Source: Malacoraja senta
Lineage: Eukaryota
NCBI GenBank assembly: GCA_038087875.1
Contig: CM075992.1
Location: 12,340,001-12,404,000, forward strand
DNA length: 64,000 nt
Direction of reading: 5' to 3'
Shown: one piece after another, positions 1-64,000 of the stretch
How positions within the stretch are numbered: the stretch's first letter is position 1
Layout of the letters: every line of letters starts with the position of its first letter
Translations under genes and position numbers: made by a program
The notes under the pieces: model-generated
Told to the model about the DNA's origin: nothing
The model's input: the letters and a program-made list of their open reading frames with translations, nothing else
Databases searched by the model: none

Positions 1-408
1 TGCCTGTCTCTTAATTATTTTCTCTTGTTCCTCTGCCCACTGGCATTCTAGTTGCAATACTTTCCATCCTTTCATAGTGCCATCCTTATTTCGTAACTCT
101 ATCCCTTGTTTACATGCAGTATCCATCCAACTTCGATCTCTACTCTCCTCATGCTTCTTTTCCGCTTCTGCTTTCCACGTCTTAATTCCCTTCTTCCATT
201 TCTTTCCTGCCTTCCTTTCCCATATCAACATTTCTGCTTTTTTAATTGTCTCGACATTCCATGTGCCCCCTACTGGCGCGGCTTCATCCCCCAACTGTTT
301 GGTCAACTTGTAACTTAACATTCTAAATTTCTTATTATACTTAGGATTCAAATAACACATATGTTGGATGGGGGTTCCCCCCTCACTGTTATCCAGAGCA
401 TTCCCCAT
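1..408 (-). CDS. gag: Endogenous retrovirus gag, N-terminal 136 codons (matrix-like), open to the window edge
   Basis: Hand translation from ATG at 408: MGNALDNSEGGTPIQHMCYLNPKYNKKFRMLSYKLTKQLGDEAAPVGGTWNVETIKKAEMLIWERKAGKKWKKGIKTW...KIIKRQA, no stop. Absent from the ORF track because it has no stop in the window. Gly2, a basic patch and a PxGGTW motif resemble gamma/epsilon-like matrix. Lies downstream of LTR, PBS and splice donor. Confidence 0.7.
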   Translation of the reverse strand, partial: MGNALDNSEGGTPIQHMCYLNPKYNKKFRMLSYKLTKQLGDEAAPVGGTWNVETIKKAEMLIWERKAGKKWKKGIKTWKAEAEKKHEESRDRSWMDTACKQGIELRNKDGTMKGWKVLQLECQWAEEQEKIIKRQA

Positions 409-1190
409 AGATAGATAGAGAGAAAGAGAAAGAGAAAGCAGACTTCTTAATTACGAATCGTTCCAAATATATCAACCAGGCCGACTCGCTACTCGAGACC
501 CCAGTTTCTCAATTTGGCTGATTTTTTTATTTTTCTTTACCTCTTTGATATACGACCCAAGTGTCTCAACGAGGCCGCCTCACTAACCGAGACCCCCGTT
601 TCTCAACCTGGCAGACCTAAAATAAGCCCCATGTGTCTCAACGAAGCAGACCCGCTAACCGAGACCCCCCGTTTCTCAACCTGGCAGACTTCTTAATCTT
701 TAATATACAACGCCACTTATTTCTTAATCCGACAACTCCCCGGATGTTTCAATAAGCCAGACGCACACCTCAACCCCCGTATCTCAACCCGACAAAACAC
801 GGATGTCTCAACGAGGCCGATAAGCCCTTAGTAGAGAGAAAAGAAAAAAACAGAGATAGACAGAGAGAGAGAAAGAGAAACCACTCACGTCCTTCTTAAC
901 AAGATACACAAGCCCTTCTTAAAAATACAAGCACAAGTCTGTCTTAAAAATACATACACAATCCCCACTAAAAAAACCCTATAAAGCCCAACTGGTCTTA
1001 CCTTAGTCTGTTTCTAAGAACCTCGGCAGGGAACCTGGATCAACCTCTGATGAAGGATCACAGACGTTCCCGGGAGTTTCTAGGGAGTCGGTCTTACAAG
1101 GGGGCCGATAGAGCTCAGTTATCTCCCTTCCAATCCCGGCAACCTCTGCAACCTCTTGCACAGTCAGCCGTTGATGTGGTCCCAGCGAGG

Positions 1191-1207
1191 CCTGCATAAC
1201 TACGCCA
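1191..1207 (-). promoter_or_regulatory. Primer-binding site, tRNA-Ser-like
   Basis: TGGCGTAGTTATGCAGG one base after the LTR CA; the complement of the vertebrate tRNA-Ser 3' end is TGGCGTAGTCGGCAGGAT (first 9 nt identical, GCAGG retained). Confidence 0.7.
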
Positions 1208-1208
1208 A

Positions 1209-1984
1209 TGAAAAAGTTACTTTTATAACTACTAAACCAGGTTCGCTTCTCAATAAACAGACACCACACAAACTGTTTGGTAGACCAGTTCAAAACTTTA
1301 CTTAACATCGGCCGATGGAAGGGAGCGAGAATTCCAGCTAAGTGACCAATGTAGACACTCGACTGTCCTCGGTCCCCTTCTCTGAACAACAGAATTACAT
1401 CGCATTATATAGTGTTTCTTTGTCACATTAGCACATTCCACAGACATTAGTCATGGTCAGAGGTACAGGAAAAGGCATCACATCAAAGGCCTTTTGTTTA
1501 CAGGTTATGATATACTAAAACATTGGCCATTTGTTTTAGGTCATTTTATCTTCAAAGAGATCACCCTAGCTCTTTCGCTGTTTCCTCTCTGTCATTTGGT
1601 CCTTCATAAACATAGGCCATTTGTTTTATGGCATCTTATCTTTCCACTTCCCTGGATCCTCTCTCATCACTTCGCCCCTCCTAAACATTGGTCATTTGGT
1701 TTACGGCATCTTACTTCAAAGATGTGACTAGCTGTTTCTCTCTTCCTTTATTGCCTCCTCCCCCATAAACATTGGTCATTTGGTTTATGGCATCTTACTT
1801 CAAAGATGTGACTAGCTGTTTCTTTCTCTGTCACTTCCTCACTTGGGAGACAATGTTATGGTATTTATTATCTCAATACCCCAAAACCCGAGGCAACTTA
1901 ACTTGCCTTTCTGTATTATTCTACTGGAGAAAAGCCTGATTTGTGACTAAATATAAGCTGTAAGCTTTTCTTATATTTTTAACA
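1209..1984 (-). promoter_or_regulatory. Retroviral 5' LTR (~776 bp)
   Basis: Minus strand starts TGTTAAAAA (1984) and ends TTTTTCA (1209). U3-like tandem repeats with CCAAT boxes (~1520-1830), GAGGAAGTGA ETS motif (1831-1840), TATATAA (1405-1411), AGTAAA (1297-1302). The 1984 boundary is less certain. Confidence 0.65.
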
Positions 1985-2016
1985 TAATTCAGCTTTATCA
2001 CTACCACAGTCGTTAC

Positions 2017-2169
2017 CTTGACACCGGGATACTGTTTTATCAGTGAATGTAATGCGTCCAGTGTTGAGGACAAATCCATCCTTACAGGTGCACTGATAAC
2101 TTCCCAGAGTGTTGACACATGTTGCATCTGGCCCACAGATGTTTGGGTCGTCCTCACACTCATTGACAT
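2017..2169 (-). CDS. Internal exon encoding one calcium-binding EGF domain, adhesion GPCR E (CD97/EMR)-like
   Basis: tttgtttctactccag acceptor, 153 nt, G|gtaacg donor, phase 1-1. Translation (D)VNECEDDPNICGPDATCVNTLGSYQCTCKDGFVLNTGRITFTDKTVSRCQ: cbEGF consensus with the long C5-C6 loop typical of ADGRE EGFs. Confidence 0.88.
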
Positions 2170-2374
2170 CTGGAGTAGAAACAAAATCTTAAAATGTGGC
2201 TGAAAACATTTTGTGCACTGATGATCTCTCACACCTTCTTGTCTGTCCCTGACATGTATTCCTGGGACATCTATCACCATGTCATGATGCAGTATCTGGA
2301 GCAATGATGCTCAGATAACACAAATAATAACCAGTGCCCGAAGCAACGGAGGGTGCTGGGAGATGACACCAACA

Positions 2375-3280
2375 GACCGCATGGTGCGCAGATGCTAGAG
2401 GATGGATGTGATGAAGCTAGCGAGGCTACAGAAGTTTCACAAGGATGTTGCTGGGACAGGAAGGTCTGAGATATAAGGAGAGCCTGGATAGGTCAGGGTT
2501 GTTTTTTTCTTAGAGTGAAGGAGGCTAAGGGGTGACCACACAGAGGTTAATTAAATCATGAGGGGCATAGATAAGATTTGTGATCACATTCATTTTACCA
2601 GGGTAGAGGTGTCTAATTGTTCAAAGTCTGCCTGAACTGGGTGGTATTAATAACAAGGACAGGTTGGACTGATTGGGATCATTTTCTTTGGAGTACTGGA
2701 GGTTGAGGGGAGAACTGATAGAAGTATATAAAATTGGCATTGATAGGGTAGACGTTCAGAATCTTTTTCCCAGGGTGGCGATGTCAAAGACTTGGGGGCA
2801 TAGCTTTAAGGTGAGAGGAGGAAAGTTTAAATGTGGTGTGGGACTAGATTTTACACAGAGGGTGGTGGGTGTCTGGAATGTGTTCCCAGGATTGATGGTG
2901 GAGTTAGATGCGATGGTGGTCTTTAAGATAGGCACAAGGATATGCTGGGAACGGAGGGATATGGACAACGAGCAGGCAGATGAGATTAGTTTGACTTGGC
3001 ATCATGTTTGGTGCAGATGTTGCAGATTAAGGGACTGTTTCTGAGCTGTGCTGTTCTATGTTCCAACGTGAGCAGGGAAAGAGTTAAATGGGACCTTTCA
3101 TACACAGAGTGTACTGGATTCATGGAACAAACAACCAGAGGAGGTGGTATATGGGAGTACAATTACGACAGTTAAATGTCGTTTGGACAGGTACGTGGAT
3201 AGTAAAGGTGTAGAGGGATAAATGCCAGGCATGAGTGAATGAAACATGGACCACAGAGCCTGTTGGCATGCTGTATTTAT
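2375..3280 (+). mobile_element. Degenerate CR1/HER1 LINE 3' fragments
   Basis: ORF fragments such as LRGELIEVYK..NLFPRV..GHSFKVRG..FTQRVVGVWN, typical of the CR1 ORF2 C-terminus. Confidence 0.8.
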
Positions 3281-4056
3281 GTGTACAGCATCTAATGCCC
3301 TAATTACTGTCTGCCTGTTATAGTTCCAGAGCACAGAGACCAGTGTCCAATGTGACGTGTTTGAGTCCAACAGCAATGATGCTGTGTTTCCATTTCCAGC
3401 CCTCATTCCACCACACAGCTCAATGCTGCCACGTTGGATGATGCTGGAGTGGAGGATAAAGTCTGTCACAGAGATGTTGGGCTGAACGGCCTGTTTTTCC
3501 ATAGTAATTTCTAAATAATTCACTCTTGCTCCTGCAGACTTTACAGATTGCAATCAAAGTATTTCATGGTAATTCTGCTGTATTTTTAACAGGAAGCACA
3601 AAGACTGAGAACAAAGGCCTTTTCACATCAAGGAAACAAATGATATTTGGTGAAATGTTTCAGATGCAAATTAAGCAACCGATGGAAACTAGAACCGCAA
3701 ACTAGTAAACAAGGAAGGCTTGGTGAATGGGAGCGAGTTGGTGGGGAGTGCGACACAGTTTCCATGGCCATTTAGTGTTCATGTCATGGGGTCATATAGC
3801 ATTGATAAAGGCCTGTACCTGTCCAAGTGTCTTTTAAATGTTGTTATAGTACCTGCCACAACTACCTCCTCTGGCAGATCATTCATGTATCCACCACCTT
3901 CTGGGTGAAAATGTTGCCCCTCAGGGTTTGTGTAAAGCCTTGCCCCTCTCAACTTAACCTCATGTCCTCTGGTTTTTGATTCCCCTACGCTGAGTAAAAG
4001 ACTACATATTGATCCTAACTATTCCACTCATGATTTTATATACCTATCATAAGATC

Positions 4057-4178
4057 TGATGAAGGATCTTGACCCATTCCTTCTCTCCAGAGATGCTGCC
4101 TGTCCCGCTGAGTTACTCCAGCTTTGTGTGTCTATCTTCGATTTAAACCAGCATCTGCAGTTCCTTCCTACACATATT
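4057..4178 (+). mobile_element. Short Penelope pLTR-derived insertion in a minus-strand CR1 fragment
   Basis: Matches the 3' end of the Penelope at ~12640-12770; ATAAGATC direct repeat at 4049-4056 and 4179-4186; starts at CTGATGA. Confidence 0.7.
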
Positions 4179-4260
4179 ATAAGATCACCTCTCAACCTCC
4201 TGCACACCAAGGAATAATGTCCTAGCCTGCCCAACCTTTCCCTATAGCTCAGCCCCTCGT

Positions 4261-4856
4261 TCAGGCAAGTCTCGATGCCTCCCAGATCGCCGCGTAGAAG
4301 CCCAGGTCAGGGCCCGGCTGATGGAGCCCACGACTGGGGCCTGGGTCGGCACCACGGAAGCATGAACCTTCTGATCCTTCTGAATTTTGTAGTCTGCAGG
4401 GCAGTACTCTGCATATCGCCAACTTGGACAATTTTTACATTTTTTTTAACAAGCCAATTAATCAAGCCAATTAACCTATAAACCTGTACGTCTTTGGAGT
4501 GTGGAAGGAAACCGAAGATCTCGGAGAAACCCCACGCAGATCACGGGGAAAATGTACAAACTCCATACAATGCCCCAGCGGTCAAATCTCGCGACGATGG
4601 GGCCTCAGCGGCAGTGAAGCCTCGCGGTTGATGAGAGCGTGGATGACCACTGTGAGGGGGAGGGGAAGAACAATGGAGGACCCGGCGTGGGAGGACCACT
4701 GTGAAGGGGGGAGGGGGAGTGAGAACAAAAGGAGGAGCCTGCGTGCTTTGTAACTTTGTCAGTGCTGTGGGTGGCTGCTATTTGTATACATTGGGTACGC
4801 AGCAAATAATTTCACTGTGCCTTGTGACATGTGACAATAAAGTATTCCATTCCATT
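4261..4856 (+). mobile_element. GC-rich non-autonomous retroelement fragment with AATAAA/(ATTCC)n tail, containing a minus-strand HE1 SINE piece (~4425-4575)
   Basis: Tail ACAATAAAGTATTCCATTCCATT; paralogous to ~8740-9440; V-SINE core sequence in reverse. Confidence 0.5.
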
Positions 4857-5144
4857 ATACCAAAGACAAAAAATGCTCGAGTAACTCAGTGGGTCAAGGC
4901 AGCATCTCTGGAGTAAATGAGAGAATATTACAAGTGCAGCCTCACCAATGTACAACTGTAACATAACTTCTCAACCTTCAGTATCCTGACTGATGAAGGT
5001 AAATGTACCAAACACCTTCTTGACCACCCTATCTACCTATGATGCCACTTATAGGGAACTATATTTAGGCAACTATCCAAGATCCCTGTGCTCTACAACA
5101 CTCCCCAGGGCCCTACCAATCACTGTGGTTCTGCCCTACTTTAA

Positions 5145-5530
5145 CGCACCACGGGAACTACACTCCCCCCCTGCAGGACCAGGGGGTGCAGATCCAGAGC
5201 CAGCAAGATCATGAAGGACCCCTACGTTCCCAGCAACGGACTGTTCAAGCTGCTACATTCAGGCAAGTGCCTCCGCTGTCACGCTGCGTAAACAGAGAGG
5301 ATGAGACGCAGTTTCTTTCCACAGGCCATCAGGAGTGTAAACTCTGATATAACCAGGGCATAAATACTGTTGTGCCTTCTTTTTCTAATGTAAATACTGG
5401 TTTGTTCTGTTCTGTTGTTTTGCATAATCCCGCAAGCATTGCCACTTTCATTTCACTGCACATCTTGTATGTGTATGTGACAAATAAAGTTGACTTGACT
5501 TGACTTGACTTGACTTGACTTGACTTGACT
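5145..5530 (+). mobile_element. Rex1/Babar-like LINE 3' end
   Basis: Translates ARKIMKDPYVPSNGLFKLLHSGK..RRSFFPQAIR, followed by AATAAA and a (GACTT)n tail. Confidence 0.7.
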
Positions 5531-5567
5531 ATCTACATTTGGAAAGGAACCTATCTGCATTAAACTA

Positions 5568-7375
5568 CACAGATAGACACAAAAAGCTGGAGTAACACAG
5601 CAGGACAGGCAGCATCTCTGGAGAGAAGGAATGTGTGACGTTTTGGGTCAAGACACTTCAGACTGGTTAGGGATAAGGGAAACGAGAGATATAGACGGTG
5701 ATGTGGAGAGATAAAGAACAATGAATGAAAGATATGCAAAAAGTAACATTGATAAAGGAAACAGGCCATTGTTAACTGTTTGTAGGGTGAAAATGAGAAG
5801 CTAGTGCGACATGGGTGGGGGAGGGATAGAGAGAGAGGGAATGCCGGGGCTACCTGTAGTGAGATAAATCAATGTTCATACCACTGGGATGTAAGCTGCC
5901 CAAGCGAAATATGAGATGCTGTTCCTCCAATTTGCGTTTAACCTCAATCTGACAATGGACGAGACCGAGGACAGAAAGGTCTATGTAGGAATGGGAAGGA
6001 GAATTAAAGTGCCCAGCGGCACAGTGGCGCATCGGTAGAGTTGCTGCCTTTCAGCGCTTGGGTTTGACCCGGGTTCGATCGCGACTACAGGTGCTGTCTG
6101 TACGGAGTTTGTACGTTCTCCCCGTGACCTGCGTGGGTTTTCCCTGAGATCTTCGGCTTCCTCCGACACTCCAAAGACGTGCAGGTTTACAGGTTAATTG
6201 ACTTGGTATAAATGTAAATTGTCCCCAGTGTGTGTAGGATGGTGTTAATGTGCGGGGATCGCTGGTCGGTGCCGACCCGGTGGCCGAAGGCCCTGTTTCC
6301 ACGCAGTATCTCTAAACTAAACTAAACTAAGGTAAACAACCGGGAGATCAGGTAGGTTCAGCCGGGCTGAGCGAAGGTGTTACGCTAAACGATCGCCTAG
6401 TCTGCGTTTGGTCTCGCCAATGTATAACAGTCCACGTCTTGAACAATGGATATAGTAGATGAGGTTGGAGGAGGTGCAAGTGCCTAATCTGAAAGGACTG
6501 TCGGGGTCCCTGGACAGAGTCGAGGGAGGAGGTAGAGCAACAGGTGTTACATCTTTTGCAGTTGCAGGGGAAGGTACCTGGGGAGGGGGTGGTTTGGTTG
6601 GGAAGGTATGAGTTAACCAGGGAGTTGCGCAGGGAATGTCTCTGCAGAAGGCAGAAAGGGGTGGAGATGGGAAAATGTGGATAGTAGTAGGATCCCGATG
6701 GAGGTGGCAGAAAATTTGGAGGATTATGTGCTCTATGCGACGGCTGATGGGGTGGAAGGTAAGGACTAGGGGAACTAGGGGGGATTCTGTCTCTGTTGCG
6801 ACTAGGGGGAGGGAGAGCAAGGGCAGAGCTGCGGGGTATAGAGGAGACACGAGTGAGGGTCTCATCTATGACCTGTTCCCTAAAGAATGAGAAAATCTTG
6901 GATGTCCTGGAAGGGAACACCTCAGTTTGGACACAGGTGCGGTGTAGACGGAGGATTTTGGAGTAGGGGATAGAGTCTTTGCAGGAAGCAGGGTGGGAAG
7001 AAGTATAGTCAAGATAGTTGTGGGAGTCAGTAGGTTTGTAATAGACGTCAGTCAATAGTCTATTTCCGATTATGGAGACTGTGAGATCAAGAAATGGGAG
7101 GGAGGTGTCGTAGATGGTCCAAGTAAATTTAAGTGCAGCATGAAAATTGGTGGTGAAGTTGATGAAGTTCATGAGTTCTGCACGGGTGCAGTAGGTAGCA
7201 CCGATGCAGTCATCAACGTAACAGAGATAGAGTTTAGGGATAGGGCCAGTGAACGCCTGTACAGGGATCGTTCAACGTAGCCTACAAAGAGGCAGGCATA
7301 ACTGGGGCCCATGCGGGTGCCCATAACTACACCTTGGACTTGGCGTAAAGGGAAAGACTGATGAAGGATAGTCAA
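5568..7375 (-). mobile_element. Penelope-like element (RT plus GIY-YIG endonuclease), degenerate
   Basis: GVVMGTRMGPSYACLFVG, LPFLDLTV..TDVYYKPTDSHNYL, IYYIHCSRRGLLYIGETKRRL, LEEQHLIFRLGSLHPSGMN; frameshifted; pLTR end near 5570-5670. Confidence 0.88.
6016..6330 (+). mobile_element. HE1-type tRNA-derived V-SINE inserted in the Penelope
   Basis: A-box/B-box head (GGTTCGATC), V-domain TGTACGGAGTTTGTACGTTCTCCCCGTG, (CTAAA)n tail. Confidence 0.85.
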
Positions 7376-7424
7376 CATGGTAAATCGTGTTTCATATTTT
7401 GTAATAAGCTTCTTGAAAAGCTGG

Positions 7425-7665
7425 GATGGCAGTGAAGTAGCGGTAGAGCTGCTGCCTTACAGCGCCAGAGACCCGCGATCGATCCTGACTGTGCCATAAC
7501 TGTCTGTACGGAGTTTGTGCCATCTCCCTGTGACCACATAGGTTTTCTCCTGGTGCTCTTGTTTCTTCCCACACTCCAAAGTGCGAGAGTACAGGGTGAT
7601 CGCTGGTCGGCACGGACGCGATTGGCCGAAGGGCCAGTTTCCACACTGTATCTGTAAATCTAAAG
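7425..7665 (+). mobile_element. HE1-type V-SINE with internal deletion
   Basis: Same head, V-domain and tail as 6016-6330. Confidence 0.75.
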
Positions 7666-7669
7666 GCAA

Positions 7670-8471
7670 CCAAGACGATAACGTAGTCAGGGAAGCAGAC
7701 ATTTTCATGGACTTTAACAAGGCCTTTGTCTTGGTTCCGTATGGTAGATATATCAGGAAGATGAGATCACATGGGATCCAGGGTGAGCTCGCCAGGTGGA
7801 TATAACTTTGGCTTGGTGGTCAGAGTCAGAGGGTTGGAGTGGAGGGTTGTGTTTCAGATTGGAATCCAGTGACCAGTGGTGTGTTACAGGGACTGGTGCT
7901 GGGTCCCCTGCTTGTCTTATACATTGACAATTTGGATGAGAACATAGGTGGCATGAGCTTGTGGATGATACGAAAATTGTTGTTGTGATGGACAGTGAAG
8001 ATGTTTATTGAAGGTTACAACAAGATCTAGATCAACTGGGAAAGTGGACAAAGGAATGGAAGCTGAAAGTTTACATCGACAAGTGAGAGTAATGCCTTTA
8101 GTGAAGTTAAACCAGGGCAAGACATACTCTCCAAGGCCCTGTCATTTACAGTGTGTTGTGGAATAGAGAGACCTTGGTGTACAAATACATACTTCCCTGA
8201 ATATGATGACTCGGATGGACAAAGTGCTGGAGACCACTCTTGTACAAGTGTTGGGACATCATGTTACATCTGTACAGAGCATTGATGAGACCGCATGGTG
8301 CACAGATGCTACAGGACCGATGTGACTAAGCTAGAGAGGCTACAGAAATTTCACAAGGATGATGCTGGGACAGGAAGGTCCGAGATATAAGGAGCGCCTG
8401 GATAGGTCAGGGTTGTTTTTTCTTGGAGTGAAGGAGGCTAAGGGGTGACCATACAGAGGTTTATTAAATCA
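7670..8471 (+). mobile_element. Degenerate CR1 LINE RT fragment
   Basis: MDFNKAF..VPYGR..HGIQGELARWI and an SGVxQGxVLGPLL-like region. Confidence 0.75.
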
Positions 8472-8739
8472 CTAGACTAAGTGGGACCCATTTGGGTCCC
8501 AGCATCACATGGGAGGGCTGGTCCCCCAACGCAATATTCCATCTCTCCACCAATTCCAATTGGGGGGGCTTTCTGGAGCGTTAGTTTGGGTGTTGTTGGC
8601 TGAAGAGACTGGTTTCCCGAGGGCTAGTTTGGACATTGTGGGCCGAATGGATTCTTGGGCTGGCGGTTCAGTCACTCAAGCCTGTTGTGCTGGCAGCTCA
8701 TTCACTCACGGCTGGTGGGCTGGCAGTTGACTCACGGCT
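8472..8739 (-). mobile_element. 3' end of a non-autonomous Helitron
   Basis: Minus strand GGGACCCAAATGGGTCCC hairpin, ACTTAGT, CTAG terminus, then host T. The paralogous CR1 at ~2535 has the empty site AATCA^TGAGG. Confidence 0.75.
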
Positions 8740-8979
8740 ATGCCTCCCGGATCGCCGCGTAGAAGCCCAGGTCGGGGCCCGGCCGGAGCCTCGCGGCTGA
8801 CGGAGTCCACGGCTGGGGCCTGGGTCGGCACCACGGAAGCGTGAAGTCGGGCATCGACAGCGGTGAGGCCTCAGCGGCGGTGAAGCGGCAGAAGCGGTGA
8901 AGCCTTGCGACAATGGGGCCTCAGCGGCAGTGAAGCCTCGCGGCGGCGACCCGCGGTCGACGGTTGATGACAACGTGGA

Positions 8980-9305
8980 GGACCACTGTGAGGGGGGAGG
9001 GGAAGAACATTGGGGACCCGGCGTGGGGGGACCACTGTGAGGGGGGAGGGGAAGAACAATGGTGGACCCGGCATGGGGGGACCACTGTGGAGGGGGGAGG
9101 GGAAGAACATTGGGGACCTGGCGTGGGGGGACCACTGTGGAGGGGGGAGGAGAAGAACATTGGGGACCCGGCGTGGGGGGACCACTGTGGAGGGGGGAGG
9201 GGAAGAACATTGGGGACCCGGCGTGGGGGGACCACTGTGAGGGGGGAGGAGAAGAACAATGGTGGACCCGGCGTGGGGGGACCACTGTGGAAGGGGGGGG
9301 GGGAG
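8980..9305. repeat. G-rich minisatellite, ~50-bp unit, ~6 copies
   Basis: GACCACTGTG(G)AGGGGGGAGGGGAAGAACATTGGGGACCCGGCGTGGGGG repeated. Confidence 0.9.
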
Positions 9306-9839
9306 AGAACAAAAGGAGGAGCCGGCATGCTTTGTAACTTTGTACATGCTGTAGGTGGCTGCTATTTGTATACATTGGGTACGCAGCAAATAATTTCACT
9401 GTGCCTTGTCACATGTGACAATAAAGTATTCCATTTCATTATACCAAAGACTAAAAATGCTCGAGTAACTCAGTGGGTCAAGGCAGCATCTCTGGAGTAA
9501 ATGAGACAATATTACAAGTGCAGACTCACCAATGTACAACTGTAACATAACTTCTCAACCTTCAGTATCCTGACTGATGAAGGTAAATGTACCAAACACC
9601 TTCTTGACCACCCTATCTACCTATGATGCCACTTATATGGAACTATATTTAGGCAACTATCCAAGATCCCTGTGCTCTACAACACTCCCCAGGGCCCTAC
9701 CAATCACTGTGGTTCTGCCCTACATTGACTTCTCAAAGTGCAACAACTCACACCAATCTGCATTAAACTCCAAAGATAAACACAAAAAGCTGGAGGAAAA
9801 CAGCGGGACAGGCAGCATCTCTTGAGAGAAGGAATGGGT

Positions 9840-9867
9840 GACGTTTCGAGTCGAGACCCTTCTTCAG
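9840..9867 (-). ncRNA. Minimal hammerhead-ribozyme core motif in Penelope pLTR
   Basis: CTGAAGA-A-GGGTC-TC-GACTC-GAAAC-GTC: CUGANGA and GAAA boxes, stem II, palindromic ACGT stem III and GUC site. Stem I pairing is weak, so activity is not established. Confidence 0.65.
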
Positions 9868-10116
9868 ATTAATTCGGGATAAGAGAAACAAGAGATATAG
9901 ACGATGATATGCTAGGCAGAGTGGAGTGTTAGTAGAGCGAAATTGGATGCTTCTGCGGTCGAGGAAGAAATGGAGGGCTTTAAGGCCTTCCTGGTGGGGG
10001 ATGGTGTAGAGTGAATGAACGTCCATAGTAAAGATGAGGGAGTCGGGGCTCGGAAAGCGGAAATCATTAACGAGACGAAGGGCATGTGAGGTATCTTGGA
10101 CATAGGTCGGGAGAGA

Positions 10117-11010
10117 TTTGATTTGATTGATTTGATTTGATTGATTGATTTTTTACTTTATTAATCCCCTTATTCAGGGGAAATTCTGATGTCCTTGCAG
10201 CACACTAATAAAAATACAACATAGCATTAAGAAGTTTCACATTAAACATAAAAACATCCCCCCACAATGGTTCCCACTGTGGGGGAAGGCACAAAGTCCA
10301 GTCCCCATCCCCATGTCCACCCATAGTCGGGCCTATTGAGGCCTCCACAGTCGCCGCTACGGGCTCGAATGTTCCTGGCCGTTCTCGCCGGGTGATGGTA
10401 CTCCGGCGTCGGGAGAACCCTCTCAGCGGCTTGGGGTGCCAGGAACGGCCGCCTTCTTACTGGAGACCGCGGCTTCCAAGCCAACAGGCCGCTCTGGACG
10501 GAGCTGCACATACTGGCGATCACGGCGAGAGATCCCAGGCTCCGCGATGTTAAAGTCAGCGCCGCCGCCCGCAGCTGGCCGCTCCACAGACCCGCGATGT
10601 TTTTATCGGCGGTCCCCGCAGCTGGCCGCTCCACGATGTTTTTGTCGGCGGTCCCAGCATACCGGAGTTCCAGCGTGGCGACCCAGACAAGGCATCGCCC
10701 GCTCTGCGATAGCGCTCCAGCGCTGTGCCGCCGCCGAAGCCGAGGTTCTGGCCAGGTCCCCTCAGGAAACGCCGCTCCATGCCCCGCTGGTAGGCCACGA
10801 GGACGGGTCGAAGGCGCTGCTCGGAGTAAGGCAACCCCTCCGACCAGGTAGGGACTCGAAAAACAGTTTCCCCCTTCCCCCCCACCACCCCCCACACATA
10901 AAAAGATTAGGCCCCCTGACTGCACCCTCAACGTACTAAAAATAATAAAAAAGAAGGGGAAAAAACGGACAGCTGCAGGACAGGCAGCCGTTCAGGACAG
11001 CGCCTCCTCT
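10117..11010 (-). mobile_element. GC-rich non-autonomous SINE-like element with (TCAA/TCAAA)n tail, nested in the Penelope
   Basis: Minus strand ends AATAAAGTAAAAAATCAATCAATCAAATC; its head (..GGCTGCCTGTCCTGCAGCTGTCCG) resembles those at ~14380, 43001 and 56843. Confidence 0.55.
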
Positions 11011-13224
11011 GGCATAGCAAGGGGATAGGATGGAGTCGAGGTGAAAATAATTTCAGTGGGACAGGTGCAGGCTGAAACAATGGGTCTGCCAGAGCAGTCG
11101 TGTTCCCACTCCCTCATTTTTACTATAGACATTCAGTCATTCTACTCCTCCATCCCCCACCAGGAAGGCCTTAAAGCCCTCTGTTTCTTCCTCGAACACA
11201 GAACCATCCAATTTCCCTCTACTAACACTCTATTCCACCTAGCAGAGCTGGTCCTCACCCTTAACAACTTCTCCTTCGACTCCTCCCACTTCTATCAAGT
11301 CCAAGGAGTAACTAGGACCACCCCCATGGGCCCCAGTTATGCCTGCCTCTTTGTAGGGTACATTGAACAATCCCTATTCCAGGCTTACACGGGCCTTATC
11401 CCCGAACTCTGTCTCCGTTATATTGATGACTGAATCAGTGTTACCTCCTGCACCCATGCCGAACTCATGGACTTCATTAACTTCACCACCAATTTCCATC
11501 CTGCACTCAAATTCACTTGGACCATCTCCGACACCTCCCTCCGCTTTCTTGATCTCACCATCTCCATCACAGGAAGTAGACTATCAACTGATGTCTATTA
11601 CAAAGCCACTGACTCCCACAACTATCTCGACTACACTTCTTCCCAGCCTATTTCCTGCAAAGACTCTATCCCCTACTCCCAATTCCTCCATCTATGCATC
11701 TGTGCCCAAGATGAGGTACTCCATACTAGGATATCTGAGGTCCTCATTCTTTAGGGAACGGGGGTTCCCCATCCATCATAGATGAGACATCCACTCGTGT
11801 CTCCTTGGTACCCCGCATCTCCGCCCTTGCTCCCCATCCCCCTAGTCACAACAGAGACAGATTCCCCCTAGTCTTTACCTTTCACCCCATCAACCGTCGC
11901 AGACAACATATAATCCTTCTAAATTGTTGCCACCTCCAAGGGGATCCTACACCCGTCACATCTTCCCATCTCCACCCCTTTCCACCTTCTGCAGAGACCA
12001 TTCTCTCTGCAACTCCCTGGTTAACTCATCACTTCTCACCCAAACCACCCCCTCCCCATGTACCTTCCCCTGCAACCGCAGAAGATGCAACACCTGTCCC
12101 TATACCTCCTCCCTTGACTGAGTCCAGGGACCCCGACAGTCCTTTCAGGTTAGGCAGAGGTTTACTTGCATCTCCTCCAACCTCATCTACTGTATCCATT
12201 GTTCAAGATGTGGACTCTTATACATCTACGAGACCAAATGTAGACTGGGCGATCATTTGACTGAACCTACCTGAACTTCCGGTTGCTAAACATTTTAATT
12301 CCCCTTCCCATTCCCACACAGACCTTTCTGTCCGAGGTCTCCACCGTTGCCAGAGTGAGGCTAAATGCAACTTGGAGAAACAGCATCTCATATTTCGCTT
12401 GGGCAACCTAGTGGTAGGAATATTGATTTCTCTAGCTTCAAGTAACCCCGGCAATCCTATTCTCTCTACCCCTCCCGCACCAAAGTCGCACCAGCTTCTC
12501 ATTTTCACCCAACAAACAGCTAACAATGGCATGTTTCCTTTATCATTGTTACTTTTTTGCATATCTTTCGTTCATCCTTCTTTATCTCTCTACATCATAC
12601 TGTAGTCTATAACTCTTGTTTCCCTTATACCTAACTAGTCTGAAAAAGGGTCTCAACCCAAAACGTCACCCATTCCTTCTCTCCCGAGATGCTGCCTGTC
12701 CCGCAGTGTTACTCCAGCTTTTTGTGTCTATCTTTGGTTTAAACCAGCATACAGTATGCAGTTCCTTCAGATGCATTAAACTCCATAAGCATTTCCTCAG
12801 CTCACTTGCTCAGCTGATCAAGACGGTTATAATTATCGATAACCATCTTCACTCTCTATGATATCACCCTCTTTAGTGTCTTTTGTAAGCTGACTGATCA
12901 TGCATTCTGCATTCTCAACCGAATCTTTGATATCAACCACAAATAGCACCAATCGCTGTGGCACAGAACTAGTCACAGGCTTCGAGTCCAAAAAACACCC
13001 ATACCTTCATCAACCTCAATTCTGTATGCAGTTGGACTCTCCCTAAATTCCAGGCAACTTTCAAGATTTTCAAACTTTCAAATGTTCTTATTAAATCTTT
13101 TCCCCTTCACCTTAAACCCATGTCCTCTGGTCCTCGATTCACCTGCTCTTGGCAGGAGGTTCTGTGCATTTACGCGATCTATTCCTCTCATGATTTTATG
13201 CACCATTTTATACACCACGTTTAC

Positions 13225-14232
13225 AGCAGTAACAGGATCGGTCCGAGTCAGCATGGATTTACGAAGGGGAAATCATGCTTGACTAATCTTCTGGAAATTT
13301 TTGAGGATGTAACCAGGAAAATGGACAAGGGAGAGCCAGTGGATGTAGTGTACCTGGACTTTCAGAAAGCATTTGATAAGGTCCCACATAGGAGATTAGT
13401 GGGTAAAATTAGAGCACATGGTATTGGAGGTAGGGTACTGATTTGGCTAGAAAATTGGTTGGCAGACAGGAAACAAAGAGTAGGGATTAATGGGTCCCTT
13501 TCAAAATGGAAGGCAGTGACTAGTGCTGTACCGCAAGGCTCGGTGCTGGAACCACAGCTATTTACAATACACATTAATGATTTAAATGAAGGGATTCATA
13601 GTAACATTAGCAAATTTGCAGATGACACAAAGCTGGGTGGCAGTGTGAACTGTGAGGAGGATGCTATGAGGATGCAGGGTGACTTCGACACGTTGGATGA
13701 GCGGGCAGATGCATGGCAGCTGCAGTTTCATGTGGATAAATGTGATGTTATCCACTTTGGTGGCAAAATCAGGAAGGCAGATTATTATCTGAATGGTGTC
13801 AAGTTGGGAAAAGGGGAAGAACAATGAGATCTGGGGGTCCTTGTTCATCAGTCACTGAAAGTAAGCAGGCAGTGAAGAAAGCAAATCGCATGTTGGCCTT
13901 CATAACAAGACGAGTTGAATATAGGAGCAAAGAGGTCCTTCTGCAGTTGTACAGGGCCCTAGTGAGATCACACCTGTTGTATTGTATGCGTTTTTGGTCT
14001 CCAAATTTGAGAAAGGACATTCTTGCTATTGAGGGTGTGCAGCGTAGGTTCACGAGGTTAATTCCCGGGATGACGGGACTGTCATATGTTGACAGAATGG
14101 AGCGACTGGGCTTGTATACTCTGGAATTTAGAAGGATGAGAGGGGATCTTATTTAAACATATAAGATTATTAAGGGTTTGGACACGCTAGAGGCAGGAAA
14201 CATGTTCCCGATGTTGGGGGAGTCCAGAACCG
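13225..14232 (+). mobile_element. CR1/HER1 LINE ORF2 (RT) fragment
   Basis: [58 protein letters not shown]. Confidence 0.93.
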
Positions 14233-14379
14233 TTGAAGAAAGAGATGAAAAACGTTCCTCCCTCACATAATACACAACTAAAAATAGACTATTACGTACA
14301 TCTAACGCTAACGATAAGACAAAGAAGGAAGAAAGACAGACTGCAGGTGAGCCGCTGCCACAGACACAGCGCTGCCCCG

Positions 14380-15660
14380 AGTATTTTGACCAGGGAGTTG
14401 CGGAGGGTATGATTGCTGTGGAAAGCGGAAAAGGGAAGAGATGGTAAGATGTGGGTAGTGGTAGGGTCCCGTTGGAGGTGGTGAAAATGTCGGAGAATCT
14501 CGGACTATCTGGTATGGAACACCTCATCTTCGGTGCAGATACGCAAAGCAAGGTGTGAAGAAGTGTAGTCCAGATAACTGTGGAGTCAATAGGTTTAGAA
14601 TGCATGTCAATCAATAGTTTATCTCCTGTGATAGAGACGGTGAGATGAAGAAACGGTAGTGAGATGTCGGAGATGGTCCAAGTGCACTTGAGTGCAGGAT
14701 GGAAATTAGTACTAAAGCTAACGACATCAGTGAGTTCTGCATGGGTGCAGGAGGCAGCACCGATGAAGTCTTCAATGTAGCAGAGATAGTGTTCAGGGAT
14801 AGGGCCAGTGTAAGCCTGAAACAGGGATTGTTCAACATACTCTACAAAGCGGCAGGCATAGCTGGGGCCCAAGCAGGTGCTCCGAGCTACGCCTTTGATT
14901 TGGAGGAAGTGAAAGTAATTGAAGGAGAAGTTAAGATTAAGGACCATCTCTGCTAAGCGGAGGAGAATGTTGGCTGGTTCTGCGGTCGAGGAAGAAACGG
15001 GCTTTAAGACCATCCTGGTGGGGGATGGAGGTGTAGAGTGACTGACATGCATATTAAAGATGAGGGAGAGGGGGCCTGGAAAACGGGTCATTGAAGTGAC
15101 GAAGGGCAAGTGAGGTGGCTTGGACATAGGTTGGGAGGGGGATAGGATGCAGTCGAGGTATGTGGAAATACCATGGGACAGGAGCAAGCAGAAACAATGG
15201 GTCGGCCATGGCTGGTCTGTTTATGGATTTTGGGGAGAAGGTAAAACTGGGCCGTGCGGGGCTGGGGAAGGCTTTGGAGGCTTTGGAGAGCAGACCGCTG
15301 GAAGTGATCAAATCAGAAATGGTCTGTGAGATTATGGCCTGGTGCTCATCTGTGGGATCATAGTCCAAGGAAGAGTAGGAGGAGGTGTCTGAGAGTTTGC
15401 ACCTGGCCTCAGCGCCAGACTACCACGGCACCTCCCTTGTCGCGGGGTTTGATGATAATGTTGGGGTTGCTGCAGAGTGAGTGGAGGGCTATACATTCAG
15501 AGGGGCAGTGGTTAGAGAAGGTAACGGGAGTGGAAAAGTTGAAATAAAAAGGTCAAAGGAGAGTAGAAGGCTGTTGGAGAGTCTAAGAGGAGGGGGACCG
15601 TTGGAGATGGGAGAAGGGGTCATCACTGGGTGGTAAGGTCTTACCATAGAAAAAGGCACA
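14380..15660 (-). mobile_element. Penelope-like RT fragment
   Basis: FLQIKGVARSTCLGPSYAC..CYIEDFIG..LPFLHLTVSI. Confidence 0.8.
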
Positions 15661-16361
15661 GAGTTGGAGACGATGGAAGAAAAGCTCTACATCATGGCAG
15701 ACCCGGAACTCATTGAAGTAGGGGCGGAGCAGAACAAAAGTGAGGCCTCCGTTGAAGACAGAACGTTCCATATCCAATGGGAAGACCAATGTACTAAACG
15801 CCTACTAACCATCCAATCTACCTGTGACACCACTTTCGAGGAACTATGCACCTGCACTCTTAGATCCCTCTGCTTTACAACTCCCCAGAGCCCTGCCATT
15901 CACTGTGAAAGTCTTGCCGTGGTTATGACTTCCCAACACCTCTTACTCGTCTACATTAAGCTCTGTGAACCATTGCTCAGCCCACTTGCCCAGCCGATCA
16001 AGTTCTTGCGGTAATGTTCGATTAACAACTTTACTATCAACGATACCACCTATTTTAGTGTCATCTACAAACTTACTACTCATGCTTTGTGTGGTCTTAA
16101 CCAAAACATTACTATAAACCATGAACAGCAATGGGCCCCAACACAAATCCCTGAGGCACACAACTAATCACCGGCCTCCAGTTGGAAAAACAACCCACCA
16201 CCGCCCTCTGGTTCCTTCCACGAAGACAATTCTCCATCCAGCTGATAGACACAGTACGCTGGAGTAACTCTGCAGGTCAGGCAGCATCTCTGGAGAAAAT
16301 AGGTGGTGTTTCGAGTCAAGACACATCTTCAGACGTCTTCAGACCCTGTACAAATGTAAAC

Positions 16362-16948
16362 ATAGAAACATAGAAAATAGGTGCAGGAGTAGGCCATTCG
16401 GCCCTTCGAGCCTGCACCGCCATTTGATATGATCATGGCTGATCATCCAACTCAGTATCCCATCCCTGCCTTCTCTCCATACCCCCTGATCCCTTTAGCC
16501 ACAAGGGCCACATCTAACTCCCTCTTAAATATAGCCAATGAACTGGCCTCAACTACCCTCTGTGGCAGAGAATTCCACAGATTCACCACTCTCTGTGTAA
16601 AAAATGATTTCCTCATCTCTTTCCTAAAAGTCTTCCCTCTTATCCTTAAACTGTGACCCCTAGTTCTGGACTTCCCAAACATCGGGAATAATCTTCCTGC
16701 ATCTAGCCTGTCCAACCCCTTAAGAATTTTGTAAGTTTCTATAAGATCCCCCCTCAGTCTTCTGAATTCCAACGTGTACAAGCCGAGTCTATCCAGTCTT
16801 TTCTCATATGAAAGTCCTGCCATCCCAGGAATCAGTCTGGTGAACCTTCTCTGTACTCCCTCTATGGCAAGAATGTCTTTCCTCAGATTAGGAGACCAAA
16901 ACTGTACGCAATACTCCAAGTGTGGTCTCACCAAGACCTTGTACAAAT
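16362..16948 (-). mobile_element. Young CR1/HER1 3' fragment
   Basis: LVRPHLEYCVQFWSPNLRKD...GYGEKAG open frame; HER1 3' UTR with (TTTCTATG) tail. Confidence 0.9.
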
Positions 16949-17009
16949 GTACAACTAAAGAAAAAGTTATATTCCTGAACTGCAACTCCATTGCAATCCA
17001 TTGTGAATT

Positions 17010-18450
17010 CTATAGAAACATATAAAATTCTTAAACGATTGGACAGGCTAGATGCAGGAAAATTGTTCCCGATGTTGGGGGAGTCCAGAACCAGGGATCG
17101 CAGTTTAAGAATAAGGAGTAGGTCATTTAGGACTGAAATGAGGAAAAACATTTTCACCCAGAGAGTTGTGTATCTGTGGAATTCTCTGCCACAGAAGACA
17201 GTGGAGGCCAATTCACTGGATGTTTTCAAGAGGGAGTTAGATTTAACTCTTAGGGCTAATGGAATCAATGGATATGGGGAAAAAGCAGGAACATGATACT
17301 GATTTTAGATGATCAGCCATGATCATATTGAATGGCGGTGCTGGCTCTAAGGGCTGAATGGCCTACTCCTGTACCTATGTTTCTAATACATGCCAATATG
17401 TCATTTGCTTTCCTCACTAGATGCTGCCTCTTCATTCTGTCTGAGCAGAGTTGATGAATGCCCTTGTGGAAACCAGTGTTGTTTAACAACCTGTGTCTGT
17501 GCTGTAATATCACAAATAATCTTTCCAGTTATATCACAGCAGCAGGATCAGGGAACTCTGGCCGAGGAGGGATTTGAAACACTGGTCAGGAAATAGATGG
17601 AGGCGCATGTCATGTATAGGTAGCTGGGATCAAACAAATCCCCTGTAGCATGTGGGATACAGGAGAACAGTTTGTGTGGAAGTCGGAAAGGCAAAACTGG
17701 AACATCTGGAAAGCTATTGACATTACAGAAGAGGTGTTGATGCTCTTGAGGCTCCAGGGGTTAACCAGGTCCACCCTTGCATGTTTTAGGGAGCTGAATA
17801 AGAAATTGCTTAGTCCCTGGCTTAGAATGTTGTTTCTTGGCTAGCTGTGAGATATTAGATGACTGAAATGTGGCTGATGTGCCTTTGTTTAAGAACTCTA
17901 GAAGACTAAGCCGGGGAACTGCAGGCCGGGTGAGTCTAACATCAGTTATGGGTCAGTTAATAGAGGATATTCTGAGCGACAAGGTATATCTGCATTTGGA
18001 AAAGCAAGGACTGATTATGAATAGTCAACATGGTCATAAGGTCATAAGTGATAAGAGCAGAATTATGCCATTCGGCCCATCAAGTCTACTCCCCCATTCA
18101 ATCATGCGTGATCTATCTCTCCATCCTAATCCCATTCTCCTGCCAAGAATCTATCTATCTCTGCCTAAAAAATATCCACTGACGGCCTCCACAGCCTTCT
18201 ATGGCTACGAATTCCACAGATTCACCACCCTCTGACTAAAGAAATTCTTACTCATCTCCTTCCTAAAAGAACGTCTTTTAATTCTGAGGCTACGACCTCT
18301 AGTCCTAGACTCTCCCACCAGTGGAAACATCCTCTCCACATCCACTCTATCCAACCCTTTCACTATTCTGTACATTTCAATGAGGTCCCCCCTCATTCTT
18401 CTAAACTCCAGCGAGTAGAGGCCCAGTGGCGCTAAACGCTCATCATATAT
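17010..18450. mobile_element. Cluster of CR1 fragments (plus 17010-17388, plus ~17640-18030, minus ~18045-18450)
   Basis: Translations ETYKIL..FTQRVV, VSLTSVMGQL..SQHG and RRMRGDLIE..FFSQRVVNLWN. Confidence 0.8.
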
Positions 18451-18451
18451 T

Positions 18452-19130
18452 ACATGGCCGTCCGAAGGGGGGGGGGGGGTGCTTTGGGTGCGGTCGCACC
18501 CCCCTTTTTTTCCACAATAAAAACAAATTCCGAGAAAGAAAAAAAAATTGGAAACAATCAGTGTTTCCACTTTGAAGGAATTTACCGGAATGATTTGGAA
18601 AAAAAATATTTGCGACCTGCGCAGTTGGGGGAAGCTGGTGACGCTGCAGCGACGTAAAATGACTCCATCTCCCCGCGCGCGCGCAGTGGGCAGGATTAGA
18701 CGCCGCCATTTTCAATGCATCGTCTTAACGCCCCGGGCCTAGTTTGGGTGAATGGGATGACCCGCGGGATGATTTGGGGGAAAAACAGGAGTGCCCGCTT
18801 CTCCGTGCCGGGGGGGGGGGGGGGCTGTGGTATCTCCCAGCATGGAGCCTCGCCGTCGGTCAACCTGGCGGCCATAGACGAGTCCGCTGCGGGCGGCCGG
18901 TCCGGCGAGACCGTTCTCCCGTTGCCGGGCGGGAAGCAGGAAGGACTGAATCTGAACAGTGCTGGCAGCGGCCATGACCCGACACCAGGTGCCGCTTCGG
19001 CAGGGGTCCATGCCCCCCCACCCCCCGCGCCGGTCCCTCGACCCCCCACCCTCGCCTCCCCCCCGCCCACGCCGGTCCCTCGCTTTGGTCGGCGGCGGCA
19101 GCGGCGGAGGCTGTATTGCGGGGTGGGGGG
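18452..19130. mobile_element. GC/CpG-rich insertion, possibly a non-autonomous DNA transposon
   Basis: Abrupt CpG-rich block truncating a CR1, starting CATGGCCGTCCGAAGGGGG; no matching right TIR found. Confidence 0.3.
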
Positions 19131-19264
19131 AGGGATATGGGACAAATGCAGGCAGGTGGGACTAGTGTAGCTGGGACATGTTAGCCTTGTGAGCAGGTTG
19201 GGCCAAAGGGCCTGTTTATACGCTGTATCATTCTATGACTATACATTAAATCCACCCCCACTAT

Positions 19265-20460
19265 TTAGTTTAAAGCCTTAACTACAGCCCTAGTTATCCA
19301 TGCTGCCGTGATCCTGGTCCCAGCAGTGTTTAGGTGGAGTCCATCCCATCGGAACAGCTCCCTCCTTCCCCAATACTGATGCCAATGTCCCACAAATTCA
19401 ACCCCACTTCTCCCACACCAATATTTGTGCGATGCGCTTAACTTTGTAATTTCATCCACCCTATGCCAATCTGCTCGTGGCTCAGGTAGCAATCCAGAGA
19501 TTATTACCTTTTTGGCAGTGCTTTTTAATTTACTTCCTATTTGCTCAAATTGCCTCTGCAGAACCTCTTTCTGTGATTTACCTATGTTGTTGGTACCAAC
19601 ATGGACTGTGACAACTAGATTTTCCCCTCTAATGTCCTCTGTAGGTCAGACGGGCACCCAACACAGTCTTTGGGACTCTTGTTCCTTGCAACGGAGAATT
19701 GTGTCAATTCCCCTGACTATACTGTCCCAAATTACAACTACATGCCTCTTCTGCCCCCCCTCTTGAATGGCTCCCTTTGCCTGCTCCAGCAAGGTACTGA
19801 CTTCCCCACCAGATAAGGGACCGACTGGACTCACTGCCTCAAAAAGACAGCCAGCATCATCAGAGACCCATATCACCCTGGCCACACACCCATTTCAATC
19901 CTGCCATCGGGAAGAATGTATAGGAGCCTGAAAATTGTAGCGTCCAGATTCAGAAGCAGATTCTTTACAACCATCAGGGTATTAAACATTTCAACTGCCA
20001 AACAAGCTCAGAACTACATTGACTTGGAGGCATTGATTTTGTATTTGCACTGTTATTAAACAGACAATTATATATATTTATATATATATCCACATATGTA
20101 GTTCCATAAATATCCATGTATACACATATACATTAATATCTGTTGTGCTGCTGCAAGTAAGAATTTCATTGTTCTGGACAGTGTCAATAAAACATTCGAT
20201 GACCAGCTGCAGATGTGGTCATGAGTAACCACACTGGGGTCCACCAGCTCCCACATCACGCAGCTACAGCACACCCACGTGATCCTGCATCCTTACTTTA
20301 TTCCCAATGGCTCCTCTTTAAACTGCCCACTGCTGCTGCTGTTGTTGTTGCTCCACTGGGCTTGAACCTGACTCACCCGCTAGTTCAACACTCCTTTCCT
20401 CAGCTCTTCTCGCCGAAGCCTCTCGAGCCTCAGCCTCAGTTCTGCACTTGGCCTCAACAC
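19265..20460 (-). mobile_element. CR1 ORF1 remnants (zinc finger plus SGNH esterase) interrupted by a plus-strand Rex1 3' piece (~19790-20195)
   Basis: CCSCVMWEL..DHIC, VVVIWDSIVRG and LFRWDGLHLNTAG; Rex1-like RDPYHPGH..LPSGRMYRSL. Confidence 0.7.
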
Positions 20461-20649
20461 GGCACTTAGCCTCGGTTAGGAAGGGTTTAGAGGGCTTGGG
20501 GCCAAATGCAGGGAAAAAAGACTAGCCTAGTATGCCAACTTGTATAACATAGACCATGTGGACAGAAGGGCCAGTTTTGGTGCTGGGTGACCCTAGTTAG
20601 TTGGCAGGGATATATACAGGACCTACATTCCCACTCATACATTTGCCCT

Positions 20650-20969
20650 TCACCATTACAGTTCCTGCTCAATGTTGCCCGTCACTGTGGTTGTTAGAGG
20701 AAGCTCACCGACTGGGAACAATGAGCTCTTCATTCCAGAAACCCAGAATAGGTGTGGGCTTGCATGTTTTGCATGTTTATCCAAAACATACATCAACTAC
20801 ACTGCCATCCTGCTCTGCAGTTTATTCACTTGAAAAGCAGAAGTGGAAAGTAGTCGGTGAGCTGTCACTGAACACAACACCACTCGGGGAAGATTGTCGC
20901 CAAGACTGAGGAGGTTGTAGGTGGTCACATCTCCCTCCATCTCAGACAGCAACATCACTACAGATCCAG
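20650..20969 (+). promoter_or_regulatory. Possible promoter and non-coding first exon
   Basis: Non-repeat island with RUNX TGTGGTT (20686-20692), GGAA motifs, AAAAGCAGAAGTG (20833-20845), an ATG-free stretch, then CAG|GTAAGA donor at 20969/20970. Confidence 0.4.
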
Positions 20970-21491
20970 GTAAGAAGACAGCTCCATCGCTTGATCAAAC
21001 TCAGAATTTTACCTTTGGTTGTTAACTGATTGTGTGCGTCTGTGAGTGAGTGTGTAAGTGAGTGTATGTGCCTCTGTGTGTTAACTCACTGTAGTGCCCT
21101 AAGATAAAGAGGGGTGCATCACACCTCTGTGTGGAGGGGGGAGAGGGTCCCAGTGAGGCAGAGAGGAAGATTTCACCTTCCACCGTGAGGGAAAGAGGCA
21201 ATAGTCAAGAGAGTTTTATTGTTATGTGTCCCAGATAGGACAATGAGATTCTTACTTGCTGCAGCACAACAGAATATGTAAACATAATACAAGACGGAAG
21301 ATAAAGGTTCAGTGTGTCTATAGACCATAGACCATATATACACAATAAATAAACAGATATAGTGCAATAATGATAATAGACTGTTATTGTTCAGAGCTTA
21401 TTTGATGTTGTGTTTAATCGCCTGATGGCTGTGGGGAAGAAGCTGTTCCATGTAATGACATGGATAGAGGGAGAGAGAGAGATCACATCTT

Positions 21492-21605
<114 letters not shown>

Positions 21606-21628
21606 GGGGGGGTGTCCAGTGATGGAGA

Positions 21629-21910
21629 GTTTAGTTTAGTTTAGAGATACAGCATCGAAACTTGCCCTTCAGTCCACAGTCTGCACTGACCAGCAATCCC
21701 CGCACATTAACACTATCCTACACACACCAGGGACAATTTTACATTTATACCAAACCAATTAACCTACAAACATGTGTGTCTTTGGAGTGTAGGAGAAAAC
21801 CAAACGCAGGTCACGGGGAGAACGTACAACCTCCGTACAGACAGCACCCGGTCAGGATTGAACCCGGGTCTCTGGGGCGGTAATGCAGCAACTCTACTGC
21901 TGCGCCACCA
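21629..21910 (-). mobile_element. HE1-type V-SINE
   Basis: Reverse complement of the family at 6016-6330, including the (CTAAA)n tail. Confidence 0.85.
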
Positions 21911-22555
21911 TGGAAGAGATTACACCTCTGTGTGAGGAGGAGGGGTCTCAGTGAGGGAGTGAGAGGGAGAATGATATCTCACCTCTGTGAGAGGTCCCAG
22001 TGAGGGAGAGGGGGGGAGATCACACCTGTGTATGTGGGGTGGGGGTCCCAGTGAGGGAGAGGGGGGGGAGATCACACCTGTGTATGTGGGGTGGGGGGGT
22101 GGGGGGAGAGTGAGGGAGAGGGGGAGAGGGGGGGGAGGGGGAGATCATTTTCCAATGATCTATAGATTCAGGATCAGTTCCTGTGGATTGGAGGGTAGCT
22201 AATGTTACAACACTTTTTAAGAAAGGAGGGAGAGAGAAAACAAGGGATTATAGACCAGTTAGTCTCACGTTGGTGGTGGGGAAGATGCTGGAGTCAATTA
22301 TAAAAGATGAAATAGCGGCACATTTGGATAGCAGTAGCAGATTGATTTACGAAGGGGAAATCATGCTTGAATAATTCTCTGGAATTTTTTGAGGATGTAA
22401 CTAGGAAAATGGACAAGGGAGAGGCAATAGTGTACCTAGACCTTCAGAAAGCATTTGATAGGGTCCCACATAGGAGATACGCAGGCAAAATTATAGCACA
22501 TGGTATTGGGGGGAAGATAATGACATGGATAGAAAATTGGTTGGCATACAGGAAA

Positions 22556-23817
22556 AATAGAAGCACGGAATATAGGTGCAGGAGTAGGCCATTCGGCCCT
22601 TCGAGCCTGCACCGCCATTCAATATGATCATGGCTGATCATCCAAATCAGTATCCTGTACCTGCCTTCTCTCCATACCCCCTGATCCCTTTAGCCACAAG
22701 GGCCACATCTAACTCCCTCTTAAATATAGCCAATGAACTGGCCTCAACTACCTTCTGTGGCAGAGAATTCCACAGATTCACCACTCTCTGTGTGAAAAAT
22801 GTTTTTCTCATCTCGGTCCTAAAAGACTTCCCCCTTATCCCTAAACTGTGACCCCTTGTTCTGGACTTCCCCAACATCGGGAACAATCTTCCTGCATCTA
22901 GCCTGTCCAACCCCTTAAGAATGTTGTAAGTTTCTATAAGATCCCCCCTCAATCGTCTAAATTCTAGCAAGTACAAGCTGAGTCTATCCAGTCTTTCTTC
23001 ATATGAAAGTCCTGCCATACCAGGAATCAGTCTGGTGAACCTTCTCTGTACTCCCTCTATGGGAAGCATGTCTTTCCTCAGATTAGGAGACCAAAACTGT
23101 ATGCAATACTCCAGGTGTGGTCTCACCAAGGCCCTGTACAACTGCAGTAGAACCTCCCTGCTCTTATACTCAAATCCTTTTGCTATGAATGTTAACATAC
23201 CATTTGCTTTCTTCACTGCATGCCTACTTTCAATGACTGGTGTACCATGACACCCAGGTCTCGTTACATCTCCCCTTTTCCTAATAGGTCACCATTCAGA
23301 TAATAGTCTACTTTCGTGTTCTTGCCACCAAAGTGGATAACCTCACATTTATCCACATTATACTGCATCTGCCATGCATTTGCCCACTCACCCAACCTAT
23401 CCAAGTCAAGTTCCAGCCTCCTAGTATCCTCCTCACAGCTAACACTGCCCCCAGCTTCGTGTCATCCGCAAACTTGGAGATGTTGCATTCAATTCCCTCG
23501 TCCAAATCATTAATATATATTGTAAATAGCTGGGGTCCCAGCACTGAGCCTTGCGGTACCCCACTAGTTACTGCCTGCCATTCTGAAAAGGACCCGTTTG
23601 TTCCTACTCTTTGCTTCCTGTCTGCCAGCCAGTTCTCTATCCACATCAATACTGAACCCCAATACCGTGTGCTTTAAGTTTGCATACTAATCTCTTATGT
23701 GGGACCTTGTCGAAAGCCTTCTGAAAGTCCAGATATAACACATCCACTGGTTCCCCCTTATCCACTCTACTAATTAAATCCTCGAAAAATTCTATAAGAT
23801 TCGTCAGACATGATTTA
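22556..23817 (-). mobile_element. Young CR1/HER1 3' portion nested in the plus-strand CR1
   Basis: RT ORF pieces 22647-23216 and 23308-23649 ([17 protein letters not shown]). Confidence 0.9.
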
Positions 23818-24300
23818 CAAAGAGTAAGGATTAACAGGTCCCTTTCAGAATGGCAGGCAGTGACTAGTGGGGTACCGCAAGGCTCGGTGATGGGACCGCA
23901 GCTATTTACAATATACATTAATGATTGATATGAAGGGATTAAGAGTAACATTAGCAAATTTGCTGATGACACAAAGCTGGGTGGCAGTGTGAACTGTGAG
24001 GAGGATGCTATGTGGATGTTTTGGTCTCCAAATTTGAGGAAGGACATTCTAGCTATTGAGGGACTGCAGCGTATGTTCACGAGGTTAATTCCCGGGATGG
24101 CGGGACTGTCATATTTTGAAGGAATGGAGTGACTGGGCTTGTATACACTTTAATTTAGAAGGATGAGAGGGTACCTTATTGAAACATATAAAATTATTAA
24201 GGGATTGGACACGCTAGAGGCAGGAAACATATTCCCGATGTTAGGGGATGCCAGAACCAGGGGCCACAGTTTAAGAATAAGGGGTAGGCCATTTAAAACG

Positions 24301-26564
24301 TACATGGATAAAACTGTTATATACAAATCCCACGGCTAGAATATTTACAAACCAAAGGTTGTCATCTAAATTTAGCCTATCTAGAGGTTGTAGACAAGGA
24401 TGCCCGTTATCTCCATTATTATTTGCGCTTGCTATTGAGCCACTTGCAGAAAGAGTCAGGGGGCATCAGGAAATACATGGGTATAACACAAAGGACACAG
24501 TGAATAAAATTTCTCTATACGCAGATGATGTATTAATTTACATTACAAAACCAGAAATTAGTATTCCAAACTTATTAAAGCTAATAACCCAATTTGGTTC
24601 ACTTTCAGGATACAGAATAAATTGGAATAAAAGTGAAATTATGCCAATAAGGGAACATAACAAACAGATAATACAACAATTTCCATTTAAAATAGTAAAG
24701 GAAAAATTTAAATATTTAGGTATTTATGTAACTAAGATATATACATCATTATTTAAAGCAAATTTTCCACCATTACTGAATAAACTACATAAGAATATTC
24801 AATACTGGAAAACACTTCCTATCTCAATGGTTGGCAAAATTAATGCCATAAAAATGATTTTTTTACCGCAAATATTATACCTTTTTCAGACAATTCCGAT
24901 ATATCTGGCAAAAAACTTTTTTTTTAAACTGGACTCTATTGTTAATGATTTTATCTGGGATTATAAGAATCATAGGATAAACAAAAGACATTTGTGTAAA
25001 TCAAAAATAAATGGAGGCTTGGTTTTACCCAACTTTTTGTTTTATTTCTGGGCAGTTAATATTAAAAATATGAATTTCTGGTTGGAAGAAATAGATCATC
25101 AACCAGACTGGTTAAAAATGGAAAAGGAAGATTGTTTACCTTTTGATATCGGTTCGATATTATTTGCTACGTCTAAATTAAACAAAAAAATTTATAGGGA
25201 AAACCCTATAATATTTAGTGCTATACGAATTTGGAAACAATTAAAAAAGACATTAAAATTAGATAATTTATCACTTTTTCTTCCAATTGTGAATAACCCT
25301 TTGTTTAAGCCTTCATAGTTGGACGGGGGTATTACACAATGGAAGAATTATGGAATTAAAAATATGGGACAACTTTACAAGGAAGGCACTTTTCTGACAT
25401 TTCAGGAGTTGCAACAGACTTATGGACTTCGAGGAAATGATTATTTCAGATATCTTCAACTTAGAGATTATGTAAAATCGAATACTCAAAATTTTCGAAT
25501 TAGAAATTCAGAATTCTTGATGAATGTTGGAACAAACATCCTAATACAGAAAAATTAATATCTTATATATATAATATCTTATTAGACAGTGACATTCCAT
25601 CGACGGACTTACACAGACAAACATGGGAAAAAGAATTAAATCAAATAATAACGAAAGATACTTGGGAAGAAAGTTTGCAACACATACATCAATGTTCATT
25701 AAACGCCAGACATTCTCTAATACAATTTAAAGTAATACATAGGTTACATTATTCAAAAACAAAACTACATAAAATCTTTCAACATATCTCACCTATATGT
25801 GATAAATGTCAACATTTAGAAGCTACCTTATCTCATATGTTTGCAAACTGTATAAAAATTAAAAATTTCTGGGTAAATATTTTCAGTATAATATCTAAAA
25901 TAACCAGCACACAATTGGACCCAGATCCAAAATTAATAATACTTGGAATATTAGAATTAAATCAAACATTTAGAACAACACAAAGAAACTTTATTGATTA
26001 TAGTTTAATAACAGGAAAAAAATTAATTCTAAAATTTTGGAAAGGCCCTGCGACCCCCACAATCAAAATGTGGATTATAGAAATGACGGAGACCTTAAAC
26101 ATGGAAAGAATCAGATTCTCCCTGTTGGACAAACAGGAATTATTCGTTGGAACATGGTCTCCTTTTATTGATTACTTAAAGGGTCAGAATAGTTCAGCAC
26201 AGGAACCTGACTAGCACTCGGGCTAAAGAATGGATGAAATGCTATACTTAGAAATGTACGAATATATCTCGAATGAAGTTTTTTATTTTAATAAATTTTT
26301 CCATTCTTCTTTAACTATCTTTTTCCTTTTTTTGTTGTTTTTTTTTTTTTTTTTTTTTTTCCTTCTCTTTCTTTTCTTTCTTTACTTCATCTATCTCTTT
26401 AGTTCTATTTAGTTAAAAAAAAAAAAAAAAAAGGCAAAAGGTATTGGAGACAATGTAATAATAATTGACAATATTATCAATTTAAAAATGTAAGACTGTA
26501 ATGATGTAAATAGGTTGTGTACTTATCTCCAATAAAAAATATTTTCAAAAAAATTTTAAAAAAT
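24301..26564 (+). mobile_element. 5'-truncated L1-clade LINE (ORF2 RT to CCHC, 3' UTR, poly-A)
   Basis: GCRQGCPLSPLLF, YADDVL, FKYLG, CDKC..HMFANC; one stop (25316) and a frameshift; AATAAA plus A-rich tail; TAAAACG on both flanks. Confidence 0.9.
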
Positions 26565-26720
26565 AAAACGGAGATGAGGAAAAGCTTTTTCACCCAGAGA
26601 GTTGTCAGTCTGTAGAATTCTCTGCCTCAGAAGGCAGTGGAGGCCAATTCTCTGGATGCTTTCAAGAGAGAGTTCGATAGAGCTCTTCAAGATAGCGGAG
26701 TCAAGAGATATGGGGAGAAG

Positions 26721-26849
26721 TGTTTAAGAAGGAACTGCAGATGCTGGAAAATCGAAGGTAGACAAAAGTGCTGGAGAAACTCAGCGGGTGCAGCAGCATC
26801 CGTGGAGCGAAGGAAATAGGCAATGTTTCGGGCCGAAACCCTTCTTCAG
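26721..26849 (-). mobile_element. 129-bp Penelope pLTR-derived insertion beginning at a hammerhead core
   Basis: Minus strand CTGAAGAAGGGTTTCGGCCCGAAAC...CCTTCTTAAACA; flanks GGGGAGAAG and GGAGAGAAG (degenerate TSD). Confidence 0.75.
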
Positions 26850-27225
26850 GGAGAGAAGGCAGGAACGGGGTACTGATTGTGGATGATAAGCCTTAATAAC
26901 AGTGAATGGCAGTACTGTCTCGAAGGGCCAAATGGCCTACTCCTGTACCTATTGCCTATTGTATTTTATAATACTGCTTTTTTGGCGTGGGGGGTCCCAG
27001 TGTGGGAGAGAGGAATCTCACCTCTGTGTGTGGTGTCATAGTCTGGGGAAGTGTGCGATCTCACCTCTGTGTGTGGTGTCACAGTCTGGGGAAGTGTGCG
27101 ATCTCACCTCTAAGTGAGGAAGTGAGCTATTCTGTGTACTGTAGGTTCTGTCCCAGAATACAGCTTTGCCTGAACCCCTAAAAACTCTTTTTCCTCTGAT
27201 TTTAATTCCCTGCTTACATTTCCAG

Positions 27226-27275
27226 AATGCCACCTGGTGAAATGAAGCTTCTGCTGCTGATTCTGGGCTCTCTGG
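27226..27275 (+). CDS. Probable first coding exon encoding the start of a signal peptide (MPPGE)MKLLLLILGSL
   Basis: Polypyrimidine tract ..ttccctgcttacatttccag acceptor, in-frame ATGs at 27227 and 27242, hydrophobic run, G|gtgagt donor (phase 1); GAGGAAGTGA at ~27117. Confidence 0.65.
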
Positions 27276-30033
27276 GTGAGTAGTTATTAACAAGAGTGTG
27301 GTGGGGGGTGCACTGTGCGCTGTGTACAATTACTGGATGTTGGTTATGTATTTGACTGTGTGTTAAAGCATCATCTGAATCCTCCTCAAATACCTCGAAT
27401 GATCTAGTGTCCACCATCCTCCGGAGTAGAGAATTCCAGCGATTCACCGACCTCTGTGAGAGGAAGCTCCTGTGTAGTTTTAAATGACCGCCCTCTTATC
27501 TTGTAACTATGTCCCCTCATTGGCACCTCTGCCTCTGCACATAGTTATAGAGATCTCCGACACAGAAACAGGCTCCCTGGTCCACCGCACTTATACAGGC
27601 CATCATGCTGAGTGACACTAATCCAACTTCCCGACATTAATTGCCGATCCCTCTGTGCCCTGTCGTTCAAATACCTATCAAGATGCCTCTTAAAGATTGT
27701 TACTGTTCCTGCCTCCACCACCTCATCTAGCATCTACCAACAACACTTTGTGTGGACAAATTATCACTGATCTCTATAAACCACTCCCTTCCCATCTTCA
27801 ACTGATACACTTTGATCTTGGACACCCGTACGGTGGGAAATGGCCATCGACTCTGTCTGTGCCTCTCATAATTTTATATAACAATATCACAGTCATTTCT
27901 CAGCCAACTTTGCTCCAGGGAAAACAGACCCTGTCCAATCTCACATTATAACTCAAGCTGGCCAATCCCAGGCAACATCCTTGTGAATCATTTTCACCCT
28001 TCTCTTCACATTTACCCTCTCATCCCCCCCTCACGATCGTGCTTTATAATAAGATCACCCCTCATTCTCAATTCCACAGACTGGAGACCAAATATCTTGC
28101 CTGATAGCTGAATTCTCCCATCAAGAATGAATCAAGTGAATCTCTCTGGACTGCCGGTATATCCTTACTTTAATAGAGGAACCAAAACTGTCCCCAGTAA
28201 CTAGGTTTGCCCCCCCCCCCCCAGCACCCTGTCCACTTGTACCACTACTCCACATTTATAAACTCCAAGCCCTGTGTGGTCTCAATGACCCATAGAGCCG
28301 ACAGCACGGAAACAGGCCCTTCGGCCCACCTGACCCGTGCGAACCAAGATGTTGCATCTAAGATAGTTCCATTTGCCTGCATTTGGCCCACATCTCTTGA
28401 AACAATTCATATCAATGTATCTGCCCAAGTGTCTTTTACATGATGTTATCATGCCTGCCTCAACCATCTCCCCTGACAACTCATTCCATTTACCCAGCAC
28501 AGCTGAGTGAATATGTTGCTCCTCAGCTTCATATTAAATCTTGCCTCTCTCACCTTAAAGCTATGTCCCCTGGGTAACAGGCACTGTGAATTCACCTTAT
28601 CTATTCCCCTCATGATTTATACACATTTATATTATCATCCCTCAGCCTCCTGTGCTCCAAGGAATAAAGTCCATTCTGGCCGAACCTCTCCCTATAGCTC
28701 AGCCCCTTGACTTCTGGCAACATCCTCCTAAATCTTCTTTGCACTCTTTCCAGCTTAATGGCATCCTTCCAATAGCAGGGTGACAATAAGTGAACATCCT
28801 ACTTCAAGTGCAGCCTCACCGATACGCTGCACAACTGTAACATGCCATAATACAGCAGCTAGCACCTATCAGCATTAGACTCTCATTTCCTCCCACACCC
28901 ATACGCTCATGGGTTAATAGTCTTCTGTAAACCAGTCCTAGTGCAGGAAAGTGGCACAAACACCAAAGGGTAGTGGGTAGGATCATAGAGAGAGAGTGGG
29001 TGAGTTGCAGGGCTAAAGGGGAAATAAGGAGCTGAGGATTGGGACTGATGGGATTGTCCCCCGTGAGCTATCATGGGCACGATGGGTGGAATGGCCTCCT
29101 ACTTGGTGCGGTAAGTGGATGTTAAACTGAGTTGATGCCGTTTATTCCACAATTTACAATGAAAGACCACACGTGGAGCACAGAGAGCTTGTGTGGACTC
29201 CAGGGCAGCGGAAGGGGAAGTGTGGAACTCCACAATGAAGAAAGTTCAAGAAACTCCCATTGTCTGCTGTCCCAGTTGGAAATCCCCACGGTTCAGCATC
29301 TGGCTGTATAGATGATGATCGCCGGCCTCACCCCCGCATTCACCGAGACCCCCGTTCCCAGAGCCCCCACTCACTGAGACCCCCATTCCAGAGCTCCATG
29401 TCATTTGCCAGGACCTCCTTTTCCAGAGCTCCTTCGCTCCCAGTTGTTGGAACCCCGGATCTCATGTTCCATTTCATATTTCGGGCCATAAACTCCTGCT
29501 TGCTCCCACTTTCCCGGCGCCGGTGTAACAATACTGATTTCCGGTGCTATCTGTGTGGAGTTTGCATGTTCTCCCCGTGACTGTGTGGGTTTCCCCGGGT
29601 GTTCCAGTTTCTCCCACATTGCTGAAACTTGCTGGGACGTTAATCAGCTGCTGTAAAATGCCCCAGTGTGGGTTAATTGGCAGTTGATGGGATTGTGTCA
29701 ATAGTCAATAGACAATTGGTGCAGGAATAGTCCATTCGGCCCTTCGAGCCAGTATTGCCATTCACTGTGATCATGGCTGATCATCCACAATCAGTACCAC
29801 GTTCCTGCCTTTTCCCCATATCCCTTGACTCTGCTATCTTCCATAGCTCTATCTAACTCTCTCTTGAAAGCATCCAGAGAATTGGCCTCCACTGTCTTCT
29901 GAGGCAGAGAATTCCACAGATTCACAACTCTCTAGGTGAAAATGTTTTTCCTCATCTCCGTTCTAAATAGCCTAACCCTTATTCTTAAACTGTGGCCCCT
30001 GGTTCTGGACTCCCCCAACATCGGAAACATGTT

Positions 30034-30237
30034 GTTAAAGAAGGAACTGCAGATGCTGGAAAATCGAAGGTACACAAAAATGCTGGAGAAACTCAGCGGG
30101 TGCAGCAGCATCTTATGGAGCGAAGGAAATAGGTAACGTTTCGGGCCGACGAGGGTTTCGGCCCGAAACGTTACCTATTTCCTTCGCTCCATAAGATGCT
30201 GCTGCACCCGCTGAGTTTCTCCAGCATTTTTGTGTAC
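30034..30237. mobile_element. Palindromic Penelope pLTR-derived insertion with 15-bp TSD
   Basis: TSD CATCGGAAACATGTT at 30019-30033 and 30238-30252; perfect 81-bp inverted arms (30069-30149 and 30158-30238); absent at the equivalent site ~44091-44105. Confidence 0.88.
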
Positions 30238-30559
30238 CATCGGAAACATGTTTCCTGCCCTAGCATGTCCAATCCCTTAATAACCTATATGTTTCATTAA
30301 GATGCCCTCTCATCCTTCAAAATTACAGTGTATACAAGCCCAGCCGTTCCATTCTTTCAACATATGACAGTCCCGCCATCCCGGGAATTAACCTCATGAA
30401 CCTACACTGCACTCCCTCAATAGCAAGAATGTCCTTCCTCAAATTCTAGCTATTGAGGAACTGCAGCGTATGTTCACGAGGTTAATTCCCGGGATGGCGG
30501 GACTGTCATATTTTGAAGGAATGGACTGGGCTTGTATACACTTTAATTTAGAAGGATGA

Positions 30560-30980
30560 TACAAATATAGGGTGCAAAAGTACTTTAAAAAAAATTGAGG
30601 TCAGGTAAGGGGGGATGCTTGTTGAAGAGTTGGTATGTCCCATTTACGTAATGCTCATAAAAATATTTGTTTCTCTCTTTTTCCTCTTCCTCTTTCTCTT
30701 TCTTTTCTAGGGTCTATTTCTTAACTCTTTTTCTTTTGTTTTTAATTTTGCTCTTATAGGGTCTTCGTCCTTTTTTGTTGTCACATTTTCTACACTTTCA
30801 CGTTTTCCTTCACTTTCTTCTTTCTTTCAATCTTTTCTTTTTCTAGTGTAAAAAATAAATGGAGTACATTAATTGTAAGAAGACATAAGTGACGAGTACT
30901 AATGTATGTGGTTGTAATGTAATGTACTTCAAATAAATAAAAATAAAAAAATAATACAATTTAAAAAATAAATTAAAAAA
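30560..30980 (+). mobile_element. L1 3' UTR/poly-A stub with 15-bp TSD
   Basis: AATTTAGAAGGATGA at 30545-30559 and 30981-30995; T-rich UTR, AATAAA, A-rich tail. Also in copy 2 (~44413-44833). Confidence 0.75.
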
Positions 30981-33900
30981 AATTTAGAAGGATGAGAGGG
31001 TATCTTATTGAAACATATAAAATTATTAAGGGACTGGAGACGCTAGAGGCAGGAAACATATTCCTGATGTTAGGGGAGTCCAGAACCAGGGGGCCACAGT
31101 TTAAGAATAAGGGGTAGGCCATTGAGAACGGAGATGAGGAAAAGCTTTTTCACCCAGAGAGTTGTCAGTCTGTAGAATTTTCTGCCTCAGAAGGCAGCGG
31201 AGGCCAATTCTCTGGATGCTTTCAAGAGAGAGTTCGATAGAGCTCTTCAAGATAGCGGAGTCAAGAGATATGGGGAGAAGTGTTTAAGAAGGAACTGCAG
31301 ATGCAGCAGCATCCATGGAGCGAAGGAAATAGGCAACGTTTCGGGCTGAAACCCTTCTTCAGGGGGAGATAACCTTAATAACCTATATGTTTCATTAAGA
31401 TCCCCTCTCATCCTTAAAATTACTGTGTATACGAGCCCAGACGTTCCATTCTTTCAACATATGACAGTCCCGCCATACCGGGAATTAACCTCATGAACCT
31501 ACGCTGCACTCCCTCAATAGCAAGAAAGTCCTTCCTCAAATTTCGAGCACCAAAACTGCTCACTAGGGCCCTGTACAACTGTAGAAGAACATCTTTGCTC
31601 CTATACTCAACTCATCTTGTTATGAAGGCCAACATGTCATTTGCTTTCTTCACTGCCTGCTGTACCTGCATGCTTACTTTCAGTGACTGATGAACAAGTG
31701 TGAATATGCATGGGTTTGGGTACTTGGGAAAATGGCAGATGTCTGTGAAACCTGCTTCACTGAGGCTGACATCACTTGCAGGGAGCTGGAGACCTATGTG
31801 ACATAGATGGCTCCAGGGAGTCTGAAGCCTGGGTAGGGGCTGCAGAAAGTATCTGCCCTTGTGACCTACATGTTGCCACAATGTCTGGGATTCTGCAGGT
31901 GCAGCAAAGCCCTGATGCTAAAGGCAAGCTTGTGGTTGGTTGGGGAGATGTTATGTCTCAACTATGTATTGGTACCTTCCCGCCGGTACTTGTGATTGGT
32001 CCAGAAGAGTGGCATCACCAAAGATGTTTCTTTATCTAATGGTAATGTTTCTTTACTTAATGGGAATGTTTTTCCCTGTGCTATGTGTTGAAACTATGTT
32101 ATGCATTGTTATAGGATTGGGCCAAAGAGTTGTCGTTCTATGTATTTTGCAGCCGGTATCAGTAATTGGTTTGTAGGTGCTGAGGACCAGTATTTAGCGG
32201 GTAGGAGGGTTCGAGGCCTCGGGGGGGGGGGGGTTTCAGGCCCCACCTGTGTGTGTTCGAGTACCATACAGTACTGGGTATTATCAGTGCTAAGGTAAAA
32301 TTGGCTGGAATACTTTAAAAATTAGCACTGAATTTTAGGACGCGTCTGTGATAATTCTAGGACTGTGATCCTAATTTTTTTTTCATTTTTGAAGCATCAG
32401 AAAATGGGTACAGATTATGTTACCATATCCAAGCTCATTTTTTCCAAATGTACATATCAAAACAGAACATTTGAGTATTATACAAACAATATGAATGGGC
32501 ATGTTTATAAAAACATTAAAAAATATATTTTAATAAACAAACAAATGAGGGGGGGAAAAAGTAAATAATAAAAATAACTAAATACATAATTAAAGTGCAG
32601 GTGACTACAGTACATAGGGAGCAGTTCAGTGCAATAATTCTTTGTGAAGACTCTTGTTTCTACAGCTTCTAACTCTCCTGTCTTCTATCTCTTACATAAT
32701 TTCATTAAAATGAATGGTTTAGAGTGTAGATAGGTTTGTGTTATGTGTCAATATTCAGCTGTGCAAGAAATGACATAAATGGTTGCCAGATTTTATTAAA
32801 TTGGTTGACTCTATCCTTTAGAACATATCTTATTCTTTCTAAATGTAATGTACTGGTCAAGTCATGAAGCCACATTCTGGAATTGGGAGCTGTTGTTGTT
32901 TTCCATGACATGAGCAGTGGTTTCTTTGCCGTAATGAGACAGTAGGAGTGGAATTGTCATTGAGCAGTTGTGAGTTGTCTTGATGTTTCAGATACCCCCA
33001 AGATGATTAATACGGGTTCTGGGTTTAATGGAATGTTAAGAATGTCTGAGATATTCTTAACTATATCAGACCAGAAAGAGGTGAGTTTAGGGCACGATAC
33101 AAAGTTATGAAAAAGAGTAGCATCTGAGGAGTGACATTTATCACAAGTAGGAGAAACATTTGGATATATACTGTGTATTTTTGCCTTGGAGTAGTGAAGT
33201 CTATGTATAATTTTGAACTATATGAGGCAGTGTCTAGCATTGGTTGAGCACCTATGTATAAGTTTGAGGCTTTCCTCCCATATTTCATCTGGTATTTGCA
33301 CATTTATGTATTTTCCCCGATTGATCTTATACTTGCTAGAGGATGGAGAAGATATTAATAGGACATCATACATATAGGAGATAAATTTGTCATCATATGG
33401 TGATGTTTTAAGGGAGTCATCTATTTGAGACTGCCTCTCAACTTCAAATCCTGACAGATGCTTTCGTATATAATCCCTGATTTGCAAGTATCTGAAGAAG
33501 TTACTATTTGGGAGATCAAATTTCTTTCGTAGCTGTGTGTAAAGGTGGCAAACGTACCATCGATATATAGGTCTCGGACACTGTGGATTCCTAATTCACT
33601 CCATGTAGAGGAAGTCTTATCTAAAATAGATGGTTTGAATGTGGGGTTGTTTGCTACGGACAAAGCGAGAGATATACTGTAGGTTTAAATCAAGGCAAGG
33701 CAAGGCAAGTTTATTTGTATAGCACCTTTCAACCACAAGGTAATTCAAAGTGCTTTACATAAAACATTTAAAGCATTTGAAAGAAACACATATAAAATGA
33801 CATTTAGATATAAAATGATTATTAGATTATTCTGATAATAATTACAAAATTAAAAGCAATCAAATAAAATATTTAAAATAGAATAAAACCAGGAATAGAA

Positions 33901-34437
33901 GTTACAGTGCAGTATAGATAATTAATAAATTGTATTGTTTACTGAAAGGCAGCGGCAAACAGAAAAGTCTTCAGTCTAGATTTCAAAGAGCTGAGAGTTG
34001 CAGCAGACCTGCAGTTTTCTGGGAGTTTGTTCCAGATATGTGGTGCATAAAAATTAAATGCTGCCTCTCCATGTTTAGTTCTGACTCTGGGGACACAGAG
34101 CAGACCTGTCCCAGACGATCTGAGAGGTCTGGGTGGTTCATAGCTAAGCAGAAGATCAGAAATGTATTTTGGCCCTAAACCATTCAGTGCTTTGTAAACC
34201 AACAGTAGTATTTTGAAATCAATTCTTTGACAGACAGGAAGCCAGTGTAAAGACCTCAGAACTGGAGTAATGTGATCTACTTTTTTGGTCTGAGTGAGGA
34301 CTCGAGCAGCAGCGTTCTGAATTAACTGCAGCTGTCTGATCGACTTTTTAGGGAGACCTGTAAAGACACTGTTACAGTAGTCGAGCCTGCTGAAGATAAA
34401 TGCATGGACAAGTTTTTCCAAATGCTGCGGAGACATA

Positions 34438-36054
34438 CAGTGGCTTGCCAAAGTTTTCATACCCCTTGAACGTTTCCACATTTTGTCATGTTACAACCAC
34501 AAACGTAAATGTATTTTATTGGGATTTTATGTGATAGACCAACACAAAGTGGTGCATAATTGTGAAGTGGAAGGAAAATGATACATGGTTTTCAAATTTT
34601 TTTACAAATAAAAAACTGAAAAGTGTCACGTGCAAAAGTATTCAGCCCCCCTGAGTCAATACTTTGTAGAACCACCTTTCGCTGCACTTACAGCTGCAAG
34701 TCTTTTGGGGTATGTCTCTACCAGCTTTGCACATCTAGAGACTGAAATTGTTGCCCATTCTTCTTTGCAAAATAGCTCAAGCTCAGTCAGATTGGATGGA
34801 GAGCGTCTGTGAACAGCAATTTTCAAGTCTTGCCAGAGATTCTCAATTGGATTTAGGTCTGGACTTTGACTGGGCCATTCTAACACATGAATATTCTTTG
34901 ATCTAAACCATTCCATTGTAGCTCTGGCTGTATGTTTAGGGTCGTTGTCCTGCTGGAAGGTGAACCTCCGCCCCAGTCTCAAGTCTTTTGCAGACTCTAA
35001 CAGGTTTTCTTCCAAGATTGCCCTGTATTTGTCTCCATCCATCTTCCCATCAACTCTGACCAGCTTCCCTGTCCCTGCTGAAGAAAAGCATCCCCACAGC
35101 ATGATGCTGCCACCACCATGTTTCACAGTGGGGATGGTGTGTTCAGGGCGATGTGCAGTGTTAGGTTTCCGCCACACATAGCGTTTTGCATTTAGGCCCA
35201 AAACTTCAATTTTGGTCTCATCTGACCAGAGCACCTTCCTCCACATGTTTGCTGTGTCCCCAACATGGCTTGTGGCAAACTGCAAATGGGACTTCTTATG
35301 GCTTTTTTTCAACAATGGCTTTCTTCTTGCCACTCTTCCATAAAGGCCCGATTTGTGGAGTGCACGACTAATAGTTGTCCCGTGGACAGATTCTCCCACC
35401 TGAGCTGTGGATCTCTGCAGCTCCTCCAGAGTTACCATGGCCCTCTTGACTGCTTCTCTGATCAATGCTCTCCTTGCCCAGCCTGTCAGTTTAGGTGGAC
35501 GGCCATGTCTTGGTAGGTTTGCAGTTGTACCATACTCTTTCCATTTTCGGATGATGGATTGAACAGTGCTCCGTGAGATGTTCAAAGCTTGGGATATTTG
35601 TTTATAACCTAACCCTGCTTTAAACTTCTCCACAACTTTATCCCTGACCTGTCTGGTGTGTTCCTTGGGCTTCATGATGCTGTTTGTGCACTAATGTTCT
35701 CTACCAAACCTCTGAGGCCTTCACAGAACAGCTGTATTTATACTGAGATTATATTACACACAAGTGGACTCTATTTACTAATTAGGTGACTTCTGAAGGC
35801 AATTGGTTGCACTGGATTTTATTTAGGGGTATCAGAGTAAAGGGGGCTGAATACTTTTGCACGCGACACTTTTCAGTTTTTTATTTGTAAAAAAATTTGA
35901 AAAACATGTATCATTTTCCTTCCACTTCACAATTATGCGCCACTTTGTGTTGGTCTATCACATAAAATCCCAATAAAATACATTTACGTTTGTGGTTGTA
36001 ATGTGACAAAATGTGGAAAAGTTCAAGGGGTATGAATACTTTTGCAAGCCACTG
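34438..36054 (-). mobile_element. Full-length Tc1 transposon (1617 bp) with ~213-bp IR-DR TIRs and TA TSD
   Basis: TA|CAGTGGCTTG...CAAGCCACTG|TA; removing it restores the L2 frame (IKGL|MSPQH); inner repeat TGCAAAAGTATTCA. Confidence 0.96.
34656..35675 (-). CDS. Tc1 transposase, 339 aa, intact DD34E
   Basis: Paired-like HTH, GRPPK, WSDE, FQQDND, SPDLNPIE (34 residues between the second D and E). Confidence 0.96.
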   Translation of the reverse strand: MKPKEHTRQVRDKVVEKFKAGLGYKQISQALNISRSTVQSIIRKWKEYGTTANLPRHGRPPKLTGWARRALIREAVKRAMVTLEELQRSTAQVGESVHGTTISRALHKSGLYGRVARRKPLLKKSHKKSHLQFATSHVGDTANMWRKVLWSDETKIEVLGLNAKRYVWRKPNTAHRPEHTIPTVKHGGGSIMLWGCFSSAGTGKLVRVDGKMDGDKYRAILEENLLESAKDLRLGRRFTFQQDNDPKHTARATMEWFRSKNIHVLEWPSQSPDLNPIENLWQDLKIAVHRRSPSNLTELELFCKEEWATISVSRCAKLVETYPKRLAAVSAAKGGSTKY

Positions 36055-37103
36055 TAAGTCCCTTAATCCTTGATATATGCCTCAGGTGATAGTAGGTTGA
36101 CTTTGTGACTGTTTTTATGTGGCTGTTGAAGTTCAGGTCTGAGTCCATGACTACTCCTAAGTTTCTGGCTTGGTTTGTTGTTTTTAGCATTACCATTTGA
36201 AGCTGGGTGCTAACTTTTAATTGTTCTTCCTTGGCTCCAAAAACAATTATTTCAGTTTTTTCTTTGTTTAATTGGAGAAAATTCTGGTTCATCCAATTGT
36301 TGATTTGCTCAATGCATCTACTCAGTGCTTGTATTGGACTATAGTCTCCTGGTGATATTGTTATGTAGATTTGTGTGTCGTCTGCGTAACTATGGTAACA
36401 TATTTTGGTTTTTCATGATCTGAGCCAGTGGAAGCATGTAGATGTTAAACAGAAGAGGCCCCAGAATGGAGCCCTGGGGAACTCCACATGTAATTTTTGC
36501 ACGCTCAGATGTGTAATTACCTATAGACACAAAGTAGTCCCTGTCCTTCAAGTAGGATTCAAACCATGGTACATTTTAACATTTTAAGTTCAAAATGGGT
36601 TCTGATTTGCTTCCATATATGTATCAAATTGTGTATAACAGGATTAAATCCATAATATGATTTATCAATTGAAGTAGGAGCTAATAGGATGGGACCTATT
36701 GAGTATGGGTGACAATCTTCTTGTTCTATTTTTAGCCAATTCAGAGGGATGTTTGAGGTGTCAAGCCAGAAAGCAAAGGACTTGATGGCAGATGCCCAGT
36801 AAAAGAATCTGAAATTTGGAAGAGCAAGCCCGCCCTTTTGATTCGCAGAGCTGATTTTTGTTTATCCTATGAGTTTTGTAATTCCACAAGAAAGGTATTA
36901 TTATCGAATTTAATCTCTTTAAAAATGTTTTTGTAAGAAAAATAGGAATGTTCTGAATTTGATATCGTAGATGGGGTAAGAAGATCATTTTAATGTTATT
37001 CACTCTTCCGAGTAAGGAAATTGGAAGAGTTTTCCAGAGTTGGATTTTGCTTTTTAGGTTTTCTAATAAGGGAAGGAAATTGGCCTGTAGCAGGGAAGAG
37101 TAA

Positions 37104-37718
37104 CAGCTCTGTCTCATGGTGTTGCGGTCATCGGCGGTGAAGCGCGGCGTCGCCGGTAGAGGGGACCGCACGGCAACGGTGAGAGCGCCGAGCCTATGCC
37201 ACGGGAGCGCCGCACGGGTGCTGCGCGGGGGCCGAGTGATTTAAGTACGGCTGGTCCCACAGGCTTGCGGTAAGTTAAAAAAAAAGGGCGGGCCGACTGC
37301 GATGACGTCATTTTGGATCTGCGGGGCTGTGGCGGCGGCCGTGCTGATCGCGGCGCTGTGGCGGCGGCCGTGCCGCACACGTGTCTCACTGGCGGAGGCT
37401 GTGGCGGCGGCTGTGGCGGCGGTCGTGCCTCACTGGCGGAGGCTGTGGCGGTGCAAGTTCGACGCACGGCGCTCGTGCCACACTGGCGGTGGCTGTGGCG
37501 GCGGTCGTGCCGCACTCGTGCCTCACTGGCAGAGGCTGTGCGGTAGGAAACGTTTTTTAAACAGTGTTGGTTTTATTTTAGCACCGTGCGGTGTTGGGAA
37601 CAACGCCGCACGGCCCCGGAATTGTGCGTTTGACCGAGTGCGCGGTCTATGGCGGCCTAGGAGCGGTAGATTCTTCCTGTTTCGCCGCCAATGACCGCAG
37701 ACTCGCGAGACAGGCCTT
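37104..37718. mobile_element. Harbinger-like MITE (615 bp, GC-rich internal repeats)
   Basis: TAA on both flanks; imperfect TIR (CTGTCTC..TGCGGTCATYGGCGGYGAA); removal restores L1 ..AVTKCYSSLL. Copy 2 at 50956-51558 is 12 bp shorter. Confidence 0.7.
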
Positions 37719-39606
37719 TAACACTTTGTAACCGCAATTCCTAGATAGGTAAATGTATCTGTTGTTACTCTGAAAGGAAAATTCTCCAATGTATCTGAGG
37801 GGATGGTATGAACTGGGAACAGTATACTTTTATTCCAGTTAATACTGTAGCCTGAAAATGTACCAAACAGATTAATTTTTTCCAGTATCGCTGGAATAGT
37901 GGTTTGAGATTCCTTTGTGTACAGGAGGATATAATCCGCGTACAAAGATATTTTATTTGTAGTCTCTTTCGTGTCGTAACCATGAATACGTGGATCTAAT
38001 TGAATACTCTGAGCAAAAGGTTCTATAGCAAGGGCAAATATTAATGCTGATAGGGGGCAACCCTGTCTTGTTCCCCTGAACAAATTAAAGGGAGATGAGA
38101 GCGTTTGGTTTGTGAGGGTTCGTGCTGTCGGATTTTTATACAGAAGCTTAATCCATTCCAAAAAATTGTATCCAAAGTTAAATCTCTTGAGGAGCTCGAA
38201 TAAGTATGGCCATTCAATCTGGTCAAATGCTTTTTCCGCGTCAAACGTTAGTCTAGCCAAGTCGTTGTTTCCTTCTCTTTTTGTGTACATGATATTAAAC
38301 AGACTTCTCAAGTTAACGGTGGATTGTCTATTAGGTATGAACACCGTTTGATCTTTGTGTATTAATTTACTTATTAATGGGCTTAATCTATTGGCTATGA
38401 TTTTAGCAAATAGCTTGCCATCTATATTTAGCAGTGAGATCGGATGGTATGAACTTACTTCTTGGGTATCTTTTCCTTTCTTATGAATCACTCTAATTGT
38501 TGCTTCAGTTAGTGTTGGTGGTAGGGCTCCGTCTGATTGTGCTTGTCTATACATTCTATATATATACAGTGTCAGAGTATCATTACATTTCCTGTATAAT
38601 TCACTTGGAAGTCCATCTGGACCTGGTGCTTTAACAGTTTTAAGAGATGAGATGGCTTCTTGAATCTCTATAACACGGAGATCAAAATTAAGACCATTGC
38701 ATTCTTCTTCACTTAATTTAGGGAGATTGCATCTATTAAGAAAGTCATTCATGACAGGGGAGTTTGCGGTGCATCTGGGCGTATATAGGCTGGAATAAAA
38801 CTCAAACAATCTATCATTTATTTGTTTGGATTTTGTTAGCGCTGTTCCATTGTTACTCTTCATTTTATGTATTGTTCGGTCAGTCTCCATTTTTCTTAGC
38901 TGTCGTGCCAATAATTTGTGCAGTCTGTCTCCGAATTCGAAGTATTTTCGTTTGGTGCATAAAAACGCTTTGCTTATTTTTGCAGAGAGTAATTGATTAT
39001 ATGATATCTCAAATTTGCAATTTTCCTGTGTAAATCAGAGGAGGGATCGAGTGCGTTATCCCTGTCCAATTGTTGGATCTGTTTTTCTAATTCTTCTATT
39101 TTTATTTTACCCCGTTCCCAAAGCCCCCACTCACTGAAACCCCGTTCCAGAGCTCCATGCCATTTGCCGGGACCTCCTTTCCCAGGGCTCCCTCCCTCCC
39201 AGTTGCTGGGACCACAGATCTCATGCTCCATATCATATTCCAGGCCGCAGTTTCCTGTTCGCTCCCACTCTTTGTGTAACAATACGGATTTCCGGTGCTA
39301 TCTGTGTGGAGTTTGCATGTTCTCTCCATGACTGTGTGGGTTTCCCCGGGTGCTCCAGTTTCTCCCACTTCACAGAAACTTGCTGGGACGTTAATCAGCA
39401 GCTGTAAAATGCCGCATTGTGGGTTAATGGCAGTTGATGTGACGGTGTCAATAGACAATAGACAATAGGTGCAGGAGTAGGCCATTCGACCCTTCAAGCT
39501 AGCAGCGCCATTCACTGTGATCATGGCTGATCATCCACAATCAGTACCCCATTCCTGCCTCCTCCCCCTATCCCTTGACTCCGCTATCTTCCACAGCTCT
39601 ATCTAA

Positions 39607-39879
39607 AAGCCCTGTCCCACAGTGCGAGTTGATTCCAAGAGTTCTCCCGAGTTTGCCCTGATATAAACTTGGAGATTTACGGTATTGGCCACTCATCGGT
39701 ACTCGGGGCTCCCGTGGACATTTTTCAACGAGTACCTGCTGTTAGCGGTACAAGCCGATAAGTGACGTCCCCGAGCTCCGAGGTGCCCGCTACGTTCATT
39801 CTCCGTGCTTACCATGAGTTTGATTTTTTTTTAAACTCGGGAGAGCACTTGAATGAACTCGCACCGTGGGACAGGGCTT
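39607..39879. mobile_element. Harbinger-like MITE (273 bp)
   Basis: TIR AAGCCCTGTCCCACRGTGCGAGTT (1 mismatch), TAA/TTA flanks; empty site in the paralog near 29850. Copy 2 at 53448-53720. Confidence 0.78.
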
Positions 39880-41089
39880 TTACTCTCTCTTGAAAGCATC
39901 CAGATAATTGGCCTCCATTGCCTTCTGAGGCAGAGAATTCCACAGATTCACAACTCTCTGGGTGAAAAAGTTTTTTCTCATCTCCATTCTAAACGGCCTA
40001 CCCCTTATTCTTAAAATGTGGCCCCTGGTTCTAGACTCCCCCAACATCGGGAACATGTTTCCTGCCCCTAGCGTGTCCAATCCCTTAATAATCTAAAATG
40101 TTTAATTAAGATAACCTCTCATCCTTCACAATTACAGTATGTATAAGCCCAGTCGCTCCATTCTTTCAACATATGACAGTTCCGCCATCCCGGGAATTAA
40201 CCTCATGAACCTACGCTGCACTCCCTCAATAGCAAGAATGTCCTTCCTCAAATTTCGAGCAGCAAAACTGCTCACTAGGGCCCTGTACAACTGTAGAAGA
40301 ACATCTTTGCTCCTATACTCAACTCCTCTTGTTATTAAGGCCAACATGCCATTCACTTTCTTCACTGCCTGCTGTACATGCATTCTTACTTTCAGTGACT
40401 AATGAACAAGTGTGAATATGCAAGTTTGAGTACTTGTGAAAATGGCAGATGTCTGTGAAACTGTGGAACTGTCAAACTGAGGGTGGCATCACTTGCAGGG
40501 AGCTGGAGACCCATGTCACATAGATGGCTCCAGGGAGTCTGAAGCCTGGGAAGGGGCTGCAGAAAGTATCTGCCCTTGTGACCTACATGGTGCCACAATG
40601 TCTGGGATTCTGCAGGTGCAGCAAAGCCTTGATGCTAAAGGCAAGCTTGTGGTTGGTTGGGGAGATGTTATGTCTCAACTATGTATTGGTACCTTAACTT
40701 GTGATTGGTCCAGAAGAGTGGCATCACCAAAGATGTTTCTTTATCTAATGGTAATGTTTCTTTCCTTAATGGAAATGTTTCTCCCTAAGTGCTATATGTT
40801 GAAACTATGTTATGTACTGTTATATGATTGGGCCAAAGAGTTGTCATTCTATGTATTTTGCAGCCAGTATCAGTAATTGGTTTGTAGGTGCTGAGGACCA
40901 GTATTTAGCGGGTAGGAGGATTCCAGGCCTAGGGGGGTTTGAGGCCCCGTCTGTGCGGGTTCGAGTACCAAACAGTACTGGGTATTATCAGTGCTAATGT
41001 AAAATTGGCTGGAATACTTTAAAAATTAGCACTGAATTGTTAGGACGCATCTGTGATAATTCTAGGACTGTGATCCTAATTTTTTTATG

Positions 41090-43000
41090 TAACTTTTGCG
41101 AATTCGAGGTATTCATATTCAGTGCTTTTGGTTATTCTTATACTTTAGTTGTTTGTTTCTGATCGTGTAATATAGAGACTTGCTTAAAATTGTGTAATTT
41201 ACTCTGCTACCGTAATTGTAATTTAAATTGTATGCTTATACTTTATATTCTGGTTTGCTTTTGCATTATAATTGTTAGTTGCATAATTTATTGATTAAGC
41301 GGTAATTGGCTCCACGGAAGGGGAATGTGTTTGCCTTCTGTCAAATTGAGCATTATCCTCGGAATGAGAACAATGTCATCGTTGAAGGCATCGTTGAATT
41401 TTTGTGTCGCTTTTCCACAATCATCATCATTCCATTGCATTGCTTTGGCGGTTCCAAGTTTCTCATTAACATGATCGGAGATCCTTTTTTCAACTCCAAT
41501 TTGTGTGGTGGTAATCCAGAGATCTCGAGTGAATCAAGGAATTCTGTTGGGAAATGAGTAGCATTAGTTCCCTCAGTGCCAGGGAAGTGTTTGATACATG
41601 TAGAATTGATGATTCTCATCGTATCGTTGTGCGGAACCAAGATACAATTGTCGGAGAATATTTCTGCGGGATTGTCAAACGTGGGATAGATGAAATCAAT
41701 ACAATCCTCCAGTGTTGTAGCTGATAGAACCATGTCTTGTGGCATTTCAATTTCTTCATCATTATTCTTTAAAATGTCGTCTTCTCCAACTTTCAACAAA
41801 AATTGAGAATATTCGTCTTCTCCCTCTCTCAATCGCATATTTGACTCCAATTGAAACTTGGTGAAAAGTCCCCACAAGTAGGATTTCTTGATACAGGAAT
41901 TTTCAATATCAGCATGATTTCCCCTTTTCACTACAAGAAAGAGATGTCCAAAATCGCCAAAACAAATGGTAAGAATGCCACCAACAGGTTTAGTGTTGGT
42001 GTATACATCTCGAAGAGATCTGTCCACCGCTTCAAAGCTCTCCCTGCTAATCATCAGGCACTCATCCCATGAGTTTCACTTGCCTCTTGAAACGTGATGT
42101 GTTAGAGTTCTTGTCAATTTTGCAGAATGTGTTTTTGGTCACTTGGATGGGTATCTTGAATCGAGAATGTGCAGTTCTTCCACCAGGCATTAATGTAGCT
42201 GCTATCCCAGAGGATGCGACAGCTATAGCAACATCACCTTGACCTCTAACTTTGGAGAGGATCAAATTGGTGATAAAGGTCTTCCCTGTTCCTCCTGGTG
42301 AATCAGTGAAAAACATTGAAGGAAGATTCCTTTTCAACAGTCGCACACCTGGTCATACACTGCTCTCTGCTCAGCATTCACTCGGAGACACGGTTTACAC
42401 TTGTCCCAGAACGTTGGCTTCAAAAATAACTGGATGATCTTCCACTCTGGCCAACCTTCCTTCTTTGCCATCTCCTATTGTTCCATGTGTAAAATCGGGA
42501 ACATCAGCGGAGTAGAGTGTTCATGCAATTGGCTCTCGAGAACACAATACCATGACTTCAGTTCTCGCCATATCTTCATTCCTCACTCGCTGAGTAGCAT
42601 TGACTATGATAACGACTAGTTGTTCTTGTGGTAGATGTACCTTGAGTCGAAAGACAGCGGGTTGTCTCTCATGAGTCGGAAATCTAAGGGTTGATGCTTC
42701 TGATGGACCAATGTATTTACTGCATTTTCCATCCTTCCAACATGAAGAGGTGTGGTTGCAGAACGGTCTATGAATCATCTGCTTGAGTACCAATACATGC
42801 AGCTCAGGATCTACTTGTGGGTCTGGTATTTCAGCTTGCACAAATCTGTCAAAATGTTTTGGTCCTGGCTTACTCGCTTTGTCAAGCCACAGCAGAGTGC
42901 AAATGAGGCAGAGCTATCTTCTGATATTCCATAGTGGAGACAAACGCTATACAGTTGCCAAAGAGGCCATGTGGTCCAGTGAGGTACTTAATGAATAGAA
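41090..43000 (-). pseudogene. Helitron Rep/PIF1-helicase remnants (copy 1, cut by the gap)
   Basis: AEIPDP..MIH, PGGTGKT, ASSGIAATL..GRTAHSRFKIP, GDF, GLPPHKLELKKGSPIMLMRNL. Confidence 0.9.
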
Positions 43001-43248
43001 TAGTGGCGGCACTGCCCTAGCAGCTGCGGCTCGCCTGCAGTCCGTCTGTCTTTTTCTTTTTGTTGTTGTTTTCTTTTGTCCTGTTTTAGTTAATTTTAGT
43101 TTGTTAGGTTGTGTATGTGTGGGGGGGGGGTTGGGAGAAACATGTTTTTGGTTTCTTCCTTCGGGGGGATGCGACCTTTTCTTGTCGTATCCCCCATCTC
43201 CGTCTCCGTCTGTGCTGAGGCCTAATGGCGGAGCTGGCGGCCTCCAAC

Positions 43249-43448
43249 NNNNNNNNNNNNNNNNNNNNNNNNNNNNNNNNNNNNNNNNNNNNNNNNNNNN
43301 NNNNNNNNNNNNNNNNNNNNNNNNNNNNNNNNNNNNNNNNNNNNNNNNNNNNNNNNNNNNNNNNNNNNNNNNNNNNNNNNNNNNNNNNNNNNNNNNNNNN
43401 NNNNNNNNNNNNNNNNNNNNNNNNNNNNNNNNNNNNNNNNNNNNNNNN
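43249..43448. other. Assembly gap (200 N)
   Basis: Run of N between the two duplicate copies. Confidence 1.
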
Positions 43449-46400
43449 AGACCCCCATTCCAGAGCTCCATGTCATTTGCCGGGACCTCCTTTCCCAGAG
43501 CTCCTTCGCTCCCAGTTGTTGGAACCCCGGATCTCATGTTCCATTTCATATTTCGGGCCATAAACTCCTGCTTGCTCCCACTTTCCCGGCGCCGGTGTAA
43601 CAATACTGATTTCCGGTGCTATCTGTGTGGAGTTTGCATGTTCTCCCCGTGACTGTGTGGGTTTCCCCGGGTGTTCCAGTTTCTCCCACATTGCTGAAAC
43701 TTGCTGGGACGTTAATCAGCTGCTGTAAAATGCCCCAGTGTGGGTTAATTGGCAGTTGATGGGATTGTGTCAATAGTCAATAGACAATTGGTGCAGGAAT
43801 AGTCCATTCGGCCCTTCGAGCCAGTATTGCCATTCACTGTGATCATGGCTGATCATCCACAATCAGTACCACATTCCTGCCTCTTCCCCATATCCCTTGA
43901 CTCTGCTATCTTCCATAGCTCTATCTAACTCTCTCTTGAAAGCATCCAGAGAATTGGCCTCCACTGTCTTCTGAGGCAGAGAATTCCACAGATTCACAAC
44001 TCTCTAGGTGAAAATGTTTTTCCTCATCTCCGTTCTAAATAGCCTAACCCTTATTCTTAAACTGTGGCCCCTGGTTCTGGACTCCCCCAACATCGGAAAC
44101 ATGTTTCCTGCCCTAGCATGTCCAATCCCTTAATAACCTATATGTTTCATTAAGATGCCCTCTCATCCTTCAAAATTACAGTGTATACAAGCCCAGCCGT
44201 TCCATTCTTTCAACATATGACAGTCCCGCCATCCCGGGAATTAACCTCATGAACCTACACTGCACTCCCTCAATAGCAAGAATGTCCTTCCTCAAATTCT
44301 AGCTATTGAGGAACTGCAGCGTATGTTCACGAGGTTAATTCCCGGGATGGCGGGACTGTCATATTTTGAAGGAATGGACTGGGCTTGTATACACTTTAAT
44401 TTAGAAGGATGATACAAATATAGGGTGCAAAAGTACTTAAAAAAAAATTGAGGTCAGGTAAGGGGGGATGCTTGTTGAAGAGTTGGTATGTCCCATTTAC
44501 GTAATGCTCATAAAAATATTTGTTTCTCTCTTTTTCCTCTTCCTCTTTCTCTTTCTTTTCTAGGGTCTATTTCTTAACTCTTTTTCTTTTGTTTTTAATT
44601 TTGCTCTTATAGGGTCTTCGTCCTTTTTTGTTGTCACATTTTCTACACTTTCACGTTTTCCTTCACTTTCTTCTTTCTTTCAATCTTTTCTTTTTCTAGT
44701 GTAAAAAATAAATGGAGTACATTAATTGTAAGAAGACATAAGTGACGAGTACTAATGTATGTGGTTGTAATGTAATGTACTTCAAATAAATAAAAATAAA
44801 AAAATAATACAATTTAAAAAATAAATTAAAAAAAATTTAGAAGGATGAGAGGGTATCTTATTGAAACATATAAAATTATTAAGGGACTGGAGACGCTAGA
44901 GGCAGGAAACATATTCCCGATGTTAGGGGAGTCCAGAACCAGGGGCCACAGTTTAAGAATAAGGGGTAGGCCATTGAGAACGGAGATGAGGAAAAGCTTT
45001 TTCACCCAGAGAGTTGTCAGTCTGTAGAATTTTCTGCCTCAGAAGGCAGCGGAGGCCAATTCTCTGGATGCTTTCAAGAGAGAGTTCGATAGAGCTCTTC
45101 AAGATAGCGGAGTCAAGAGATATGGGGAGAAGTGTTTAAGAAGGAACTGCAGATGCAGCAGCATCCATGGAGCGAAGGAAATAGGCAACGTTTCGGGCTG
45201 AAACCCTTCTTCAGGGGGAGATAACCTTAATAACCTATATGTTTCATTAAGATCCCCTCTCATCCTTAAAATTACTGTGTATACGAGCCCAGACGTTCCA
45301 TTCTTTCAACATATGACAGTCCCGCCATACCGGGAATTAACCTCATGAACCTACGCTGCACTCCCTCAATAGCAAGAAAGTCCTTCCTCAAATTTCGAGC
45401 ACCAAAACTGCTCACTAGGGCCCTGTACAACTGTAGAAGAACATCTTTGCTCCTATACTCAACTCATCTTGTTATGAAGGCCAACATGTCATTTGCTTTC
45501 TTCACTGCCTGCTGTACCTGCATGCTTACTTTCAGTGACTGATGAACAAGTGTGAATATGCATGGGTTTGGGTACTTGGGAAAATGGCAGATGTCTGTGA
45601 AACCTGCTTCACTGAGGCTGACATCACTTGCAGGGAGCTGGAGACCTATGTGACATAGATGGCTCCAGGGAGTCTGAAGCCTGGGTAGGGGCTGCAGAAA
45701 GTATCTGCCCTTGTGACCTACATGTTGCCACAATGTCTGGGATTCTGCAGGTGCAGCAAAGCCCTGATGCTAAAGGCAAGCTTGTGGTTGGTTGGGGAGA
45801 TGTTATGTCTCAACTATGTATTGGTACCTTCCCGCCGGTACTTGTGATTGGTCCAGAAGAGTGGCATCACCAAAGATGTTTCTTTATCTAATGGTAATGT
45901 TTCTTTACTTAATGGGAATGTTTTTCCCTGTGCTATGTGTTGAAACTATGTTATGCATTGTTATAGGATTGGGCCAAAGAGTTGTCGTTCTATGTATTTT
46001 GCAGCCGGTATCAGTAATTGGTTTGTAGGTGCTGAGGACCAGTATTTAGCGGGTAGGAGGGTTCGAGGCCTCAGGGGGGGGGGGGTTTCAGGCCCCACCT
46101 GTGCGTGTTCGAGTACCATACAGTACTGGGTATTATCAGTGCTAAGGTAAAATTGGCTGGAATACTTTAAAAATTAGCACTGAATTTTAGGACGCGTCTG
46201 TGATAATTCTAGGACTGTGATCCTAATTTTTTTTTCATTTTTGAAGCATCAGAAAATGGGTACAGATTATGTTACCATATCCAAGCTCATTTTTTCCAAA
46301 TGTACATATCAAAACAGAACATTTGAGTATTATACAAACAATATGAACGGGCATGTTTATAAAAACATTAAAAAATATATTTTAATAAACAAACAAATGA

Positions 46401-49400
46401 GGGGGGGAAAAAGTAAATAATAAAAATAACTAAATACATAATTAAAGTGCAGGTGACTACAGTACATAGGGAGCAGTTCAGTGCAATAATTCTTTGTGAA
46501 GACTCTTGTTTCTACAGCTTCTAACTCTCCTGTCTTCTATCTCTTACATAATTTCATTAAAATGAATGGTTTAGAGTGTAGATAGGTTTGTGTTATGTGT
46601 CAATATTCAGCTGTGCAAGAAATGACATAAATGGTTGCCAGATTTTATTAAATTGGTTGACTCTATCCTTTAGAACATATCTTATTCTTTCTAAATGTAA
46701 TGTACTGGTCAAGTCATGAAGCCACATTCTGGAATTGGGAGCTGTTGTTGTTTTCCATGACATGAGCAGTGGTTTCTTTGCCGTAATGAGACAGTAGGAG
46801 TGGAATTGTCATTGAGCAGTTGTGAGTTGTCTTGATGTTTCAGATACCCCCAAGATGATTAATACGGGTTCTGGGTTTAATGGAATGTTAAGAATGTCTG
46901 AGATATTCTTAACTATATCAGACCAGAAAGAGGTGAGTTTAGGGCACGATACAAAGTTATGAAAAAGAGTAGCATCTGAGGAGTGACATTTATCACAAGT
47001 AGGAGAAACATTTGGATATATACTGTGTATTTTTGCCTTGGAGTAGTGAAGTCTATGTATAATTTTGAACTATATGAGGCAGTGTCTAGCATTGGTTGAG
47101 CACCTATGTATAAGTTTGAGGCTTTCCTCCCATATTTCATCTGGTATTTGCACATTTATGTATTTTCACCGATTGATCTTATACTTGCTAGAGGATGGAG
47201 AAGATATTAATAGGACATCATACATATAGGAGATAAATTTGTCATCATATGGTGATGTTTTAAGGGAGTCATCTATTTGAGACTGCCTCTCAACTTCAAA
47301 TCCTGACAGATGCTTTCGTATATAATCCCTGATTTGCAAGTATCTGAAGAAGTTACTATTTGGGAGATCAAATTTCTTTCGTAGCTGTGTGTAAAGGTGG
47401 CAAACGTACCATCGATATATAGGTCTCGGACACTGTGGATTCCTAATTCACTCCATGTAGAGGAAGTCTTATCTAAAATAGATGGTTTGAATGTGGGGTT
47501 GTTTGCTACGGACAAAGCGAGAGATATACTGTAGGTTTAAATCAAGGCAAGGCAAGGCAAGTTTATTTGTATAGCACCTTTCAACCACAAGGTAATTCAA
47601 AGTGCTTTACATAAAACATTTAAAGCATTTGAAAGAAACACATATAAAATGACATTTAGATATAAAATGATTATTAGATTATTCTGATAATAATTACAAA
47701 ATTAAAAGCAATCAAATAAAATATTTAAAATAGAATAAAACCAGGAATAGAAGTTACAGTGCAGTATAGATAATTAATAAATTGTATTGTTTACTGAAAG
47801 GCAGCGGCAAACAGAAAAGTCTTCAGTCTAGATTTCAAAGAGCTGAGAGTTGCAGCAGACCTGCAGTTTTCTGGGAGTTTGTTCCAGATATGTGGTGCAT
47901 AAAAATTAAATGCTGCCTCTCCATGTTTAGTTCTGACTCTGGGGACACAGAGCAGACCTGTCCCAGACGATCTGAGAGGTCTGGGTGGTTCATAGCTAAG
48001 CAGAAGATCAGAAATGTATTTTGGCCCTAAACCATTCAGTGCTTTGTAAACCAACAGTAGTATTTTGAAATCAATTCTTTGACAGACAGGAAGCCAGTGT
48101 AAAGACCTCAGAACTGGAGTAATGTGATCTACTTTTTTGGTCTGAGTGAGGACTCGAGCAACAGCGTTCTGAATTAACTGCAGCTGTCTGATCGACTTTT
48201 TAGGGAGACCTGTAAAGACACTGTTACAGTAGTCGAGCCTGCTGAAGATAAATGCATGGACAAGTTTTTCCAAATGCTGCGGAGACATACAGTGGCTTGC
48301 CAAAGTTTTCATACCCCTTGAACGTTTCCACATTTTGTCATGTTACAACCACAAACGTAAATGTATTTTATTGGGATTTTATGTGATAGACCAACACAAA
48401 GTGGTGCATAATTGTGAAGTGGAAGGAAAATGATACATGGTTTTCAAATTTTTTTACAAATAAAAAACTGAAAAGTGTCACGTGCAAAAGTATTCAGCCC
48501 CCCTGAGTCAATACTTTGTAGAACCACCTTTCGCTGCACTTACAGCTGCAAGTCTTTTGGGGTATGTCTCTACCAGCTTTGCACATCTAGAGACTGAAAT
48601 TGTTGCCCATTCTTCTTTGCAAAATAGCTCAAGCTCAGTCAGATTGGATGGAGAGCGTCTGTGAACAGCAATTTTCAAGTCTTGCCAGAGATTCTCAATT
48701 GGATTTAGGTCTGGACTTTGACTGGGCCATTCTAACACATGAATATTCTTTGATCTAAACCATTCCATTGTAGCTCTGGCTGTATGTTTAGGGTCGTTGT
48801 CCTGCTGGAAGGTGAACCTCCGCCCCAGTCTCAAGTCTTTTGCAGACTCTAACAGGTTTTCTTCCAAGATTGCCCTGTATTTGTCTCCATCCATCTTCCC
48901 ATCAACTCTGACCAGCTTCCCTGTCCCTGCTGAAGAAAAGCATCCCCACAGCATGATGCTGCCACCACCATGTTTCACAGTGGGGATGGTGTGTTCAGGG
49001 CGATGTGCAGTGTTAGGTTTCCGCCACACATAGCGTTTTGCATTTAGGCCCAAAACTTCAATTTTGGTCTCATCTGACCAGAGCACCTTCCTCCACATGT
49101 TTGCTGTGTCCCCAACATGGTTTGTGGCAAACTGCAAATGGGACTTCTTATGGCTTTTTTTCAACAATGGCTTTCTTCTTGCCACTCTTCCATAAAGGCC
49201 CGATTTGTGGAGTGCACGACTAATAGTTGTCCCGTGGACAGATTCTCCCACCTGAGCTGTGGATCTCTGCAGCTCCTCCAGAGTTACCATGGCCCTCTTG
49301 ACTGCTTCTCTGATCAATGCTCTCCTTGCCCAGCCTGTCAGTTTAGGTGGACGGCCATGTCTTGGTAGGTTTGCAGTTGTACCATACTCTTTCCATTTTC

Positions 49401-52400
49401 GGATGATGGATTGAACAGTGCTCCGTGAGATGTTCAAAGCTTGGGATATTTGTTTATAACCTAATCCTGCTTTAAACTTCTCCACAACTTTATCCCTGAC
49501 CTGTCTGGTGTGTTCCTTGGGCTTCATGATGCTGTTTGTGCACTAATGTTCTCTACCAAACCTCTGAGGCCTTCACAGAACAGCTGTATTTATACTGAGA
49601 TTATATTACACACAAGTGGACTCTATTTACTAATTAGGTGACTTCTGAAGGCAATTGGTTGCACTGGATTTTATTTAGGGGTATCAGAGTAAAGGGGGCT
49701 GAATACTTTTGCACGCGACACTTTTCAGTTTTTTATTTGTAAAAAAATTTGAAAAACATGTATCATTTTCCTTCCACTTCACAATTATGCGCCACTTTGT
49801 GTTGGTCTATCACATAAAATCCCAATAAAATACATTTACGTTTGTGGTTGTAATGTGACAAAATGTGGAAAAGTTCAAGGGGTATGAATACTTTTGCAAG
49901 CCACTGTAAGTCCCTTAATCCTTGATATATGCCTCAGGTGATAGTAGGTTGACTTTGTGACTGTTTTTATGTGGCTGTTGAAGTTCAGGTCTGAGTCCAT
50001 GACTACTCCTAAGTTTCTGGCTTGGTTTGTTGTTTTTAGCATTACCATTTGAAGCTGGGTGCTAACTTTTAATTGTTCTTCCTTGGCTCCAAAAACAATT
50101 ATTTCAGTTTTTTCTTTGTTTAATTGGAGAAAATTCTGGTTCATCCAATTGTTGATTTGCTCAATGCATCTACTCAGTGCTTGTATTGGACTATAGTCTC
50201 CTGGTGATATTGTTATGTAGATTTGTGTGTCGTCTGCGTAACTATGGTAACATATTTTGGTTTTTCATGATCTGAGCCAGTGGAAGCATGTAGATGTTAA
50301 ACAGAAGAGGCCCCAGAATGGAGCCCTGGGGAACTCCACATGTAATTTTTGCACGCTCAGATGTGTAATTACCTATAGACACAAAGTAGTCCCTGTCCTT
50401 CAAGTAGGATTCAAACCATGGTACATTTTAACATTTTAAGTTCAAAATGGGTTCTGATTTGCTTCCATATATGTATCAAATTGTGTATAACAGGATTAAA
50501 TCCATAATATGATTTATCAATTGAAGTAGGAGCTAATAGGATGGGACCTATTGAGTATGGGTGACAATCTTCTTGTTCTATTTTTAGCCAATTCAGAGGG
50601 ATGTTTGAGGTGTCAAGCCAGAAAGCAAAGGACTTGATGGCAGATGCCCAGTAAAAGAATCTGAAATTTGGAAGAGCAAGCCCGCCCTTTTGATTCGCAG
50701 AGCTGATTTTTGTTTATCCTATGAGTTTTGTAATTCCACAAGAAAGGTATTATTATCGAATTTAATCTCTTTAAAAATGTTTTTGTAAGAAAAATAGGAA
50801 TGTTCTGAATTTGATATCGTAGATGGGGTAAGAAGATCATTTTAATGTTATTCACTCTTCCGAGTAAGGAAATTGGAAGAGTTTTCCAGAGTTGGATTTT
50901 GCTTTTTAGGTTTTCTAATAAGGGAAGGAAATTGGCCTGTAGCAGGGAAGAGTAACAGCTCTGTCTCATGGTGTTGCGGTCATCGGCGGTGAAGCGCGGC
51001 GTCGCCGGTAGAGGGGACCGCACGGCAACGGTGAGAGCGCCGAGCCTATGCCACGGGAGCGCCGCACGGGTGCTGCGCGGGGGCCGAGTGATTTAAGTAC
51101 GGCTGGTCCCACAGGCTTGCGGTAAGTTAAAAAAAAAGGGCGGGCCGACTGCGATGACGTCATTTTGGATCTGCGGGGCTGTGGCGGCGGCCGTGCTGAT
51201 CGCGGCGCTGTGGCGGCGGCCGTGCCGCACACGTGTCTCACTGGCGGAGGCTGTGGCGGCGGTCGTGCCTCACTGGCGGAGGCTGTGGCGGTGCAAGTTC
51301 GACGCACGGCGCTCGTGCCACACTGGCGGTGGCTGTGGCGGCGGTCGTACCGCACTCGTGCCTCACTGGCAGAGGCTGTGCGGTAGGAAACGTTTTTTAA
51401 ACAGTGTTGGTTTTATTTTAGCACCGTGCGGTGTTGGGAACAACGCCGCACGGCCCCGGAATTGTGCGTTTGACCGAGTGCGCGGTCTATGGCGGCCCAG
51501 GAGCGGTAGATTCTTCCTGTTTCGCCGCCAATGACCGCAGACTCGCGAGACAGGCCTTTAACACTTTGTAACCGCAATTCCTAGATAGGTAAATGTATCT
51601 GTTGTTACTCTGAAAGGAAAATTCTCCAATGTATCTGAGGGGATGGTATGAACTGGGAACAGTATACTTTTATTCCAGTTAATACTGTAGCCTGAAAATG
51701 TACCAAACAGATTAATTTTTTCCAGTATCGCTGGAATAGTGGTTTGAGATTCCTTTGTGTACAGGAGGATATAATCCGCGTACAAAGATATTTTATTTGT
51801 AGTCTCTTTCGTGTCGTAACCATGAATACGTGGATCTAATTGAATACTCTGAGCAAAAGGTTCTATAGCAAGGGCAAATATTAATGCTGATAGGGGGCAA
51901 CCCTGTCTTGTTCCCCTGAACAAATTAAAGGGAGATGAGAGCGTTTGGTTTGTGAGGGTTCGTGCTGTCGGATTTTTATACAGAAGCTTAATCCATTCCA
52001 AAAAATTGTATCCAAAGTTAAATCTCTTGAGGAGCTCGAATAAGTATGGCCATTCAATCTGGTCAAATGCTTTTTCCGCGTCAAACGTTAGTCTAGCCAA
52101 GTCGTTGTTTCCTTCTCTTTTTGTGTACATGATATTAAACAGACTTCTCAAGTTAACGGTGGATTGTCTATTAGGTATGAACACCGTTTGATCTTTGTGT
52201 ATTAATTTACTTATTAATGGGCTTAATCTATTGGCTATGATTTTAGCAAATAGCTTGCCATCTATATTTAGCAGTGAGATCGGATGGTATGAACTTACTT
52301 CTTGGGTATCTTTTCCTTTCTTATGAATCACTCTAATTGTTGCTTCAGTTAGTGTTGGTGGTAGGGCTCCGTCTGATTGTGCTTGTCTATACATTCTATA

Positions 52401-55400
52401 TATATACAGTGTCAGAGTATCATTACATTTCCTGTATAATTCACTTGGAAGTCCATCTGGACCTGGTGCTTTAACAGTTTTAAGAGATGAGATGGCTTCT
52501 TGAATCTCTATAACACGGAGATCAAAATTAAGACCATTGCATTCTTCTTCACTTAATTTAGGGAGATTGCATCTATTAAGAAAGTCATTCATGACAGGGG
52601 AGTTTGCGGTGCATCTGGGCGTATATAGGCTGGAATAAAACTCAAACAATCTATCATTTATTTGTTTGGATTTTGTTAGCGCTGTTCCATTGTTACTCTT
52701 CATTTTATGTATTGTTCGGTCAGTCTCCATTTTTCTTAGCTGTCGTGCCAATAATTTGTGCAGTCTGTCTCCGAATTCGAAGTATTTTCGTTTGGTGCAT
52801 AAAAACGCTTTGCTTATTTTTGCAGAGAGTAATTGATTATATGATATCTCAAATTTGCAATTTTCCTGTGTAAATCAGAGGAGGGATCGAGTGCGTTATC
52901 CCTGTCCAATTGTTGGATCTGTTTTTCTAATTCTTCTATTTTTATTTTACCCCCGTTCCCAAAGCCCCCACTCACTGAAACCCCGTTCCAGAGCTCCATG
53001 CCATTTGCCGGGACCTCCTTTCCCAGGGCTCCCTCCCTCCCAGTTGCTGGGACCACAGATCTCATGCTCCATATCATATTCCAGGCCGCAGTTTCCTGTT
53101 CGCTCCCACTCTTTGTGTAACAATACTGATTTCCGGTGCTATCTGTGTGGAGTTTGCATGTTCTCTCCATGACTGTGTGGGTTTCCCCGGGTGCTCCAGT
53201 TTCTCCCACTTCACAGAAACTTGCTGGGACGTTCATCAGCAACTGTAAAATGCCGCATTGTGGGTTAATGGCAGTTGATGTGACGGTGTCAATAGACAAT
53301 AGACAATAGGTGCAGGAGTAGGCCATTCGACCCTTCAAGCTAGCAGCGCCATTCACTGTGATCATGGCTGATCATCCACAATCAGTACCCCATTCCTGCC
53401 TCCTCCCCCTATCCCTTGACTCCGCTATCTTCCACAGCTCTATCTAAAAGCCCTGTCCCACAGTGCGAGTTGATTCCAAGAGTTCTCCCGAGTTTGCCCT
53501 GATATAAACTTGGAGATTTACGGTATTGGCCACTCATCGGTACTCGGGGCTCCCGTGGACATTTTTCAACGAGTACCTGCTGTTAGCGGTACAAGCCGAT
53601 AAGTGACGTCCCCGAGCTCCGAGGTGCCCGCTACGTTCATTCTCCGTGCTTACCATGAGTTTGATTTTTTTTTAAACTCGGGAGAGCACTTGAATGAACT
53701 CGCACCGTGGGACAGGGCTTTTACTCTCTCTGGAAAGCATCCAGAGAATTGGCCTCCATTGCCTTCTGAGGCAGAGAATTCCACAGATTCACAACTCTCT
53801 GGGTGAAAAAGTTTTTTCTCATCTCCATTCTAAATGGCCTACCCCTTATTCTTAAAATGTGGCCCCTGGTTCTAGACTCCCCCAACATCGGGAACATGTT
53901 TCCTGCCCCTAGCGTGTCCAATCCCTTAATAATCTAAAATGTTTAATTAAGATAACCTCTCATCCTTCACAATTACAGTATGTATAAGCCCAGTCGCTCC
54001 ATTCTTTCAACATATGACAGTTCCGCCATCCCGGGAATTAACCTCATGAACCTACGCTGCACTCCCTCAATAGCAAGAATGTCCTTCCTCAAATTTCGAG
54101 CAGCAAAACTGCTCACTAGGGCCCTGTACAACTGTAGAAGAACATCTTTGCTCCTATACTCAACTCCTCTTGTTATTAAGGCCAACATGCCATTCACTTT
54201 CTTCACTGCCTGCTGTACATGCATTCTTACTTTCAGTGACTAATGAACAAGTGTGAATATGCAAGTTTGAGTACTTGTGAAAATGGCAGATGTCTGTGAA
54301 ACTGTGGAACTGTCAAACTGAGGGTGGCATCACTTGCAGGGAGCTGGAGACCCATGTCACATAGATGGCTCCAGGGAGTCTGAAGCCTGGGAAGGGGCTG
54401 CAGAAAGTATCTGCCCTTGTGACCTACATGGTGCCACAATGTCTGGGATTCTGCAGGTGCAGCAAAGCCTTGATGCTAAAGGCAAGCTTGTGGTTGGTTG
54501 GGGAGATGTTATGTCTCAACTATGTATTGGTACCTTAACTTGTGATTGGTCCAGAAGAGTGGCATCACCAAAGATGTTTCTTTATCTAATGGTAATGTTT
54601 CTTTCCTTAATGGAAATGTTTCTCCCTAAGTGCTATATGTTGAAACTATGTTATGTACTGTTATATGATTGGGCCAAAGAGTTGTCATTCTATGTATTTT
54701 GCAGCCAGTATCAGTAATTGGTTTGTAGGTGCTGAGGACCAGTATTTAGCGGGTAGGAGGATTCCAGGCCTAGGGGGGTTTGAGGCCCCGTCTGTGCGGG
54801 TTCGAGTACCAAACAGTACTGGGTATTATCAGTGCTAATGTAAAATTGGCTGGAATACTTTAAAAATTAGCACTGAATTGTTAGGACGCATCTGTGATAA
54901 TTCTAGGACTGTGATCCTAATTTTTTTATGTAACTTTTGCGAATTCGAGGTATTCATATTCAGTGCTTTTGGTTATTCTTATACTTTAGTTGTTTGTTTC
55001 TGATCGTGTAATATAGAGACTTGCTTAAAATTGTGTAATTTACTCTGCTACCGTAATTGTAATTTAAATTGTATGCTTATACTTTATATTCTGGTTTGCT
55101 TTTGCATTATAATTGTTAGTTGCATAATTTATTGATTAAGCGGTAATTGGCTCCACGGAAGGGGAATGTGTTTGCCTTCTGTCAAATTGAGCATTATCCT
55201 CGGAATGAGAACAATGTCATCGTTGAAGGCATCGTTGAATTTTTGTGTCGCTTTTCCACAATCATCATCATTCCATTGCATTGCTTTGGCGGTTCCAAGT
55301 TTCTCATTAACATGATCGGAGATCCTTTTTTCAACTCCAATTTGTGTGGTGGTAATCCAGAGATCTCGAGTGAATCAAGGAATTCTGTTGGGAAATGAGT

Positions 55401-57091
55401 AGCATTAGTTCCCTCAGTGCCAGGGAAGTGTTTGATACATGTAGAATTGATGATTCTCATCGTATCGTTGTGCGGAACCAAGATACAATTGTCGGAGAAT
55501 ATTTCTGCGGGATTGTCAAACGTGGGATAGATGAAATCAATACAATCCTCCAGTGTTGTAGCTGATAGAACCATGTCTTGTGGCATTTCAATTTCTTCAT
55601 CATTATTCTTTAAAATGTCGTCTTCTCCAACTTTCAACAAAAATTGAGAATATTCGTCTTCTCCCTCTCTCAATCGCATATTTGACTCCAATTGAAACTT
55701 GGTGAAAAGTCCCCACAAGTAGGATTTCTTGATACAGGAAATTTCAATATCAGCATGATTTCCCCTTTTCACTACAAGAAAGAGATGTCCAAAATCGCCA
55801 AAACAAATGGTAAGAATGCCACCAACAGGTTTAGTGTTGGTGTATACATCTCGAAGAGATCTGTCCACCGCTTCAAAGCTCTCCCTGCTAATCATCAGGC
55901 ACTCATCCCATGAGTTTCACTTGCCTCTTGAAACGTGATGTGTTAGAGTTCTTGTCAATTTTGCAGAATGTGTTTTTGGTCACTTGGATGGGTATCTTGA
56001 ATCGAGAATGTGCAGTTCTTCCACCAGGCATTAATGTAGCTGCTATCCCAGAGGATGCGACAGCTATAGCAACATCACCTTGACCTCTAACTTTGGAGAG
56101 GATCAAATTGGTGATAAAGGTCTTCCCTGTTCCTCCTGGTGAATCAGTGAAAAACATTGAAGGAAGATTCCTTTTCAACAGTCGCACACCTGGTCATACA
56201 CTGCTCTCTGCTCAGCATTCACTCGGAGACACGGTTTACACTTGTCCCAGAACGTTGGCTTCAAAAATAACTGGATGATCTTCCACTCTGGCCAACCTTC
56301 CTTCTTTGCCATCTCCTATTGTTCCATGTGTAAAATCGGGAACATCAGCGGAGTAGAGTGTTCATGCAATTGGCTCTCGAGAACACAATACCATGACTTC
56401 AGTTCTCGCCATATCTTCATTCCTCACTCGCTGAGTAGCATTGACTATGATAACGACTAGTTGTTCTTGTGGTAGATGTACCTTGAGTCGAAAGACAGCG
56501 GGTTGTCTCTCATGAGTCGGAAATCTAAGGGTTGATGCTTCTGATGGACCAATGTATTTACTGCATTTTCCATCCTTCCAACATGAAGAGGTGTGGTTGC
56601 AGAACGGTCTATGAATCATCTGCTTGAGTACCAATACATGCAGCTCAGGATCTACTTGTGGGTCTGGTATTTCAGCTTGCACAAATCTGTCAAAATGTTT
56701 TGGTCCTGGCTTACTCGCTTTGTCAAGCCACAGCAGAGTGCAAATGAGGCAGAGCTATCTTCTGATATTCCATAGTGGAGACAAACGCTATACAGTTGCC
56801 AAAGAGGCCATGTGGTCCAGTGAGGTACTTAATGAATAGAATAGTGGCGGCACTGCCCTAGCAGCTGCGGCTCGCCTGCAGTCCGTCTGTCTTTTTCTTT
56901 TTGTTGTTGTTTTCTTTTGTCCTGTTTTAGTTAATTTTAGTTTGTTAGGTTGTGTATGTGTGGGGGGGGGGGGTTGGGAGAAACATGTTTTTGGTTTCTT
57001 CCTTCGGGGGGATGCGACCTTTTCTTGTCGTATCCCCCATCTCCGTCTCCGTCTGTGCTGAGGCCTAATGGCGGAGCTGGCGGCCTCCAAC
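43449..57091. repeat. Copy 2 of the ~13.9-kb duplicate
   Basis: Starts at the gap edge; same elements as copy 1 except the 30034-30237 insertion. Confidence 0.97.
48508..49527 (-). CDS. Tc1 transposase, copy 2 (element 48290-49906)
   Basis: 339 aa; differs from copy 1 by S>N (ATSH/ATNH). Confidence 0.96.
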   Translation of the reverse strand: MKPKEHTRQVRDKVVEKFKAGLGYKQISQALNISRSTVQSIIRKWKEYGTTANLPRHGRPPKLTGWARRALIREAVKRAMVTLEELQRSTAQVGESVHGTTISRALHKSGLYGRVARRKPLLKKSHKKSHLQFATNHVGDTANMWRKVLWSDETKIEVLGLNAKRYVWRKPNTAHRPEHTIPTVKHGGGSIMLWGCFSSAGTGKLVRVDGKMDGDKYRAILEENLLESAKDLRLGRRFTFQQDNDPKHTARATMEWFRSKNIHVLEWPSQSPDLNPIENLWQDLKIAVHRRSPSNLTELELFCKEEWATISVSRCAKLVETYPKRLAAVSAAKGGSTKY

Positions 57092-57380
57092 TGGGACCGA
57101 CCTCGAGGCTCCGGAGGCAGAGCCAGCCAGTGGGGTCACAACATCGGAAGCCTGGATAGCCTCAGCGCAGAGGGAGAACAAGGAGGGAAGAGACAAGGAC
57201 TTTGAGACTTTTGCCTTCCATCACAGTGAGGAGGTGCCTGGTGGACTCACTGTGGTGGATGTTAAATCTGTGTTTATTGTGTGTTTTTGTTATTTTATTC
57301 TATGTTATGATTGCAAGGCACAAAATTCCGTTCAGACTGAAAGGTCTGAATGACAATAAAGGATACTTGACTTGACTTGA
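56843..57380 (+). mobile_element. Non-autonomous SINE-like element with AATAAA-(GACTT)n tail inserted in the Helitron Rep
   Basis: Head AGTGGCGGCACTGCC..CCTGCAG; tail unit matches the Rex1 piece at 5145-5530. Confidence 0.6.
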
Positions 57381-57683
57381 GATCGAATACTCTTGCAGTC
57401 AAGTCTGTTCTATCACATGGCTGCTGATTGCGAAAGAGGCACTGTCACATCTCGTTCCAATTCAGATTGCAAGTCATCGTAATGAAGAATGAAGCATTGC
57501 CATACTTCCAAACGAACATCATGGCTTCCTGGCATCGTTCCGTCATGTATCTCGGTCCACGGACAAACGTTGAGGAGAGGACGATGCGCTTTCCAATGTT
57601 TTCTAAATCATCATTGTCGTTGAATCCTTCCGTGAGGCCTCTGTAAGTTGTTGATCTCAACGATGCTTGATTCATGCGAATAT

Positions 57684-60600
57684 AATAGTAAGATTAAACG
57701 AGAACTTACCAGTTTGAAGTTTGTCCGTTATTTTATGAGGAGTTACGTTGAGGGACTACGTGAAGAAGAACCCCGATCGTGCGCATGCTCGTCAATCTTC
57801 AAAGCGACGGTGTGAAATCACAGATAATAGTGACTGAAGTATAATAGTAAGATGGAAGAAGACTAGAACTACCAGATGCCCTTTATGAGGGTTGGGAGCG
57901 GAGGGCACGTAGTCCCTCAACGTAACTCCTCTTAAAATAATGATCAAACTTCAAACTGGTAAGTTCTCGTTTAATCTTACTATTTTACTTCGGAGTCACG
58001 TGAGTGATTACGTGAAGATTTCAAAGCTCTGTGATTTCATGCCGTGAGAAACGAGTCTACACAGCCACCACTGCTTCATTGACAAATGAGGGAAAAACAT
58101 TCATAATGCATACAGTCATGACATAGATTTAAACATGCTGATGCTGTTAAATGAATTAATAATAATAGTCACACCTCTCATCTGGATGGAAACTATAACT
58201 AGAATGTAAACTCGAGTTGACAAATACCCCTGGTCTGGCAATGGGTTATTATAAAATGTTTGGAACTTTGTTCGTTTGACAATGCTGCAGCCGTTAGGAT
58301 GTGGTCCAGCAGAACGTAATTAACCCTTCCTGCTGCTAATGTTGTAGCAGCCCTGGTGGAGTGAGATCTGGAATCAGTATCTACTCCTGCATAGCTCAAC
58401 TCCGTTTTATTACCTGGAAATGGTCTGAACAGATACGTTCTTAAAGTTTTTTGTAACTAACAATCATAGCTAGCTCAGAGCCTCGAAGGCTCTTGGTGAC
58501 CTTGACGTATTGTTGTATATGTGTGCCCTCACATAACGAAAGGTTCCTGGGTATGCCTTGACCTATTTTGAGACCTGACACCCCTACTGCTCTGCTTAAG
58601 TAAATTATAAACATAAAATACTATACATATTAATTACAGATGTAATCATCCCGTCCCGTCGCAATCATGTAGCGACTGACCTGTTGCACTAAACCAGCGC
58701 CAGGAGGATAACTACCTAATGAGATCCGGCCAAAGCTAAGAATGAAGCTAGAACCCCCTGGTGAAATAGTGTTAACACAATGTCAACATCCCATACTGCA
58801 TTGTACTTGTCCTGGGAGAACTTGTGTTAAAGATATCCTTTACAAGCTCGATATCGGGGGTGAACCTAACAGAGTGGATCTCGTTTGCTGCAGCAAATCT
58901 AATGGTAAGCACGTTGGCACAGTTAATGACCCTATAACTCAATTATTGTCAAAAGACCATTTAAAATGAACTCCAAGACGTCAGTAATCTGTACCATTTT
59001 AAAATGTAACATGAGCTTTAAACAAACGCTTCCCATCTCCTGAAGAAGCAAAGTCCTGCTTTTTTGGTGCTATCCCAGCACTCTGAACACATACAAGGAT
59101 AGGTGTGACAACCCAAGCCATAGGGCAGTTTATTGAGAATCTGCAGAACATACATTGATTTCATCATGCAACGTCTGATTTCCCGAGCCACAGGCTGAAC
59201 CAGCAAAGTTACGTTTAGAATAACCATATAAGGTTGTATTATTATTCCCGACAAATCGGTAATCAAACTGCATAGGCCAATCCCACAGCTGGAACCTAAA
59301 GCGGGCTCTTGATGACTTCATTTGAAGACCCGACTGATGAAGCAAAATGGAGGAAGACATTAAAGACGATTCCTCCTGCTTGTAGCGAGAATGTATCTTT
59401 CACCGCTGTTATGCCACATATTTTTGCAACCTGTAAATTAGCATGAAAACAACATATCTATATTAGGTGTTGCATTGAATCAGAACTTCATAAATACGGT
59501 GTGATCCAACTCCCATTCTGTGTTGTCATTGATCTGTACTTGATGATACTCCAGTGGCAAATGAGATTATGTAACTATTACAGGATTCTTTTACTTGATT
59601 GCACCCACGTGACTATCATATGCCACCATCATAGTGTATCAACATGAAGTTGAGCATGCAGATATGCATATTCACTCAATCACTCTTTAACCCATAAAAT
59701 GCACGTAGGGTCTATAGATAGTTGATACCAATAACTGAAGAATTAATAAGTCATGCAAATCTCCTCCACCTCCAAACTAGAGATGACATTCGCAATATCC
59801 CACCTTAGGCCATAAGCATCATTTTGCAATATATTGAAATATTTACTGATCAAACTACTGAAGCAATGCTGAATACTGTTTGTCCATCATTGTGACTTTG
59901 GTAGCTTCAGCTGGTAATATTAAAGGTGGGTTAACAATGACCTACATGGCACTTTAGAGTTTGCCATTTAGCATGCTTGTCAGTTCTCCCACTTGCACAG
60001 CTGCATCACCTCTATAACATTGCCAATTAGTCTAATGAATAGAAAGCTGCTTTATAACAACAAGGCTGTTCCACGCTTCTATTAACTCCAATCTGTTGCC
60101 CAGGGCAGAGTCACAGGCCAACTAATAGCCAAAGGCAAACCCAATGACCAACTAGTTCATTTGATAACAACTTAATTTTAACTGGATAGAGAAGCCCAAT
60201 TTCTCAAATATAGTTTGAGACTGAAACAGTGGATTTAAGCAAAATACCATCCAGTCAAAATATCATCCAGTCAATACATAACAAGTGTTTTTGAACTCTG
60301 AGTAGTCCACTTTGAATGATTTATTGTCATCATACTGATATATTGCCTCATCATAGCAATGCCTCCAAATATTTCCGATGATCACTGTAAATGGAAACAC
60401 CCTATGAAATCAGTTGTTAATCAGCCATCTTTCATAATGAACAGGCCACTCCTGCCATCATTTCATGTCTGCCCTGAACGGCAACTCTGGCCCAATTCCC
60501 GAGCCCGTCTTGCAAGACAACCCTGGCCACAATACTCAGCCTGTCCGATAATTCTAACCTGTCCCAAAACACTCTGGCCATAATTCTGAGCCTGACTCAA

Positions 60601-61710
60601 AAGACAATTCTTGCCACAATTTTGAACCTGCCTTGAAAATCAATTCTGCCCATATTTCCGAGCCTGTCTCGAAGGCAATCCTGGCTAAAATACTGAGCCT
60701 GCCTCAAACAATTCTGGCCCAATTCCAACCTGCTTGGAATGCTAGTAATGTCCGGTTGTACATGGTTAAATGCCTCTGAGTAGATGACAATGTCTTAATC
60801 ATTTGTGTATTGTACAACCAAGTGTAAATCTTACCAACTTGCAAGTGGTCCCTTAGTTGTAGAGTAGAACTGGTAGAGTGCGTGGACCCTCTGGCCAACT
60901 TTCATACTGCCTCCAGCTTCAGTGAACCGCTTACTGCCCATGAAGATGTGGGGTGCGTTGTCACCGAAACTATGAAGCCTTGCTCGTCGTTGGCCTTAAT
61001 TGGTCCAACAGCTTGTGCTTCGTCCTCCAGGTTTTGCCTGTTGAATAGGTCTTACCTGAATAGAAGATTCGGCGGCTGGCTCTAACGTCCTCTAACGTTC
61101 ACTGCATTGTGTTGGGATGGCAACATTGCTGCCAGGAATGGTACCTCTGACACGTGCCCTTCATCCCTTGGTGTATGCTCCATGGCTAAACCCTCAGACT
61201 CGGCATCAGATTTACACTGACCCGGCATGCTCCCCTCCTGCATAAGGGAGATATTAAGCAGCCCTGCTGCAAGGCGCTGCTGGCGCGGCCTCTCCAATAG
61301 GCTCACCCTTCAGGGTCAGAACAAAACTGCCCCTGTAAGCTCACCTCCTCCATTGAGGGAGGCATTATGCAGCCCTTCTACAGGTGCTGCTGCCATACAT
61401 TAAGCAGCCCTATTACAAGGCGCTGCTGGCACGGCCTCTCCCATAGGCCGGCACTGCCATAGACTCGGCATCCCCATTAAGCAGCCCTGTCCAATGCGCT
61501 GCTGGCGCGGGCTCTCCCATAGGCCCGCGCTGACACAACTCCTGCTGTTGGAGTGTATCTAGATGGAGCCTCCTCTGCATTAGGAGCTCCCTCCTGGCCA
61601 ACCTCCAAATTTTCTCATTACCGGAAGGGAACCCTCCCGGCACCAGGGCTGACCATTTTGGTCCATTTACCCCATATCCTGGGGACCACTGCGGTCTGGG
61701 TACCTCATTG
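57684..61710 (-). mobile_element. DIRS-type tyrosine-recombinase retrotransposon, degenerate, left end missing
   Basis: YR motif HSTRAA..DHILTAA (58199-58399); ~78-bp terminus (57685-57762) complementary to an internal block (57907-57983), the DIRS ITR/ICR arrangement; YID-like RT remnant near 60270. Confidence 0.82.
60480..60735. repeat. Degenerate ~39-bp tandem repeat inside the DIRS
   Basis: CAATTCTGGCCCA..TTCCGAGCCTGTC-like unit, 6-7 copies. Confidence 0.7.
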
Positions 61711-62567
61711 TCATCCTCCTCTCAAAAGGTGGTGTAATTCATTATCATGATTCATGATCCTATAGGCATAATATCGCATTGCTGTCAATTTACTTGCGGT
61801 TACTCATTTGGAGTTGGTGATGCCATCCATCATCTCCATGTGGAGAGAAAAGGATGTATTAAAAACTATCATATGACCTATGAGAGTCTGAAATGATTTT
61901 TAGGTCTCCTCCTCTTTCTTTCAAGACAATGTGCCGTGATGTTGCCTGAGGGTCATTATCTTTTGGTATTATAACAGCAACTTCGTTGGCAATTTGTATG
62001 TTAAACCTCCTTTCGTGTTGCAAAGCTGGCCAACGATCTGGATGAGTGATGATTGATGCCTCTGGTAAACCTCAAATTCTTTCCTTTGCCATTTTAAATG
62101 TTTCAATGTAAGGGTTGTTTTGTCTTATCAAGTTTTGAAGTATTGCAACAATTTCCCTGTGAATACCAGTATTTCGCACTATACCCATTCGCAATTCAAT
62201 GAGTGGGGGTCCATAAAATAGATCTGCAAGAATTGACTTTGCTGGTGTAGGTCAGGCATCAATGAACCAAGGTAATGATGAATCTGGCATTGAATGATCA
62301 TTGAAGGATTCCATCCAGGTGGCACCACTTCCTTGGCAGCGAATGACATCAGTTGAAAGGGACAGTTGTATTGTGTAATATTCTTTCTGAACTCGTTTGC
62401 TTGTTGCATGTCTAATGTATACAATCTCATGAGTTCATCAGGCAGTGCCCACAGAGGAGCAATGTTCACCTGACCCGTAATGCAGCAAAAGGTGGTTTCG
62501 CCAGAGAAATGGTACGCTCGACACTGAGGGCAAACCTTGGTCATTGCATCAACATCAGCAGGGAAGA

Positions 62568-63235
62568 TGTGGGAGGGGGGAGAGTGGTGTGTGTGGGCAT
62601 GTGGGGGTGTGTGTGGGATGGAGGGGGATGTTCCTGGGCAGAGGGTGTGTGGGGGGAGGGGGTGTGTGTGGATGGGGGGGTGTGGGAGAGGGAAGTGTGT
62701 GTGGGGGGTGTGTGGGCGGGGGGTTGTGGAGGGGGAGGGGCGTGTGTGGGCTAGGGGGTTGTGAGGGGTAGGGGTGTGGGAGGGGAGGTAGGGTTGTGTG
62801 TGGGAGGGAAGGGTGTGTTTGGGAGGGAAGGGTGTGTGTGTGGGCGGGGAAGTGTGTGGGTGAGAGTTGGGGGGTTGTGTGGGAGAGGGAGGGGTGTGTG
62901 TGGGAGGGGGGAGAGGTGTGTGTGGTAGCAGGGGAGGGTGAGTGTGGGAGGTAGGTGTGTGGGCATGGGGTTGTTGGATGGGGGAAGGGGGTGTATGGGC
63001 AAGGGATGGTGTGGGGGAGGGGGGTGTATGGGCAGGGGAGAATGCGGGGGGATGGGGGGTGTGGGCAGGGGGGTCTGTGGGGGGAGGGTGGTCTGTGGGG
63101 GGAGGGGCTGTGTGATGTGTGGGCAGGGGGGATGTGGGGGCAGAGTGGGTGTGTGGGGGGTGGTGGGTGTACGGGGGGAGGGTGATGTGTCGGGGGAGGG
63201 GTGTGTGTGGGAGGGTGTGTGTGGGCGAGGGGGAG
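62568..63235. repeat. G/T-rich low-complexity tract
   Basis: Dense GGG runs with GTGT spacers; explains the Pro/His/Thr-rich ORFs. Confidence 0.9.
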
Positions 63236-63794
63236 ATTGGCTTCACTCAGAGCCTCCTGGCCCCAACTCCGTCCGCACTCCGGCTCCAATCCTCAGCCTC
63301 ACGCAGCGGCTCTGGGCCCCAGATCTGGCCTCCTCACTCTACGGCTCCCAACCCCGGCTCCAGATTCACTCACGGCTCCTGGCCCTGGCCGCACTCAGCG
63401 GCTCCCGGCTCCTGCATCAATCACCAGCCTCGGCCACACACAGTGGCTCTACCAACTCTCCACACTCTGCTCACTCCGCTCCTTCAGCTTTATTCTCCTC
63501 GCCACCAGTGATTGACAGCGGGTGCTAGAAGGGGCGTTGCCGTCCTGGCGACTGACAGGCGAGGAGACCAATCTGCTGACAGAAGATGAGACCAATCACC
63601 GCATGCGCGGTTATTACGATTTTTAAACCTTAATAACTTATACCATCGATTGGAACAAAACTAGTAGCACTTTCACCACAGGAGAATGGTGAGTAAGGTT
63701 AGCAAAATATTGTAGCACTATCGTGTTCCAGTTTTGCGCAAATGCAAAAACAACACAAAGCGGTAGAGCACGAGATCAGAGTTTTAGTTATGTA

Positions 63795-64000
63795 CTAGAC
63801 TATTGGGTCCCAGTCACACAGGGGGTGTGGGAGAGGGGGGTATGGGAGAGGGGATGTGTGGGGGAGGGATGTGTGTGGGAGTGGTTGTGGGTGACGGGGG
63901 TGGGGGAGGTGGGATGTGGGGGAGGGGGGTGGGTGGCAGAGTGGGGAGGGGGGTATGGGGAGGGGGAGGGGAGGGGTGTGTGTGGGGGAGGTGGGGTGTG
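63795..64000 (-). mobile_element. 3' end of a second Helitron-family element
   Basis: CTAGACTA..TTGGGTCCCAG matches the terminus at 8472 with half the hairpin deleted; followed by G-rich sequence. Confidence 0.6.

Follow-up and report, generated by a model that had tools for sequence, protein, structure and literature searches.

Endogenous retroviruses (ERVs) of cartilaginous fishes, including epsilon-like ones, have already been described (PMC4422223; PMC6001957). In the Pol tree of Han (2015; PMC4422223), lineage I of the elephant-shark CmiERV elements groups with snakehead retrovirus (SnRV), and lineages II and III group with the epsilonretroviruses. One lineage II element, located on scaffold 324, was dated by the authors to approximately 54 My. 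The gamma-like clade Jin has been reported from amniotes only and clade Mu from nearly all jawed vertebrates (PMC6001957). A broad screen gave fairly high copy numbers of ERV reverse transcriptases (RTs) in cartilaginous fishes, mostly of clade III, and an older review lists 100-700 insertions for the elephant shark. According to the criteria of Wang and Han (2023; PMC10435555), an invading ERV (ERVi) has identical LTRs, intact gag-pro-pol-env, and insertional polymorphism.

In this work, we analyzed a stretch of 64,000 nt from Malacoraja senta (hereafter, the window) and found that positions 1..2000, read on the minus strand, very probably represent the 5' end of an orthoretrovirus that has integrated here and is epsilon-like (class I, clade Mu), with the class read from Gag and from an integrase tail encoded at a different locus. 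From right to left, the minus strand contains a host exon, an LTR, a primer-binding site (PBS), a long leader, and an open gag frame that leaves the window. A preliminary description of this DNA had proposed an ERV 5' end consisting of an LTR, a PBS, a splice donor, and a gag starting with Met-Gly, and all of these (the donor as a donor-like site) are present on this strand in proviral order. It had also noted a gag missed by the ORF track, which agrees with our finding of an ATG at 408 that begins Met-Gly and continues for 136 codons without a stop to base 1. This gag is absent from the stop-to-stop ORF track because its frame is open-ended at the window edge.

For comparisons with other organisms, we used contigs from four runs (X1, X3, X8, and X15); the stretch is partly present in 20 of the 21 listed runs (four organism codes, 11 studies). 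For substitutions, the contig figures reported here draw on 40 of 165 rows, and for indels on 12 of 32; they further cover 15 of the 25 joints, 24 of the 480 loose ends, and 32 of the 5623 pieces.

The 5' LTR (1209..2000, minus strand) is 792 bp in length and has TG...CA termini. Among the 12 TG starts in 1900-2100, the one at 2000 is the best match to the reverse complement of the LTR 3' end (CA at 1209), with a terminal inverted repeat of 8/10; this level is reached by 106 of the 9464 TG 10-mers in the window background. Moreover, the host contigs of runs X3 (organism B) and X8 (organism D) both cease matching at exactly 2001. Based on this inverted repeat and these contig breaks, we placed the 5' end of the LTR at 2000. 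The TG at 1984, to which the LTR had been drawn in the preliminary description, was rejected because its inverted repeat matches at only 6/10 positions and the host contigs break at 2001; the LTR itself stands, but its earlier boundary was 16 nt short. The stop of the X3 and X8 contigs at 2001 is read here as an empty site, although these contigs could instead be paralogous copies of the exon. Both contigs extend exactly 60 letters past 2001 with no match to the window, which suggests a common repeat or branch point just beyond the empty site.

Outside the ERV lies a 153-nt, phase 1-1 calcium-binding EGF exon (2017..2169, minus strand) that is ADGRE5/EMR2-like and has ADGRE5 as its best PDB match. 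The LTR begins 16 nt past the donor of this exon and has the same orientation as the ADGRE-like gene; integration took place 16 nt into an intron of this gene, in the sense orientation. In X1, the depth of the EGF exon is 185-326 compared with 76 beside it, which suggests that paralogous copies of the exon exist. A single EGF exon of this host gene was found in the 64 kb. It is possible that the poly(A) signals of the LTR truncate the host ADGRE-like transcript.

Within the LTR, the U3 region has four copies of a 75-90-nt unit (1502..1824, minus strand), three of which contain a CCAAT box. A TATA box (TATATAA; 1405..1411, minus strand) is present by sequence and R may start near 1382. The AGTAAA at 1302-1297, together with a GT-rich stretch at 1273-1261 (1261..1302, minus strand), is a putative variant polyadenylation signal according to general LTR anatomy (PMC3601003), and the R/U5 border would lie near 1278. 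Two AATAAA sites are also present, at 1869 and 1752. Closer to the 5' end, a U3 segment (1873..1931, minus strand) is specific to a subfamily that is abundant in organism A. The depth at 1883-1892 is 12,800-26,300 in X1 versus 382 in X3 and 63 in X8, all as summed contig depth. Loose contig ends at 1872 and 1932 (among 24 of the 480 loose ends) and joints at 1875-1927 in X3 and 1859-1927 in X15 (among 15 of the 25 joints) coincide with the limits of this segment.

The family is multi-copy in the three organisms represented by X1, X3, and X8. The summed contig depth exceeds that of the flank by 172 (X1), 280 (X3), and 2001 (X8) times for the leader/gag and by 537 (X1), 1368 (X3), and 4890 (X8) times for the LTR, ratios that are not copy numbers because overlapping contigs were summed. 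The summed depth on the LTR is 2.4-4.9 times that on the leader/gag (X1 3.1, X3 4.9, and X8 2.4). None of the runs listed with the stretch is given as RNA; run X15, for which an RNA nature is a guess, covers the element and not the flank. This coverage was set aside as evidence of expression, as a high-copy DNA trace would look alike.

For the flank, differences from the window were found at 2 of 333 positions in X1, 18 of 231 in X3, and 23 of 322 in X8. Inside the element, most of the X1 depth shares the letters of the window at 278-279 (~70%) and 1251 (62%), and X3 and X8 do not. As these letters and the depth of the U3 segment 1873-1931 favor X1, this copy belongs to a subfamily whose amplification took place in the organism A lineage, once this had diverged by 7-8% from the B/D sequences, be they orthologues or paralogues. 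The host-flank divergence of 7-8% bounds the insertion age from above only. Thus, the earlier notion of a fairly young element holds in relative terms, in that the insertion postdates this divergence and belongs to a lineage-specific subfamily, but no absolute age follows from it; sharks are assumed to accumulate substitutions slowly (PMC4422223).

The PBS (1189..1207, minus strand) is of the tRNA-Ser(AGA/TGA) type and is interrupted after its first 9 nt. Read from 1207 to 1189, these 9 nt are complementary to the 3' end of tRNA-Ser-AGA/TGA as published; a 3-nt interruption and five more pairs follow, for a total of 14/18 with one gap when compared by eye. The tRNA-Ser-like PBS of the preliminary description is therefore recovered, in two blocks. 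A single instance of the gapped motif is present in the window, compared with 0/100 shuffles, a lenient comparison given that the pattern was derived from the same site, and the 9-mer alone was attained in 8/100 shuffles. A literature search with the 9-mer returned unrelated primer tables only. Six loci obtained from scans with U5-PBS patterns were discarded as chance findings, with the match limited to the 19-26-nt pattern and no relative encoded.

The leader (409..1188, minus strand) is ~780 nt long and rich in repeats, with 25-nt units at 904-975 and 72-94-nt units at 456-836. The number of repeats differs between copies, and joints that skip 173-179 nt from 521-528 occur in X1, X3, and X8 (among 15 of the 25 joints). 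Its CpG observed/expected ratio is 0.81 versus 0.27 in the flank, and its predicted folding is no better than that of shuffles (z -0.71). The splice donor that had been claimed corresponds to AAG/GTAAG (997..1004, minus strand; cut between 1002 and 1001), a candidate that is donor-like by its letters and the sole regex match in 1-2400 of the minus strand. No spliced joint at 1002/1001 was found among 15 of the 25 joints. A frame of 101 codons (1003-1308, minus strand; ATG at 1308 and stop at 1005-1003) runs across R-U5-PBS and ends one base short of the donor-like site. It has no Pfam match and its length is within background. We rejected this frame as a spliced env leader because it terminates ahead of the donor-like site.

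The 5' part of gag (1..408, minus strand) encodes a matrix domain (approximately residues 1-90) and a following helix and is open to the window edge. Across the window, 2424 background frames were examined and 73 of them are open over this length; the same is true of 0/20000 shuffles of the A-rich gag segment. The length of an open frame is by itself weak evidence for gag; homology and fold are what establish it. Pfam gave no match in the 136-aa protein of the window itself. An AlphaFold model of the matrix protein, built on 12 sequences, has a pLDDT of 78.7. In a VIA structure search of 48,161 chains, the MLV matrix came first (Z 9.1, rmsd 2.8, and 78 residues aligned), and matrix proteins of retroviruses occupy seven of the ten best rows. 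This enrichment weighs more than the Z of 9.1, which is middling to modest for helical models. Foldseek found nothing at E <= 0.001 in either the PDB (MLV matrix at rank 8, E 5.5) or BFVD (WDSV Gag-Pol at rank 7, E 1.2), and the ESM Atlas gave no match at 0.9 for the matrix. The window protein is basic: 28 of its 136 residues are Lys or Arg. In all seven N-termini available for the matrix family (window 393-408, minus strand), Gly2 and Asp6 are conserved. The N-myristoylation signal G-x2-3-[S/T], which is typical but not universal (PMC8278194, Table 2), was found in none of these seven, as Asp replaces the usual Ser/Thr.

An exhaustive protein search gave 10 matches. Two of these have names, and both are annotated as uncharacterized host proteins: XP_078286998.1 (P0003) from the skate Rhinoraja longicauda and XP_072335647.1 from the catshark Scyliorhinus torazame, whose matrix regions are 52% and 37% identical, respectively. 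Both are truncated or fused gene models. The relatives were aligned as a set of nine sequences (A1) and a set of 12 out of 16 (A2), with P0012, P0015, and P0016 outside both. P0009, a repetitive protein of 772 aa, was dropped as a false match. A search for long proteins with A2 found none among 6314 candidates.

Among 146 candidates, one longer relative was found, namely P0002 (566 aa; 68% identical over 124 aa). This protein carries PPPY, MFPLR, an MHR-like E-x4-aromatic-x2-R in which the first Gln is absent, and one CCHC box. In Pfam, it matches zf-CCHC (E 1.1e-6) and, weakly and under the curated cut-off, Gag_p30 (E 0.021). Clusters of retroviral capsids match its residues 245-465 with scores of 0.90-0.91. 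A p30-type capsid, a PPPY-type late domain, and a single Cys-His box are thus found in P0002, not in the window protein itself. Its single-sequence model is poor (pLDDT 38.6), and a search with P0002 for proteins of similar length returned only P0002 itself among 7750 candidates. The skate relative P0003 fuses the matrix directly to an MLV-type integrase tail (MLVIN_C, E 1.6e-12) and also matches the structure of the MLV integrase C-terminus; its gene model was produced automatically and comes from a different species and locus. No usable pol-bearing locus of the family was obtained from viral contigs with P0002 or metagenome contigs with P0001.

These relatives bear on whether the element could be a Ty3/gypsy LTR retrotransposon. 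LTRs, a PBS, and a zinc-knuckle Gag occur in gypsy elements too, and the PDB matches of P0002 include, well below the top, a Ty3 Gag (E 0.37). However, gypsy Gag has no matrix domain, whereas an N-terminal matrix fold is found here, and the relatives have a PPPY late domain, a match to retroviral capsid clusters, and an MLV-type integrase tail. We consider a gypsy origin scarcely credible. For the orthoretroviral reading, the matrix fold, the Gag motifs of P0002, the MLVIN_C match, and a likeness to the epsilon-like CmiERV lineage II agree with the class I-like ERV that had been suggested earlier. Its placement in a chondrichthyan lineage is likewise in line with the named relatives from skate and catshark and with motifs in common with elephant-shark CmiERV lineage II. 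The two named relatives on their own would point to a cartilaginous fish as host, with a ray or skate the likelier.

The direct junction of matrix and integrase tail in P0003 also raises the possibility of a non-autonomous derivative, i.e., an internally deleted LTR-leader-gag element amplified in trans by a helper ERV, with little or no pol beyond the window edge. Deletion joints inside gag in other copies are in keeping with this, as is the abundance in organism A of a subfamily with a substitution at an otherwise invariant matrix position. However, the deletion joints occur at single-copy depth (34-113 versus 10^4), and P0002, the closest full Gag, is complete. Such a derivative is a possibility that we regard as doubtful, and it is compatible with the orthoretroviral reading that we prefer.

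The preliminary description also suggested that this copy could be intact. This is unsupported because the PBS is interrupted, an invariant residue is changed (residue 44, at which all 10 covering relatives share another residue), and private differences are present. At five sites (163, 296, 369, 578, and 1516, the last a 1-nt gap), the state of the window is shared by none of the X1 contigs among the listed rows, with the caveat that contigs drop rare variants. Given these marks of decay, a copy that is now passive is more likely. An alternative is that the copy is intact or nearly so, very recent, and possibly unfixed, with the PBS and matrix differences representing tolerated subfamily variants rather than decay. 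The gag is open across all 136 visible codons, and several differences are subfamily traits (e.g., the states at 278-279 and 1251 that prevail in X1). In X1, the LTR has 3.1 times the internal depth, which points to few solo LTRs, and the leader retains CpG. Sense insertions beside a donor are usually purged over time. Apart from the marks of decay, this alternative is opposed by deletions inside gag in other copies (joints 46-341 and 251-341, among 15 of the 25 joints), by the matrix-integrase fusion of the skate relative, and by the absence of invading ERVs in 13 cartilaginous fishes in the screen of Wang and Han (PMC10435555). Taken together, we find it unlikely that the copy is intact.

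For the remainder of the window, several features unrelated to the ERV were observed. A 13-kb direct duplication (30238-43248 and 44091-57091; 99.7% identical) flanks a 200-N gap (43249-43448) and is probably a false assembly duplication or, alternatively, a very young tandem duplication. It includes a Tc1/Sleeping Beauty-like element of 1629 bp (34432-36060; copy at 48284-49912) that looks young. Its 219-bp inverted repeats agree at 95.9%, and its transposase frame is open over ~340 aa and encodes HTH and DDE domains. A 438-aa RT frame (RVT_1) is located at 37721-39034 (minus strand), and a PIF1-helicase fragment with an adjoining frame is located at 41356-42913 (minus strand). We take the adjoining frame (42524-42913), for which Pfam gave no match, to be Helitron-like. 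Long open frames that lack a Pfam match also lie in two GC-rich stretches (10245-10991 and 18200-19232), which are possible CpG islands or first exons.

In the explanation that we propose, the LTR ends, PBS, leader, and gag stand in proviral order, as observed, and the further steps follow what would be expected from retroviral biology. The CCAAT repeats of U3 and the TATA box would start the genomic RNA near 1382, a host tRNA-Ser would prime reverse transcription at the PBS, and the donor-like site of the leader would splice to env. Translation of Gag would start from the ATG at 408, and its basic, helical matrix domain would target membranes. As in the relatives, the Gag of this copy would go on with PPPY, a capsid, and one zinc knuckle, and pol would end in an integrase of the MLV/epsilon type. 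The family has many copies in several related species, and the data show in outline that a subfamily marked by a distinct U3 segment expanded in one lineage and yielded this insertion.

A bolder scenario would have an undescribed, Ser-primed, epsilon-like lineage with a Pfam-absent Gly2...Asp6 matrix and hundreds to thousands of copies in rays or sharks, of which the youngest subfamily is still invading one lineage, with this copy unfixed and its LTR poly(A) cutting the ADGRE-like transcript. We rate this as speculative and rather improbable. If true, the host transcript would be cut just after the EGF exon, giving a secreted, EGF-only form, and no ERV would have been found invading a cartilaginous fish before this one, as the screen in PMC10435555 counted none in 13 species. 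The insertion is apparently absent in two other organisms, as judged from the X3 and X8 contigs. Should the youngest subfamily be polymorphic and have intact members, it would fill the invading-ERV gap, and the effect of an ERV on an immune-receptor gene could be tested here.

As epsilon-like ERVs are already known from cartilaginous fishes, this class of object is not new. We found no description of this family in the literature searched, which is consistent with the "poorly described" lineage of the preliminary description; subscription papers, Repbase, and Dfam lie outside this scope and may contain the family. The exact Gag motifs were not found in the consensus sequences of Xu et al. (2018; PMC6001957), a file in which long runs are cut (one unrelated match for six terms). 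What this locus adds is a high-copy family that seems to be unnamed and that underwent a burst in one lineage, which could serve as a marker for dating or relationships among rays or sharks. It also adds a family of matrix proteins that Pfam misses and that gene pipelines label as uncharacterized host proteins, and evidence that a Ser primer is used by epsilon-like and SnRV-like lineages alike in cartilaginous fishes.

Among the described systems, the gamma- and epsilonretroviruses (class I) provide one comparison. The matrix fold is closest to MLV MA, and P0002 has PPPY and a single Cys-His box as does MLV. Unlike MLV, WDSV, SSSV, and ZFERV, the present element has no Pfam Gag_MA match, has Asp6 rather than Ser/Thr (as in all seven N-termini), and has a Ser primer. 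Since the gamma-like clade Jin has been reported only in amniotes, the epsilon-like clade Mu fits.

A Ser primer is also found in CmiERV lineage I (the SnRV-like scaffold 2; PMC4422223) and in the ERV-S elements XtERV-S and ERV-S.1-Dbi, and therefore it is not a marker of class I. In the CmiERV dataset, the PBS 9-mer was found once only, in scaffold 2 (PMC4422223, supplement). The Ser primer could be accounted for by an SnRV-like ERV or another member of class III, and because CmiERV lineage I has a tRNA-Ser PBS, the SnRV-like reading was at first a serious rival; clade III also dominates the ERV RTs reported from cartilaginous fishes. However, according to Table 2 of PMC8278194, the Gag of XtERV-S/ERV-L has neither a Cys-His box nor Gly2, whereas P0002 has one CCHC box, PPPY, and Met-Gly. 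In addition, P0003 carries MLVIN_C, the Gag and integrase tail of scaffold 2 do not resemble those of our family by eye while those of the epsilon-like scaffold 324 do, and the choice of primer tRNA is not conserved along phylogeny (PMC5210030). On balance, we give a class III or SnRV-like origin only a slim chance.

The closest likeness of the epsilon-like reading is to the lineage II element of scaffold 324, as compared by eye. Scaffold 324 and our family share the Met-Gly start, GTP-x3-M, WP-x2-G, and the end of the matrix helix, followed by a Y-x-PW capsid start, an MHR-like stretch, and one CCHC box. Scaffold 324 and the present element also have a donor soon after the PBS and repeats in the leader, and the integrase tail of scaffold 324 resembles that of the skate relative P0003. 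They differ in that the PBS of scaffold 324 is not of the Ser type, its leader is shorter than that of the present element, and its LTR ends are TGTGG...ACA rather than TGATA...TTCA. Judged by the Gag and integrase tail of the relatives and by this resemblance to CmiERV, the best call is that the Malacoraja senta element is an orthoretrovirus of class I, epsilon-like and Ser-primed.

Follow-up and report, generated by a model that had tools for sequence, protein, structure and literature searches.

Short 3'-end copies of Neptune-type Penelope elements share a 5' edge at the front of the hammerhead motif

The window analysed here is a stretch of 64,000 nucleotides of Malacoraja senta (GCA_038087875.1, contig CM075992.1, positions 12,340,001 to 12,404,000), and it contains short Penelope-derived inserts that begin at or near the CTGANGA core of a hammerhead motif. 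The question is what sets this 5' boundary. Positions relative to the motif are counted from the C of CUGANGA as +1; self-cleavage falls after +28.

The inserts are 90-130-bp 3' pieces, made up of the hammerhead and an optional tail, of Neptune-type Penelope elements, and the Penelope origin proposed in a preliminary description is borne out by ORF-bearing relatives within the window (Table 1). Copies C and F retain RT and then GIY-YIG in one ORF upstream of the pLTR; these broken remnants align to relatives with RVT_1 and GIY-YIG, and the RT fragment alone scores 25.7, below the Pfam cut-off of 29.6. A minimal type I hammerhead lies in the pLTR on the ORF strand, with core, stem II and GAAAC-GUC intact in E and decayed in F and C; an Rfam search of the window matched no hammerhead model. 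The 30-40-nt optional tail is present, giving two 3' end classes (12734 and 12750 plus tail, in window copies and contig peaks), as is the inverted 5' partner. Between RT and EN lies a Zn-finger-like Cys linker, C-x4-C-x2-C in the F and C translations, and the Neptune assignment is made from this motif (definition in PMC8557442). Window-family patterns gave no matches in viral, genome and metagenome contigs, and no relatives of the family were found in viral contigs. As elements, these are unremarkable dead fragments of PLEs.

Table 1. Penelope-derived features of the window (C3 and core positions as noted; starts are relative to the core)
Feature	Positions	Strand	Start	Structure
Mini copy A	4057-4174	+	-1 to +2	C3 = 4056, common to TSD; tailed 3' end
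TSD of A	4045-4056 / 4175-4186			TATCATAAGATC/TATTATAAGATC
Copy B	4864-4918	-	about +33 to +45 (uncertain)	downstream of hammerhead; untailed; duplicated as D
Long copy C	5571-7456	-	runs upstream	interrupted RT + GIY-YIG ORF remnant (5814-7456), pLTR, damaged hammerhead, core 5661; untailed
Copy D	9448-9502	-		duplicate of B within a 498-bp repeat, 96% identical
Copy E	9773-10137	-	runs upstream	intact minimal hammerhead, core 9867; head-to-head with F; 45 nt of upstream pLTR fused to RT fragment
Long copy F	11065-12768	+	runs upstream	broken RT, Cys-rich linker, GIY-YIG ORF remnant, pLTR, tail; core 12640; GTC triplet 12665-12667
TATA-like word of F	12608 (-32)	+		TATAACTC
Mini copy G	16244-16346	-	-2 (16334)	untailed; cleavage triplet mutated
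Stutter of G	16335-16346	-		12 nt of its own first bases, ahead of start
Mini copy H	26721-26849	-	+1	younger subfamily; tailed
Insert I	30034-30237	.	+14 (tailed, -); +8 (untailed, +)	head-to-head pair, arms joined in stem II
TSD of I	30019-30033 / 30238-30252			15 bp
Empty site of I	44091-44105	.		in near-identical duplicate
J	31281-31362	-		H derivative: internal deletion, other 5' flank, 3' flank of H kept; not independent
K	45133-45214	-		copy of J inside 13-kb duplicate (99.7% identical); not independent

The starts of A, G and H near CTGANGA, on which the preliminary description was built, are confirmed; it had missed I, B/D and the three counter-examples C, E and F. Its five locations amount to three events, since J and K derive from H. 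Two of its inserts do have TSDs, A of 12 bp and H of 9 bp with one mismatch each, both inside CR1-like repeats; at the 5' junction of A, TC belongs to element and TSD alike, and G has no TSD. To call them ribozyme-headed, as it did, was an overstatement: A has lost GAAA and the GUC cleavage triplet through an internal deletion, the triplet of G is gone, and H, starting at +1, is without the 5' strand of helix I. No tandem units with a complete hammerhead, as in retrozymes, were found in the window, where the ribozymes of A, G and H are incomplete. A check of the minis for an ORF start showed an open frame in H and I but no protein match to relatives, and the TATA-like word of the window family falls outside them. 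Insert I also draws Rfam microRNA matches below gathering scores because it is an inverted repeat.

Five of the nine window arms, which represent eight events, start at -3 to +14; three extend far upstream (C, E, F) and one begins downstream (B/D). The binomial p for this share is post hoc and varies with the null span from 2e-8 to 2e-3. Contigs of four of 22 listed public runs, aligned to F as reference, have 5' loose ends that pile up at -3 to -1, peaks being taken among the best 24 of 1345 rows. At 12637 (-3), 1075, 1311, 1337 and 190 contigs end, out of 13354, 15945, 16423 and 2175 partly aligned; at 12638 (-2), 515, 616 and 642 (runs X1, X2 and X6); and at 12639 (-1), 434 in X2 and 55 in X16, which is probably DNA and so bears on neither expression nor splicing. 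A further listed peak lies at 12646. Because F-private mismatches adjoin 12637 and 12646, clipped ends gather there and the pile-up is partly inflated; a clip artefact at 12661 reaches 7- to 8-fold. By a rough estimate 13-24% of the 12637 ends may stem from a second subfamily whose upstream sequence differs. No F-private mismatch adjoins the peaks at 12638 and 12639, and their flanks look random (agreement 0.31-0.32; 0.38 for X16 at 12639).

The same edge recurs in a distantly related, young family of genome G001, which is the source of the best endonuclease matches to F (46%) and whose tail aligns with that of the window family. There, 24 of 48 truncated arms end at -11 to +12 (p about 2e-22 against uniform, although paired arms are not independent). 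The edge is hard at -8, with 12 of the 48 arms at -11 to -7 and three at -40 to -12; a second peak of five arms stands at -3, and ends are scattered across the motif from -8 to +19. The arms fall into two 3' classes (22/56 at +90-99, 28/56 at +140-151). In both families the 5' pile-up at the hammerhead edge is far above chance, and the listed contig peaks exceed the uniform share 8- to 26-fold. In a second G001 family (20 rows less one chance match to a bacterial contig and five full-span arms) the edge is less sharp, with 5/14 truncated arms at -6 to +18 and 4/14 at -37 to -26. Three other G001 families had too few copies or (TA)n matches only, and in six small ones, with 3-5 hammerhead-bearing copies each, selected for the core, nearly all copies extend upstream.

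We consider that the minis are short 3'-end copies whose 5' pile-up arises from internal priming followed by run-off, a reading to which we give a probability of roughly 0.5. RT would prime at the tail sites inside the RNA, some 95 or 130-150 nt short of the RNA 5' end, and would run off there; this 5' end probably coincides with the transcription start, predicted just 5' of helix I. The pLTR promoter would start the RNA at about -3 in the window family or -8 in the G001 family. With transcription starting at the hammerhead edge, the hammerhead and tail signal would lie at the RNA 5' end as well as the 3' end, and priming at the 5' copy would give a 95-150-nt run-off cDNA, often losing a few terminal bases at joining. 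Where both nicked strands prime, one per start site, the run-off cDNAs would join head to head, as in insert I. All nine G001 mini pairs consist of one tailed and one untailed arm, as does insert I; in eight of the nine, one arm or both may be taken to stop at -8 or -7, none must pass -8, and one junction holds repeated re-copies ending at -8.

Work on other elements is consistent with these steps. In an in vitro study of an anole PLE, RT started at two internal sites, which delimit the tail; both strands were nicked and extended, and the template 5' end set product length (PMC11167929). The Penelope promoter lies inside the pLTR (PMC2377424), and a rotifer pLTR has a putative TATA and Inr (PMC3846280). 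The G001 edge at -8 is a purine following a pyrimidine, 31 nt downstream of TATATAAA at -39, and the TATA-like word and edge (-32 and -3 to -1 in the window family, -39 and -8 in G001) are both shifted the same way. Against a start site stand the coincidence of -8 with the outer edge of helix I, the -3 peak, which a start site alone does not explain, and the poor window word (TATATCTC or TATAACTC). TATA at -45 to -26 is not general either, occurring in 4/21 related hammerhead families, two of these being (TA)n runs. The four ends at -37 to -26 in the second G001 family and the D. virilis start some 120 nt ahead of the hammerhead also count against it.

Alternatively, transcription could start further upstream and a 5'-to-3' exonuclease could stop at a folded, protein-bound hammerhead, leaving trimmed templates with ends at the helix I edges. 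We regard this as unlikely, but it accounts for both G001 peaks, -8 and -3 coinciding with the outer and inner limits predicted for helix I, and the window edge at -3/-2 fits a 2-bp helix I. The anole hammerhead cleaves only with protein (PMC11167929), and the second G001 family's ends at -37 to -26, beyond its predicted start at -8, indicate that longer templates exist. On the trimming model it would nevertheless be by chance that -8 falls at TATA+31 and has the pyrimidine-purine form of a start, and a monomeric minimal hammerhead folds weakly: folding is significant for the G001 segment (z -3.3) but not for the window copies (z -0.1 to -1.0).

The preliminary description had offered structure-dependent RT termination. 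In such a scheme RT, or a self-folding cDNA of the palindromic hammerhead, would halt synthesis at the motif on a longer template. Palindromic words do occur at the junctions of I and the G001 pairs (TCGA at -10 to -7, stem II, TTCGAA at +33), self-priming has been proposed for palindromic junctions (PMC3846280), and the spread of ends over the motif would fit. A stalling RT should however stop on the 3' flank of the fold, since the 3' strand of helix I is what it reaches first, and yet 44/48 truncated G001 arms extend past +28; other short palindromes upstream are unused in pairs. RT stalling is also weakened because the anole product tracks the 5' end of its template across the hammerhead region, and mutating the hammerhead does not alter it (PMC11167929). 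We judge this explanation distinctly unlikely.

Its other proposal, a discrete ribozyme-headed non-autonomous family mobilised by Penelope, which would have masters of its own and be SINE-like or retrozyme-like, is not supported and appears improbable. The contigs cover the downstream part 7-14x more deeply than the upstream pLTR of F, although depth is not copy number; the H/I and G subfamilies have no long copy within the window; and an internal promoter, as in D. virilis, could permit mini transcription. Head-to-tail joints from 12734 to 12637/12638 exist but are rare (14, 5 and 12 contigs in X1, X2 and X6), amounting to about 1% of the loose ends listed there. On the G001 tree short and long copies are mixed (13 label changes against 14.0 when shuffled; 83 columns, no strongly supported branches), and three sets of identical rows contain both. 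Three window subfamilies and the distant family have this boundary in common, starts range from -8 to +19, and in the window minis helix I or the catalytic core is missing. The host-genome lineage comparison was limited to A against C, E and F, and A shares the subfamily sequence of these ORF-bearing copies. Because short and long copies intermix in G001, there is no separate mini-family there, and on the run-off reading the minis would be by-products of the full element.

Very improbable is a 3' splice site at the boundary (pyrimidine tract, CTAAC, CAG at -4 to -2), with spliced or lariat RNA fixing the cDNA end: 12600-12639 and C are acceptor-like, and in D. virilis an intron ends at helix I (PMC2377424, PMC4209133), but A and H adjoin their TSDs directly with no upstream exon, the putative branch word is just 3 nt from the AG, and the G001 family has the same pile-up with no YAG before the core. 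Hammerhead self-cleavage, which the preliminary description rightly held insufficient, is largely refuted as the main cause and barely credible: B/D begins slightly downstream of the cut and one G001 arm ends at +28, but that is the only one of 48 at +24 to +32, the cut falls 30-36 nt downstream of the peak, the contig rows listed contain no cleavage-site peak, and the anole study reports no reads ending at the cut site (PMC11167929).

The run-off reading bears on PLE integration, on head-to-head junctions with a one-sided tail and on the role of the hammerhead. A fixed 5' edge and a tailed/untailed arm pair make direct predictions for 5'-end mapping and for an existing in vitro assay. More tentatively, and at somewhat worse than even odds, one Neptune lineage of cartilaginous fishes and a distant invertebrate host may begin its transcript at the first hammerhead base, carry an RT-loading signal at the RNA 5' end and routinely make 95-150-nt run-off cDNAs, one per start site on two nicked strands. 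If so, the minis would preserve a fossil map of where transcription starts and of a two-primer step that is obligatory; one-end tails and palindromic head-to-head PLE junctions would then be explained with no antisense template. For annotation, there is a risk of taking these abundant pieces for SINEs, retrozymes, MITEs or microRNA hairpins.

We found no description of a 5' edge at the hammerhead in the literature searched, and several known systems share parts of the pattern. Non-LTR retrozymes, reported in a cartilaginous fish, are likewise pLTR-derived and non-coding with type I hammerheads, but form tandem units each with a full hammerhead (10.64898/2026.07.22.740005), whereas those described here stand alone or in head-to-head pairs, have TSDs and carry broken ribozymes. 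Thousands of single minimal hammerheads per genome, some in opposite-strand pairs 100-700 bp apart, have been attributed to truncated PLEs, with no endpoint analysis (PMC4209133); such counts would overlook many of the present minis, in which part of the ribozyme is missing. In D. virilis Penelope, promoter and start also lie within the pLTR, upstream of the hammerhead, but the TATA-less start is about 120 nt upstream, with the intron between (PMC2377424, PMC4209133), whereas here the predicted start abuts helix I. PAc (Poseidon of Anolis) has two RT starts separated by the length of a tail, some 110-170 nt behind its hammerhead, and does not require cleavage; it belongs to another clade, and the available part of its report maps RT starts (3' ends) rather than genomic 5' ends or the transcription start (PMC11167929). 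Also close are the EN+ Neptune PLEs, which have RT, a Cys-rich linker, C-terminal GIY-YIG, a pLTR carrying a type I minimal hammerhead, 5' truncation, an inverted 5' partner and an optional one-end 30-40-nt tail (PMC8557442). Truncation is described there as variable, and the accessible part of that paper mentions neither a discrete 5' edge at helix I nor inserts that consist solely of two head-to-head arms of 95-150 nt.

The window is rich in repeats, and the host repeats around the inserts are presumably CR1-like. A BLAST search of the window with the named inserts as queries recovered 12 pieces, and for the window's RT fragment the nearest named proteins are those of rays and sharks. Taken together, the pieces show ORF remnants with a Cys-rich linker, a hammerhead in the pLTR, 3' ends of two classes and inverted partners, all consistent with EN+ PLEs of the Neptune type. 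The inserts are dead PLE fragments of an ordinary kind and do not make up a new family, and their shared 5' edge is real and non-random. Arm positions are counted from the C of CUGANGA (+1).

Penelope pieces and duplicated segments in the window
Feature	Position	Strand	5' start	Remarks
A	4057..4174	+	-1..+2	mini copy; TSD 12 bp
B	4864..4918	-	about +33..+45	duplicate with D
C	5571..7456	-	upstream	enters broken RT and GIY-YIG ORFs
D	9448..9502	-	about +33..+45	duplicate with B
E	9773..10137	-	45 nt upstream of core	
F	11065..12768	+	upstream	core at 12640; enters broken RT and GIY-YIG ORFs
RT remnant	14336-15915	-		no nearby pLTR
G	16244..16346	-	-2	mini copy; preceded by 12-nt stutter; no TSD
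H	26721..26849	-	+1	mini copy; TSD 9 bp
I	30034..30237		+14 and +8	head-to-head arms; TSD 15 bp
J	31281..31362	-		derived from H
K	45133..45214	-		J in duplicate
~13.7-kb copies	29377-43248, 43449-57091			flank 200 N at 43249-43448

The preliminary description gave five coordinates for inserts starting at or near the hammerhead core. Three events (A, G and H) underlie them, since J descends from H, and K is the copy of J within a 13-kb duplicate at 99.7% identity. The start at or near the core stands for these three; B/D, C, E and F, which begin elsewhere, had been overlooked, as had insert I, whose site is empty in the duplicate. In total, 5/9 window arms start in -3..+14 (p 2e-8 to 2e-3, post hoc). 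"Ribozyme-headed" overstates the case, as most heads are incomplete ribozymes: GAAA and the triplet are missing from A, the triplet from G, and the helix I 5' strand from H.

The ~13.7-kb copies, 99.4-99.7% identical, differ in insert I. They represent either a very recent duplication or a pair of haplotypes that the assembly placed in tandem, so insert I is polymorphic or very young. It forms a long hairpin (30093-30218) with sub-threshold Rfam microRNA matches and is likely to prompt false microRNA calls. E and F lie head-to-head and may stem from a single insertion; about 22 nt past the untailed end are common to C and E.

A distant replicate came from G001, a prokaryote genome bin containing much animal repeat DNA and many hammerhead-bearing families, which is contamination of the genome collection. 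Its young PLE family, with copies mostly 85-100% identical to the query, has an endonuclease matching F best (46%) and a tail aligning with that of H. Aligning 18 of 120 listed relatives yielded 89 loci, 28 with a hammerhead; the copy set is incomplete, with 40 of 109 candidates scored. Excluding 8 of 56 arms that reach the query start or locus edge, 24/48 arms end at -11..+12, 12 of them at -11..-7, against 3/48 at -40..-12; a second peak lies at -3 (5 arms). Nine mini head-to-head pairs, most flanked by TSD-like repeats of 6-14 bp, combine one tailed and one untailed arm in 9/9 cases. One arm is readable as ending at -8 or -7 in 8/9; ends that seem to lie at -10 mark the middle of a TCGA palindrome. 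Re-copies that stop at -8 occur repeatedly within one junction. At 5' junctions (window 16335-16346; L009:604-640; L214:7485-7506; L224:3088-3103), stutters of the first 10-20 bases of the element suggest repeated re-priming at the template end. The core reads CCGACGA, not CUGANGA, in 21/23 young copies (L004:1991-1997 and relatives), so the ribozyme of an actively spreading family may be weakened. In a second G001 family, 5/14 truncated arms end at -6..+18.

Contigs of 4 of 22 listed public runs (X1, X2, X6, X16) were compared with F 12490-12789, giving 13354, 15945, 16423 and 2175 partly matching contigs, respectively. Among the rows listed (24 of 1345), loose 5' ends peak at 12637 (1075, 1311, 1337 and 190 contigs), 12638 (515, 616 and 642 in X1, X2 and X6), 12639 (434 in X2, 55 in X16) and 12646, 8- to 26-fold above a uniform share. 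Because 12637 and 12646 adjoin F-private mismatches, clipped ends gather there, and roughly 13-24% of 12637 ends may belong to another subfamily; at 12661 the excess, 7- to 8-fold, is purely a clip artefact. No such effect touches 12638 and 12639, whose flanks look random. Contig 3' ends lie either at 12734 or at the tail, and head-to-tail joints 12734 to 12637/12638 are rare (14, 5 and 12 contigs in X1, X2 and X6).

We infer, with a probability of about 0.5, that the edge records RT run-off at the RNA 5' end, most likely the transcription start. Within the 5' copy of the signal, RT would prime at +95 or +130-150, then run to that end. This reading rests on TATA-like spacing, on promoters located within pLTRs (PMC2377424; putative TATA and Inr in a rotifer pLTR, PMC3846280) and on the anole PLE in vitro, whose product shortens with the template 5' end and is indifferent to hammerhead mutations (PMC11167929). 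In the G001 family, TATATAAA begins at -39, and -8, a purine after a pyrimidine, lies 31 nt further; the window family's TATA-like word is weaker and begins at -32, with the edge at -3..-1. Against it, a TATA occupies that position in only 4/21 families, two being (TA)n runs, and 4/14 truncated arms of the second G001 family end at -37..-26. Moreover, the edges of predicted helix I coincide with -8 and -3, as expected if an exonuclease trimmed the RNA to the protected hammerhead fold, an unlikely but serious alternative. RT stalling is a weaker, rather improbable explanation. A discrete non-autonomous lineage, as first proposed, is slightly less probable still: in a G001 tree that compares 26 short with 21 long arms over 83 columns (no branch starred; arms starting >+12 or ending <+90 excluded), the classes intermingle, with 13 label changes versus 14.0 when shuffled, and three sets of identical rows include both, so these minis are not a lineage. 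In D. virilis, transcription starts about 120 nt upstream and an intron ends at helix I (PMC4209133), which counts against a start at the edge; a splice acceptor at the boundary is nevertheless very improbable. Hammerhead self-cleavage, predicted after +28 (GTC 12665-12667 in F), hardly comes into question, with 1/48 G001 arms ending at +24..+32.

Solo minimal hammerheads from truncated PLEs (PMC4209133) and PLE tails with inverted partners (PMC8557442) were already known. A literature search of mostly open-access main texts found no published description of copies whose 5' edge lies at helix I, and passages of review PMC6765202 add nothing on PLE copy endpoints. The present analysis adds the replicate in a distant family, the test for a separate lineage, the rule that mini pairs join one tailed to one untailed arm, and a start-site model. 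The 5' edge of dead fragments offers a useful handle on PLE mechanism. The inserts were rejected as non-LTR retrozymes, which 10.64898/2026.07.22.740005 describes as tandem arrays of whole ribozymes, an arrangement they lack. In three full-length relatives (L031:323, its ATG inside CTGATGA; L022:338; L019:10) the long ORF begins inside the hammerhead or immediately ahead of it, matching a report on the anole element. The two 3' ends of the window elements correspond to the pair of internal RT start sites by which the tail of the anole PLE is defined (PMC11167929).

Follow-up and report, generated by a model that had tools for sequence, protein, structure and literature searches.

PLE insertions have been described as carrying an inverted, 5'-truncated pLTR and a TSD (PMC3846280, PMC8557442), and a tail of 30-40 nt is mentioned in several accounts (PMC3846280, PMC8557442, PMC11167929). 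The Pen2a and Pen2 copies of the rotifer Adineta vaga, as presented in PMC3846280 and in the scheme of PMC8557442, combine head-to-head pLTRs, a TSD and a pLTR hammerhead, are made in trans and, in the case of Pen2a, carry a tail of 31 nt at one end only. The purified Poseidon protein of the green anole Anolis carolinensis (PAc) was found to nick and extend both DNA strands and to start reverse transcription at two sites, the spacing of which corresponds to the tail (PMC11167929). Minimal hammerheads of PLEs have also been surveyed, with motif pairs lying 100-700 bp apart on opposite strands (PMC4209133). In green anole populations, 16,208 Penelope insertions were counted, thousands of which were polymorphic within clusters (PMC7561263).

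Here, a 204-bp palindromic insertion was analyzed in a 64-kb window (the whole stretch of Malacoraja senta DNA under study), where it interrupts one of two nearly identical 13.6-kb copies. Small hairpins flanked by a TSD are also produced by MITEs (class II), which have symmetric terminal inverted repeats derived from DNA transposons and a fixed short TSD, whereas in L1 twin priming, with its two primers at staggered nicks, the inverted piece comes from further upstream and does not overlap the rest. The insert is similar to MITEs in being a small hairpin with a TSD, and would be similar to L1 twin priming in having primers at staggered nicks, with the difference that the same segment has been copied twice. 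No paper on palindromic mini-Penelope insertions in elasmobranchs was found in a search made mostly without subscription literature and Repbase; the insert itself is a clean, ordinary example of a known insertion shape.

Structure of the insert and its target site

The insert occupies positions 30034-30237 (204 bp) and is flanked by two identical 15-mers. The following features were distinguished:

30019-30033, plus strand: left TSD, 15 bp, within a decayed CR1-like LINE on the minus strand
30034-30068, minus strand: 35-nt tail, a pLTR 3' extension on the left arm only, unpaired in the fold and alignable to the 3' terminus of the copy at 26722 in the window
30069-30149, minus strand: left arm, 3' part of the pLTR in minus-strand sense; its 5' truncation point falls in hammerhead loop II (from alignment)
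30150-30157, plus strand: 8-nt centre (from alignment to the window pLTR copies)
30152-30237, plus strand: right arm, 3' part of the pLTR with sense on the plus strand, which begins just past the CTGAAGA core and extends as far as the tail boundary
30238-30252, plus strand: right TSD
44091-44105, plus strand: empty pre-insertion site, in the second copy

The whole structure is composed solely of pLTR 3' sequence plus the 15-bp TSD, and no ORF was found in the insert. Two perfect inverted arms of 81 bp (30069-30149 and 30158-30238) surround the 8-nt loop at 30150-30157; the 81st pair borrows the first base of the right TSD, so that 80 pairs lie within the insert and its length is divided as 204 = 35 + 81 + 8 + 80. 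The pLTR halves stand head to head, separated by two extra bases, and both arms are antisense (cDNA-like) when read inward from the 3' end of each flank. These two bases, which are absent from the family, open the centre and are followed by 6 nt of plus-strand pLTR (the 5' half of stem II) that are missing in the left arm; the arm-specific bases are the 35-nt tail on the left and these 6 nt of stem II on the right. In three to four runs from other samples, the family core was seen upstream of 30152 in loose contig ends. The predicted fold has an energy of -164.8 kcal/mol (z = -22.6), and none of 200 shuffled sequences was equally stable.

The TSD is identical at all 15 positions in 30019-30033, 30238-30252 and 44091-44105 and can be extended on neither side. 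Four of the first five bases of the right TSD match the continuation of the pLTR, a microhomology (I2 extends to 30242 at 99%). It was also observed that a 3-nt tandem repeat is present at two of the three junctions (30026-30036 and 30147-30152), and that the TSD terminates in an 8-bp palindrome, the end of which matches the 3' end of the element; primer slippage may be the source of both.

The host LINE, which we take to be a CR1 element from its motifs, is decayed and has its reading frames on the minus strand. A Pfam search with the CR1-like piece (a paralogue was tested) gave no match, and Atlas returned only unnamed clusters. All nine other CR1-like matches in the window, representing seven distinct loci, run uninterrupted across the site. 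Their seventh TSD position is G, in contrast to a locus-specific A that the empty site shares with both TSDs. The uninterrupted matches together with this shared A indicate that the filled site is derived and that 44091-44105 represents the pre-insertion state. Four sequencing runs, consisting of contigs of other samples from four organisms (in which contig depth does not represent copy number), all had G at the seventh TSD position in 93-95% of depth, and the empty form accounted for nine of the 15 joints listed, with 701 further joints beyond these. Among 21 sequencing runs compared with the window, the highest share of words was 0.54, and six RNA runs reached 0.05-0.07. Just to the right of the insertion, the LINE contains an inverted segment at 30310-30559 (and at 44163-44412) with 83-bp arms of 90% identity and a 12-nt spacer, which resembles a 5' inversion.

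An earlier note on this DNA had claimed the 204-bp insert, its 81-bp arms, 8-nt loop and 15-bp TSD, as well as an empty site at about 44091-44105, and all of these were found again by sequence comparison. The junction sequence that it quoted is present as stated at 30146-30172, and the meeting of the arms in the hammerhead stem II region was borne out by pLTR alignment, which places it in stem/loop II. The unpaired extension at 30034-30068 (35 nt) and the 200-N gap at 43249-43448 are additional to that description.

Penelope origin and the hammerhead remnant

Several other Penelope sequences are present in the window:

26722-26851, minus strand: a copy with a single arm, from the young pLTR subfamily of the insert; it has the tail and the CTGAAGA core and sits in another CR1-like remnant
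11113-12770, plus strand: broken Penelope RT and GIY-YIG remnant followed by an older-subfamily pLTR (tblastn; pLTR 73.7% identical to the arm over 114 bp)
5570-7345, minus strand: second broken Penelope RT and GIY-YIG remnant with an older pLTR downstream (pLTR 78.4% identical to the arm over 74 bp)

The two RT and GIY-YIG remnants were located by tblastn with the queries P0001 and P0004. Their broken reading frames extend over 11113-12341 (plus strand) and 7345-5874 (minus strand), with the older pLTRs about 300 bp downstream, which fixes the sense strand of the pLTR. Homologues carry RVT_1 and PF01541, the latter being the GIY-YIG family. Pfam assigned no family to the four Penelope ORF pieces of the window, and three of the eight proteins searched had a match (Tc1/mariner, PIF1 and RVT_1); the ORFs identified in the window are of repeat origin. 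Arm plus tail shares 93.1% identity over 116 bp with the one-armed copy at 26722-26836, and 74-83% with older pLTR copies in the window.

Judged by this similarity, the insert is Penelope-type pLTR sequence, and the Penelope origin proposed earlier is supported by the identity of the arm (73.7% and 78.4%) to the pLTRs downstream of the two remnants. A cartilaginous fish is the most probable source of the window on this evidence. The tie to coding Penelope sequence runs via the older subfamily only (74-78%): neither an intact Penelope ORF nor an ORF attached to the young pLTR subfamily was found in the window, where the remnants are broken. The putative Penelope/Poseidon clade was assigned from domain order and the hammerhead only. 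As in known PLE insertions, the insert is a head-to-head inverted, 5'-truncated copy with a 35-nt tail at one end only and a TSD with an empty site. The pLTR family was abundant in all four runs (contigs of other samples, four organisms), and pattern scans for related loci returned none in viral sequences, prokaryote genomes or a metagenome set; six loci from a further metagenome scan were all 20-22-nt chance matches and were dropped.

A LINE-pLTR junction is common to 26567-26851 and 31127-31362 (98.9% identity over 178 bp), and the copy at 31282 has an internal deletion between short repeats. It seems that a LINE fragment and its Penelope stub were copied as a unit in these two regions.

Compared with the Adineta vaga cases, the insert shares head-to-head pLTRs, the TSD, the pLTR hammerhead and probable production in trans, as well as a tail at one end, which is 35 nt long here and 31 nt in Pen2a as described. 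The TSD is 15 bp here and 8-10 bp in the rotifer cases described, and an empty site is at hand for this locus. Unlike those cases, there is no ORF between the halves of the insert, since they have been cut to about 85-115 nt.

The family pLTR contains a minimal hammerhead, with core, stem II and GAAA motif at 26849, 31362 and 45214. The one-armed copies in the window share the core, the extra base before stem II, the G-C first pair and the palindromic position 15.2-16.2 with the PLE minimal hammerheads described in PMC4209133; in the insert, by contrast, neither arm retains the core, and what is left of the motif is trapped in the duplex. A near-core had been proposed at the junction, where CCGACGA (30146-30152) is made up of three pieces: the last bases of the left arm, the two additional bases and the base with which the right arm opens. 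Relative to CUGANGA, it has C in place of U4, there is no extra base ahead of stem II, and helix I would open with a G-A pair. Forcing stem II and an open core cost 25.5 kcal/mol in the fold computation, corresponding to an ensemble fraction of about 1e-18, and no hammerhead match at E <= 1 was found in Rfam. The supposed near-core is an accident of the junction. Rfam gave seven matches at E <= 1, all below the gathering score; the four over the insert were microRNA-precursor models, which score any long hairpin, and they were rejected for this reason. The insert has no workable ribozyme, and its sole possible activity would be that of an 80-bp hairpin, given read-through transcription, which could serve as a Dicer substrate.

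Routes of insertion

The insert is likely to be dead and non-coding, the product of a Penelope/Poseidon-type RT and GIY-YIG enzyme of a cartilaginous fish that acted in trans by two-nick priming, and to lie on one of the animal's two haplotypes. Considered as a route in itself, two nicks with two primings is the best supported reading, with a somewhat better than even chance of being correct. The enzyme would nick both strands 15 nt apart, and each 3'-OH would prime reverse transcription, one at the end of the tail and the other at an inner start site 35 nt further in, with help from short microhomology. The two cDNAs would reach about 116 and 86 nt before stopping in hammerhead stem/loop II, and their ends would then be joined with two extra bases, perhaps via a brief fold-back, while the TSD would result from gap filling. 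In vitro, initiation was reported at a site not homologous to the cut DNA (PMC11167929), so the microhomology need not matter. The two RT starts and the nicking and extension of both strands reported for PAc predict the asymmetry of the insert; however, PAc was studied in vitro, its ATT motif is not present at both cuts of the target here, and a finished head-to-head product does not appear in the examined portions of that report (PMC11167929).

Alternatively, a self-primed hairpin, formed by fold-back on the antisense template or on the first cDNA, could have made both arms, with an endonuclease trimming the tail from one of them. Self-priming on an antisense template has been proposed (PMC3846280), as has EN-mediated resolution of the tail (PMC8557442), and the perfect arms with their shared minority variants are consistent with such an origin. 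Two variants are common to both arms, T at 30134 (C accounts for 87-91% of the depth there in the four runs) and one additional T near 30113; two primings on a single template would explain them no better and no worse than if one arm had been copied from the other. When the minus strand is read through the centre, antisense sequence gives way to a 3-nt repeat capable of folding back. However, fold-back from the tail-bearing arm predicts an antisense plus-strand loop, whereas the loop is sense, and fold-back from the other arm needs a second priming or trimming to supply the tail; in addition, both strands were extended and the tail was bounded by RT start sites in the anole system (PMC11167929). 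The self-primed hairpin is regarded as rather unlikely, though it remains the strongest competitor of two primings.

A palindromic non-autonomous element (MITE-, SINE- or retrozyme-like) that was already formed and moved as a unit would account for the small size, the hairpin shape and the hammerhead remnant, and retrozymes have been proposed as non-autonomous PLE derivatives (10.64898/2026.07.22.740005). It is nevertheless very improbable: the insert is asymmetric, with a one-sided tail, and has no complete hammerhead, and its centre has no second copy in the window, is covered at less than 1% of arm depth in the runs and is replaced by other centres elsewhere. Depth at 30151 was 0.7-0.9% of that at 30134 in all four runs (contig depth, not copy number), and the left arm was joined to the right arm at other centres in four of the 15 joints listed, where the short side comprised only 18-33 letters at 90% likeness; these observations are supporting, not strong, evidence against a multiplied palindrome unit. 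The young copies at 26722 and 31282 have a single arm each. Depth over the tail was below that over the arms, which carries no weight as contig depth is not copy number, and none of the contig pieces listed from the four other-sample runs spans the insert, which has no bearing on its presence. The earlier label "MITE-like" holds for the shape only, as the arms consist of retroelement pLTR and, on one side, the inverted repeat stops 35 nt short of the end of the insert. A MITE was rejected because symmetric terminal inverted repeats of a DNA transposon are absent, and a non-LTR retrozyme because there are no tandem head-to-tail units with a complete type I hammerhead, only a single head-to-head unit without core. 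Palindromic chimeras of long reads do occur in assemblies (PMC9516828) and the site is near a mis-joined region, yet a sequencing or assembly artefact is hardly credible, since a fold-back read would mirror the flank and would not import a foreign repeat that has collinear flanks, a clean TSD of 15 bp and 35 nt of tail on one side only. The same features support a genuine insertion, as the earlier note had assumed.

Probable haplotypes, age and significance

The insert and its empty site lie in two long copies separated by a gap:

29377-43248: copy A
43249-43448, unstranded: assembly gap of 200 N, directly adjoining copy A on one side and copy B on the other
43449-57091: copy B

Over 13,643 bp, the copies are separated by 22 substitutions (0.16%), of which 15 are transitions; the remaining differences are four indels of 1-12 bp and the insert with its TSD (219 bp). 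Assembly gaps between duplicates are listed among the signs of false (heterotype) duplication, along with half read depth and discordant pairs (PMC9516828), and a gap of 200 N is found here; a nucleotide diversity of 0.002 has been reported for the epaulette shark (PMC10587355). Given the position of the gap exactly between the copies and a divergence near this shark value, copies A and B are most likely the two haplotypes of the animal left uncollapsed across the gap, and the insertion is probably heterozygous. On the other hand, the 13.6-kb repeat could be a true tandem duplication, in which the insertion occurred later in one paralogue and may be fixed. There are two copies in the assembly, and their transition-rich differences are what a young duplication would show; however, the gap coincides precisely with the end of copy A and the beginning of copy B, and their divergence is at the level of shark heterozygosity (PMC10587355), which makes a true duplication improbable. 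The earlier statement that the insert is present in one copy only is correct for the two assembled copies, which are most likely haplotypes as judged by the gap and the 0.16% divergence. A probable 13.6-kb false duplication is hence flagged in the assembly, and other seemingly duplicated features of the window are probably allelic because of it.

Such features include a Tc1/mariner element at 34432-36060 (and 48284-49912) with 219-bp terminal inverted repeats of 95.9% identity and an uninterrupted 344-aa stop-to-stop frame containing HTH and DDE domains, which looks intact and young from its sequence. A MITE-like element of 279 bp at 39604-39882 (and 53445-53723), possibly of Harbinger type, has 51-bp inverted ends (90%) and lies in a CR1-like remnant, and a PIF1 helicase fragment at 41353-42075 (and 55194-55916) is probably a Helitron remnant. 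Another element, at 57677-57992, has 87-bp inverted repeats (93%) about 140 bp apart.

With a clock of 7e-10 per site per generation (95% interval 1.4-14.1e-10), which was obtained in another species, the epaulette shark, 0.16% corresponds to 1.15 million generations (0.72-1.74 million from counting error; 0.6-5.8 million from the rate interval). This split time of the copies is an upper bound on the age of the insertion, not an estimate of it. Zero differences over the 95 arm and TSD pairs would have a probability of 0.86 even at the upper-bound age, so that the perfect arms and TSD add little on age. The insertion may be very young; the suggestion that a Penelope lineage was mobile very recently, and may still be, was overstated, as the only clock gives an upper bound, the remnants in the window are broken and they belong to the older subfamily.

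Taken alone, the insert is of little import, being one neutral repeat insertion within another repeat. Its value is that of a specimen, as the filled and empty alleles together reveal exactly where the nicks were made, where RT started on either side and what scar the joining left, and it addresses a problem of the whole class, the still unresolved PLE integration cycle. It hints that, in a group of vertebrates that evolves slowly, Penelope has moved since the haplotypes carried today arose. A tentative extension, whose chances are put at rather less than even, is that cartilaginous fishes harbor an actively segregating Penelope lineage, and that tiny palindromes are the in-vivo footprints of simultaneous priming at both nicks from two RT start sites. 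If this is true, palindromes with an empty allele could settle how the head-to-head repeats and one-sided tails of PLEs arise, by two primings or by an antisense self-primed hairpin, and perfect hairpins would be seeded in the genome that could feed small-RNA silencing.
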